NCBI RefSeq assembly: GCF_026571515.1
Contig: NW_026864036.1
Coordinates: forward strand, 1 to 64,000
Reading direction: 5' to 3'
DNA length: 64,000 bases
Source of the DNA: Ruditapes philippinarum
Lineage: Eukaryota
Of this stretch, positions 1-64,000 are shown in pieces. The notes beneath the pieces are model-generated. The model was not told the origin of the DNA and did not search any database. It worked only from the letters and a program-made list of their open reading frames with translations. Every line of letters begins with the position of its first letter. Position 1 is the stretch's first letter. Position numbers and translations under genes: made by a program.

Positions 1-229
1 TAAATATCTGAAATGTCAGTAAAATCAAAGAATCTAAATTATGTGATAATGTTTTCATCAGTGATATTTCGTGTAATACAAAATGAATAATTAACTAATT
101 GAAATTTAAATGATAATTTAAAAATAATATTTTGTCAATCTCTTTGATCTTTACCTCAACCCTGAATGGATTAATGGATGATTTTTGACAAATTAACAGA
201 AATTAGAAGTGCAAAACCTCTAAGTCGGT

Positions 230-720
230 TCGTATTGTTCTCAATATTGAAGAAGCGTGACAATACGTTTACAACAAAAGCAAGGATTTTTGAAAAAGGC
301 AGATATACTCAGCATATTTTCTATATTTATAGCTCACTAATCGAACATATAGAATCATTTAAATTGACCTTGGAATTACTCTCTTTAAAAATAGAAATTG
401 GTTTAGAACGCAGAACAGAATATCTCAACATACCACAATCGCTTTGCATAACATGTTTTAAGTATTTAAAAATGTATAGCTTTTGACTAATCAGAAATGT
501 TAATTGTTTGATTTTCTAGTCGAGCCCATTTTGAATATTAATTTGGAGGTTTTGGAAATGCACGATGCTAAAAATACAAAATTAATACATACTAATCTTT
601 TGTGCAAAGTCTTATGGGCAAAAAGAAATATTAACTTGTCAGCGCTTTATGGTGAGCTTAGTTGTTATTCGTTACATACTACTAAAAAACTTAACATGAT
701 ACAATATTGGTAAAATATAC
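230..720 (+). mobile_element. Decayed LINE (CR1/L2-like) ORF2 fragment, end of RT and downstream region
   Basis: Broken translation NTFTTKARIFEKGRYTQHIFYIYSSLIEHIESFK...LLCKVLWAKRNINLSALYGELSCYSL...IQYW resembles the KT(K)xMIFxKG...IExVxxFKYLG...GELGRxPL...IKYW pattern of invertebrate non-LTR ORF2. Second copy at ~14200-14680. Confidence 0.65.
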
Positions 721-769
721 TTAATCTTAATCATCCTTTATACACCAAGCGTTTATTTTTATTAAGGTA

Positions 770-1016
770 CGTTATTTCAGTCATTTCTGACTTATTAGAC
801 ACCTTTTGCTTGCATACAATGTACCACTCAACTCCTACCACTATGCCAGGCGGATAGAAATCGGTAACAATTCATTTTCACTACTTCGCGGCTCACGAAG
901 CGGCCATTTCGGAACGAGTCCTTTCATTCTTCAATTAACGATACCAGTGGGGCTCTAAAATTCGACTTCCCGATACGAAAGCGCACGCCTTAACCACTAT
1001 GCTAACGGTACCGGTC
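770..1016 (-). mobile_element. tRNA-derived SINE
   Basis: Minus strand reads GGTACCGTTAGCATAGTGGTTAAGGCG (A box TAGCATAGTGG). The copy at ~14720-14970 keeps a B-box-like GGTTAGAGCCC. Confidence 0.55.
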
Positions 1017-1894
1017 TGATAGAATATGAAAAGCCATCCTTAAAACAGAATAACGATACATTTTACTTCTAAGGGAGACAACTCCACAAATCATATCAAA
1101 GCTGTTTACTGTTTAATGTACTGAAGATTTGTCCTCCCCAGGTACATACATGTTTTAATATAACCATTTTCGTTCCTTAAACAGTTATTGTTATATTCTA
1201 AAAACATAACATCCATATATTCACACTATTTCATGTTTTTCTTGTAAAAGCCTACATTGTTGTAAGAAAAAGGATACAATGAATAAAACAATACTTGAAA
1301 GTTTTAAGTAGCTTGCTTCTTTCCAACCGAAATTTGACAACATCTCAGATCTTGATGAATGTTGGTTTGCATACATGTAAATATGTAGAATTTACTTCCG
1401 CAATATTATTTTGTAAAAGAAACTGTTGGTATGACGTCAAAGCCCCTCCATTTTTATCGATAAAACGGCCCGTTTTATTTTAATTTTCATGAGATGTTCT
1501 AAATCTAAATTTAATAATGTTCAGTAGACGTATGCCTTTACATTGATGTCTTTCTTTTATCTTTGCCGAATATACTGTGATTCTACGGCTAATTTCCCAC
1601 TTTTTTTGCGTACAAATCCGTTGAAAAATATCGCACATCATCGCAATAACAATTGTGAAATAAAAAAATCAAAACGGTAATTTTTGCTATAATATTTTAA
1701 CATGTTGTGATGTAGAGATTGAAAGTATTTATGCAATAAAATCATAGGGTCAAATTGTAAGATATTTTGCTATTACTTTTTAAAACACATTTACATTAAT
1801 TTCTTGTATTTCTTTGAAAATAATACTTTTAAACATTACGATGATATACTTTCTTTTCTCCACTCTATCACAAAGAACACAAATGCAAATAATA

Positions 1895-3360
1895 ATCAAA
1901 GCACAGAAGGCGCTGAATTTGTTTGGGTCTCAGAATTGCAGGTTGTGAGATTATATGTTTAGTGCCACCAATGCTTTCCAGCGTTTTAATTGAAGTAAAT
2001 TGGCTATTAGACTAATTGCAACACTGATATTCAATCCAATGTTTATTTGACTTTAACAATTTAAAAAAATGAGTAACCTTTACTGGGATTTGAACTCCAG
2101 ACCTCTCGCTTCCTAAGCGAGCCCGAAAACCCTTCAGCCACGGTGAATTTATATGTGAACGGCCTGAAGAAAACCATATTATTCTAAATTAGGGCTTGTA
2201 ACGACTTTAACTGTTGTTTAACACAGATGTAAATAATCCTGGAGCTTACTATAAGCATGTATATTTATAAAGAATCAAACGGCTGCAAGTTCTGTGGTAT
2301 TTTCTGATCTTTGCAATCTAAATCGTACTGTATATCTCATAATCTGTATGCATTTTCCTGTATAAGTTTATTTTTATGTATTATAATTCCTTTTGTAAGG
2401 CACCAGAGTTTGATACATACGGAATTCTGCATAACTAGAGTTGCATCAAAAATCATTTATGTTCTTTTTTTACGACAGCCACACTTTATCTTTGTATATC
2501 ATGGCTACTTCCTTAACAAAAACACTTAAAAAAAAGAATTTAACAAAAAATAATTTTCCTCGTCTGGGATTCGAACTCGAGACCTCTCACTCACGAGGCG
2601 AGCGCGTTACCACTGTACCACGGAGAAGTTATATACATTGTGTCTGAATAATATCAAGTCATTCTAAATTTCGAACTTCCATTGCAGTTCGGGTTTGTAA
2701 TCCTTATTAATTTCGTGGTATTTTGTTCAGGGTAAACCTGTTGTTTATAATTGAAGTAAATATTTTAGCAAAAATCCTCTCGCCCAAACGGTCCGGCATG
2801 TAGAATCTATATATTCCACTACTCGGTTTGTGTAGTATTCGGGAATCAACATGGCTAAAAATAGTATTTTCATTGATAAAATCATATTCATCCGCGTAAT
2901 TTGTGATTGTGCATTTATTGACCAATCTATAAGCCAACGCTATTGTTTAACTTTAAATGCGTTGTAATTTGTTGGATACTTGTAACAAAATAAAATATTT
3001 CTTTCTTTTAAATCACTAGTTTTTAGCTGTTTTGAGAACTACTTGTTGTTAGGTTTGTAGTAAACTTCTGTGTCAGAGATTGAATGTCCGCTTTGTATTT
3101 AGTTATTTTCGATCAGAAAATACAATAAAACAATATTAGAAATTTTGACCATTCGGGAATTACTTTGCTTGAAAATTGATGCGCCTGTCTTTGACCATCT
3201 TAACGCAGTGATCTCCCCTGAATTTTTCGGCTTAAGTTTACATACAAAAGGGAAGTAACCGCTCCAAAAAAGTGGACTACTTTCGGCATTTGCAATTAAC
3301 AACATTAGACTCTGAAATTTCGCTACCATTATTTGTTTGGTCTGACGACCCAAACAAATA
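1895..3360 (-). mobile_element. Non-autonomous Helentron-like element (HINE/DINE-1 type), short copy
   Basis: Absent from the paralogous sites at ~15835 and ~38328. Subterminal inverted repeats TTTGTTTGGGTC/GACCCAAACAAA, a terminal stem-loop (3332-3358), a short hairpin AGCGC-CTTCT-GTGCT at the other end, and an A/T-run target with no clear TSD. Longer copy at 7382-9834. Confidence 0.7.
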
Positions 3361-4454
3361 AAAATGAATTCGGGATATTATTTGAACTAAAGGTACCTAG
3401 TTCTTAAAGATATACTAAGGGCAAATTTGATGTTACTAACAATTAGATAATTGCTACGCAGTCTCTTTGTTTATATAAAATAACATGTTTTGACTTCACA
3501 CAAAGAAGATATGTTATGTTTTAAACTCTACACACTTAAGGTGGTCACAATATAAATATACATGTAGTGTCAATAGAAATACTGGCATTTTTTAAATTTG
3601 AAAGGCAAAATGATTGCATAGCTAAATAAAAGAGTATCAGATTTGTTATCCAGAGTTGTCTGGTATGATCCTTTTCCTCAGTGGTAATTGATCCCAGACA
3701 GTGGGTGTAGTGGTCATTTGTCTCTCCCTACTGATTCAGACATAATGATGGATAAGTAGTCTGTAACTTGTGGAAGAAATCGTTAATTTGTTGTTAGTTA
3801 CCAGGAGAACTTTATATATGGAGCAGAGGACAAAACAATATGAAAAAATCCGGGCAAAATCAGGAAAAACCCAAAAGAAAACAAAAACAAACACACATGT
3901 CATGAAAACCAATTGCAAAACTTTTGGAATAAATAATCTTAATATAAGTCAATGCTTAAACATTTTAGAACTTTCTTAACTCCACTATATCACAAAACAC
4001 ACGAATACAAATGATAAATGGATTGAGGTATTATTTGAATTAAAGATACGTAGATATACTTTTCTCAAATTTGAAGTTAGAACATTTTGGGGAATTTTAG
4101 GTTTTAATGAACGCAACTTCCAATATACAGTTTATTCATTCTGTTATTCAATTAGGCATATACAGTAAGAATTTTATTGATTTCAATAAATTTACGTGAT
4201 AAAGATAGCATATCTTTAACTAATTTCTATATATTCGTCGTAATTTATGTAGAATTTGTTTGCAAAAATAAATAATAATGAAAACATCACACGTAAAAAT
4301 AAATGATAGAAAAATTAAAATTAAAATTAATTTTATATTTCAATTATCAGTGACTTAACCAAAGTAACTTATTCTCAAACTTGAAATATTCAGACACCGC
4401 AGGTAGCTATGTTATACGGTTGAAGACACTAGTTTGCAACGCGAACATTGGTCC

Positions 4455-6693
4455 TCATATCATAAGGTCTAAAACTGATTTACAAACATTTTCCCATGTT
4501 GTTTTCATTTTGTATTCACCGTTTTCAAATGTCCACACAATCCTTCTTCCCTTTGGGTTACCTTTTCTCATTGTTGGGGGGCATCATTTTGTTCCACTTG
4601 TTTAATAAACCAAAAAATTGGTTTTCCCTTTTATAACCCCTTGCTCAACTCACTCTACAATAAAACTTTTCAAAGTTTTTCCCCATCCAATTAAAAAAAG
4701 ACCTTTGCAAGCGTCTAACGTTTCATTTTGAAATGAAAAATCGAAATGTCCCTCACCTGTACAAAATAATTCCTTTCAACTCTTCATCAACCCGGGAAAA
4801 TTTTATTCAAATGAAAAGTAAAAATATGCGTTTCAAATCCCCCATCTTCTTGTAAAGGCAAGAAAAAAAACCCCAAAATTCCCATATTTAAACCATCCCC
4901 CTGACGAAAAAAAATTTTAATTAAAATTTGCTCTTTTTTGAAACCCTTTTCCCTATGCTTTTTCGAAAAATAAAATATCAGAAGTGAAATTACAAGAATT
5001 AGTGAAACACATCCCGCCAAAATGCTTGTTGCAGTAATAATAACCTGCCTTCGACAAATCAACTTGACTTTCTTGACAGTCTCTTGTGTTATTATTTCTG
5101 CTTCATCCTTATCATTGTAACAAATCAGTTGCTGTGAATGAAGATCAACAAGATTCGTTGATGTCAGCCAAACGAGAAATGATAGTTCTTTGCATTCTGA
5201 ACACGAAATGGGATTTGCTTTTAAAATAACCATGTTTTTACGGATGTCGGAAGCATATCCAAATGAAATGCTATTCAAGTTATTAATAGACAGTTGGTCT
5301 AAGACATGAATATTGTTTCCATATAGATTAAGCACAGATAGTCTAGACAATTCAGTCAAAGTAATGTGAACTTGATCTAATATGTTACCCGATAAATCGA
5401 TAATTTCGATATTCCTGTTATTCTCGAATATTTCATCGGAAGTTTATTTGAACTATTTTTTGACATGTTAATGTTTTTTAAATTTCTGAGACCTGAAAAT
5501 AACGTTTCAAACAACCCTAAACTCCCTCGGGACATTTTCACCAGCTCATTGCTTGACAAGTCTAATGTCTCCAGATTTGGAAAGCATGACAAAAAGTTTG
5601 GATGTAAAAACTGCATACCATTTTCAGATAAATCCATGCGCCTGAATGATGAAAATTTGAAATTCTCGCAAATGACATTTACATCAAGCCACCTTAAATT
5701 GTTTTGCCTCATGATCAATTCTTTTGTGAAGGTAGAAGGATTTACGTCTACGGTAAAATTGGCACTTTTGATCCAAATTGACGAAACGTGAGGAAAAATA
5801 CCGCTCGCATTTAAAATTTCAGGAGTTAAAAATAGTTTGACGCCTTCCTGATTAGAAAGTTTAGAAAAACTAGTATTTGTATTCTCTATCACAAGTCTGC
5901 CTGGTGGAATATGAAATACCTTCCTCGGAAGATTTACGAAACTCAAATCAAGAAATTTAATGCGTTTCATGTCGCCTTGCTCTAAATAAGTAGATATGGA
6001 GAAAGTAAAAGTACTATATGATGCATCAATGACCTCCAAGAAGGCTAATCGTTTAAAAACGGCAGTCAAATTTATTGTTTTTATATCAGTACTACTCACA
6101 TCTAAATAATAAATTTTCTTTGACTGAAGTACCTCCATGAGTTGGTCATCAATAGACAACGGTTGTGAATCACGAGAACAGTTTGATAATATCAATTTAT
6201 TTAATTCCGGCAACTTATCAGATCCATTCAGAGCAGGAATTAAATAATTCAATGTAAATCTAACACTCCTGCTTAAATCCAGAACGCCTACGTCTTTAAC
6301 GCTAAGAAAAGTGTTCGGATTCATATAGAATGTGCCTTCCATATGCAATCTTAATTCTTTCAATTCGTCCAGACCATTAAAACAGTTATCTTGTAAAACC
6401 AATTGACCTACTCTAGATGGTAAGTCAACATTGATCTCTAGAAGTTTTACTTTATTCCAAGAAAAGTCAATGAACGTAGACTTGTTCAGATACATGTTAC
6501 CCACCAGGCTCAAACTCAAATGCACTGTCGTAACTCCAACTGGGAGAGTCTTCGGTATAAAGTTACAAGTGAATGTTTCATTGTTATCTTCAACACATTT
6601 GGTCTTCGTCAAATCTAATTGAGAAAATCCGTTAGTGTATGCCATTAATTCCATTAACACTAAAATGTAGGAAACATATTTAATAGTCATCAT
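4455..6693 (-). CDS. TLR: Toll-like receptor copy 1 (signal peptide-LRR-LRRCT-TM-TIR, intronless); apparent frameshifts probably sequencing errors
   Basis: ORFs 5377-6693 and 4787-5359 give a signal peptide, LxxLxLxxN repeats, LRRCT NPISCSEC..C..C and a TM helix. The frameshift at ~5431 is one missing T in a T-run relative to copy 2. The TIR region to the stop at 4455 is homologous to copy 3 but lies in homopolymer-corrupted sequence. Confidence 0.85.
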
Positions 6694-6834
6694 TTTTATG
6701 CCTTTTGTTGTTTTGTTGTTGTATCTTTTTACTTAGTGTATACCATATCAAAGCTCTCTTTGTAAATACTGCTTGAATTATCCAAGTAAGGTTTTAAATA
6801 CATTGCGATTTTAACTTCATGAAACCCAATCCAC

Positions 6835-6845
6835 GGAAAAACCCC
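6835..6845 (-). promoter_or_regulatory. Candidate NF-kB/Rel site upstream of TLR copy 1
   Basis: GGGGTTTTTCC on the minus strand ~140 bp upstream of the ATG. The aligned position in copy 3 has AGGGCTTTCC (41580-41589). Confidence 0.3.
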
Positions 6846-7381
6846 ACATTTTTGCACTTATGGTCACATCTCATCGTCATCTATAGAGCTTCACCTATAG
6901 CTATAAATATCATCGTGTACAATCTCTCAGAATTTAAACTAATGGTGGTCAAGTGTTAAAAACAAAATATTACCTCGATCAATATATCATATTATTACCC
7001 TTCAGATTTTTTTCCGCCTTTTTGATTGGATATTGATTACCCAAAATAAATTGATATTTCGAGCCAGACGGGTAATATACACACTAAATTTCCCCGTTTG
7101 GCACCCCACGTTGTAAACAACATGTGTTGTTGCGATGCGCGTACGGTTCTATTTTACGCAGCGTAAATTCCGATTTACAAGCACTTTTAAATTGTAAAAT
7201 AATAAATATTAACCAAAATAGAGCAATGATACATATTCTCACCAGTATTGAAAACAAATATGACCTCGTGAAAGCTTGATATTAATTACAAAAAGTGCGT
7301 TCAACAGACGACTCCATTTTTCTTGTTTACATTTGTTAGGCACGATCACAGGAAATTGACATTATATAAGCGAATAATAAA

Positions 7382-9834
7382 ATCAAAGCACAGAAGGCGC
7401 TGAATTTGTTTGGGTCTCAGAATGTAATAAAGGTACAGGTTGTGAGATTATATGTATAGTGCCACCAATGCTTTCCAGCGTTTTAATTGTAGTAAATTGG
7501 CTATAAGACTAATTGCAACACTGATATTCAATCCAATGTTTATTTGACTTAAACAATTTGAAATAGAAATGAGTTGTCTTTACTTGGATTTGAACTCCAG
7601 ACCTCTCGCTTCCTAAGCGAGCGCGAAAACCCTTCAGCCACGGTGAATTTATATGTGAACGGCCTGAAGTAAACCATATTATTCTAAATTAGGGCATGTA
7701 ACGACTTTAACTGTTGTTTAACACAGATGTAAATAATTCTGCGTTTAGGATAATCATTTAGTGACGCGGTGGTCAAGTCCACATTAACGGTGTAAAACAG
7801 TTATCATATTGTGTTTAATATCTTAAGTCAAGCAGGCTTGCCATATAAATTAAAATATCGACAAATCTACCAACTGTCGGCGTAACGCAGTAGGTAAAGT
7901 TGTGTGGTAAATTTTTAGTTACATATCAATGCAAGACAGCCAGGTTCGGTCCCAATTTCTTTTGTATAATTATCAATGGATTAAGAATTTCTTTTTTTCT
8001 TGTAAAGATTATTAGCGCTGTGTTATTTTCTATTAACTTCTCATTTCACTTTTGTTTTTAAATGTTACTATATCTAGCAAGTTGGTGCAACCTGATACGG
8101 AATACATACATGTACATAAATTGTTTCAACTATAGTTAAGTTGACAATGGTTTGACAACTTGTGCGGCTCAAACTCATGATAAAATTTAATTTGTATGGC
8201 ATCCTAGTGACTTAACCAACTTTGCCATCGAGACTTTTCAAATTTATTTCTGATTTTGAATCATATTCACTTCTAAATACCCTGTTTTACCTATTCAAAC
8301 AAAGATTGAAAACTTTTGTGTACACAAAAAATGCAACGTCACTCTCACATTATCATAGCGGCACAGTACTATAAGCATATTTTATAAAGAATCAAAGGGC
8401 TGCAAGTTCTGTGGTATTTTCTGATCTTTTCAATCTAAATCGTACTGAAAATCTGTATGTATTTTCCTGTATAAATTTATTTTTATGTATTATAATTCAT
8501 TTTGCAAGGCACCAAAGTTTGATACATACGGAATTCTGCATAACTATAGTTGCATCAAAATATCATTTATGTTCATTTTTTACGACAGCTACACTTTATC
8601 CTTGCATATCATGGCTACTTCCTTAACAAAGTCACTTAAAAAAGAATTAAAAAAAATGTTTCCTCGACTGGGACTTGAACTCCAGACCTCTCACTCACTA
8701 AGCGAGCGCGTTACCCATGCACCACGGAGAAGTTATACAAACAATGTCTGAATAACATCAAGTGATTCTAAATTTCATTCCATTGCATTTCGGGTTTGTA
8801 ATCGTTATTAATTTCGAGATATTTTTTTCAGGATAAACCTGTTGTTTAAAATTGAAGTTAATAATTTAGCGAAAATCTTCTCGCCCAAACAGTCCGACAT
8901 GTAGAATCTATATATTTCACTACTCGGTTTGGGTAGTATCATAGGAACTCGAGAACGGGACCGCAGATTGCGGCGTATATTTTCAATCGTGTAACGGTTT
9001 TGAAAAACGTTTCTGCTACATCTAAATATCTTTATTTAGTATTATCCGAGTGTATGGACTCAAAAAATATATTATCAATTGAACCCAATCCGTCTCTTTT
9101 AAAACTGGTCAAATTTTACGGTATATTCAATATACCGTAAATTTGACTGATTTTTAAATTAGAAGATTATAATAAATTGAGATTAGATAATTAAAGACCA
9201 CCCGCTCGCATAATATGAAAAGATATTCAAAGGTCGGACAAACTTTATGTAAAGCCGGTAAGGATTCGGATTTATGCACCGCAATATGCAGTCCTGTTCC
9301 AGAGTTCCTATGGACAGTATTTGGTAATCGACATCGCTAAAAATAGTATTTTCATTGATAAAATCATATTCGTCCGCGTAATTTGTGATTGTGCATTTAT
9401 TGGCAATTCTATAAGCCAACGCTATTTTCAAACTTTGAATGTGTTGTAATTAGTTGGATACTTGTAACAAAATAAAAATATTTCTTTCTTTTAAATCGCT
9501 AGTTTTAAGCTGTTCTGAGAACTACTTGTTGTTAGGTTTGTCGTAAACTTCTGTGTCAGAGATTGAATGTCCGCTTTGTATTTACTTATTTTCGATCAGA
9601 AAAAACAATAAAACAATATTTGAAATCTTCGACCATTCGGGAATTATTTTGCTTGAAAATTAATGTGCCTGTCTTTGACCATCTTTACGCAGTGATCTCC
9701 CCTGAATTATTCAGCGTTAGTGAACATATAAAGGGAAGTCACCGCTTCAAAAAAGTGGACTACTTTCGGCATTTGCAATTAACAACATTAGACTCTGAAA
9801 TTTCGCTACCATTACTTGACGACCCAAACAAATA
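7382..9834 (-). mobile_element. Non-autonomous Helentron-like element, long copy
   Basis: Same ends as 1895-3360 (ATCAAAGCACAGAAGGCGCTG...GACGACCCAAACAAATA). It carries an extra ~630-bp internal segment (7740-8366) and a nested MITE. Confidence 0.7.
8940..9312. mobile_element. MITE with ~40-bp TIRs nested in the Helentron-like element
   Basis: Left end CATAGGAACTCGAGAACGGGACCGCAGATTGCGG versus reverse complement of the right end CATAGGAACTCTGGAACAGGACTGCATATTGCGG. Degenerate 8-bp TSD GGTAGTAT/GACAGTAT, internal palindrome 9098-9158, absent from the short copy (~2838). Confidence 0.75.
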
Positions 9835-9840
9835 AAAGAC

Positions 9841-10743
9841 AGCAAATAAACCCATCTATACTATAAATAAACACAAGGAATGCAACGCCTTTTGCCAATT
9901 ATACACGTGGAAAATCAATGTCAACAAACTAGTTTAGCTACTTCGTTACACAGTACAAAATTAATACTTTTACAATCGCTGATATCTTAAATCAAAGCAT
10001 TGTATAATAATGAATTGGCAATATTTACTCAAATGTCAACAAATAATTTTGTCTGGCACTCCATGCGCTGACGTCAGTGACTATACAGCCACATACTGAA
10101 GATAATTATTTATTTTTTTCCCCTAAAAATCTATTTTCTATAGCATAAGATTTTAAATAAATTCTAAATAACTAAGGTGTCAAATGTTTCACATATTTTT
10201 GTTGTTTTTATTAAATAGAAACAAAAAGAAACTCCCCAAAACCAATTGGGAAACATAACTCTAGCATAAAATTATAAGGGAAGTAACTTGGGCTTCTCAT
10301 CAGAAAATTTTCATGATATTTCATAGTGTGCGTAAATTTCTGTTGTATAAACGGTTTCATTTGGTGATTTAAATATAAAGAATGGCCTTTCAACTAAACT
10401 CATGCTATGGGAAATAGATTATTAGGAAAAAAATATATAGTTTATATTCAGACCGGATCAGTGTAGTCAATGACGTCAGCGCATGGAGTCCCAGACAAAA
10501 TTTTTTGTTGACATTTGAGTAAATATTGCCAATTTATTATTATACAATGCTTTGATTTTAAAAAATCAGCGATTGTAAAAGGACTAATTTTGTATTGTGT
10601 ATCGAAATTTGTTAAACTAGTTTATTGACATTGATTTTCCACGTGTACATGTATAATTAGATAAAATGTGTATCGAGTGTGCAAAAGGGGTTGCATTCCT
10701 TGTGTTTATTTATAGTATAGAGGTTATATTTTAATTATTTGCT
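9841..10743. mobile_element. Foldback element with ~300-bp inverted arms
   Basis: 9841-~10150 is an imperfect reverse complement of ~10398-10743 (e.g. TGGCAATATTTACTCAAATGTCAACAAA / TTTGTTGACATTTGAGTAAATATTGCCA). The left arm appears to continue at 7347-7378, on the far side of the Helentron-like insertion. Confidence 0.75.
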
Positions 10744-11476
10744 AATAAAATGTCAATTTCATGTGGTACGATATAAAATAGGTCATGTAATGATGTGACG
10801 TCATGTTGCGGTGAAGGGCCAAGATAAAATATCTCCCCAGCCGATAGGCTAGACAGGTAATATATCCTCGTATATCAATTCAAAATCAAAATAACATATA
10901 CTATTTTTTTTAATATGCATTTATTTTTAAATTTATTTATTTAGTTGCTTGGTTTTGTCGATGGTATGTGGTTATGGTCGAATGTTTTGTCACTAAAAAT
11001 GATATAACATTAATACATTGGTTGGAGTCGATGTGCTGTATATGCATCAGACTAAAAGAAACAACAACTTTCAGTTGTGTTTTGTAATGGTTGCAGAAGA
11101 TTCGAATGAAATTTTTACATTTTTATATAAGAATTATCGACGCTACTGTATATCAATATTGATTTAAACAGATAGTTAAAGAAGTAGTGAATTTAAGCTA
11201 TATAGTATATTAATCGAGGTCATATTCCGTTTAAAACTGACTGATAACCTGTTTTAATTGTTTTGAAAAGTATTTGTTCTTTTGATAATTCAAACTGACT
11301 GACTCACAAACTTTTGGCGGAATTGCAAAGATTGCATATAGCCATGAGTATGAATGTGATGGTTCGATGTGCATTTACTTGCCTAAAGTAACAATTATAT
11401 TTAAATCTAATTTCTATATATCAATCATTATTTACACAGAGGGTTTTGATATAACAAAAATGAAGAATAAAATGAA

Positions 11477-12160
11477 ATGGTATCTATTAAATATGTTTGT
11501 TATGTTTATTTGTTAAAGGGACTCCATTTGATGAAGATCGAACCCATAACTTGTGTTCATTCGCCAATTCCGTTTTTTCTGGTCTTTCTTAATTAAAGCA
11601 GGGAATAAAATAAACACTGAATAAGTTCAGGTCTTAATGGATCGGACCATTGTAAAAATTGAATTAATTAATATTTTGGATCGTGCAATTGCAAAGGCGT
11701 CGGATTCGAGCCGCGTCATGTACACACCAAGAAATTTGCGCTATATTGCTTTACATCACACAGACGTAAATGGGTGTCTAGCTTCAGTGACGCCAGGAAG
11801 GTCGATAGATAGATTTTAACAATTTATGACCAAGGGTTATGCTGCTAAGTTAGCATGTAACTTAGAATGTAACTTAGAATATTAAATGCAATAACTTAAT
11901 AAAAACATCACATCTAATTCCTTAAATATCGGTCAATAAATAAATTCAAGATGAAAAAACAAAACAACAAAAAACATGATCTTTGCTCACATAAATATAT
12001 TTCAAATGGGGTTTATAGATCTGAATACAATCAAGGATAAAAAACTTTGTCTAAAACAGAAGGTATGCAACACTTAATTTTCAGAACCAAAGTTGGTGAT
12101 TTTAGACCAAGTTAATCGGCTTATATGCTTTTGTAACGGTAAATCCGATTGGCCACTTGG
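11477..12160 (+). pseudogene. Inverted, decayed TLR 5'/ectodomain relic (unit 1)
   Basis: MVSIKYVCYVYLL matches MMTIKYVSYILLL; PRNLRYIALHHTDVNG matches PKKIKYVDVSKTDLKG. Upstream sequence (11206-11460) matches the reverse complement of the TLR upstream regions. Confidence 0.65.
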
Positions 12161-12970
12161 AACAGCCGATTTTCTTTTCATTTTGGTTTTGGAAAAATTC
12201 CGGCAATCGAACTGCGTTATGAAGCCCCCTGTGGTGTTATTTAATTTGTTAGAGTTCAAGTGACACAGCTGTTACTTTAGGTGCGACAAAAGACTATTAA
12301 AAGTACATAAAATGGAGTTTCAGGAACCTTTTCATTTTTAAACAATAAACAAATAACAAAAAAAAATATTACTTCTTTTGGCATTTTGTCATCATTTACT
12401 TGAAAATTGAAAAAAAAACATATCGTACTTTTAAAGCAGAAAATTGACAAAGACAAGGGTTTCAGTAAATTCAAGTTATACATAAATTCCTACAAAAATA
12501 TTTTTATTATATCTGTATGAAAGAAAGAAATTCATAGTGGAAAATATATAAAGAAAAAACCAGCTCAGTATGCCAAACACTATACCACATTCTAGTTAAA
12601 TCTTGACAATAGTTAATCTTCATGTCTTCGCAAATTGGGCTTGAGTTCGAGTCTAACACAAGTCAAGCTTACAACAATATAACAGGGTCTTTCAAGTTCT
12701 ATTTGAAAGACCTTGAATATAGCAACAATAATACAATATAGTTTATTCAACAACAAACATTTTACAATGTTCTAAGTATACAAGGTGTACAGATGCAAAA
12801 CATCAGTATCAATACCTGAAGATAATTAAATTTTATTAAAAGAAGAATGATCAATCATTTAAATATGAATTAAATAACCATAAATCAAGCTACATAAGTT
12901 TTTTTTTATACATGCCGCACATAAAGTGTGACTCTCATGTCCTTGTTTGTTATATATTATAAACAGATCG

Positions 12971-13590
12971 AAACAAGAGCTTTCACAGAATGTGACAAAT
13001 GCCCATGACGGATTCTAGTTATAAACTACCTATTACATGTATAGTGTGGTGGTAAAAAATGACAAAGTTCGAACCCCAGCAGTGACCATTAAGTAAGACA
13101 AAAAAACCTGGGTCTTGTTCACAACACATTGTCCATCTATGGTGACTTTATATTTTGAAATGAAAATTGAAACTTTCATGTATATGGAAGTTACAGTGCG
13201 GACACAACAATCATCATTTATATGTATATAACATAAATATTGAAAAAAGTTTAAACCCCAGCAGTGACCTTGAACTAAGGCGTAGGAACGCGGGTCTTAA
13301 GGGCAACACATGATACATTTATGATTATTTCATATGTGAAATAAAAAATATAATCCTTTCATGCATGTTAGTTTCAGAGCAGGCACGACTACTTCTGTCT
13401 ATATGTATGTTAACATTAAAATTGAAAAAGTTTGAATTGAATTCCCACAGTGACAAGAAAATGGTACATTGTGAAAGAAAAATTACAATACTTCCATGCA
13501 TACTGAAGTTTCTGAGCGGACACGACCACCGCCGTCTATATTTATATCACATAAAAATGAGAGTTTGAACCCCAACAGTGACCTTGTCAA
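12971..13590 (+). repeat. Degenerate repeat element with ~130-190-bp internal tandem units (HINE/pearl-like)
   Basis: Starts AACAAGAGCTTTCACAGAATGTGACAAATGCCC. The motif GAACCCCAGCAGTGACC recurs imperfectly at ~13071, 13254, 13440 and 13567. Confidence 0.45.
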
Positions 13591-13619
13591 ATCACGATAA
13601 AAAGGACAAAGAAAATGGT

Positions 13620-14030
13620 GTCCCAATTTGATTCATATTACATAACTACACAACCTCTTTTTTAATATTGTTACATCTTCCTGTTTCAATATTTAAGCTA
13701 TCTGATTCGATACTTCTTTTCATGAATGATATTATGGTATTTTTCAAGTTAAATTTAGCGCACGAATGAAGTCGATTCGAAATATTTTCTTCCTCATACC
13801 AATGTTACACGTATGAGTCATAAGTCATTTTTTAAATTTCATCAAACAAAATACCGATTTCAAATTGGTGTCCACATACATGGCTAAATCCATGGCTATC
13901 TAGTATATTCTTGATTTGGTACGCCCAATTATTTCTTTTGTAATGTCTATTAAAAACAGTGTCATGTTTAAATATCTGAAATGTCAGTAAAATCAAAGAA
14001 TCTAAATTCTGTGATAATGTTTTCATCAGT
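13620..14030 (-). mobile_element. Decayed LINE ORF2 C-terminal fragment
   Basis: NNWAYQIKNILDSHGFSHV and SLNIETGRCNNI resemble the NW...ILxxxGFxxxW and LxIETGR motifs near the 3' end of invertebrate LINE ORF2. Confidence 0.55.
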
Positions 14031-15835
14031 GATATTTCGTGTAATACAACATGAATAATTAGCTAATTGAAATTTTAATGATAATTTAAAAATAATATTT
14101 TCATAATCTCTTTGATCTTTACCTCAACCCTGAATGGATGAATGGATGATTTTTGACAGATTAACATAAATTAGAAGTGCAAACCTACAAGTCGGTTCGT
14201 ATTGTTCTCAATATTGAAGAAGCATGACAATACGTTTACAACAAAAGCAAGGATTTTTGAAAAATGCAGATATACTCAGCATATTTTTTTATTTATAGCT
14301 CACCAATCGAACATATAGAATCATTTAAATACCTTGGAATTACTCTCCTTAAAAAAAAAATCAAAACAGAATAGCTGAACATGCCACATTCGCTTTGCAT
14401 AACATGTTTTAAGTATTTAAAAATGTATAGCTTTTCATAGCTAATCAGAAATGTAAATTGATTGATTTTCTAGTCGAGCCCATTTTGAATATTAATTTGG
14501 AGGTTTTGGAAATGCACGATGCTAAAAATACAAAATTAATGCATACTAATCTTTTGTGCAAAGTCTTATGGGCAAAAAGAAATATTAACTTGTCAGCGCT
14601 TTATGGTGAGCTTAGATGTTATTCGTTACATATTACTAAAAAACTTAACATGATACAATATTGGTAAAATATGCTTAAACTTAATCACCCTTTGTAAACC
14701 AAGCGTTTATTTTTATTTAAGGTACGTTATTTCAGTCATTTCTGACTTATTAGACACCTTTTGCTTGCATACAATGTACCACTCAACTCCTACCACTATG
14801 CCAGGCGGATAGAAATCGGTAACAATTCATTTTCACTACTTCGCGGCTCACGAAGCGGCCATTTCGGAACGAGTCCTTTCATTCTTCAAATAAGGATACC
14901 AGTGGGGCTCTAACCTTCGACTTCCCGATACAAAATCGCACGCCTTAACCACTATGCTAACGGTACCGGTTTGATAGAATATGAAAAGCCATCCTTAAAA
15001 CAGAATTACGATACATTTTACTTCTAAGGGAGACAACTCCACAAACCATATCACAGCTGTTTACTGTTTAATGTACTGAAGATTTGTCTTCCCCAGATAC
15101 ACACATGTTTTAATATAACCATTTTCGTTCGTTATATTCTAAAAACATAACATCCATATATTCACACTATTTCATGTTTTTCTTTTAAAAGTCTATATTG
15201 TAGTATAAAATGGGACACAATGAATAAAACAGTACTTGAAAGTTTTAAGTAGCTTGCTTCTTTCCAACCGAAATTTGACAACATCTCAGATCTTGATGAA
15301 TGTTGGTATGCATACATGTAAATATGTAGAATTTACTTCCGCAGCATTATTTTGTAAAAGAAACTGTTGGTATGACGTCAAAGCCCCTCCATTTTTATCG
15401 ATAAAACGGCCCGTTTTATTTTAATTTTCATTAGATGTTCTAAATCTAAATTTAATAATGTTCAGTAGACGTATGCCTTTACATTGATGTCTTTCTTTTA
15501 TCTTTGCCGAATATACTGTGATTCTACGGCTAATTTCCCACTTTTTTTTGCGTACAAATCTGTTGAAAATATCGCACATCATCGCAATAACAATTGTGAA
15601 ATAAAAAAATCAAAACGGTAATTTTTGCTATAATATTTTAACATGTTGTGATGTAGAGATTGAAAGTATTTATGCAATAAAATCATAGGATCAAATCGTA
15701 AGATATTTTGCTATTACTTTTTAAAACACATTTACATTAATTTCTTGTATTTCTTTGAAAATAATACTATTAAACATTACGATGATATACTTTCTTTACT
15801 CCACTCTATCACAAAGAACATAAATGCAAATAATA
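13969..15835 (+). repeat. Segmental duplication: start of tandem unit 2 (copy of 1-1894)
   Basis: Near-identical to window positions 1-1894 at offset 13968. A third, error-rich copy begins at ~34648. Confidence 0.95.
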
Positions 15836-15882
15836 AAAATGAATTCAGGACATTATTTGAATTAAAGGTACCTAGTTCTTAA

Positions 15883-16443
15883 CCCATTACTTCATATACA
15901 CGCCTTTTAACGCCTTTATCACCCCCCCCCCCCCTTTTTGTTGTCTCAAATGATGAAAAAATGCCTTATTTAGGCCCCAAACACTTGTTTTTGTTTGAGA
16001 AATGTTGTTAAAAAAAGTGACCTCTTTTTCGGCGCGGCCCCCCAACCAAAAGATACATCAGGGGGTCGCCAAGAAAATTTTGGACTTGTGAGAGGCTGTA
16101 AATGACCCCAGATTGATCATAAGGTAACGTGTAACCAACGCTGAAAAGCATTTGACTCTATCTCAATCCATTGAAAAGTTACAGCACTTTGAAATCAATT
16201 TTGATGGAAAAAATCAACGCAAAATAGTGATTTTTGGCAATTTTGAGATGTCCCCTCGTTGCCATGGTAACAGAAAATTTAAGCCTGAGCATGTTGTTGC
16301 AAAGGCAATGGTCCAGTCAACATTTGTGCCTAGTTTGATTAGTGTCGAAGCAGTTTTTATAGTATTATAGCAATTTGAACTTGTAACGGGAGACTTTTCA
16401 ATGAAAACAGCCATTTTTCACAAAATGCTCATGAAGTAATGGG
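15883..16443. mobile_element. piggyBac-type MITE copy A
   Basis: TTAA|CCCATTACTTCAT...ATGAAGTAATGGG|TTAA: 13-bp TIRs with CCC termini and TTAA TSD. Lacks an internal GC-rich hairpin segment that copy B has. Confidence 0.85.
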
Positions 16444-16575
16444 TTAACGAAAAAAAAAAATAAAAAAATCAACAAAACAACAATTTTTCTTCAAATTTAT
16501 ATAACAGGCCTTGTTCAAAAACATGAAAAAACGCGATTTAGGGTAATTTCAAGTATTTTCATCATTTTCTGTTAA

Positions 16576-17197
16576 CCCATTACTTCATATACACGCCTTT
16601 TAACGCCTTTATCACCCCCCCCTTTCTTTTTGTTGTCTCAAATGATGAAAAAATGCCTTATTTAGGCCCCAAACACTTGTTTTTGTTTGAGAAATGTTGT
16701 TAAAAAAAGTGACCTCTTTTTCGGCGCGGCCCCCCAACCAAAAGATACATCAGGGGGTTGCCAGAAGGGGGATGTGCCCCCTTCTGTTTGGGGGGTTTGA
16801 AGGGGGGCGGAGTCCCCCTCATCGCCAAGAAAATTTTGGACTTGTGAGAGGCTGTAAATGACCCCAGATTGATCATAAGGTAACGTGTAACCAACGCTGA
16901 AAAGCATTTGACTATCTCAATCCATTGAAAAGTTACAGCACTTTGAAATCAATTTTGATGGAAAAAATCAACGCAAAATAGTGATTTTTGGCAATTTTGA
17001 GATGTCCCCTCGTTGCCATGGTAACAGAAAATTTAAGCCTGAGCATGTTGTTGCAAGGGCAATGGTCCAGTCAACATTTGTGCCAAGTTTGATTAGTGTC
17101 GAAGCAGTTTTTATAGTATTATAGCAATTTGAACTTGTAACGGGAGACTTTTCAATGAAAACAGCCATTTTTCACAAAATGCTCATGAAGTAATGGG
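16576..17197. mobile_element. piggyBac-type MITE copy B
   Basis: Same TIRs and TTAA flanks; direct repeat of copy A. Contains the hairpin CAGAAGGGGG-ATGTG-CCCCCTTCTG. Confidence 0.85.
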
Positions 17198-18324
17198 TTA
17201 AAGATATACTTAGGGCAAATATGATGCTACTAAAAGTTAGATAATTGCTACGCAGTCTCTTTGTTTATATTAAATAACATGTTTTGACTTCACGCAAAGA
17301 AGATATGTTATGTTTTAAACTCTATACGCTTAAGGTGGTCACAATATAAATATACATGTAGTGTCAATAGAAATACTGGCATTTTTTTAAATTTGAAATA
17401 CAAAATGATTGCTTAGCTAAATAAAAGAGGTATCCAAAGGATTTGTTAAAACCAAAGGTGTCTGGGGAATGACCCTTTTTTTCCCCCGTGGTTTAATTGA
17501 CCCAGAAAGTAGGGTGTTTGTGGTCATTTGGTTTCTCCCTTTAATGATTCAATAAAGAAGGTAAATTTGGCTGTAACTTGTGGAAAAATCGTTAAATTTT
17601 TTTGTTTTTGTTACCACAAAAAAATTTATAAGGGACCCCCGGAAAAAAAACACTTATGAAACCAAAAGCAAAATAGAAGGGGAAAAAACAAAAAGAAAAC
17701 AAAAAAAACACCATGTAAAAAAAAAAACTAATTGGCAAATTTTGGGAAAACAATCTTTTTAACAAATTTTAAATATTTTTTTAAAAATTTTTGTTTTTTA
17801 CTTTTTAATCCAAAATTTTATTAACAGAGAACTTTTTAAAATTGATTTTAAAAGGGGAAAGGGGAATTTTTATTTGCATTTTAAAGATACCCTTGTTCTT
17901 AAAATATACTTTTCTCAAATTTGAAGTTAGAACATCTTGGGAATTTTAGGTTTTAATGAACGCAAATTTCCAATACACAGGTTTAATCATTCTTTTATTC
18001 ATTAAGGCATATACAGTATAGATTTTTATAGATTTCATTTAAATTTTACGTGATAAAGATAGTTTACGCAAGGATGAGCATAGCATATCTTTAACATTGT
18101 TTGTTTATATTCGTCGTTATTTATGTAGCATTTGTCTGCAAAAAATAAATAATAATATGATAACATCGTACGTAAAAATAAAAAAAGGAAAGTAAAAATC
18201 AAAGTTAATTTTCTATTTTCAAGTATCAGTGACTTGACTAAAGTAACTTATTCTCAAACTGGAAAGTATTCGAGGTATCGCAGATAGCCATGTTATACAG
18301 CTATTTCAACACGAACAATGGTCT

Positions 18325-20223
18325 TCATATCATAAGGTCTAAAACTGATTTACAAAACATTTTCCCAGGTTGTTTTCATTTTGTATTCACCGCTTTCAAA
18401 TGTCCACACAATCCTTACATTCCTTTGTTATACCTCTCTCATAGTTGGTGTCATCAGTTCTTGTTCCACTTGTTCAATAAACATCAAAATGATTGGTTTC
18501 CCTTCCATGAATGCTTGCTCAAGCTCACCTCTACAATAAACACTTTGACAAAAGTTTTCCGTAGCTACTACAATTAAAACAGACGCTGTCGCCAAGCGCC
18601 TGCACGTTTCATTTTGAACATAGAAACCAGGTCGAAAATGTCGGTCACCTGTACAAACTAGTTCTCTATCAACTCCTGTCATCAACTGAAGATTTTCATT
18701 CAACTGATGTAGAATATGCGTATTGACAAAGTCCTCATCTTCATTGCTGAAGGCAAGAAAAACCGCAAATTCATAGTAACCATTGCCCTGGCGTAACAAA
18801 TTAATAACATTTGCTCTATTTTGTAACCTTTTTCTATGCTTTCTTCGGATATAAAATATCAGAAGTGAAATTATTAGAATAAGTGAAATACATCCCGCCA
18901 AAATGCTTGTTGCAGTAATAATAACCTTCCTTCGACAAATCATCTTGACTTTCTTGACAGTCTCTTGCGTTATTATTTCTTCTTCATCCTTATCATTGTA
19001 ACAAATCAGTTGCTGTGAATCAAGATCAACAAGATTCGTTGATGTCAGCCAAACGAGAAATGATAGTTCTTTGCATTCTGAACACGAAATGGGATTTGCT
19101 TTTAAAATAACAATGTTTTTCCCAATGTCAGTAGCAATACCGTTTGAAATGCTATTCAAGTTATGAATAGACATTTGGTCTAAGACATGAATTTTGTTTC
19201 CATATAGATTTAACACGGATAGTCTCGACAATTTAGCCAAAGTAATGTGAACTTGATCTAATAAGTTACCCGATAAATCGATAATTTCAATATTCCTATT
19301 ATTCTCGAATATTTTCATCGGAAGTTTATTTAAACTATTTCTTGACATGTTAATGTTTTTTAAATATCTGAGACCTGAACATAATGATTCAAACAGCCCT
19401 ATGTTCTCCTGGGACATTTTCACTAACTGATTGCTTGACAAGTCTAATTTCTGCAGATTTGGAAAGCATGACAATAAGTTTGGATGTAAAAACTGCATAC
19501 CATTTTCAGATAAATCCATGCGACTGAATGATGAAAATTTAAAATTCTTACATATGACATTCATGTCAAGCCACCTTAAATTATTTTGCCTCATTATTAA
19601 TTCTTTTGTGAATGTCAAAGGATTTAAATCTACGGTAAAATTGACGCTTTTTATCCAAATTGACGAAACATGTGGAATGATTCCGCTCACATTTATAATT
19701 TCAGGAGTTAAAAGTAGTTTGAAGTCTTCAACATGAGGAAGACTAGATAAACTAGTATTTATATTCTCCACCTTAAGTCTACCTGGTGGAAGATGAAATA
19801 CTTTCTTCGGAAGATTCGCGAAGCTCAAATCAACAAATTTTATGCGTTTCAGGTCGCCTTGCTCTAAATACATGTGTTTGAAGAAACCAATATTACAGTA
19901 CGATGCGTCCACGACCTCCAAGTAGGCTAATCGTTTGAATACGGCAGTCAAATTTATTCCTTTTAGATCAGTTTTACTCACATCCACATACTTAATTTTC
20001 TTTGACTGAAGGACCTCCATAAATTTGTCATCAATAGATAACGGCTGTGAATAACGGGAACATTTTGATAATATCAATTTATTCAATTCCGGCAACTTAT
20101 CAGATCCATTTAGAGCTGAAATGAGATTATTTAATGTAAATTTTACACTCCTGCTAAAATCCAGAACTTCTACTTTTTTAACGCCAATGAAAGTGTTGGG
20201 ATTCATATAGAATGAGCATTCCA
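18325..20223 (-). pseudogene. TLR: Toll-like receptor copy 2, 5'-truncated with premature stop in TIR
   Basis: ORF 18428-20269 encodes LRR-LRRCT-TM-TIR. Homology to copies 1 and 3 stops at ~20223, so the signal peptide and ~115 codons are missing. TAC>TAA at 18428-18430 removes the last ~34 codons, and there is a 1-bp insertion near 18357. Confidence 0.8.
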
Positions 20224-20231
20224 TTCTCCAT

Positions 20232-20359
20232 TCTACATTATCCAATACAAGAGAATATGATACTTGCATTCAAGACTTGGATAGGTGTAGACGGGCCTGT
20301 CTACACCTATCCAAGTCTTGAATGCAAGTATCATATTCTCTTGTATTGGATAGTGTAGA
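20232..20359. repeat. 128-bp spacer-less palindrome
   Basis: 64-bp arms centred at 20295/20296 with only two mismatches, both G.T pairs. Confidence 0.95.
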
Positions 20360-21039
20360 CACCCTACTTGAATGAGTTTTAAAAAGAAATTATGTGACAT
20401 TCAAGAAGATAATTCCTTGCAAGAAAGTTAGAACACGTTCTATATTTCTACAAGTTTTTGGTTGTCAAGACACTGATAACACCGGTTTGACACAAAACAT
20501 GTGCCCCGAAGGTGTGATAGTGCTGTTTTTTTTATTATTTTCTGACCTTTTTTGTTACTGATTCAGTGTTCATGATCTTTAAATTTTAGTAAATGTATAA
20601 ATATCTTGGTCAGAGAAACAGATCAATACACTGATACACAGAAGAGCAAAACAAAAATTTTAGTTTTCAAATACCGGTTTTGTCAAATTTGGGTTTTTAA
20701 AGATGAAAAACCATCAAATAAACAATTTTCATCAATTTTTTCAGCTCAAAAAAATTTTTCTCACATGTTCCCCTTTTTTTAAAAGAAAATTTCACATTTT
20801 AATTTCATTGACTTTCCAAATTTTTTTTAAAACTAAAATTTTCAAAACATTTTTCCCCCTTTTTTATTCACAATTTTTCAAAAAAAGATAGTATTCGAAG
20901 ACAAAGGGATAATTCCCGGGGAAACTTAATTAACATTTCCGTAAAAAATGTGCCTGATTAAAAATTGAAAGGGGGTTTATTTAGCTTTCTAAATTGACAA
21001 AGTTAGAAACTTTTAAAAGGGGTAAACAAAGGGCCCTTA

Positions 21040-21487
21040 AATTGTAAAAAAATTCATTTTTTTTCTTCATTTTTTGGTATTTTTTTGTTTTGTTTGTCTG
21101 GGGTTTTTTTAGAGGTTGGGGTCGCCCCGGTGTCTTGTTTCGTATAAAAGACGTATACGTGAAAAGATATTTCATATAAGTGGCTGATAAATGATGTGTG
21201 TTTGTTTTGGGTGTAAATAATGATCAGAGTTCTTTGTTTTGGGGTGTAAATAATAATCAGAGTTTGTTGTTTACATGTATATATTGATTTGAGATAGAAA
21301 AAGATAAAAATACCTTAAAAAAAACAGTGTTAACTAAACAATTACATGCTTGTTTTCCAATTGAGAATATTTCAATTTTATTTCAGGCGGTGCTGCCCAG
21401 CCCCCATATCTTGGAAATTGGTTCGAGTATTTATTACTGAATCTTTCCTTAGATTAAATAACATCAAGGCAGACATTTCTCCTGACA
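21040..21487 (+). repeat. 5' LTR (recognisable portion)
   Basis: 21128-21487 aligns with 27595-27966, differing mostly by homopolymer indels. Weaker alignment continues back to ~21040. Ends ...CTCCTGACA. Confidence 0.8.
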
Positions 21488-21490
21488 ATT

Positions 21491-21508
21491 TGGGGGCTCC
21501 TCCGGGAT
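21491..21508 (+). promoter_or_regulatory. Primer-binding site complementary to tRNA-Pro
   Basis: TGGGGGCTCCTCCGGGAT is a 17/18 match to the canonical tRNA-Pro PBS TGGGGGCTCGTCCGGGAT, 3 nt after the LTR end. Confidence 0.85.
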
Positions 21509-22296
21509 GTTCTATTTAAGTTGGAATCTTTCCTGGCTAAATATTGTTTGTTTAAACTTTGATAAAATTTTTGTTAAACCTTAAATCATTTTCGATCTGT
21601 TGGTAAAATGTAGCAGTGTTAAAATGCTGTTAGGCGAAAAATCTATAAATCTGTTGTAGTGTTATACAAGTAAACTTTCTGTGCCAATAGAGTTTAAAAC
21701 AGAGGTTTATATGTATAGAAGCGGTGACTTTAAACTGTGTTTTAAAAGTTTATGTTATACTGAAGAATTTATTGCGTTTTAGCAGGAGAGCCCCCTTTGT
21801 TGAAAAACTGTTTATACGGTGATAGAATAAAGTGGTTTTGGGGAGACATTTGTTTTGATAGTTTGAATCTTGTGTTAATAAGTTTATATCGATGATAAAG
21901 ATAAAACTTATAATTTGTTGAAGTTATAAACATCAGTAACTGATAGAAGTTTTTATAACGGGTGTCCAGTGGGTGGATTATTCATAAAAGTTATGTAATA
22001 ATTGAATAGATGTTTTTTTTGCCAAAGCCGGTGCTTTGTTGGTTTTTTTTTCTTAAAGATTTACATAGTTGTTAAAACACTACAGGAAGATTATTATCAG
22101 TTTCCCTGTTTTTTTAATTTAATACAAGTTCAATTGGCCGTTCCCGTAGGTGCCATGCTATATAGAGAAGATTTTGGAAAAACAATTGTCGGTGCTTACA
22201 GAGGGTACCACCATTTTGTTGAATAATAAGTGTTTACTTTACGGGTTTCGTAAAAGTTTATTATTTCTTTAATAGTAATCCATTATTTAAGCAATT

Positions 22297-25200
22297 ATGG
22301 ATTATTGATAAATGGGGGGTATCATTGGGAGAGAGGCCTTGGGTTTTGAAGGACGGGGATTTACGTGACTTATGTTCAAAGAAAGAATCAGAATATCTTG
22401 ATAGAGAAGAAAGAAAATATTAGACGTGAAGAAAATAAACGGCGATTTGAGGCCGAGCGTAAAGCAAAAGAAGCTGAACGTGAGGAAGAGCGACGGCGTT
22501 TCGAGGCCGAGTGTCTAGAAAAAGAAGCCGAACGTGAGGAAAAGAAACGTTTATTTCGAGCTGAAGTAGAGATGAAAATGAAAGAGCAAGAAATAGAATT
22601 GATGAAGTTAAAAATCGAGGCTGGGGATCGCCCTTGATACCCCACCTAGCACCGGTTTGAAGCCAAGATTGCCTAAATTTGAAGAGTCAAAAGATGACAT
22701 AGATGCTTATATAGAGCGTTTTGAAAGGTTCTCCATTAGTCAAGGATGGAAAGAAGATACATGGGCAATAAGCTTAAGTTCGTTATTAACTGGGAAAGGA
22801 CTTGAAGTTTAACTAGTATGCCTCCTGAGCAAGCATCAGACTATCAAGAATTAAAAAACAGCAGTTTTAAAAAGGTACCAATTAACAGAAGACGGTTTCA
22901 GAAATAAATTTAGAGAGAGTAAGCCGGAACAAGGGGAGACTGTAAACCAATTTATGGCTCGCTTAGATAGGTACTTTAGCAGATGGACAGAAATGGCTGA
23001 CGCTGCGGAATACAGTAGATAAATTGAAAGATCTTATTATTAGAGAGCAATTTGTCAAAGTTTGTTCAACGGAGTTAGCTCTTTTTCTTAAGGAACGAAA
23101 GCCAAAGGATCGTAGAGATGTCATCTCTTTGGCTGAACAATACTTAGAAGCTCATGGCGGTACAATTACAAAAAGTAAAAGCTCAAAAGTTGCCAATTTT
23201 TCAAATAAATCACCAATACGCCTTAATCAAGGTAATCTAATACAGAACTATCATAGGGAAAACAGAAAAGTTTACATGCTTCATATGTAATAGAGAGGGT
23301 CATGTGGCAAGAGATTGTCGAGATCAGACTAAGAAAAGATATGGGGCTGCTGCGATGTCATATGGAGAGCAAAATAGAAATTACCTTAAAACAAATCGGG
23401 ATTCTTCACCAAGGGAACTGGCGTAGTAGGCCTGGAGAATTTAGACGTGAATGGGTAGATCGGATGATAAGAAAGTAATCGGGGTTATGTAATGTTCAAT
23501 TTCTCCAACAAGTTCTTATGATGGTTGTATGAAGAGGGGAAACTTAAAAATTAGCCAATGGCAATTCTGTGCCTGTTCGTTACAAGCAGCTTACAATTGA
23601 ATCATTAGAAGGTGAACGTCAATTGGATCTGAAACTAAAAAGGATATGTTGGTAATCAAGAGTGAAAAGTTCTTAGAGACACTGGTTTGCGAGTTAGCAG
23701 TAGTTAGAAAGAAGTTAGTGAGAGAAAGAATCAAATGCTGAATAAAAATTGTGTCATGATATCAATAAGATTGTCGGGCCAGGTTGGTACCTCATGGAAA
23801 ATAGACATTAATAACACCCTTATTATAAGGGGTAAAATAGAAGCTATGGTTTTTAGAGTCAGAATTGTGACTTAGTCCTGGGAATATTCAGGGTGTACTT
23901 GATAATATGATAAACAGATCACAAAGGAAGGGGCGTTCAATGAACGCAATGAGCCAAATGAGAAAGTGGGTTAGCCGAGAAGTAACAAACATAGCTGCTG
24001 TTGTTACTAGAGCACAAGCAGAAAAAGAGAAAGAAAAGGCAATGAAACCTCTTAAGGTTCCAAAAAAGGTCGAAGATAATGAAATACGGTAGAATGTTCT
24101 TAAGAAAGAACAATCAAATGACAATACGTTACAGCGTTTGTGGCAGTATGCTAGGGAAAATAAGATCATGAAAACAAAAAGCGGTAACAAATTTAGATAT
24201 GAAGTAGAAAAAGATGTGTTGTATAGAATATTTGAGACGGTGAAAGGTGATTTAAAGTCTGAAACAAGACAAATAGTTGTTCCTAGTAAATATCACAAAA
24301 GAGTTATGTCATTAGCTCATGAATCTATAGTGGGCGGGCATTTGTCTGTACGCAAGACTTTAGCAGGATACAGTCTAGTTTTCACTGGCCAGGTATTTTC
24401 TAGTGATATCACTAGATTTTGTCGTTCCTGTGACATTTGTCAGAAGACGGTGCCCAGGGATAGACTTCAGAAAGCTCCTTTAGGTGAAATGCCTATTATT
24501 GACACTACGTTCCAGAGAATTGCGGTTTGATTTGATAGGGCCAATAACGCCTGTATCGGAAAGGGAAATAGGTACATATTAACTGTAGTTGATTATGCTA
24601 CACGTTACCCAGAAAAGCTATTGCTTTACCAAGAATTGAGACTGAAAATATAGCTGAAGCATTGTTAGATATTTTTGCAAGAGTAGGTTTCCCATCGGAA
24701 ATACTTAGTGATAGGGGTAGTCCCAGTTCACATCCCAACTTATGGAAGAAGTTTGTAGACTTGTATCACTGAAACAGTTGTTTACTACCCCTTACAATCC
24801 AAAATGTAATGGTCTTTGTGAGAGAATGAATGGTATTTTAAAAAGCATGTTGAAGGAAAATGTGCCAAGAAAGACCTAAGGATTGGGACAGATATTTGAC
24901 TGCGGTTCTCTTTGCATACAGAGAAGTCCTCAGTCAAGTACAGGGTCTCACCATTCGAGCTTTTTAATGGCAAGAACTGTTAGAGGTCCCATGGCAAGCA
25001 CTAAAAAGAATTATGGACAGAGACAGAAGTACCAGAGACACGTAATACGTATGAGTACGTCCTAGATTTGAGAAATAGATTAGAACAAACATGCAAGATT
25101 GCTAGAGAGAATCTCAGCAACTCACAAGAAGAGTACAAACAATCATTATGATAAGAAAACACGACCAAGAAGTCTTAAGAAAGGAGACAAAGTTTTATTG

Positions 25201-26885
25201 CTCCTGCCTTCAACACACAATAAACTGAGCTACAATGGAAAGGTCCATTTGTTGTATGTGAAGCAGTTAACAAGTTTGACTACAAAGTTAAAGTAGGTGA
25301 TAGAATTGGGATGTACCACATAAATCTTCTGAAGAAATACTTAAAGAAAGAGAAGATAGAATTTGTGCGAGTGTAGCTGTAATAGAGGCCGAAAATAATA
25401 ATGAAACTGGGGTAGTTGATGATGAAAATATTTTAACTAGTAGACACACAGGGTGAAGAGACGTACAGAGATGTTAATGCTAATGATCAATCAACACTTG
25501 AACAAAAATCAGAAGTAAATGCGTTGCTTCAAAGAATTTGAGGATATTTTTACTGATATTCCCGGAACTACAGATCTTGAATCACACAAGATTGAGTTTG
25601 ACTGACAAACACCAATTCGTGTTAGACAATATACGATACCATATGCAAAAAGGACAGCGGTAGAGGATGAAATTAAAATCAAAAAATGCTTGAATGTGGT
25701 ATCATTGAACCAGCAAATTCTGAATTATAATTCTCCCAATTGTTTTGGTGAAGAAAAGGGATAATACAAACCGCTTTTGTATTGACTTAAGACGACTCAA
25801 CTCTGTAACAAAGTTTGATACAGAACCAATGGTAATGTTGAGGATGTGATGGCAAAGCTAAAAGAAGATAAGTACTTCACAAAAATTGATTTGACCAAAG
25901 GTTTTTGGCAAATACCAATTGAAGCAAATCAAGACATCTAACAGCATTTTCTACAACAGAAGGTAGTTACCAATTCAGAAAGATTGCCATTTTTGAAAAG
26001 GGGTTTTTGGTTCAACATTTTAATTTAAAAGATGCGGGGAAATTGCTTTTCCCGGAAATGAATGAAAATAATTTAAATATGTTTACGATGGCTTTGGGCA
26101 TACGGGTTTCAGGAGAACATATTTAAAAAATTTTAAACAGTTTTTTGAAAGAAAAAAACGAAAGCAAAGATTTACAGTTAAACCTTCTAAAGTATTTGGA
26201 TTTTAAAGTATAACATTTTCCGTCATGTTGTTGGGGAAAAAGGGCAAAAGCCCAAAGGGAAAATGACAAAATTTTTCAAAATTTGAGAACCCAAAGCACC
26301 AGAACAAAAAAGCAATAAGGGTCGTTTTTTAGGGCTAAGGATACTAAAACCCAAAATTCATTGTTCCCTTTGCAGAAAATTTCTTTACCATTACAATTTC
26401 GAAAAAAAGGACAGCCAAAAAAATATTTAAAACCCGGGAAAAGAAAAACCTTTTTCAAAATTTGGGAAATTTCTGAACCAAAACACCAAAACACGCTTCC
26501 CCGACTTTTTAAATTTATTTTTTTTGCAAATTAAAGCTTCAATACCGGAAATTGGGCTGCACTTCTTTTAACAGTTTGATATGTTCTCTTTTCCAAATAG
26601 CTTACCGAGTAAGAAATTGCTAAAAGAGAAGAAACCCACTTTTGCTATCGAAAGGGAAAAGTCTTCAATTGGGATTTTGGAAAAAAAAAAAATTTAACAA
26701 AATTGTAAAGGGAAAGAATTTTACTGCAACAGACCCTGCCCCCTTTTAAATTATATTAGAAAAGTAAAGTTGAAAGTGGGGGCCCCATAAGAGATGGGGT
26801 TTTTTTACAGAACTATAATTTTGAATAGTACCCTTTAAAGGGGAAAAGGGTAAACGTATGTGCAGATTAACTAAGTGAACTTTGA
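22297..26885 (+). pseudogene. gag-pol: Frameshifted gag-pol of the Gmr1-like element
   Basis: In order: coiled-coil; SCAN-like IIREQF...LFLKERKPK...LAEQYLEAH (23040-23155); zinc knuckle CFICNREGHVARDC (23277-23318); protease LRDTG (~23680); integrase HESIVGGH..CRSCDICQ, DLIG, DYATRYP, SDRG, ERMN (24270-25340); RT RFCIDL, KIDLTKGFWQIP (25600-26240); degraded RNase H (~26500-26885). Confidence 0.85.
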
Positions 26886-26952
26886 AATTGAATAGAGACA
26901 TTTTAGATTATTCATTTTGTTTTAAAAACATTTGGGGTTTTTCGGGAGGGGG

Positions 26953-27966
26953 TGTCAGGGAAAAAAATCAAGTTTCACTGAGATATTTTTTTTCAACGAG
27001 TCAGCTAAACAACCCGAAAATTATCAGATTTCAATTACAGACCTGACTGGAGTATAAAAATATACTACAAAGGGTTTTGCATCAGAAACGTTTTAAAACT
27101 AGCAAATCGCGTTTTTGAGAAAAATTTTTACACAGTTTTTGGGGAGACACGTGATAGTGTTGTAGCGGGGGGTTTTTTTTTTTGGAAGGAATTTTTTGAT
27201 GTTTTGGTTTGGGTTTAAGTGTTTAAAATAATTTTTTATCTTAATTGATCGGGGGTTTAATTGGGTTTTATTATTGTTTTGATTTTGATTATATCTGTTT
27301 TTGAAATAAATTTTGGTTAATTGGGTTTAATGTTTGGTATTGTCAAAGATTATATTAGTTGCTGCTTTTGTTTTGGAAGTATGTGTAAATATTTTGGGTG
27401 CTTTAGTTTAAGTTGTTTTCTAATGCTGATTAGATTGTGCGAAAGTTAATATTGTTGGATGAAAAATGTTTTGTTGGTTTATACTGTATCTTAAGAGTTT
27501 GTAAAAAATATTCATTTTGTTTCTTATTTTGTGGTTATTTTTTTTGTTTGTTTTGAATCATAAAAGTTGTTTATGAAGCTTGGGCCCTCGCCAAGGTGTC
27601 TTGTTTCGTATAAAAGACGTATACGTGAAAAGATATTTCATAATAAGTGGCTGAAAATGATGTGTGTTTTGTTTTTGGGTGTAAATAATGATCAAGAGTT
27701 TCTTTGTTTTGGGTGTAAATAATAATCAGAAGTTTGTTGTTTACAATTATATATTGATTGAGATATGAAAAAAGAATAAAAAATACCTTTAAAAAAACAG
27801 TGTTAACTAAACAATTACATGCTTAGCCTAGTTTTCCAACTATGAATATTTCAATTTTATGTCAGGCGGTGCTGCCCAGCCCCCATATCTTGGAAATTGG
27901 TTCCAGTATTTATTACTGAATCTTTCCTTAGATTAAATAACATCAATGCAGACATTTCTCCTGACA
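26953..27966 (+). repeat. 3' LTR (1014 bp)
   Basis: Preceded by polypurine tract GGGAGGGGG (26944-26952). Starts TGTCAGG and ends CCTGACA. Host sequence resumes at 27967, matching unit 1 at 11348. Confidence 0.85.
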
Positions 27967-28128
27967 GTATGAATGTAAGGGTTTGAAATGCATTTACTTG
28001 CCTTAAGTAACGATTATATCTAAAACTGATTTGGATATATCAATACGTATTTACACATAGGGTTTTGATATGACAAACATGGAAATGGTATCTATGAAAT
28101 GTGTTTGTTTCCTATGTTTAGTTGTTAA

Positions 28129-28415
28129 AGGGACACTGATGTTGCCTGACACGATAGGACTTGATTAATGTCCTATTTTATGAACTTTTGTTCATTCGCC
28201 AATTCTGTTTTTTCCAAAATAATTTTTCTTATTGTGAAAAATAAGCGTTGCAACGATTTTCATTCCAATAGGGCTAAAATAGCGCATAAAACATTACTTT
28301 CATTTCTTTTTACATTTCCTAATTTTTTGCATATTATGATGTTTAAGTTGCCCCTATTGATTATTGTAAGAAACAAATTTTTCTTCAGTTTTATTTTTAC
28401 CTTTGTGGAGTTTCT
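28129..28415. mobile_element. Kolobok-like MITE (TTAA TSD, AGG termini)
   Basis: TTAA|AGGGACAC...GGAGTTTCT|TTAA; removing it restores the TLR signal-peptide sequence. Same family as 62465-62784 (opposite orientation) and a truncated copy at 11517-11580. Confidence 0.7.
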
Positions 28416-28639
28416 TTAATAGTTTTAATGATATATACTAACGGGTTTTCTCAATATGATTCGACGAAGAACAAAATTTTGAAGACAACAATGAAACATT
28501 GACTTGTAACATTATACCGAAGTATTTCCAGTTGGAGTCACGAAAGTACATTTACATTTGAGTCTAGTGGGCGACGCGTATGTTAACAATTTCAGTTTAT
28601 TGACTAATCTTGGTTCCAGGTAAAACTTCTTGAGACAGT

Positions 28640-31600
28640 GGCCCAGTTGTTCAAAACTTTTGTTAAATATTTAACAATGACTTCATAGTTAAATTAACAA
28701 CAAATTGTTAAATTCTGTGTTAAATTTTGTTGTTAAGCAATTCTGTTGTTCAAAAATTGTTAACGTTAAAGTTCTGTTAAATTAACAAAGTGTTGTTAAT
28801 TTTTTTGTTAAATATCTTTGTTAAAAAAATCAGTTGTTCAGAAAAAAAAATAGCGTTATCTTTTTGTTAAAAAACATCGGCTTTAACAAAAGATTTAACA
28901 AGAAAACTAATTCACCACCATAGGTGAATTAAAATTTTAATTGTTAGTGGCACAGAAAGTTGCTTGTTCCCTTATTTTACCCCTGTCAACTCCAAAACAG
29001 TCACTTTTTAACATTTTAACCCGCCATTGGGACATCATTCTTAATTATAAAAAGATTCTAAACAATTTACACAGGAATTTTAAGGAAAGTCCCATTTTTA
29101 CTATCAATAGCCTCAATGTTGGTATAAAAACAAATTAATTTTCATGAAATGTCTGAATCTGTTCAATTATCATACTAATAAAACAAGTTTTAAAGTAATA
29201 TATTAATCAGTATTAAGATCATCTTTTTAAATTCCAGCATAAACAAACATAAATTTATTCCTGTCTGTGATTTAATTAACAAATGTAGTTACCTCATTCT
29301 ACCTTATTTTGGATCATTAGAGTAAACAAGCTGACAAAATATTGTACTGCTAGTGTAAAACCATATATATGATTGATTACCAAAATCTGACACCACTGGT
29401 TCAATACTGCTTTGTTAAAAAAAACCTCTACTTGGTTGGTTAACTATTGCCAGTTTTTGTTTGTTTTGTCAGTTTAAATCTTCACTTTAAATATCTTTAT
29501 TAAAATCATTCAATAACAAGAAAAAAGATCAACAAGGCAAGGACCATTGTCTCATATGGTTATTTGTATGTTTTTTTGTCTGATGTCAGTTTCGTGCCAA
29601 ATAATAAATTGTCAAATGTGGTATTACAGTGTGATAATTTGTAGTTACTATAATTATATAGTTATAAACTGCCACGATCATCTGGAAACCAGAAAATATG
29701 TTTGTAATGCAATGGTTTCAATAATTATAACTAACTGGATTTACACTCAAGACCAATGCTCACATTTAAGTTACTTTAAAAAAGATTATTGTATATGTGT
29801 ACAATACTGTTATCTTATACTGTTGTTTTGGGTATATTTTTATGACAGAACATTATCATATCATTTAGATGGTATATGATATAGTTTCCTAAATTCATAT
29901 TGGGATTCAATACATTAATATTTTAATAACATAAAAGGACAAGTCTTGAGAACTGAATACCATGAAGTTGTCCTTTCTAAATTTCTATAGAAACAACAAC
30001 TGATCAATATCAATAATGTTGAAAAGTGTTTTAACGTCCCTATTATTTTTTACAATAGTCTGTCTCATCAAACTTTAATCATTATTTTCATTTTTTTACC
30101 AAATGTGAGAGTTGATTAAGTCATCTATATAAATGTTATGTAAGCCATGGATTCAAATATGAAGTAAATATAAAGCTCCATGATTCACCATTTCATTATT
30201 TTCAATAAGGCCAAAATGAATAAAAATATGTCTCCCCTTTCCAACTCAAACAAAATAGGGTTGGCATTTTATGTAGGAAACTTCTTCTAATTTTCTTTTT
30301 TATATGAGTGCATTAAAAGCAAGTTTTATATTTCAAATTTAAAGACATTGGACTTTAATTATATATTATTCAATGATATTAATGTTGACAGTAACAGTCA
30401 TCATGTATTATGTGTAAAGAATGGAGTAATTTGATAATTTTGAGATCTTATTTGTACATATCATAATTTTGAGGAATAATATTTTGGAAAGAGGCAAATT
30501 TCACTTTGTATTGTAAAGGTGGGAAGAGAAAAACAAAACACATTTTCTAATTTATGCAAGTCAATAGTGATTCTTATAAAATGTTAAAACTATAGTGCTG
30601 GTTTGGGTCAAAATCTCTATCATATAAATAAATGTAAATGATGTCCAGATTAAGTTTTTTAAAAAGTTTCATCTACATAATTGTAAAATAACCATGGCAA
30701 ACCTGTCAAAACAATAAGAACATCTTTAGGAACTCAACAGTTATGATCTCAATACTTGTGTGTGGTAAAAAATTGAGCACTAGGCATTATATAGATAATT
30801 AAATTAAAATTGTATAAACTGGCTTAATATTGCTGAAATTTTGAGAGTAAATGTGTGTATTTTGAAACCTAATGCTATGTTATTCTTGCTTTCACTTTTA
30901 TCAATAGCTGTGCATTAATTATAGTATACTGCAATTTATACTATTTTGTTAAATATACTTCATATCATAATTGTTTGATAAATATACAAAAACACTTAAC
31001 ATTTTCTTCTTCAGACATTTTAAGACATATATCTATTGAAATGAGGAAATAAGATAGCCTATTGATATTTGCATGCACAAACCAGTCAGACTCAAATATA
31101 CAAATTGTTTGTTAGTACAATGTCAATTTAAATAACTTTATTAATAAGATAAGAAAATGTTTAAGTTGAAGGTGTCTTTTGATTTAAGACAAGATATACC
31201 ATCACTCATGAGCTTTTGTAATTTTGTGAACAAGCTTTTATTTAATTCTGTTCAAATGGGCATTTTTCAGTTAAAATCCATGTCACGGTTATGGGTCTTT
31301 GTAAGGAATTTTAATTTCAAGACATGAAATTAAGTTTTGTTTCATTTAATACACAATTTTTAACCATACATTGTTGTATGTTGAAAATGATCATAAATAA
31401 GTCAAAATCCATGCAATGATTGTGGACCTTAATTAGAGAACTTCATGCATAACCATTAAGAAAAAAAAAGTTCACAAACTTTTAAAAAAGGGCCATTATT
31501 TAGTAAAATCGATGATAAAATTATAAGCCTAGTCTTTGACAGTGACCTCCAACACATGCTTATAACATAAGCATATGGAAGTAAAAACAATAGGGTAGTC

Positions 31601-32642
31601 TGACCCGTAATTGACTCATCATTTACCACAATGCACCAGCTAAAAAAATAAAAATGGCTTCTAGTGTAAGTTGTTTACTGTCAACAGCTACAATTATAAG
31701 TGTTAAAAAGTGTTTTAAAAATGGAATTGATCATTCAGACTTGGCTAACATGTTTCCTAACACCCAGTTTTGATATTTCACAAATGGATTTAACAAACAT
31801 TATCACATGATTATAGAATAAACACTGATAAAGATGCAAAAAACGAGGAAAATATACATGTGGGAAAAGTGTAAACGCGGGCACATTTTAAAAAAGATGA
31901 ATGGCAAGCACTGTTTGTTTTATATGCAGGCTGGCTGGTTAATATTTATCAGACCAGAATGCATATTTAATGTATGGTGCATTGTCAAATGCTTCACAAG
32001 ATACTTGGAAATAGGATCAAATTAGGATCAAGTCTGGTGGAGTCTGCTCTAGGCCTACATGTAATATGCACAGAAATCACAAAGTAATCAGGATATATAC
32101 AGTACTGGCATTACACAAAGAATATGATTGAAGGTAAAACAACTTTAAATATGTTTTCCTATGTATAAACTGTACACTGTGAAATAAATCACTCTCAATT
32201 CAAGTCAGCTATTCATAGTTTCATGTAGATATGACATACTGGGGTTCTGGTTACAACTTACAGTATGTTTATGACCAAACAGCCAAAAAAAACTTATCAT
32301 ATTATATGAGTTTTTATGTTTTATTAGTCTATGACTCAGCTGTATTTTGCAGACAATGTACATCAGCTGATTTTCTAAGTATTTCTTATTGAAGTGGACA
32401 GTTATCGGCCATTTTGTTTTTTTGTGGAGGAATGAAAAATACTGCATTGTGGGATTAATTTTTCTTGTTAATTAGTTAACAAAATGTTAAGCACTTTAAC
32501 GCCTTGTTAACTAACACAAAATTTAACACAGCTCTGAACAACTCAAATTTTGGCATTTTGTTAGCTAACGAAAATATTAAAATTTAACAACTGTTTAGTT
32601 AATTTGTTGTTAAAGTTAACAAAAGTTTTGAACAACTGGGCC
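28640..32642. mobile_element. 4.0-kb non-autonomous TIR DNA transposon (possibly PIF/Harbinger-related)
   Basis: Perfect 27-bp TIRs GGCCCAGTTGTTCAAAACTTTTGTTAA, 3-bp TSD AGT, and GTTAA/TTAAC-rich subtermini. No transposase ORF. Confidence 0.85.
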
Positions 32643-33929
32643 AGTATGTTAAATACTTATTTATATAAATCCTAACACTTTCTTAGGCATTAATGACATG
32701 GTCTTTCTGAATTAAAGCAGGGAATAAAATTAACACTGAATGATTTAATTATAGGTCTTAATGGATCGGACAATTGTGAGAATTGAATTAATTGATGTTT
32801 TGGGATCGCGCAATTGCAAAAGGCATCGGATTCGAGCCGCGTCATGTACACTGCCAATTTCCTCGACCAAGAAATTTACTCTATATTGCTTTACGTCACA
32901 CAGACGTAAATGGGTTACTAACTTCAGTGACGCCAGGAAGGTCGATAGGTGGAGTTTAACAATTTATGACCAAGGGTTATGCTTCGCTCACTTTAAAATA
33001 TTCCAATTGGGGGTTTAAAGAGACATACAAGAATTGCTATGAATGCTTTCAAGGATCAGAAAACTTTGTCCGAAACAGAAGGTATACAACGCTAATTTAT
33101 TAGAACCAAGTGAATCAGTTACGTTAAATCTGATTGACCACTTGGACCAGCCCAGAAAAGTATAACAACACTGAAGTGAAGTACGGGGCAACTTTTTACA
33201 GCTGCCACACAGCACTTGACACCTGCTGTTGTGAAGTATAAAAATCTGGAAACAAAGTGATCACTCGGAAGCATTAATCACAAGAGAATTGCAGACTCGG
33301 TTTGATTGAGTCTGTACATGAGTCTGTACCTCCCGCGCAAAAATGTGCCTCTCGTGTGCTTGTATGTTAAACATTATAAACAGATCGAAAAACCATAACA
33401 ACAATATAGTAGAACTTATCAAAAACTGAACACACTCTATCAACTATTAATTACGCATCGATACTTTATTTGCATAGAATATAAATTTAGCTATTTTTAA
33501 TCCAAAGTAATGATAAAATAACCTTCAAATTTCTTAATATTAGGCAAGTGACAAAGGAAAAGCTGAAAATAATATTTTCCTTAAATCACAATAAAAAGGA
33601 CAATGGAAATGTTATTCCGATTCGATTTGATTCATATTACATAACTACACAACCTATCTTCCTTTTGAATATTGTTATATCTTCCTGTTTCAATATTTAA
33701 GCTATCTGACGAAGTTTTTAATTCGATACTTGTTTCGTAAATGATATTTTTAAAGGGATATTCAGGCAAAAATAATGACAAAAAATATTAAAATGATCTT
33801 TTGTACTCAACTCGCCCCTAAAATGACATTTCTAAAAAGTTTCAAGCATGAATTCTTGTTTTAAATTCTATATGTTTTTGGATTTGAAGCATAAATACAT
33901 CTATATGTGTTTGAACAAAATTTAGACGC

Positions 33930-36900
33930 CAAAGGAAAAACCGGGAAAAGTTTTTAAAACAAAGGTTTAAAGGGGACGTGAACCCAAAACCTTTTAAATT
34001 AAAACTAAAAAGATTTCTGTGGGGTATTGGGAAAGATTTTAAACCCAAATCAAAAAACATTTTATCTTTAAATGCTTTTTTTAACGTTTCCCGAGTTCCC
34101 CTTTTTAAAAACTAAATTTTGAAATCCCAGCGCTTTTTAAAACCCGGGCCACCAAAGCGGGGTCAAGGGGTTTGGGGAAAACCCCCATTTTTTTTTCTTT
34201 ATTTTTGGGGGAAAAAGTTTTGTTTTCCCTTTTTTTTTGTTCCCAATAATATTTTTTTTTTGGGGCAATTTTAAAAGGGGAAAAAGGGGAAAGGAAAAAA
34301 CCCCAAAAATTTTAAAGGGAATGAAAAAAATTTGGGCCCGGGGGGTCTCCCTTTTTAAAGGTATTACTTTAAAACCAGAATTTTTTTGTTTAAATTTTGC
34401 GCCCGAATTTTAAATTTGATTCGGGAAAAAAATTTTTTTCCCCCTACCATGTTTTTAAAAAATAGGGCAATTTTATCATTTTTACTTCATTTTTTAAAAA
34501 TTTCCCCTCAAATGGAAAAGTCCCTTTTTTAAAAATTGGTTTTTCAAATACATAAGCTAAAAACATGGGCTTTTTGTTGTCCTTTTATTTTGGGATGCCC
34601 ATTTATTTTTTTTTGTAAGATCTATTTTAAAATTTAAATTTCATGTTTAAACCATCCTTTAAAGCTGTTAAAAAAAAAAAATCTTTAAAATTTTTGGGAA
34701 AACAGTTAACATTTTCTTTATACAAAATGAATAATTAAACCTTTTAAATTTTTGGGGGCGTTATTGTTTTTAATATTGAAGGAAACGTGAAAAAATTTAA
34801 AGTGAAAGATAAGTTTGTTGGGTATTTGTAAAAGGTTTTTTAAATTTTTTTTTTTTGGGGGGCCCTGGGGGGGGTTTTTACATTTCCCCCTTTTTTTTTG
34901 CCTTTATTCTTTTTTTGTTGGGAAATTTTTAATCTTAAGGGGGAAAATTGGGAAAATTATTTTTTAAACATCTGGTTTGAAGGGTACCTCTTATAAAAAA
35001 CCCAAATATTTTTTAAAAAAAAGGGAGATTTTACTTAAACCTAAATTTTTCCCATATTTATAGCTTTACCAATCGAACATTTTAGAATCATTTTTAAATA
35101 CCTTGGATTTACCTCCTTTTAAAAAAAGCAATTTTTGGGTTTTGAAATTTAAAAAAAGAAAAACTTTAACATGCCAAAAATTTTGTTTTGCATAAAAATG
35201 GGTTTTTTTTGTACATCAAATATATGGTTTAAATTGGTTTTTCCCCTTTTTGGGGAAATTTAATTTGGAAAATTTGGAAAAGCACGGGCTAAAAAATTTC
35301 AGAATTTAAAACCCTACAAAATTTTTCGGAATTTTTATGAGTAAAAAAAACTGGTTAAAAAATTTGGGGCAGCAAATTTATGGGGAGTTTTGGGTTTTTT
35401 TCCGTTACACCTTTAAAGAAAGAAAATTGATTTAAAAACCCCAAGGGGATTCTGCTTTTTTTAAGTCAGACCAAAAAATCGGTCGAACTTTTAACGGGAA
35501 AAATTTTTTGTTTTTTTTATTTTAAATTTTAAAACACGTTATCAAGTCCTTTTTTTTTATATTTGGGGGCAAAAATTAAATTTTAATGGATATGTAATAT
35601 AATTTTCTGTTAAAACCCAAAATTTACAACCCCTTTTTTCAAAATTTGGGAGGGATCTATTTAAAAATTCAAACAAGATTTTCAGACCCCTTTAAATTTC
35701 ATAAATTTTAAAATTTTATTTTCTAAATTTCAAACATAAAATATATAAAAAACATTACAAGGGGACGTTAACTTTCCCTTTCTTCTAAAAGGGGAAAAAC
35801 TCCACAAAAACAAAATCAAACTGGTTTTTCTGTTTAATGTAAGAAGGGTTTTTCCTCCCCCGGTTTCATACATGTTTTAATATTTAAAAATTTTCGTTTC
35901 CCTTTAAAAAGTTATTGTTTATTCCCAAAAAAAACAAACCATAATTTTAAAACTATTTCATGGGTTTTTTTTGAAAAAACCTAAAATTTTGTAAGGGAAA
36001 AAAAATTTCAATGAATTAAAAAAAATTTTAAATGTTTAAATGCCCTACATCATTTTAAAAGTAAACAGGAAAAAGACTTTTTATATCATTTACAGGGGGA
36101 AAGTATGTCATTTGTTTAAAATTTCTTCCTTTAAAATGTTACCAAATCAAAAAATTTAAACAGGGGTTAAAAAACTTTTAATATATTTGGGATAGGGGCA
36201 TTTTTACTTTATTTACTCAAATATCCCCGACTGTTTACGAAAAAAAGGGGGTTTTTTACCCCTATTTGATATCGTAAATTTAAAATGTAAAAGTTATTTT
36301 TGTGAAGAGACCAGTCTTAGTGGGATAATTTAAAAAAAAATTTTTCTTTAAAAACTTCATTCCAGTAAAAAAAAATTTTTTTTTGTTTTTTTTTATAAAA
36401 AGGCCAAATTTTTTTTTAAATAAAAACCATAAAAAGGGGGCATTTTTGTATTTTTTTTTTTTTTACAGGAAAAAATTTCCCCTTTTTGTTAAATTTGTTT
36501 CCCAAATTTAAAAATTGAATTTTAAGGGGTTTTTTTAGTAGCAAAAATAAAAATATGCAAAAAAAAAACCCCGTGTGTTTATTTTTTTAGAAAGTTTCAA
36601 ACGGTTTTTGAAGTTTATAAAGCTTTTCTTCATCAAGATAATTTTTATTTTTTAAGTTGGGCATTGATGAACCCGAAAAAGCCCCAGAAAGGGGGTTAAC
36701 ATTTTACGAAAAACCCAAAAAACAACAAAGGAAAAAATTTTTAAAAAATTTTTTTGTATGTAAAATTTCGCCTTTTGTTATGTTTCACCCCTGTTTTTAG
36801 GGTCATAGAAAACTGTTAAATTTTTTACATTTCCTGTAAGTGAAAATTTCATGACGTAGAATTAAAGGGAAAAGCTTTTAATTTTAATTTTTTGTAATTT

Positions 36901-38290
36901 GGGGGGGGGGGGGGGGGGGGAGCAAATTTTTTTCATTCGATTTCACGTATTTGCGTTTTTAAAAAACCCATTCCCCTCTATAGAAAAATAACAAATGAAT
37001 GTTTAAAAATACCCTATACCAGTTTATTGCCAAAGGAAGGGGGGACTAGAAAGGTGTTTTAAAATTTAAATTTGGGAAAAACCCTTTGGGGTATTATCGG
37101 AAAAATTTTAAAAACGAAAAATGGGTGTTTCCTTTGAAATAAAATAATAAACAAAAGGGGTACTTTTTAAAAAAAACATAGTTTGCCCTTTTGGGCGCAT
37201 TTGAGCAAAAATTTTTGTGCCCCAAAAATGGGCAAATTTAAAGGGTTAAAAAAAATGCCCGCAATCTTACCAGTGTAAGCAATGGGCGGTTGCATTTTAA
37301 TTTTTCCTACATTTTTTTATTTCCCAAATAAGAAAATTTTTAAAGCGTTCTTTTGGGAAAAAAAGTGCTCTAAATCAACTTTTATTAAACACCCAAAGTT
37401 TTGAAATTTATTTTTTTCCCCCAATTTTCAACCCTTTCCGGGTTTTATGTTTTAAAATTTCCCTTTTTACGTTTAAAAAACCCACTTTGAATATTGAAAA
37501 AAAATTATAAAATTGACCAAAGATTTTTTAAAAGGGTTTCTTTGCCCTTGGGGGTCAAAATGACAAAAGGAATGTCTTTTTTTATTTTTGAAAATTTGTT
37601 TCTTTAATAAGGGGGCCCTTAACCCACGGGGGTTTTGGGTTTTTTAAATGTTTAAAAAATTTTCAGTATAAATTTTTTAACAGTCTTTCTGTGAAATTTT
37701 TTGACATCCCCAAAGCCCCTGAAAAAAAAAATAGAGAAATTTTAAAAAGATTCCCGTAAAAAAAACGTTTCCAAAAAAGTCGGAAAATTTAAAAATGGGG
37801 GTAAACACGGCAGGGCTTTAAATTTCCGAGGGATCTTTTTTTTCCCAATTTATCTCAAAAATTTGGGCACAGGAAAATGACTGGGATGCCCAAAAAAAAA
37901 GGTAAACAGATTTGTTTTTCCAAAGGTGTCTGGTTTTTGATCCTCGGGCCAAGCAAAAATTTTTTCCGTGGTAAATTTATCTTTAGAAAAGTAGGGTTGC
38001 AATTTATTTTTCTTCTCACCACTGGGTTTTAACATAATGATAAAAAAAAGGAAAACCTGTAACCCAATTTTTTTTGTTTAGTACCCGTTTAAAAACCCAT
38101 AGAAAAAAAGTCTCATATACACAAACACAGAAAAAAACTAACAGATCGAAAATAATTTTAAAAACGTTGGAACAAACAACTTAAAAAAAAACTACACTAA
38201 AAATGCTTAAACTTTTTTAAATTTTACAAGCTCAAGATAAATTGTTATAACACATTACAGTTTGTTTAAAAAAAACCCCTACATTGATGT
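33930..38290. other. Low-quality, homopolymer-expanded sequence (unpolished consensus) of tandem unit 3 flank
   Basis: Almost all runs of A/T/G/C, yet islands align in order to unit 1/2 flank (e.g. 35060-35120 to 14294-14350; 35780-36010 to 1065-1290). Confidence 0.75.
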
Positions 38291-39219
38291 ACTTTTTCTT
38301 ACTAAAATCACATAATAAAGCAAATAATAAAAATGAATTGGGGACATTATTTGAATTAAAATAACCTATTCTAAAAATATACTAACCCAGATTTGTGTTA
38401 CAGTGGGTGTAGTGGTCACAGTGGGTGTAGTGGTAATTTGTCTCTCAACTACTAATTCAGACATAAATGATGGATAGAAGTAGTCTGTAACTTGTGGAAG
38501 AAAATCGTTAATTTTGTTGTTAGTTACCAGGAGAACTTTATATATGGAGCGACGGACAAAAACATATGAAAAATTCCAGACAAAAATCAGAAAAACCCGA
38601 AAGAAAACAAAAAAACACACATGTCATGAAAACTAATTGCAAAACTTTTGGAATAAACAATCTTTATATAAGTCAATGCTTAAATATTTTAGAACTTTAT
38701 GTTTATTACTTTCTTAACTACACTATATCACAAACAACATGGATACAAATGATAAAAGAATTTGGGATATTATTTGCATTAAAGATACCTTGTTCTTAAA
38801 GATATACTTTTCTCAAATTTGAAGTTAGAACATCTTGGGGAATTTTAGGTTTTAATGAACGCAATTTCCAATACACAGTTTATTCATTCTTTTATTCAAA
38901 TTAGGCATATACAGTAAGAATATTTATAGATTTCAATAAATTTACGTGATAAAGATAGTTTACGCAAGGATGAGCATAGCATATCTTTAACATTGTTCGT
39001 TTATATTCGTCGTTATTTATGTAGCATTTGTCTGCAAAAAATAAATAATAATAATGATAACATCGTACGTAAAAATAAAAAAGGAAAGTAAAAATCAAAG
39101 TTAATTTTCTATTTCAAGTTTCAGTGACTTGACTAAAGTAACTTATTCTCAAACTGGAAAGTGTTCGAGGTATCGCAGATAGCCATGTTATACAGCTATT
39201 TCAACACGAACATTGGTCT

Positions 39220-41463
39220 TCATATCATAAGGTCTAAAACTGATTTACAAACATTTTCCCATGTTGTTTTCATTTTGTATTCACCGTTTTCAAATGTCCA
39301 CACAATCCTTACATTCCTTTGGTATACCTCTCTCATAGTTGGTGGCATCAGTTCTTGTTCCACTTGTTCAATAAACATCAAAATGATTGGTTTCCCTTCC
39401 ATGAGCGCATGCTCAAGCTCACCTCTACAATAAACACTTTGACAAAAGTTTTCCGAAGCTACTACAATTAAAACAGACGCTGTCGCCAAGAGTCTCCACG
39501 TCTCATTTAGAACATAGAAACCAGGTCGAAAATGTCGGTCACCTGTACAAACTAGTTCTCTATCAACTCCTGTCATCAACTGAAGATTTTCATTCAACTG
39601 ATGTAGAATATGCGTATTGACAAAGTCCTCATCTTCATTGCTGAAGGCAAGAAAAACCGCAAATTCATAGTAACCATTGCCCTGGCGTAACAAATTAATT
39701 ACATTTGCTCTATTTTGTAACCTTTTTCTATGCTTTCTTCGGATATAAAATATCAGAAGTGCAATTATTAGAATAAGTGAAATACATCCCGCCAAAATGC
39801 TTGTTGCAATAATAATAACCTGCATTCGACAAATCAACTTGACTTTCTTGACAGTCTCTTGTGTTATTATTTCTGTTTCATCCTTTTCATTGTAACAAAC
39901 CAGTTGCTGTGAATCAAAATCAACAAGATTGTTGACGTCAGCCAAACGAGAAATGATAGTTCTTTGCATTCTGAACACGAAATGGGATTTTTTTTTTAAA
40001 ATAACAATGTTTTTCCCAATGTCAGTAGCATTACCGTGTGAAATGCTATTCAAGTTATGAATAGATATTTGGTCTAAGACATGAATTTTGTTTCCATGCA
40101 GATTTAACACGGTTAATCTCGACAATTCAACCAAAGTGATGTAAACTTGATCTAATAAGTTACCCGATAAATCGATAATTTCGATATTCCTATTATTCTC
40201 GAATATTTTCTTAGGAAGTTTATTTAAACTATTCTTTGACATGTTAACTTTTTTTAAATATCTGAGACCAGAAAATAAAGTTTCAAACAACCCTATGTTC
40301 TCTTTGGACATTTTCACTAACTGATTGCTTGACGCGTCTAATTTTTGCAGATTTGGAGAGCATGACAATAAGTTTGGATGTAAAAACTGCATACCATTCT
40401 GAGATAAATCCATGCGACTGAATGATGAAAATTTAAATTTCTTACATATGACATTCATGTCAAGCCACCTTAAATTATTTTGCCTCATTATTAATTCTTT
40501 TGTGAATGTCAAAGGATTTAAATCTATTGTAAAATTGACACTTTTTATCCAAATTGACGAAACATGTGGAATGATTCCGCTCACATTTATAATTTCAGGA
40601 ATAAAAAGCCGTTTGAAGTCTTCAACATGAGGAAGACTAGATAAACTAGTATTTATATTCTCCCAATTTAAGTCTACCTGGTGGAAGATGAAATACTTTC
40701 TTCGGAAGATTCGCGAAGCTCAAATCAACAAATTTTAATGCGTTTCAGGTCGCCTTGCTCTAAATAACATGTGTTTGAAGAAACCAATATTACTGTACGA
40801 TGCGTTCACGACCTCCAAGTAGGCTAATCGTTTGAATACGGCAGTCAAATTTATTCCTTTTAGATCAGTTTTACTCACATCCACATACTTAATTTTCTTT
40901 GGCTGAAGTACTTTTATGAATTGGTCATCTATAGACAACGGTTGTATATAACGAGCACATTTTGATAATATTAATTTATTCAATTCCGGCAACTTATTAG
41001 ATCCATTAAGAGCTGGAATTAAATCATCCAATGTTAATTTTACACTCCTGCTTAAATCCAGAACGTGTAAGTTATTAATGCCAAGGAAAGTGTTAGGATT
41101 CATATCGAATGGGCATTCGACATGCAGCCTCAATTCTTTCAATTCTTTCAGACCAATAAAACAGTAATCTTGTAAAATCAAGTGACCTGCTTGTGAGGCA
41201 TTGATCTCCATAAGTTTTACTTTATTCCAAGAATATTCAATGAACGTAGACTTGTTCAGATACATGTTACCCACCAGGCTCAAATTCAAATGCACTGTCG
41301 TGACTCCAACTGGAAGAGACTTCGGTATAAAGTTACAAGTCAATGTTTCATTGTTGTCTTCAACACATTTGGTCTTCGTCGAATCATATTGAGAAAATCC
41401 GTTAGTGTATGCCATTAAAACCATTAACAATAAAATGTAGGAAACATATTTAATAGTCATCAT
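39220..41463 (-). CDS. TLR: Toll-like receptor copy 3 (~746 aa, signal peptide-LRR-LRRCT-TM-TIR, intronless)
   Basis: ORFs 40735-41463 and 39220-40584. Three +1 homopolymer-type insertions (~40767, 40738, 40663) and a compensating +1/-1 pair (~39990/39930) leave the net frame intact. Complete TIR: YEFAVFLAFS, DRHFRPG, SVYCRGEL. Confidence 0.9.
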
Positions 41464-43511
41464 TTTTGTATGTTTTTTAGTGTTTGTTTATATTAAAACC
41501 CTCTTTGTAAATACTGCTCGATATATCCAAATTATATTTAGATTCAATTGTTATTTCAATTTCACGAAAATTAATCCACGGAAAGCCCTCATATATATGC
41601 TCTTATGGTCGCATGTAATCTTTGGAAAGCTACCCTTCGGTTATAAATATCAGATGTACAAAACATATTCTCAAAATAATTTAAACTGATGGCGGTTAAG
41701 GTCGTCAGTTTAAAACGAACAATGATCTCGATCAATGTATTAAACTACTATTGAAGTATGTTAGGTCGATTGTATGTGGTTAATGTCGTATAATGACCAG
41801 TCACAATAATTAGTGCGTGAAAATCAAATTAAAAAGAAATTTTGGAACACTTCACTTAATATCGTATTTCGGTATACACCGAAGAAAGCGCTTGAATTAT
41901 TAAATATTAAGTCGAATTGTACGTTTAGACGTTTATTTAATCACTTCAAACCGATTTATAAATAATAATGAATGAAAAATGTCGGCGAGAAAAGCAATAA
42001 TTTTCTAGTTTGTGATCATTTCTACAAGCGTACTGCTCCAAATCTGGACATGTAGTGAGTTAAATCCTCATAATTAAACAAGATGCTTTCTTGTTGTTCC
42101 TCTTTTGTAGAAAAAAATATAACATATTTCTTTATAAAGATGCTTCCACCTGAAATTTGAAGGATCATAAATGCCTTTATTTTAGTATTTGTGACAAGAC
42201 AAAATGTTATAATTTAAACATTGATCTCAGACTTGTTGTAAATGCATGCTTAATAGAAGTTGTGTTTTTTTTTTTCGTAAATGGTACTCTTTTTTATCTT
42301 ACATTGATGTTTCTAAATTCCAAATTTTACCATTTTATGTTAAATTTTGAATTCTGTTTAAGCCGGTTCTTGGGAGGGGGGAGCGTGGAAGGTAACTTGC
42401 ACCTTCAAGCACCGCCCATGAACAGCCTCAATGAACACAGTTATGGCAAAATATCAAGTTAGTTTTAGTTCTTTACCTGTACACTTACTTGTACACTTGG
42501 ATTGACATCAAAGTACTTTATTATTAGTCTACAACACGTGTATGTATCAAAATGTGTGTGTGTGTGTGTGTTTAAACTGTTAAGTTGTTGTTTGGAATGG
42601 GTTTGTTTTAGCATGTTTATCATCAGTTGAACCAAAATTATCTATTATTTTCTGGTTAGAACAAGTATAGCAAAATTTGTTGAATGCTGAGAATGTATAT
42701 CAAACATGCTTTGTTAACGACAAGATTATTTAAATGATTTGTGGAAGAAATATCAAATATATTTGAGGAGAGCAATATCAGTAACGTGTTTTTGTTTCTA
42801 TTAAAAATGCGATGCTTCAACTTTTGAATCATTTTGCTTAACTTGAGAACCGCTCAAGTCGATACTAGGGGACTTGAGGAATATTGCATTTTTTCATTAT
42901 CTCTCATGTACAGACTCAATCAAACCGAATCTTGCAATTTTCATGTAATTTTGCTGTTTTTAATGCTTCCCAGTGATCACCTTTTTCTGGGTATTTGTTT
43001 ATAATTATTTGCTCTGTATGTCATTTTTGTCACAAACATATTTAAATATTTTTATATTGGTTATACCGATGTGCCTTGCATCAGACTGAGAAAAAATCTG
43101 TTCTGTCCTTTTCTGTTCTGCTATTAAGTAGTAGGTACTGAGTTGATATAAATGAGTGTGATAAATAGTGTACTTTTATATAAGAATTATTTACACTATC
43201 TATATTAATATTGATTTAAACTGATAATGAAAAGAAAAGCGAATTTAAATAACATATCTTGATTGAGGTCATATTTCGTTGTAAACTGTCTTTCATAACA
43301 TTTATCCCTTTAAATTGTTTTGAGAAGTAGATTATGTTCTTTTGATATTTGTAACTGAAGCGATTTGTAACTGAAGCATGCGGCCATTATGGCATTAAAG
43401 TGAGGGTAACATGTGCATTTAGTAACTATCAAATTTAAACCTTAATTTGATATATCAATCAGTATTTACAAAGAGAGTTTTAAGATGATAAAAGTAAAGT
43501 AGTACATAAAA

Positions 43512-44134
43512 ATGGTGACTATTAACGTGTTTCTTACGTTTTGTTGTTAATGGTACACATTAACGGATTTACGTACGATTCGGATTCGACGAAGACAACA
43601 AAACATTGACTTGCAACTTTATATACCGAAACCTCTTCCAGTATGAGTCTGGAAGAAGAAACCTATCTTAATTTTCCATTCATCGAATATTCTTAAGACA
43701 GAGCAAAACCTCTGTATGTCATTTGATTTTTACAACTGTTCGAATATACTGGAATAATTGAAAAAATTGAGACTGCATGTCAAATGCTCAATTGACAAAA
43801 ACACTAACACTTTCCTAGGCATAGTCGTTCTAGATTGAAGCAGGAGTGTAACATTTTCATTATATAATTTACAGAGTATGTCACTTGGTTTTACTAGATT
43901 ACTGTTTAATGGTCTGAAAGAATTGAGGCTGAATGCCCATTCGATATGTATCCTAACACTTTCTCCCTGGCATAAATTACGTACACGTTCTGGATTTAAG
44001 CAGGAGTGTAAAATTTACATTAAATAACCAAATTTCAGCTCTTAATGAATCTGATAGGTTGCCAGATTAATAAATTGATATTATCAAAATGTTCCCGTTA
44101 TACACAGCCGTTGTCTATTGATGACCAATTCATG
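43512..44134 (+). pseudogene. Inverted TLR relic (unit 3) with an internally duplicated LRR segment
   Basis: 43512-43871 runs from MVTIN..SYVLLLM through KLRLHVKC..NTFLG..SRSV. 43880-44134 is a second, less decayed copy: DYC..GLKELRL..PFDM.PNTF..HVLDLSRSVKFTLNN.ISALN..NKLILSKCSRYTQPLSIDDQFM. Confidence 0.85.
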
Positions 44135-44418
44135 CAATGGGGGTGCATGGAGATAACACAACGCAATTACTTTATAATACATTTACCATCACATCGACTA
44201 ATACATTTATATCGGTGATGTATGAAGTTGAAAAAGAAACGTGACTTTCGACACCTTAACTTTAAAAATTGTTGTAATTGGGGTTTATAGAGATGGTCAT
44301 AGGATAAGAATGCTAGCTTACTTAGTGTAACCACTTTAGATAATGATCTGGTGTTTTGTAAGTCACGAAAACCCAAGTCGATTCAGCATTATGATGCAAC
44401 TAACCATTGATGATCATA

Positions 44419-44655
44419 TGAGCCATGTCATGACAAAACCAACATAATGGGTTTGCGATCCGCATGGATCCAGACCAGTCTGCACATCCTCGCAGTCTGA
44501 TCAGGATCCATGCTGTTCGCTATCAGTTTATCTACTTGTAATAGGGTTTGTAAGCGAACAGCATGGATCCTGATCAGACTGCGCCGATGCGCAGGCTGGT
44601 CTGGATCCATGCTGGTCGCAAACGCATTATGTTGGTTTTGTCATGACACGGCTCA
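44419..44655. mobile_element. Hairpin MITE with ~100-bp TIRs and TA TSD (Tc1/mariner-type)
   Basis: TA|TGAGCCATGTCATGACAAAACCAACATAATG...CATTATGTTGGTTTTGTCATGACACGGCTCA|TA. Confidence 0.85.
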
Positions 44656-46398
44656 TACCAGTCGACTCAGTTCAGTTATAAATAAAGGAAAAAGTATTTA
44701 CTTGGAAGCAAAACATCACGTACATCTGTCCAAATGTCATCATTTGTTATATTGGGGTCAATCATCAACAAGATGATCTGGATCAGTAATAACCATAATT
44801 GCAGATAACTCGAAAACGAGCTAAAAGAATCGCTAAATTATTTTCGATTTCATTGCAACAATCAAAGATCCTGTAAAGTTTTAAAATCTATTTTGTTGTT
44901 TTCATTCCGCTCCATATCTACTGGTATATGTTAATCTAATGTTTACGCCTCCAGTACGACAGCAATAATATTTATTATGATAACAATAGCAATGAAAGTC
45001 TATACATTGTCATAAAATTAAAAGATATATTACGATTTAATTGTTATGATAATAATAAGGAATGTGTAGAATCAGTTTGATAATTTTTTTTTTTTGATAA
45101 TTAGGAACGGAATACGACAACGATAATTGCCATTCAGTTTAAACAACACAATGAGAGGACTTGTCCATTGCCGATAGTATATCAAAATTGAACTTTTTAT
45201 CATCAATTATTTTGCAATATTCGAATGTTATCTTGGTACTTGATAAAGGTCTAGTTAAGTCTAAGGGATGACCCATGTATTTTTACCCATATATAATATC
45301 GGGGGCCCTTTTTTTTTGGGTTTTTGGGGATTAATTAAAATACTTAATTTTTATGTCGAAAAAAGGGAAATTTTAACAAATGATAAGATTGCCCCCCATA
45401 AAAATTTGACCGGCCTTTTTGACTTTTAAAACCTGGAGTGTGGCATGCGGCCCAAAATTTTAGGGGCAAAAGAGAATTATAATTTAAAATGATAATTATT
45501 TTTAATTTTTTCTTTTGGTTTTAAAAATGAAAAATTTATTTTTTTAAAAAAAGAAGTAAAAAAAACACCTGACAAAAATTTTTTGGGGGCTGCTTTTTAA
45601 CGATTTTTTATACTTAAAAAATTTATTTTTAAATAAATATCCAAGTTTTTGGCTTGAAAAAAAAGTGATAAGGGTTTTTTAAATGTGTTTTTTTTTAGCT
45701 TGTTGTTGTTGTTGTTATAGAGAACTTTATATCACAGTCATGAAATTCTTGATTTATAAAAGGTGATATAGAAACTTCACCACTAGAATCAACATCATAA
45801 ACTTTGTCACTAAATATTTACTCTTTCTGATTTTTAAGACATTGAACCGCAAAACTGGTACACATTTATTTCTATCGAGAACATATTTTTTTTTTGAAAT
45901 ACAGATTTATTTTCCATACACAACCTGGACGTGAAATTTATCAGACCTCGCTTATCTTAGTAAGATATTTTGTATTCTATTTAATCATAAAAGTGTTTTG
46001 TATAAAAAGGTTTTTTCAAAGTAAAATTTTATAAAATAAAGCATGGGGTTTTAAAATATACGGGGAAAAATTTTGAACACCCGGGTTTAAAATTACTCTT
46101 ATTTCCCCGAATTTAGCTTTTGAAATTGGCGTTCCCCCCGGGGCCCACAAGGGGTTAAAAACACCACAAATTAATCCGCCCAAACCCCAAAAAACTAGCT
46201 AAATCATGTACAAATACTCACTTCAAAAAATTCACCTCGAACTGGCCCAAACTGTTTCATTCATTTTGATACTGAAGTCGTGTTAGGGCCTCCTCGTGGC
46301 CTCTGGGACATATGATAAGATATCCATGTACATGTATAGTATGCCGACGAAACGAGGGCATCATAATTATTCCGCCTAAGCACATTGAACTGTCGAAA

Positions 46399-49300
46399 GT
46401 GTGGTCAAAATGTTTGTTACTTGTAACAGGTAAGTTTTTAAGTATTTATTTTTATTATTGTTACCTATCAAATATATATATATATATATATATGTATGTT
46501 TTAATATATACATGTATATAAACTTTTCTGAACTTTTCTGAAGATGTTATTTTGGTGAATTCAAAAGTACCTAACTGTCGTGAGGGTAAACTACCCAACA
46601 TCACTTTTCTGAGGAAATTTCTAAGTTTATTTTGAACGCTTTTTAATGTCCTTCAAGTATTAAGACATTTTGATGCTATGGAAAAAAAAAAACTGGACCA
46701 GAATGAGTAAATTGAATCTCGAGTCAATACATTCGATCCTATGAGATCTTATTTTCATTTAAAACTTATTAGAACCATTCAGTGCAATCAAAATTAAAAA
46801 TTAGGGTGAATTTTCGTGAATTCCGCATGTGTAAAAAAAAAGTTAAACATAAAAAAACCTTTACAAATTTTGGAAAAATAATACAAATATGGAAAACCAA
46901 AAAATGATAAGGTAAAAGTTTAAAATTTCGAATGTTAATTTGTTGAAAGCGTTCCTTTTGAAAAAGTCCGGAATATTAACCCGGGGTTTAAAAATTTCTT
47001 TCCCTTTTCATATCAATTGTAAAATCAGCTTTGAATTTTTTAAATTAAATTTTTCAATGAGGGACACCCAATTTGAGAAAGATTTTTCACTGTTTATCAT
47101 TCATCGTCGCATAAAAAACAAAAACAAGAAAAACAAACAAACAAAAAAAACAACCAAAAAAAACAACAACTTTAAAACAATTAAAAACAAAGAAAGATAG
47201 AAAGTGAAATAAGCATAAGATGACGTAACATGTGAAAGTTAGTGTCAAATCTAAAAAAGTGAGAATTCTAACTTATGGGTATCGTACATTCGACTTTAAA
47301 TTGTGATCGAGCTTTTTTTGTGCACGGAATAGGACTCGTCAAGTTGGAAAAAAAACACATTTTGCTTTGTTTTGTTTAATCTTTATTTTTTTATCTTATC
47401 TAACATGTTATTCGTTTTCAGCTGCCCTTCTTGTGTTCGGCACAGATGCCCTATTGTTCCCACTTAACAACGGAAATGGTAAGTGCATTTAATTCTGAAT
47501 AACCGATTGTTTCATGAAAGATCACTTTACTAACGTGCAGTATTATAATTTGAGATAAATATAAATATATATAATTTATAAGAGGAGTTTTGAAGAATAA
47601 GATCAAGGGGATAAACGTACTCTCTTTAAAACAGCAATATTAGAAGGTTTCGATAAAAATGTCTTATCTTTCACATACTGATATTTAATGGTACCGGAAA
47701 CTATTACTCCTATTATTTAAGCTTTATCAAAGTTCTAAATATGTAAAGATGCTGTTTAAATAAAAACGTGTGCTCAATTTATGGCCATATATTGCAAGTA
47801 TTATTCGCCAGTTTGAGATGGTCGAGTTGAAATACGATGACATTGGGTGTACGAATTATCATTATGTTAGACATAAAAGCAAGAGTGATATTAATTTTGT
47901 TATGTATTAAAGTTTATGGTTCTTAATTTCAAAATGATTGTAGATGAAACTTTTATAAAGCATAGGTTTTTACTTTTTGCATCAAATTACTGGTAAACCA
48001 CGTGACAGTTTAAACACCAAAGTAAATAAAATAAACGCATCTTATACCTTTTTGATAGGTCATTTGAAAGTATCAGTCAAAGACAAGCTTTCTATCAAGG
48101 AATAACTTTCAATTTTCATTGATAGAATCCTGCTGATTAGATTCTATTTAATTGTTAACAAAAAATAAGAGATGAGGACGCTAACTTGTACATGAAAGAG
48201 AACCTTAAGTCTTTCTTTACCAGTCAAGCATGACCTTAAGATAGTGTGACTTAAAACAATTAAAATGCTGCGTTCCCCTTTTTAAAACAGTTTAAAACCC
48301 GTAGTAATTGCCCCCTCTTTAAAAAAGGAGCCCTGTCAAAAAGGGGCCCCACTTCAAAAAACCCTTTATTTTTTTATATAAAATAGTTACCCCAAAAAAA
48401 AGACGACTTGTCTCTAAAGGTCATACCCGGTCTCACCTTAGTGTAGCCTTTATTCTCGGGTTTAACTGTATATAATTTCCATTTCTATTTTTAGAGCCAG
48501 AACCAGAGCTGATCTTCGCATGTCCTCCACCTGTTGTTCCACAGTTCGGCAGTCTCAGATGTGATTATGGCATGTTTGAAATGTAAGTATAGATATTTTA
48601 TGCTAAAAAGGCTTTCGTGTCAAATTTGCCAGAGACAGATTTGATATGACACTTTGACTGGAAATCATGAAATGAAAGATTCGACTATTTTAATACCATT
48701 AAAGAGAAACTGTCGGTGATTGTTTTCAATAGTTTTTCGTTTTCTTTGTTTTATATGTTTTTCATTCTTATAGAGTCATTATCATTTAAAACATGAAACT
48801 TCCGTTATTTTAAAGCCTTTCCAAATTCTGTTCACCTTGTCTGAAATAATTATACTTATAATCGTATTTCGAAACATAGTTTTTATCATAGGCAGATGTT
48901 TATATGATGTGATATATGTATGTCAATGAAATGTGTATGATGATGATCTGTAACTGGTCAAATCAATTAAAATGTATTGTTGTTTTGCTGATATTACCGT
49001 ATTTTCACTTATTAGGAACTGTTCGGCCATGTGTAATAATGGTTTCCAGTTTGAGGATGGCTCACACACTGCCACTGTTAAATGTGATTTATTTGAAGGA
49101 AAATCTACACCCGACATTCAGAAATGTGTCAGAATAGGTAAATTGTCTTATTTTCTTATTTCCTTAGTAAAGATATGTATTGAAAAAAATCATATAATAT
49201 CTTATATCAGATATGAGTTTGTAATACCTCAAATGCCAATAAAATTAATTAAAAAGTTGTTTGAAATAATGATAATTATGATATTATATTTAACAATTAT

Positions 49301-50141
49301 CAAGTCAAATTTTTGAAATTTTAAACATGAATTTAAAAAGTATGTCATAAAGATGATAAATTCTGCTTATAAAAGATGTTAAATACAATGTATTATTTCA
49401 CTCTTTTTTAACATTTTTCGGACTTTTTACATCAGTAACCATAGTGATCAATCTTACAGTCTCTATAAACATAGATGAGTAAATTCCAGATCATATTAGA
49501 CCCTTATTGACAACACATGATGTAAAAGGCGTGGCCGAGTGGTTAACGCGTCGGACTAGTAATCTAATGATCTCTAGCCGCATGGGTACAAACCTCTTCA
49601 GCGGCAGGTCGTTGTTTCCTTGAGCAAGAAACTTTACACTCATTGCTCATTACTGGTTGGTTCCAGGAACGGATTCGAAAGTATGTCTATAAGCGTATAG
49701 TTTCCTACACAATCGAACTAAAATAAATTCTGTATAAACCAAAAGGTATGATATTAGTCCATTTAATAAAAAGAAAGAAATTCTATGCCTCAGTAAAACA
49801 GAGATTGAAATATTCTTTTTTTTTATTGCTGACCCTTTTTTCAAAATGTTTTATTTTTCTCATTTCTAGGAGGAGTTGTTACCGACGCCCCAGTTGTAAC
49901 TGATATCCCAATTGGCTCGATCACTGGTGTTCCATCAACTGCCAAAAACTGTGTTCGATCCCTGAATGACTGTTTCAGTGTGCCAGCCGGTGATTATGCT
50001 TATTGTGAAAATTGTCGTATGTTTGCCACGTGCGCCGGAAGTGGATTTTACGTTCGTAACTGCCCGGGAATTTCCGTATTTAATGCAGCACTGGACCGAT
50101 GCCAGGACAATAGCCCAACATCATGTAGACTCATTGTCTAA
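46399..50141 (+). CDS. Secreted Sushi/CCP-like + chitin-binding (CBM14/peritrophin-A) protein, 5 exons, ~189 aa
   Basis: Exons 46399-46429, 47422-47478, 48495-48582, 49016-49137, 49870-50141. All GT-AG with compatible phases (1,1,2,1), 570 nt open. Signal peptide (V/M)WSKCLLLVTAALLVFGTDA; AATAAA at 50221. The start is GTG or the upstream in-frame ATG at 46312. Confidence 0.8.
47422..47478 (+). CDS. Exon 2 of Sushi-CBM14 gene (signal peptide end)
   Basis: ttttcag|..AALLVFGTDALLFPLNNGN..|gtaagt. Confidence 0.7.
48495..48582 (+). CDS. Exon 3 of Sushi-CBM14 gene (Sushi N-half)
   Basis: tttag|EPEPELIFACPPPVVPQFGSLRCDYGMFE|gtaagt. Confidence 0.8.
49016..49137 (+). CDS. Exon 4 of Sushi-CBM14 gene (Sushi C-half)
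   Basis: NCSAMCNNGFQFEDGSHTATVKCDLFEGKSTPDIQKC between AG and GT. Confidence 0.8.
49528..49720 (+). mobile_element. tRNA-derived CORE-type SINE in an intron
   Basis: A box GTGGCCGAGTGG, degenerate B box GGTACAAACC, then CORE-like GTTTCCTTGAGCAAGAAACTTTACACTCATTGCT. Confidence 0.65.
49870..50141 (+). CDS. Terminal exon of Sushi-CBM14 gene (chitin-binding domain)
   Basis: CVRSLNDCFSVPAGDYAYCENCRMFATCAGSGFYVRNCPGISVFNAALDRCQDNSPTSC, stop TAA. Confidence 0.85.
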
Positions 50142-50805
50142 GATTATTTACATGGTTATTTTCATGTTTAGTCATTTTGATTTAGTAAGACTCTTAAACA
50201 TTTCATGTGAGACATTCATAAATAAATAGATAAAATGATAAAGTGTCCTCTATTACTCTTTACCTGCCGGATTTAACAGCCATTGAATAAGAAAAGAATA
50301 AAGGGGTTCTTTTTGTTAAATTGTATACTCGTGCATTTTTTCTTGGCAATAGTAAGTAAGAAGTGTACTGCTTAAATACATTAATTACATTTATTTTTGG
50401 CAAAGTACTTCAGAGTTTATGAATAGCCAAAACTGAAATGGTATACATTTTAATTATAACACTTTTTTCCAACAACCTTTACATATCTACTATGCCATAT
50501 TTCACCAAAGTTTGTGAAGAAATCGACGATGCCATAAGACTTCAAATTACACTATATTATCTACGATGCCATATTTCAGCACGTAGTTATTTCTGATCTG
50601 TTAGATTTTTTATAAAAATTTGAAGTAATAATGAATTCACTGATATTTCTCTTTGCGCACACGCTCTTTACCACACTAAAAAAACTTATGGATGTGTCCT
50701 ATGTTAAATCTGGAAAATATTTATCATAAATTGATTTTAAAAAAAAAGAAAGGAAAAAGTACTGACTGACTAGCGAACAGAGTAGACCATGATTTTGATA
50801 TGCTC

Positions 50806-50969
50806 TAGTTGCATGAGAATGCAATTTAAAGTTAACTACTGCCCAATCACGGGTTAAAGGCCCATTATTCGGCAGAAATGCTTTTTTTAGTTGCATGAGA
50901 ATGCAATTTAAAGTTAACTACTGCCCAATCACGGGTTAAAGGCCCATTATTCGGCAGAAATGCTTTTTT
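50806..50969. repeat. Perfect 82-bp tandem duplication
   Basis: TAGTTGCATGAGAATG...GGCAGAAATGCTTTTTT occurs twice (50806-50887, 50888-50969). Confidence 0.95.
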
Positions 50970-51993
50970 TATAACTTTGATGTCATGTTAGATCTATTTT
51001 TCAAAAAGTTACTCATTGGCCAATTACCTGAACCATCATCAGCTTCTGTTGCTTTTTGGATTTAGTAGTTTGTATGGAAGTCAAAATACTACTTTAATTA
51101 CATTTAGTTTTTACATATAATCAGCGCCGAGTGTTGATTTTATTACATAAATGACAATATTAGTCTATGATGACCTCAAATATGGCTTTTAAAAATAAAG
51201 GAAATGAATATCTACAAGAACATTGTTTTCTATCACAAATGTGATATACGTTATCTATTAATGCCACCGGACACTCAAAAGAGCGTCTCAACTCTCAATC
51301 CAGAAGACTGATGGTACTGTCATCTTCATTTCTGGCGGATAGTGACAACTGAAACAAAATTTCTAAAATGTAAAATACCTCTCCTCTAAGTTGACTAAAA
51401 CTTTAAATTAGGCGTTGGAAAAAAACAAGTCCCATGAAAAAAAGAATACATATAATTGTTTCCAATAATCCAGATGTAAATAACTTGCAGATAATATGTG
51501 CAAGTATAATTTGGCTAAGTTTGACCCTCCTTACACAATATGACGATGGTATTTTTGTTTGCGAAGCCATGCTTTTTACATGTACACACATGATGATGTT
51601 TGATTCACTCAAAAGTATAATATATAACGCTAAATTTGACTTATCTAATACTGTGAGACAACTAAACTTTTAATCATCTGTCCATCGTTTACGAAGTCAA
51701 ATTTTTTACATGTACACAGACGATTACTAGTATGTTTGATTAAAATAAAATGTCAAGAAGAAAGAACATATTCTCGGGAAAAAGTTCGGCGCATTTATTT
51801 AATATAAATATATCAAATGCACAAACAAACAGTGATAACGAACACAATAATAAGAATGCAAGTGCACGTGTATTTCTGCAGCATATGAAATACTCAAATG
51901 TTCATGGAAGAAAAAAACAAAAAAACAATTCTTCTTCGGCGGGTCAATAACAACAAAAACATTTTAAGTCACAGTGCACGTAAATGACTTGAT

Positions 51994-52184
51994 CTAAGGT
52001 CCGCTGCACGTGGATGACCGGAACTGACAGCTCTTCACATTGTCGTCCCATTTCAAGTTGAGAGGACAAGGTCTTGGCCACAATCCACTGGCAGCGCACG
52101 TGACATAGTGACTACACCCTTTGCAACCTTGGTAGTCGCCTTCTGGTTTATTGAAACAGTCATTTATGTTGCTCACACATCCAC
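51994..52184 (-). CDS. Exon 15: CBM14 chitin-binding domain
   Basis: CVSNINDCFNKPEGDYQGCKGCSHYVTCAASGLWPRPCPLNLKWDDNVKSCQFRSSTC, stop TAG. Confidence 0.88.
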
Positions 52185-55100
52185 CTGGGGAATAAAAAAA
52201 TTCATAACATAAGAGCGAAAGAAGTTCATAGTTCAAACTATAAACCGATTTACCCATTTAGCTTTATCACGTCTAATTCTAAGTCACTTTTGATATCGCC
52301 CTACATAATTGTATGTTACAGAGATGTTAAAGAAAGGGTGATAATGCAAAGCGCACGTGGCATGAAAAGATACCCGTATAAAAAATTATATTGTTACAGC
52401 ACTTAGATGTTTAAGTATTCTTTACTGCGTTTGATAATCATATGGTAAAACCTCTGTTGAGCAACACCCTTTGGGAGATAAATATTTTGGTAATTAAGAG
52501 GTAATTGCTTTACAAAGGGTCACTATGCAGGGGTTATACTGTATTTGAATAGATATTGAATAAGTAATTCCTATATTTTTGTAATTAGAGTTTAAAGTTC
52601 AGATAAGTCTGACACTAATCGAGAAATTTCGTTAATTGGAGAGGAGATCTTGTCGTAAAATAAGGAAGAGAATAAATCCAACATACCAACAAATATATTG
52701 CCATTTGTGCTCACTACAGGTACACCAGGACGAGTTGGCAGCGCAATATGTACTGAAATAAATGAATTAATATACTAACACTGTCAGTGATTTGTTTTCA
52801 TGGCTATTTATTTATAAAGCTAAACGTATGTTTTTATCTTCTTATGGAAGTTAAACATATGAGTTTTTCTTATGAAAGTGAAACATAGCCATTTTGACTT
52901 ATGGAAGCTTAACCTCGAATATTGGCTTATAAAAGGTAAATCTATGATTTTTAACTCATGAAAACAAAACTTAGTAGTAAATTTTGACCTATCAAACTAA
53001 ATCTAAAAATTTTGATTTATTAACCTATGAATTGTTAGTTATATTTCTAGAATTAAAATACAATTTATTCAATGAATGAATAGTAAAATCCAATTTCATT
53101 ATTAGGAAGAAGTCCTATTGAAAAAAAACGCTTTCTTGAATCTTAAGATATCATAATAATGCGAAAAAAGTTCCTTCACAATTTTATCATTTATGATACC
53201 GCTGTAGAGAAGAATCATCAATTCATTTATGTTAATATATATGTCTTAATAAAAGAAGTACCTGTTGGTGGTGGTTTGGGTGTTGTTGTTGATTGTGACA
53301 TTGTTGACGTCTGCATTTTGGTCGTAGGAACAAACGCTGCTGTAGGCGGGGTTTTCGGATTGATGACTAATGATGGCGTGTTAACTGGCGGTTTCCAATC
53401 TGATACATAAACAAAACAAACATATGAGGCAAAAAACAAGGCACATTTTTATTGTACAATGTACAATATACATTATGTCTAACAAATATAGAGGAGGAAT
53501 GACATTTAATATATTTTAAATCATATCACCACGAAGAAACATGTGTCATATCTAGGATTCGAACTCACTATTCCGCGGTACCTATGTATGCATACCTATG
53601 ACTTAAGAATTATATTGCGTCTATCGAGAAAGGGACAAAAACAGATGATGTAAACATTTATGACAGTAGGACATTTTTGAACTTCCAAATCTTCCGGTGA
53701 AATTAACAAAAAATAGTTGAAAGTATGAACAATCTACCCCCGGATTCATATGGAACGTATATACACTTACATTTATCTTTCTCACATATGAAATTTCGTT
53801 TTAAATCACAGTTGTCATCATTCAGTTCTCTATTCCAGAAATCCCCGCAATGTTCACCATATCCGCCGTTGTCTGGCTGGCCCTTTTTCCATGGTCTGAA
53901 AGAAAAAAAGTCCCTCTTAACATGTTAGGTATTCCGTCTATATGTATATACCTTTCACAAAGCAGTCAAACTCGTTCTCATCCCTTTCTCTTAAATATTT
54001 TTAACTTACATTGAACTTTATTTCATATGGGTATTTACATTTCAAGCAATAGACAATGTACTTGAATAAGATTGTCAAATATTTTGCATAAAATACGAGT
54101 TTCATTTCTCTACTGATAACATAAGAATAGAAGTTTCCAAGGAAACATACGTTTCTTTTACCGTCCTTTATGTCTTCTACCAAGTGTTTGGAGGAGAATG
54201 AACGCGTATCATTAACCCAAAACTACGACATTGATGTCTAAATAAGCACCAAATGAGCAAGATTTGTCCGAGAAGGCTAAACCCTAACTTAAAATATTCA
54301 CGTAATTACTTACAATATTTTCGTATCAAGAGCTTTTCCGTCCGTCCATTTATAATCTTTGGTGTCCTTCCTGGGGACATTACTTAACCCAATCCACCAT
54401 AAACTAACAGGACTTGCACTGATCTTCTTCAATATAAAGTCCTGCAACATACCAAACTCTCTAGTGTAAGACCTTGTCATTGTATTGACCAGGGGGGAGG
54501 GTGCTCACGTGACATTAGTGTAATGCTAATAGTGTAAATTACCATTATATCTTTGATAAGGTCATGATTGATCTTTTAATGTAATGGAGATTTGATATTA
54601 CAATACATATTGAATGATTTATTTTGGCGACATTTCTCAAATTACATTAAAGACTTTTCAATGCCTAGTTAATATATTTCAAAGTATTCGGCAATCTTTT
54701 TCCATTCCAAAATATTCCTGTAAATCACTAGTACATTAAAGATTCCTACAAGACGATCGTAACTTATTTATTAGATGCATGTAATAAATGTCTAGTTTTC
54801 GAAGCTGGGTATCGACCTCACGCTCCCCGGATATGACGTCAGGCAGACTATCCCGAAAAGTAGACAATCCAAACATGTGACATAAATCTTACCCGTTCCG
54901 GAATAGATTCAATATCTACAAGATGTCCATGGTTCAATAAACATATTCGGTTGGAGTCCTTCCACGAAAGAGTTTTGTTGGAGAAAAGATAGCATGTGTT
55001 TGTTCCGGGTAACTCCACCCAGCCCGGGTCACATTTGCCAAGGTCAGCTGATATAGAAATATATTTCATGATTAAGTCAGGATTACAGAATAAATCAGAA

Positions 55101-58100
55101 GTAGGAACAATAAAAGAAATTTTGTGACGAGATGATTTTTTCCCGCCAAATGTAACATTTGGAACACCTTACCGACTCCAAATACTAAGTAACATGCTTC
55201 CGTTGTTTGGTGAAAAGGGCCGAAAAGTTGTGATTGCTTTCGTAAATAATTAGTGATTCACAAGTTAACATACTCATTTCATCAACATTTTTTTTAAAAA
55301 AAAGGATGAATCAAAATAGCATGACTCCAGATTCTGGCAATTTTAATTCATTAAAATGTAAACTATTGTCAACCGAACAAAGAAAGTAATTTAGAAATTG
55401 CAAATGGCACTTTAGATAAAAAATAACGAAAACTAGGTCATTTGTAAAAATAGCACTTACTCCGTTAGTCACGCAGTAGAAATATGGTCATAACTGCAAA
55501 ATCAGTCATTAATTGCAAATAACATGTGAAATATTTATTGAATTATGAATGCCTTTACTTTTCTTAAAATAATAGTACATTTTTCTCAAGGTTTATGTTT
55601 TAAAAGCATGCCGCTTAAAAGTTTCTGACGCATTTCCTACTTGCAATTTCCTACCACTATAAAAAACCCAACTTTTTCACTAACATTTTCCGTTTTTCAA
55701 TAATCTGTATAACATTATACAAATAAATTGAAGCCGATGGACAAAGAAATTTGCTACCTTGTCCTTTGAATTAGCTCTTCTATGTCCCTTTGTGCAATAA
55801 ATATTTAAATTTTGAAATTCTTAGATGAACTTATTTCGATATTTATGCCACTAAATCCTTTTCTTTCATTTACATGTACATGTATATTATTTCGTGCATA
55901 TCCTATATCGCACATACTGGATAACAAATGCATTAATATTTGAACGGCATTCCGATACTTAGATATACATGTACTTATTTAATTTGAAAAATCGACTTAT
56001 TTAAAAATCCTTTTTGCAAACTCACGTGCTCAATGTCAAAGGTCAAACTTACTGGTGATGGCCTGGCAGCCGATGGCATCAAACCTCAGAGCAATTTGAT
56101 TATGCCAAGACTGTGGTTGAATCCTCAAAAATCTTGCTATAAACGGGCAGTCAAACATGTGGGTCACTAAGGAATCTTCATCTATATTTCCCTTGAATAA
56201 CTGTCAAATAAAATGCCACCTTATGTTTTATTATATGTTATGATGTAAAAAAAGCACAGAGCAGATTGTGAAGGTTAAAATTAGCTGTGTAAGCCCTTCA
56301 AAGGAAGCCTGGCATGGTGTCTGTTTTATGCAAGAAAATTAATGAACACGATTACTTTTCTGCATGTTTTTCTTTCAGTTTGTTATTTTATTTCATTTGA
56401 AGTAGATCTAAGTTTATTATTAGACATGCATTTAAAAATACTTTATGCCAAAAATAATTTCAAGTTTTACCATATCTTTTCCACTTGCGTCCTTGACAGT
56501 GTCCCAGTTTCTCCCGTCGTTGCTATAGGATACCTTGTACTCGGTGACCCTTTGTACACAACACAAGGTCAATGGGTTCAAGTGGCGTCCTTGTGTAACC
56601 ACGCCGCGAACGAGACTTGGGCGCATAAATTCAACCTGAAATTATTTTTGTGTAAAATAACATTTTAAGGAAGTGGATGGGGACGTTAAAGGGAAAGATA
56701 ATTAGAAATCTATATTAAGTCAAAACAGAAGACTTTTGATTAAGTCCACAATTATATCTCTAATGTCGACATTCAATGATTTTTTGTTTACACCATTGCT
56801 TGTCTGTAGAGGATCTTTCAATGAACGACAATTTGGTAGGTAGTTGGTAGTTGGATATTCGAAAATACAACTACCTACTATAGCTGTTAGTAAGTTATTC
56901 GTATTTCCCAACTATTTAACAGCAGGTAACTGGTTATTCAATCCATTATTACCAGCATGAAATGTTTGAACGTATCATACATTATTAAACACAGAATAAA
57001 GGAGGGGGACCTAGTTAGTTATTCGCGCGAATCCCCAACTACATACCAGAACGTAGTTGGCAATTCGAACCCTCAAAACAGATAGTAGGTTTATTAGGAG
57101 CTTTGAGAGCGAATCAAAGCACCGAAAGCACTAATGTCCGGTAGCTGAAATCGACACGTGTTTCGACTGACACGATTGTGTTGTACACATAGAAATGAAA
57201 TTAGCTTTTATGGTTTATTGTAGAATTGTATGTATTATTCTGCCTTTAATTTATTCGATCATTTTATTTGAGGCGTATGCTTCCTTAAATTCAGTCAGAA
57301 TAAATAATAAATCTTATCATCATCTTAATTTGACATCGTACTTTGAAATGTAAGTTGAAACTATATTTATAGTTGAAAGATGTTTAAAAAGTATCGACAT
57401 CTAGACTTAATAAAGCTGATTCTAGGTTACACTGGATCATAAAGTTTACCCAATGGCAACACCAACCTGGATGTATTGGTTTTTGTCTGGAACGCCTGCT
57501 GTCCAAGCACCTCTATAAAAAGTTCCATTCCCGTAATCATAAGCTGTAGTAAACAAACGGGACCTGTCTGGTCCGTTGTTGTCATTTGGAAGATGTGAAC
57601 TCCACGAACTTGTTGCTGTCAAGTGACTGTCTGGAACGCCGTGCTGTCCGGAAACAAGATACTCGTGACACGCTTGTGCCCCTGCATAAAAAACAATTAT
57701 GTTTTATGCAACCTGTTGATTAGCCTTCTTTTTTATTTAACCTATTAATTTGCTTTCTTTTTTCTTAAAATCCGTTAATGTGTCTTCCTTTTTTTAAAAA
57801 AACCCGTACATTTGCCTTCCTTTTTCATGTAACCTGTTAATCATCCTTATTTTAACTCGAGTATTCATGTTATCTTAACAAAGTTGTTGGCATTTAAGTG
57901 CATAAACACATGTGTTTATTTACAATGATAATAGGTAAACAAAAATACTTCTTACAACAATAAATATATAAATGAAAAATGAATAAGCAACTAAATAAAT
58001 CCCCTAAAATATAAAAAAGGTGTTTGTAAAATATCAAAACTGTTAAATAACCTTGAGGAGCGTTAGCGAGTACGTGGAATGGTATATACGGAGGTAATGT

Positions 58101-61100
58101 TGTCATCTGAGTCGTTGGGCGTGTAGTGGTCGTAGTCATTGTTGTGGATGTTGTCGTGGGTGTGGTTGTGCTTGTTGATGTTGAAGTTGAAGTGGTCGTG
58201 GGCGTGGTCGTAGTTGTTGATGTCGTGGTGGGTGTGGTTGTAGTAGTTGATGTTGTGGTGGGCGTTGTCGTGGTTGTTGTCGGAGTAGTTGATGTTGTAG
58301 TAGGTGTGGTAGTTGTCGTAGATGTTGTTGTGGGCGTAGTAGTTGTAGTTGATGTTGTTGTGGGCGTGGTAGTTGTAGTTGATGTAGTGGTGGGTGTGGT
58401 CGTTGTAGTTGATGTTGAAGTCGATGTTGACGTTGAAGTTGATGTTGTTGTAGGCGTGGTTGATGTTGTCGATGGTGTTGTAGAACTTGTTGTTTGCGTT
58501 GAAGTAGAGGCTGTAGTAGGTGTTGTAGGCGGAGATAAAGGTAAACAATAGTATGTAACCTATGGAATGGATGAAAAAGCGCAATAAAAAACAAATCATA
58601 AAATAATCAAATTTAAGAAGAAAAAATGTAAATTTCAAAATATCATTAAGCCTCCAAAATGATAATAATAATAATTATAATGATAAAATTGAATAAAATG
58701 ACATTTTACCCACAGATAAATATTTTACATACATTGTACTCCATTTTCCCGTCTTAAAAAATAATTAGGTAATCAGATAGTGAACATGTCAAGAAAGACA
58801 AAGTATGTTAAACTTGAAAAAAACGAATACCTGTAGATATTTAGCGATCCCCGGACATGGGTCTTTCACCTGGAGCCATGAGGTGGATGAAGTAATTATA
58901 CAGGAACTCTGGTGATCGCAATAATTGTGAACTGTCTTATTGCTATTTGGACCGCCCACACAATGGAAGCTGCCGGACGGCAGATTGCTTGGATTGCATG
59001 ACTGTGGATTGGTCCGCCCATAAAATACAGTGTTAATTAAAATTTCAAATCCCGGTGGGCATCGCAGAAAAGCTTTCTTTGGTGGACACACAAGCGAAGA
59101 TTTTGCTCCTGTTTGAAATTGATAAATGTGGATAAAGTTACAGGAATGAACATTGAGGAACTGTTTTGTGTTTCAATTTAAGACAAATAATTAAATAATA
59201 AATTTAATATCATTTAATAATTGTAATACTTTCTTACTTATAATTGACTTTAGATATGTATATACAATAGACTTTAGATATGTATATACAATAATTATTT
59301 CCACTAGACAGGAATTAAATAATCGATATAATATAGAAATTGCGCTTAAATGCACCCGGCAAAAATACATTTTATGAGATTCTTTACCAGGTGGAAGTGT
59401 TGTTTGTGGCATTGTGGGAGGAGCAGTTGTCATTGTGGGTGTGCTCGTAGCTGTGGAAGGCGTCGTCGTTTTTGTTGTAGGCGTGGTTTTCTGTAAAACA
59501 ACAAAGACATTAATAATATATATCGAAAGATTTACACAGATATAACTTGTATGTAAAAATGACCGAAATGTATGAATATAATTTCGAATAATGGACAGTA
59601 ACGTAACACATATAAAGTAGTGCTTTGATGTAAATTATGGAATTATTTTTTAAAAAAGGAACAAGTTTTACGACACGCCAGGGTCTTTCAACTAGAATGG
59701 TCTGGATTCGCACCAATTTTACGAAAAAAAGATGTCTTGGCCGAGTCACGTGATTAGGCTGTCCATCGACCGTGATCTGGCACGGTACATCACCGCTCAA
59801 AAATTAAATTATAAAATAATGTGTTGTTAAATCGATCAAAAATTACTGAGAACAAATCCTGCCTACAATTCATTAACAGTTTTTACTTTGTATAGATTTG
59901 CATTGAAATTAGAATGTTTCGTTCCCGGTGTAAAGGTAAAAATCTACCGCTCATATTTGAAAATAGGTCCTAGTTTTATAAGCTTTTTTAAATTTATGCA
60001 TTGTTCAATCACAAAATAAAGATTCATTTTACAAAGAAAAAATGTTATTTCATCCTATCATGTAAAGATTTTATAATATTTCACGGTCATATTTAGACCC
60101 TGGACACGCCTACACAACGCAACACTTCAAACCATTGGTTCGATTTTCGATATTCCAAGTTAGCGGAGAAAAAATGTTTGTATTCGGGACGTCTCAATCT
60201 CAAACCAAAAGTCTTGCATCTTTATCACACGGAACCTCAATAAATCGGCTATTTTTCCCCCCGCACTGTACGTATGTAAATTTGTATGAATCGCACGTAA
60301 CTTGTTTAAATTGGAATTGTCACACTTAACATGTATAAATTTGAATATGTGCAATTGTTACACTGATACTGTTTAAACACGCATTTGCCATTGTTACTCG
60401 GTACTAACACAAATAACGACATTGTACCTCAAAGCATGTACGGAAACATATTTGTTACTCGGAACAAGTGTATTAATTATTAACGCGAAAATGATACACT
60501 AAGTAATAAATACGCGATTTACCTACGAAAAAAATACGCCTTATTGACAAGAAACCGTCTTGGCAGTATCAATTTTTATGAATGTTTTATAATAGTTATA
60601 AAAAAAAAATCGGCGGGGAAATTATACTCTATATAGAAAACACATAATATTCCAAGTCTACATCAGTTAGACCGACATTATTATTGTGAAGACGAATACC
60701 GTTGTTGGAGTAGAAGTTGTTTGGGTTGGAGTTGTCTTCGACAGAGTTGTCGTCGGAATGTCGCATGTGTAGCTAACTTGCAGGTATTTTGGAATTCCGG
60801 TACAAGGATCCGGACCTAGTTTTGTCCAATCGTTGGCGACTTTGCAGGATGGCTTACCGTTGCAAAGACCTTCGACGTATTTTGACGCGGCAGGTCCACC
60901 TTTGCAGTTTGCCCCGGTTACTACGGTGCCGAAGGGGTTGCACAATGTTGGTGGCGAAGGTGGTAATCGGCCCCATAGCACGTGGGTAATCCAGACAACT
61001 TTACCGGCGGGACAGGTGAAGGTGTGGTCTTTGGTCTCACATATAGTAATCTGAGCTGGGAAAATAAAAAGAAATATCACCGTTCACAAGATTTCTACGA

Positions 61101-63381
61101 TAATCTTTACAAAACGTCAGCAAGGTCTAAATTTGACTTGCAAGACGTAACAAATAATCAAATACGTAAAAAGTAGATTCATTCTGATCAAAGTACTGAG
61201 TACTGAAATACAGATTAACTGGCTTTCTGTTAGCATTTTGTTTTAAAATAACAGACTAATTATGAAATGCTTATTTTCTATATGTATTTTTTGGTTATTT
61301 GAAGAAAAAAGCAACATTTTCATGGTGCTTGCTTACTTTCTTAAAAATCCAAAACGAGAAACAATTTCTGTTCTTTACTCGATATTTAGCAGTTTCATAA
61401 TTCTGAAATTACTCGTTTCCGTCAAATCACGTGATAACATTTTACTCATTTTCAAATGAAAGTTTTTACATAATTGGTTATAATTACTTCACTCACTCTG
61501 TCTTGGCGATAAGGTTGTAGTCTTGTATGTTACTGCATTTGATGGCGTTGTCGTTTTTAGTGTTGTCGTCTGCTGTTTTGGTGACGTCACAACAGGTGTT
61601 GTTTTTGTTGTTGTTTGAGGAGAATTAGGGGGAGCAATTGTCGGGACAATACATCGATAGTCTACTTTCAGAAATTTAGGTTCACCAGGGCAGGGATCGC
61701 CAAGAAGTAAATACGAGTTTGTTAGGATACACTTTGACTTTGCCGCGCATTGTTTGTTAACGTAGTTATCAGCCTGTGTACCGCCGATACAATTATAGTT
61801 GGCGATGTTTTTGTTGTACGGGTTGCATGTTCTGTCCGGTAAAGCTCGAGTCCTTCCGTATAATATCGTAACAATATTGATTTCTTTTCCGAGAGGACAT
61901 GTGATGGTTCCCGGCCCAAGCGTCTCACAGACGGTTATCGTCTGCAACGTTTGCGCAAGAGATTGTTTGCCACTCACAATCAACAGCACTGAAATATATA
62001 CAATAATTTACATATTATCATATTGTAAACTTCCACCTTGTTTTAATAGTCACCTTTTAATAATAAAATACCGAAATAGCCGTTAGTACTATCGAGTCTT
62101 TTTATGTTTAATTCATTTAGCCAAACAAAATGTTTATTGTTTGAAGAAAGAAAGATACTTCTGAAAAACTTCTTTCTTTTCTGTCTTTCATTAAGAGAAA
62201 ACAAAACACAAGAAACTAAAGTATGAAATACGAGAAAGATCCATTGGGAATTAAATTTTGTTACTGAAAATTTTTATTTTAATGATAAAAGTAATCCATA
62301 TTCTTTGCAATAAATATATTGAACATGGTGCTAAAGTGAAGTGGCTTCAAGAAGACGGTGTATAGATACGGCATTGCTTCCTGTAGTTTTCCTCATTCCC
62401 TCATCAACGCTGGATGTTTTAATAACGAGCTGATGAGAAGTCATTTTAAAACGCAAGAAATTAAAGGAACTCCACTTGGGTCAAAAAGCCAAAGAAAATC
62501 AAATGTAAATTTTCTTTCATAGATCAATCTGGACACTTAAACAGAACAATATGAAAAAGATAATTAAAATATATATATGTAAATCGTGTGTTTGAGCTTT
62601 CATAGCCCAATGAATGAAAGCGTTATTTTGGGTCAATTTTGACAAGTAAGATAATTATTTAGAAAAAAAACGGTAAGAGCGAACTATCTCAAATTTTGCA
62701 CAATAGTTCATTTATGGTAAGTACCCACTTAAAAAAATGTTTCCGACTCCGTCATGTCACAAAAACAAACTCAGTGGAGTCCCTTTTATATTTAGCATTT
62801 GAAATATTTTTAAGCTAATTAATGTCATATATTACTTACGGTAAAAATAAAAGGTCGTTGACTTTGAATGAGTTGACCCTTACCGCTGTGAGGTTCGAAT
62901 CCCGAAAGGGGTATTGGATTCTTTCTTTCTTTCTTCGTTAAGAAAGATAGAAGGTCAGTGGTTTTACTCAGGCCACGTGCCTGAAATAATATATATACGG
63001 AGGGCCACTTGAGGTACTTTACCAGTAAGGCTGGAAAATCACCTCTTTACCTTTACAGTTTCAGATGGATTTAGAATTTAGCCAAAAGGTGAATAATATC
63101 TATTGATATTTTTACCATGGTTTTTATCAATCAAGGAACAAAATTAGTCACTCTACAGCGTTATGATATTGAGAATTATTATATTTTATTTGAAACGATT
63201 TACTCGGTTAAATTTAAAACACAAAAGGCCATCGATAAATGTTTACATAAGGAATAAATAACTGGACATATAAATATTTAGTTTTCAACTCCAATATGTT
63301 CATATTCAATTAGAAAAAAAGTAACACTGAAAATCATATAACAATCTTACCATGGAGTATATAGTCCAATACCCTAGCCAT
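51994..63381 (-). CDS. Secreted mosaic lectin/mucin, 15 exons, 1032 aa: SP-3xSUEL-Thr mucin-F5/8C-CTLD-CBM14
   Basis: Exons 63381-63351, 61988-61497, 61055-60700, 59490-59388, 59108-58831, 58559-58052, 57681-57467, 56635-56471, 56200-56053, 55047-54893, 54441-54314, 53895-53771, 53399-53262, 52752-52687, 52184-51994. All GT-AG, phases compatible, 3099 nt in total; AATAAA at 51794-51799 on the minus strand. Confidence 0.88.
52687..52752 (-). CDS. Exon 14: linker
   Basis: tttcag|VHIALPTRPGVPVVSTNGNIFV|gtatgt, phase 1-1. Confidence 0.7.
53262..53399 (-). CDS. Exon 13: Pro/Thr-rich linker
   Basis: WKPPVNTPSLVINPKTPPTAAFVPTTKMQTSTMSQSTTTPKPPPT, phase 1-1. Confidence 0.8.
53771..53895 (-). CDS. 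Exon 12: C-type lectin C-terminal part (QPD)
   Basis: PWKKGQPDNGGYGEHCGDFWNRELNDDNCDLKRNFICEK. Confidence 0.9.
54314..54441 (-). CDS. Exon 11: C-type lectin middle (WIGL)
   Basis: DFILKKISASPVSLWWIGLSNVPRKDTKDYKWTDGK. Confidence 0.9.
54893..55047 (-). CDS. Exon 10: C-type lectin N-terminal part
   Basis: CDPGWVELPGTNTCYLFSNKTLSWKDSNRICLLNHGHLVDIES. Confidence 0.9.
56053..56200 (-). CDS. Exon 9: F5/8 type C C-terminal part
   Basis: LFKGNIDEDSLVTHMFDCPFIARFLRIQPQSWHNQIALRFDAIGC. Confidence 0.9.
56471..56635 (-). CDS. Exon 8: F5/8 type C middle
   Basis: VEFMRPSLVRGVVTQGR...VTEYKVSYSNDGRNW. Confidence 0.9.
57467..57681 (-). CDS. Exon 7: F5/8 type C N-terminal part
   Basis: CHEYLVSGQHGVPDSHLTATSSW...GPDRSRL...GAWTAGVPDKNQYIQ. 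Confidence 0.9.
58052..58559 (-). CDS. Exon 6: end of SUEL3 plus mucin-like Thr-rich tract
   Basis: VTYYC followed by ~10-aa repeats PTTTSTTTTT; phase 0-1. This reading frame is mostly missing from the ORF track. Confidence 0.85.
58126..58530 (-). repeat. Coding 30-bp tandem repeat (TPTTTSTTTT)
   Basis: ACN-rich units with variable third codon positions. Confidence 0.85.
58831..59108 (-). CDS. Exon 5: SUEL/rhamnose-binding lectin domain 3
   Basis: C..FYGR..C..C..YCDHQSSC..DPCPGIAKYLQ. Confidence 0.9.
59388..59490 (-). CDS. Exon 4: Thr/Pro-rich linker
   Basis: KTTPTTKTTTPSTATSTPTMTTAPPTMPQTTLPP, phase 0-1. Confidence 0.8.
60700..61055 (-). CDS. Exon 3: SUEL domain 2 plus Thr linker
   Basis: ICE..CPAG..LWGR..LCNGKPSC..DPCTGIPKYLQVSYTC. 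Confidence 0.9.
61497..61988 (-). CDS. Exon 2: signal peptide end, SUEL domain 1, Thr linker
   Basis: VCE..CPLG..LYGR..QCAAKSKC..GDPCPGEPKFLKVDYRC. Confidence 0.9.
62465..62784. mobile_element. Kolobok-like MITE in intron 1 of the mosaic lectin gene
   Basis: TTAA|AGGAACTCCACT...AGTGGAGTCCCT|TTTA; the interior aligns in reverse with 28129-28415. Confidence 0.7.
62852..63060 (+). mobile_element. Degenerate tRNA-derived SINE (V-SINE-like)
   Basis: B box GGTTCGAATCCC followed by GAAGGTCAGTGGTTTTACTCAGG...CGGAGGGCCACTTGAGGT...GCTGGAAAATCACC. The family assignment is from recollection of clam SINEs and is unverified. Confidence 0.45.
63351..63381 (-). CDS. Exon 1 (coding part) of the mosaic lectin gene
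   Basis: ATG GCT AGG GTA TTG GAC TAT ATA CTC CAT G|gtaaga joins exon 2 to give signal peptide MARVLDYILHVLLIVSGKQSLA. Confidence 0.7.
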
Positions 63382-64000
63382 ATTTGTCCTATTTTATGGG
63401 ATGATTTCCAATATTTGCTCGTTTTATATGGCCGACATGTATAGGTACATGTATACCCGTATTTGTAGAAACACTCTAGGGGCAAACTTTGGTATCAACA
63501 GCTCGTCAGATGGCGCAAACAAGGTCATTGAAAATCCGCCAAATTCCCGGTGTATGGGGCAGTTTAGTTCGAGTCTGAGAATGTACCCAAAAAGTAGGTG
63601 TGGACCATGTTGATAAGAGATAAACAATCAATTTATTAACATTTTACAATATGCTGTAACGCACTCCCTACTTTCTTAAGAAATAGAAACATTTAAGTTC
63701 AAAATTTGTCATTGTCACTAACTAAAAAAAATGTATAAAAAGTCAATTGTCGTTTGCTGGTTTATAACATGTTACACGCCTGTTTTGTACTATTAAATTA
63801 AGCTTATTTAACCGAATTATCGTTATTTCAGTTGTTAACATGCAATTTTCAAGTATGTTGAAATTTAATTTTAAGTTTACATTTTGATAGGGTCCCAGGT
63901 CATATCACAAGGGCTTGAGATAATTGGTAACTTAAAAAACTACAGATTTCGAATCAAGTCGTTGAATTATAACAACACAGTTACAGTACAGTTACAGTAC

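What the first reader, a model, noticed from the sequence alone, without database searches (positions are those of the whole stretch)
1..44134. Triplicated TLR cassette: every receptor is paired head-to-head with an inverted TLR ectodomain relic
Seen: three tandem units start at <1, 13969 and ~34648. Each has a minus-strand TLR and, upstream on the plus strand, a decayed TLR covering only the upstream region, signal peptide and first LRRs (11477-, 28085-, 43512-). Up to ~280 bp of upstream sequence is also mirrored (6960-6990 vs 11206-11240; 41704-41740 vs 43260-43290). Established: upstream silent segments, often inverted, act as gene-conversion donors in avian Ig and Borrelia vlsE, and LRR cassettes do so in lamprey VLR. 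Inference: this could be a donor-cassette system diversifying bivalve TLR ectodomains, or a source of regulatory RNA from a divergent promoter. The simpler reading is an old inverted duplication that decayed and was then amplified; frameshifts in the relics favour that.
Basis: partly seen in the sequence, partly recalled or inferred. Interest (0 to 1): 0.8.

Follow-up and report, generated by a model that had tools for sequence, protein, structure and literature searches.

The report
Dead inverted TLR stub copied with units
In a Manila clam Toll-like receptor cluster, each gene copy faces a short, dead, back-to-front copy of its own start that was made once long ago and has since been carried along passively, so it is an ordinary genomic fossil, not a diversity generator.

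Summary
The window (Ruditapes philippinarum contig C12523) holds three minus-strand TLR copies. Each faces a plus-strand fragment covering about 300 bp of upstream DNA, the start codon and up to about 170 codons, with ATGs at exactly 11477, 28085 and 43512.

The same gene and relic pair occurs on two other contigs. In total 6 of 8 copies of this TLR subfamily have a relic.

In three separate segments all old relics form one clade apart from the genes. They share one end point, and five of six share a dispersed-repeat insertion inside the signal-peptide codons. Open frames from the relic ATG are only 9 to 39 codons. Among those five relics, variation is spread evenly over codon positions.

No relic is closer to its own partner gene. 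0 of 56 relic-gene pairs show a significant shared tract, while gene-gene pairs do. No RNA lay on relic 3 in three runs.

The donor-cassette and regulatory-RNA readings are not supported.

Caveat: all three genes look broken in this assembly, but other runs lack the five 1-bp indels of copy 3. Only copy 2 is clearly truncated.

The parts
1..1895 (.). Head of unit 1; the unit runs off the window's left end.
   Evidence: 94.5% identical to 13969-15836. Also matches C7291 4-776 and 25648-26384.
4456..6990 (-). TLR copy G1: ATG at 6693, plus about 300 bp of upstream DNA. In this assembly the frame breaks near 5430 and the TIR part (about 4550-4950) is scrambled.
   Evidence: ORFs; LRR_8 hit; alignment. 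The 5' 1.8 kb is 95-100% identical (98-100% in 10 of 12 bins) to the intact copy on C9197, while the TIR patch is 60-68% identical to every copy.
7370..9837 (+). Segment B', a direct copy of 1885-3363. It lies between G1 and its relic and is absent at the same place next to C7291 gene B.
   Evidence: Three collinear matches at 88-91%. Comparison with C7291.
11121..11700 (+). Relic R1: upstream DNA, ATG at 11477, about 14 codons, then a jump to codons ~120-170. The first ~90 nt are a high-copy repeat.
   Evidence: Alignments. The ORF from the ATG is 39 aa. Genome-wide hits for the repeat part.
11701..13968 (+). Unit DNA after the relic. It is shared by the units and is not TLR-like.
   Evidence: 11580-11843 matches 32699-32983 at 85%. 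Apart from a ~60-nt repeat it is found only on the TLR contigs.
13969..15836 (.). Head of unit 2.
18330..20269 (-). TLR copy G2, cut off at its 5' end near 20234-20250. It has no promoter, ATG or signal peptide, and carries a TAA stop at 18428 near the end of the TIR domain.
   Evidence: 613-aa ORF with LRR_8 and TIR_2; alignment. Its nearest copy changes along its length.
20232..20359 (.). Perfect fold-back at the point where G2 is cut off: 64-nt arms with no spacer.
   Evidence: the repeat finder I1, 97% complementary.
21042..27966 (+). LTR retrotransposon (Ty3/gypsy-like) inserted between G2 and R2. It directly abuts R2's upstream DNA.
   Evidence: LTR pair 21042-21487 and 27499-27966 at 87%, K2P 0.12. 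Integrase_H2C2 hit at 24138-24530.
27949..28136 (+). Relic R2, piece a: upstream DNA, ATG at 28085 and about 14 codons.
28137..28415 (+). Dispersed repeat inserted within the relic's signal-peptide codons. It sits at the same site in the relics on C8204 and C7291 (two there). R1 keeps only its first few bases.
   Evidence: Alignment. Of the 37 places listed besides the query itself, 3 are the other relics and 34 lie on other contigs.
28416..28650 (+). Relic R2, piece b: codons ~13-90.
   Evidence: 83% identical to G3 41205-41427, inverted. tblastn hit.
32640..32830 (+). Relic R2, piece c: codons ~120-170, lying after a ~4-kb insertion.
   Evidence: 79% identical to G3 40967-41105, inverted.
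39220..41750 (-). TLR copy G3 (ATG at 41463) with its upstream DNA. The assembly has five 1-bp indels, near 39930, 39993, 40662, 40737 and 40766.
   Evidence: X17 contigs lack all five indels, and X2 contigs lack 39993, 40766 and part of 40737.
41751..43173 (.). Spacer between the two arms of unit 3. It holds two high-copy repeat fragments at 42206-42372 and 42874-43040.
   Evidence: Very high depth and many loose ends at those places in all four runs.
43174..43872 (+). Relic R3, old part: upstream DNA, ATG at 43512 and codons to ~148. It lacks the repeat insertion and is the earliest-branching relic.
   Evidence: 65% identical to G3, inverted. Trees. The ORF from the ATG is 12 aa. X2 contigs confirm the sequence.
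43873..44134 (+). Relic R3, young part: a second copy of codons ~94-184. It is gene-like and repeats about 180 columns already present in the old part.
   Evidence: 78-84% identical to G1-G3 over the whole piece and 80-86% in segment iii. It nests among the genes beside G3 and G_7291C. Alignment.

Best explanation
A single ancient event copied the 5' end of a TLR gene in inverted orientation, giving a head-to-head pseudo-palindrome. The copied piece was about 300 bp of upstream DNA plus roughly the first 170 codons. This stub could never encode a receptor: it has no later LRRs, no membrane span and no TIR domain.

The roughly 10-kb unit of gene plus stub was then duplicated repeatedly, and the stub went along as a passenger. 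After the first split, which gave the unit-3 lineage, a dispersed repeat landed in the stub's signal-peptide codons. That already broken stub was then copied into at least five more units on three contigs.

Since then each stub has decayed in its own way through deletions, a 4-kb insertion, an adjacent LTR retrotransposon and an added second fragment in unit 3. Meanwhile the genes have exchanged sequence among themselves.

Shown: the anatomy, the shared lesions, the single relic clade, neutral variation among the five relics that carry the repeat, absence of gene-relic tracts in the assembled copies, and absence of RNA on relic 3 in three runs. Inferred: the order of events, and the duplication mechanism (fold-back or template switching).
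For: 1. One origin. In ML trees of three separate segments the old relics form one clade, with UFboot support of 100, 77 and 81. All relics that reach that point lose homology to the gene at the same column, about codon 170.

2. Dead before amplification. A 279-bp dispersed repeat sits at the same site in the signal-peptide codons of R2, R_8204, R_7291B and R_7291C, and R1 keeps its first bases. ORFs from the relic ATG are 9-39 aa in 6 of 6 relics.

3. Neutral decay. Among the five relics that carry or retain the start of the repeat, variable columns per codon position are 41/131, 40/135 and 46/131 (p = 0.62). For the genes they are 73/212, 47/211 and 79/211 (p = 0.002). Relic-relic identity (76-88% in segment i without R3old) falls within the range of neighbouring non-coding unit DNA (72-96%).

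4. Age order, from median K2P in the upstream non-coding part: gene-relic 0.51, relic-relic 0.27 (0.19 without R3old), unit-2 LTR pair 0.12.

5. No exchange with the partner gene. Partner identities in segment i are R1-G1 61%, R3old-G3 67%, R_8204-G_8204 64% and R_7291B-G_7291B 62%; only R_7291C-G_7291C (68%) is marginally that relic's best match. 0 of 56 relic-gene pairs pass Bonferroni in a permutation test of concordant runs (lowest p = 0.019), against 4 of 28 gene-gene and 4 of 21 relic-relic pairs.

6. A family-wide feature. Relics lie upstream of 6 of 8 gene copies of this subfamily on C12523, C7291 and C8204.

7. No RNA. Depth was 0 on 43208-43875 in X21, X23 and X17, while the G3 5' part reached about 9x in X21 and X17 contigs covered 39200-41404.
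Against: With R3old included, relic variation is uneven across codon positions (55/148, 51/153, 73/150; p = 0.018). The deepest branch may therefore have been under some coding constraint, or composition may bias the count.

Gene and relic trees are not fully congruent. R_7291C groups with R_8204 while G_7291C branches early. G1 and G_8204 upstream DNA is 98% identical while R1 and R_8204 are 85% identical. This needs gene-gene homogenisation or recombination between units as an extra assumption.

The run test is home-made and cannot detect tracts shorter than about 10 polymorphic sites. Somatic events cannot be seen in germline assemblies.

The RNA evidence is thin. Only about 4-6% of two runs was read, the tissues are unknown, gene depth was 9x or less, and no small-RNA library was examined.

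Two of 8 gene copies (C7291 gene A and C9197) have no relic in the DNA I held.
Confidence: 0.85

Rival explanations
1. Donor cassette: the relics are silent templates that pass sequence into the 5' LRRs of the neighbouring TLR by gene conversion, in the germline or in haemocytes, to diversify the ectodomain.
For: The relics are partial, silent, inverted and next to a receptor gene. Sequence exchange does occur in this cluster, but between genes. The young piece 43873-44134 shows gene-like sequence placed beside a relic.
Against: There is one stub per gene, not an array. The stubs are 62-82% identical to the genes and interrupted by a repeat. No relic resembles its partner more than other genes, and 0 of 56 pairs have a significant tract.

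Of 8 G3 variants in the mirrored part seen in other runs, 0 match only R3, 1 matches only another relic (R1) and 2 match bases also found in genes. The three R3 variants in X2 are isolated single bases on contigs that otherwise keep all relic-specific differences.

The young piece duplicates about 180 columns instead of replacing them, so it is an added fragment and not a conversion tract.
Confidence: 0.03
2. Regulatory RNA: the relic keeps a promoter copy and drives divergent or antisense transcripts. Alternatively, gene and relic together give a hairpin RNA that is processed into small RNAs acting on the TLR family.
For: About 300 bp of upstream DNA is mirrored. On C7291 the two arms are only about 33 bp apart.
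Against: Depth was 0 on 43208-43875 in two raw RNA runs and in one run that looks like RNA. The mirrored upstream DNA is only 61-69% identical to the genes and shows no more conservation than flanking DNA. The relic bodies differ by large independent deletions and insertions.
Confidence: 0.05
3. Structural side effect, compatible with the best explanation: the inverted arms have no coding or regulatory role but act as substrates for inversions and other rearrangements that reshuffle the cluster.
For: At C7291 34442-37553 a relic plus gene pair lies in the opposite orientation to its own unit head, with the arms about 33 bp apart. G2 is cut off at a perfect 64-nt fold-back. R3 carries a second, younger fragment.
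Against: The arms are now 62-82% identical, which is low for homologous recombination. The inverted unit lies at a contig end and could be an assembly error. No reads were laid there.
Confidence: 0.15
4. Assembly artefact: the relics or the triplication come from mis-joined or duplicated reads.
For: This assembly has noisy patches (G1 4550-4950, G2 flank 17500-17935) and 1-bp indels that other runs lack.
Against: The units differ by 6-18% and the relics by 12-30%, which is far more than assembly duplicates would. X2 contigs from another study match 42951-44011 with 0-2 differences. Relics with the same lesions occur on three contigs.
Confidence: 0.02

Closest known systems
Lineage-specific tandem expansion of bivalve TLR genes
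   Same: Intronless TLR copies (LRR, membrane span, TIR) multiplied locally. A review I read in passages (PMC12521104) attributes bivalve TLR expansion mainly to tandem duplication, with diversifying selection on the ectodomain. In one search the own-genome search listed 63 matches.
   Different: Here every unit also carries a fossil inverted stub of the gene's own 5' end, which marks the units as copies of one ancestor. My two searches found no paper describing this.
Pseudogene donor systems: chicken Ig pseudo-V arrays, Borrelia vlsE silent cassettes, lamprey VLR LRR cassettes.
   Same: Silent, partial, sometimes inverted copies sit beside a receptor gene.
   Different: Those systems have many diverse donors per expression site, and the expressed gene shows mosaic donor tracts. 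Here there is one repeat-interrupted stub per gene, no tracts (0 of 56 pairs) and no partner-specific similarity.
Somatically diversified FREPs of the snail Biomphalaria
   Same: This is a mollusc immune receptor family for which gene conversion has been proposed. I saw only the search listing and abstract starts (PMC3313920, PMC12074976).
   Different: It is a different protein family. The claim rests on variant transcripts and amplicons exceeding the germline copies, and no such data exist here.
Sp185/333 immune gene clusters of the purple sea urchin
   Same: A tightly clustered, fast-evolving invertebrate immune family shaped by segmental duplication and instability. I saw only the abstract start of PMC3091723 and a reference-list entry for Oren et al. 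2016.
   Different: There the duplications are linked to flanking microsatellites. Here the marker is an inverted partial gene copy.
Large palindromes with arm-to-arm conversion, such as the human Y ampliconic palindromes (recalled)
   Same: Two inverted arms around a short spacer.
   Different: Those arms stay more than 99.9% identical through ongoing conversion. Here the arms are 61-69% (non-coding) to 69-82% (coding) identical, which shows that no such homogenisation operates.

Membership tests
Toll-like receptor (the three minus-strand genes) | Extracellular LRRs, one membrane span and a cytoplasmic TIR domain | tested here: met
   LRR_8 and TIR_2 are above the Pfam cut-off in G2 and G3, and LRR_8 in G1. 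They are 84-87% identical to proteins named 'toll-like receptor 4 [Ruditapes philippinarum]'. The membrane span was judged by eye from the hydrophobic run in the translations, not by a predictor.
Toll-like receptor (the three minus-strand genes) | Intact reading frame | tested here: inconclusive
   All three are broken in this assembly. X17 contigs lack all five G3 indels. The G1 5' 1.8 kb is 95-100% identical (98-100% in 10 of 12 bins) to an intact copy. G2 is structurally cut off at its 5' end.
Gene-conversion donor cassette system | Array of several diverse silent donors per expressed gene | tested here: not met
   There is one relic per unit. tblastn finds no other TLR-like fragment in the window.
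Gene-conversion donor cassette system | Mosaic tracts in the expressed gene that match a donor | tested here: not met
   0 of 56 relic-gene pairs are significant. No relic resembles its partner more than other genes. No relic-specific tract appears among the variants in four runs. Somatic tracts were not testable.
Gene-conversion donor cassette system | Donors are kept usable, with in-frame variable-region sequence | tested here: not met
   ORFs from the ATG are 9-39 aa in 6 of 6 relics. A shared repeat insertion and independent large deletions break them further.
Decayed inverted segmental duplicate (pseudogene fragment) amplified with its unit | All copies share one origin: monophyly and shared break points or lesions | tested here: met
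   Trees, the common end column, and the common repeat insertion.
Decayed inverted segmental duplicate (pseudogene fragment) amplified with its unit | Neutral evolution | tested here: met
   Variation is even across codon positions in the five relics that carry or retain the start of the repeat (p = 0.62). It is uneven when R3old is included (p = 0.018). Divergence lies within the range of the flanking DNA.
Divergent-promoter or hairpin RNA locus | Transcription of the relic arm | tested here: not met
   Depth was 0 on 43208-43875 in X21, X23 and X17. Sampling was shallow, and small RNA was not tested.

The most novel reading that the evidence does not exclude
In haemocytes, or in the germline at a rate too low to leave long tracts, the inverted stub pairs with the 5' end of its neighbouring TLR. 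It then either seeds short-patch conversion or fold-back rearrangements, or forms a hairpin transcript after immune challenge. The fossil would then have been co-opted as a cis element that speeds change or tunes expression of the first LRRs across the family. The inverted unit on C7291, the fold-back at the G2 break and the second fragment stuck to R3 would be footprints of this activity.
Probability: 0.04. Interest if true: 0.7.

Novelty: new member of a known kind. Interest (0 to 1): 0.25.

Why it matters
The finding gives a clean worked example of how an expanded invertebrate immune gene cluster records its own history. A dead inverted stub with shared lesions shows that at least six units on three contigs descend from one ancestral unit, and it gives a relative order of events. 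It also removes a tempting over-reading, that clam TLRs use a donor-cassette system like adaptive immunity. The exchange that is visible in this cluster is between the genes themselves. For annotators it flags that this assembly has 1-bp indels and noisy patches that make live TLR genes look dead.

Tried and rejected
**TE capture.** I considered that a mobile element had captured the TLR 5' end. I rejected this because the relic-specific part matches only the TLR contigs C12523, C7291 and C8204. Only the first 72-90 nt and the 279-bp insert are dispersed repeats. The DNA after the relic is locus-specific.

**Haplotigs.** I considered that the other contigs were alternate haplotypes of the window. 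I rejected this as the general explanation because most collinear matches are 72-92% identical. G1 and the C9197 gene are 95-100% identical (98-100% in 10 of 12 bins) over 1.8 kb, but their 3' flanks do not match in the DNA I held, so that question stays open.

**R3 young piece as a conversion tract.** I rejected this because the piece repeats about 180 alignment columns already present in the old part.

**Relics beside other TLR families.** I looked for inverted self-matches in loci L001-L030. None was found in 30 of 30, but the 1.5-kb flanks are too short even for the known positives L001, L004, L005 and L006, so the test has no power.

**Strand of the G3 RNA.** This could not be called. The first-mate bias differs between the two halves of the gene in X21.

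**Reads at the 95% threshold.** Reads on G3 may partly come from close paralogues or alleles. X21 reads differ consistently from the window at 41304, 41349 and 41371.

**Literature.** Searches found nothing on inverted TLR stubs.

Full report
**What is there.** The window is contig C12523 of a 1.41-Gb Ruditapes philippinarum assembly. A protein named 'toll-like receptor 4 [Ruditapes philippinarum]' (P0001) maps at 100% to another contig of the same genome.

A self-comparison shows three direct copies of an intronless TLR on the minus strand:
- G1, ATG at 6693
- G2, 18330-20269
- G3, ATG at 41463

G1 and G3 are 82% identical, G1 and G2 82%, and G2 and G3 91%. Pfam finds LRR_8 and TIR_2. The unit heads also match: 1-1895 to 13969-15836 at 94.5%, and weakly to 35045-36039.

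On the plus strand, upstream of each gene, lies a fragment that mirrors the gene's 5' end. The BLAST E-values of the mirrored matches (1e-19 to 1e-58) rule out chance.

**Anatomy of the relics.** Each relic starts about 300 bp upstream of the ATG and runs to about codon 170. There, all relics that reach that far lose similarity to the gene at the same alignment column and continue into unit DNA that is not TLR-like.
- R1 has lost codons ~15-105.
- R2 is in three pieces (27949-28136, 28416-28650, 32640-32830). They are separated by a 279-bp repeat and a ~4-kb insertion, and a 6.9-kb LTR retrotransposon (21042-27966) abuts its upstream end.
- R3 has an old part (43174-43872, 65% identical to G3) followed by a younger gene-like piece (43873-44134; 78-84% to G1-G3 over the whole piece, 80-86% in segment iii). 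The younger piece repeats codons ~94-184.

Open frames from the relic ATG are 9-39 codons in 6 of 6 relics examined. Contigs of an independent run (X2) match 42951-44011 with 0-2 differences each, so relic 3 is real DNA.

**The pair is a family feature.** In the same genome this TLR subfamily has eight copies on four contigs. Three are in the window, three on C7291 (A broken, B intact and equal to P0001, C at the contig end), and one each on C8204 and C9197 (both intact).
- Relic DNA is found upstream of C7291-B (22058-23243).
- It is found next to C7291-C (35723-36777), in the opposite orientation and only about 33 bp from the gene's upstream DNA.
- It is found 9 kb upstream of the C8204 gene (30517-31950).

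None was seen for C7291-A or within the 14 kb I held upstream of the C9197 gene. So 6 of 8 copies have a relic. The contigs are mostly 72-92% identical to the window, which makes them paralogous units and not simple haplotigs.

**One origin, dead before amplification.** I aligned the 5' regions of eight genes and all relic pieces and built ML trees for three segments: upstream DNA plus ATG, codons 13-90, and codons 115-170.

In each tree the old relics form one clade (UFboot 100, 77, 81), with R3old branching first. The young R3 piece nests among the genes beside G3 and G_7291C.

A 279-bp insertion lies inside the signal-peptide codons at the same site in R2, R_8204, R_7291B and R_7291C. R1 keeps only its first bases, and R3old lacks it. 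This insert is a dispersed repeat. Besides the query itself and the three other relic copies, one search lists 34 places on other contigs.

The stub was therefore already interrupted when five of the six units were copied.

**Neutral decay and relative age.** Within the five relics that carry or retain the start of the repeat, variable columns are spread evenly over the former codon positions (41/131, 40/135, 46/131; p = 0.62). The genes differ across positions (73/212, 47/211, 79/211; p = 0.002).

With R3old included the relic counts are uneven (55/148, 51/153, 73/150; p = 0.018). This is a point against strict neutrality on the deepest branch.

Median K2P distances in the upstream non-coding part:

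| Comparison | Median K2P |
|---|---|
| gene-relic | 0.51 |
| relic-relic | 0.27 |
| relic-relic without R3old | 0.19 |
| LTR pair of the unit-2 retrotransposon | 0.12 |

The gene-gene range is 0.01-0.49. This gives an order of events:
1. the inversion;
2. the split of the unit-3 lineage;
3. the repeat insertion;
4. amplification of the unit;
5. the LTR insertion.

The mechanism of the inversion itself (fold-back or template switching) is inferred.

**Tests of the donor-cassette reading.** No relic is clearly closer to its own partner gene than to other genes. In the upstream segment R1-G1 is 61%, R3old-G3 67%, R_8204-G_8204 64% and R_7291B-G_7291B 62%; R_7291C-G_7291C, at 68%, is marginally that relic's best match. 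In the coding segments most relics are closest to G3, as expected from where the relic clade joins the tree.

A permutation test of the longest run of concordant polymorphic sites gave 0 of 56 relic-gene pairs below the Bonferroni threshold (lowest p = 0.019). By comparison, 4 of 28 gene-gene pairs and 4 of 21 relic-relic pairs passed. The test is my own and is blind to tracts shorter than about 10 polymorphic sites.

Gene-gene exchange is visible elsewhere too. The nearest copy of G2 changes along its length. The upstream DNA of G1, G_8204 and G_9197 is 98-99% identical while their relics are about 85% identical.

I also checked variants seen in other runs. Of 8 G3 variants in the mirrored part, none matches only R3, one matches only R1, and two match bases also found in genes. 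The three R3 variants in X2 are isolated single bases on contigs that keep all the other relic-specific differences.

**Tests of the RNA reading.** One read-laying run covered 39200-44200 with two raw RNA runs (X21, X23), one probable DNA run (X2) and one probable RNA run (X17).

Depth on 43208-43875 was 0 in X21, X23 and X17. On the young piece it was below 1. The G3 5' part reached about 9x in X21, and X17 contigs covered 39200-41404 and nothing further except repeats. Peaks at 42206-42372 and 42874-43040 are high-copy repeats.

This is a weak negative. Only 4-6% of the raw runs was read, the tissues are unknown, and small RNAs were not sampled.

**State of the receptors.** In this assembly all three genes are broken. 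The picture is less clear than that suggests.
- G3: X17 contigs lack all five 1-bp indels, and one 437-nt X17 contig is identical to the window. X2 lacks three of the indels wholly or in part.
- G1: it is 95-100% identical (98-100% in 10 of 12 bins) to the intact C9197 gene over 1.8 kb, then drops to 60-68% against every copy in a homopolymer-rich patch. This looks like assembly noise.
- G2: it is truly cut off. Similarity to the other genes stops near 20234, beside a perfect 64-nt fold-back, and it has no promoter or signal peptide.

So 'frameshifts' alone are weak evidence in this assembly. The case for dead relics rests on large shared lesions and on X2's confirmation of R3.

**Comparison with what is known.** Tandem duplication is the accepted driver of bivalve TLR expansion (PMC12521104, passages read). 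Two full-text searches found no paper on inverted TLR stubs or TLR gene conversion in bivalves.

Against donor-cassette systems (features recalled), this locus fails on the number of donors, on donor integrity and on tracts. Against conversion-maintained palindromes (recalled), the low arm identity shows there is no ongoing homogenisation. It is best filed as a decayed inverted segmental duplicate carried along by unit amplification. That makes it a new instance of a known kind.

**Verdict.** Interest is low to moderate (0.25). What remains open is somatic or short-patch exchange, and a possible role of the inverted arms in rearrangements, suggested by the inverted unit on C7291. I give the co-option reading about 4%.

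Parts of C8204 and C9197 were therefore not seen.

Noticed in passing
window 4550-4950 and 17500-17935: Homopolymer-rich patches. G1's TIR region is 60-68% identical to every other copy, while the rest of G1 is 95-100% identical to the C9197 gene. A similar smeared patch lies 3' of G2. These look like local assembly noise, not decay.
   Followed up: partly
window 39930, 39993, 40662, 40737, 40766: Five 1-bp indels break G3 in the assembly. All five are absent from X17 contigs, and three are absent wholly or in part from X2 contigs. G3 may be intact in nature.
   Followed up: partly
window 20232-20359: A perfect fold-back (64-nt arms, 97% complementary, no spacer) lies exactly where G2 loses similarity to the other genes. 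It may be a fold-back rearrangement junction, an element end or a chimeric-read artefact.
   Followed up: no
window 21042-27966: A Ty3/gypsy-like LTR retrotransposon with LTRs at 21042-21487 and 27499-27966 (87% identical, K2P 0.12). It has an integrase zinc-binding domain at 24138-24530 and a SCAN-like gag piece at 23024-23290.
   Followed up: partly
window 15879-17204: An internally repeated ~1.3-kb element (15879-16071 matches 16572-16763; 16066-16450 matches 16822-17204, 97-99%). It lies 3' of G2 here but immediately upstream of the genes on C8204 and C9197, at the same site. It may be mobile.
   Followed up: no
window 1885-3363 and 7370-9837; 9844-10152 and 10396-10731: Direct repeats at about 90% flank G1. 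The second copy sits between G1 and its relic and is absent at that place next to C7291 gene B. An 80% inverted repeat follows it.
   Followed up: no
L034 (C7291 30001-37553), contig coordinates 33240-37553: A relic plus gene pair in the opposite orientation to its own unit head, with the two arms only about 33 bp apart, at the contig end. It is either a real inversion or an assembly error.
   Followed up: no
window 18180-20260 (G2): The nearest copy changes along the gene: G1-like near the 5' break, then G3-like, with stretches closest to C7291-B or C8204. This agrees with another first-reader note that G2 is a patchwork.
   Followed up: partly
window 44416-44656: An element that matches itself in both orientations and occurs twice on C9197 (27156-27396 and 40355-40583, 83-93% identical). 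It lies just past the end of the TLR cluster.
   Followed up: no
window 42206-42372 and 42874-43040: Very high depth with many loose ends in RNA and DNA runs. These are fragments of abundant, transcribed repeats in the spacer of unit 3.
   Followed up: no
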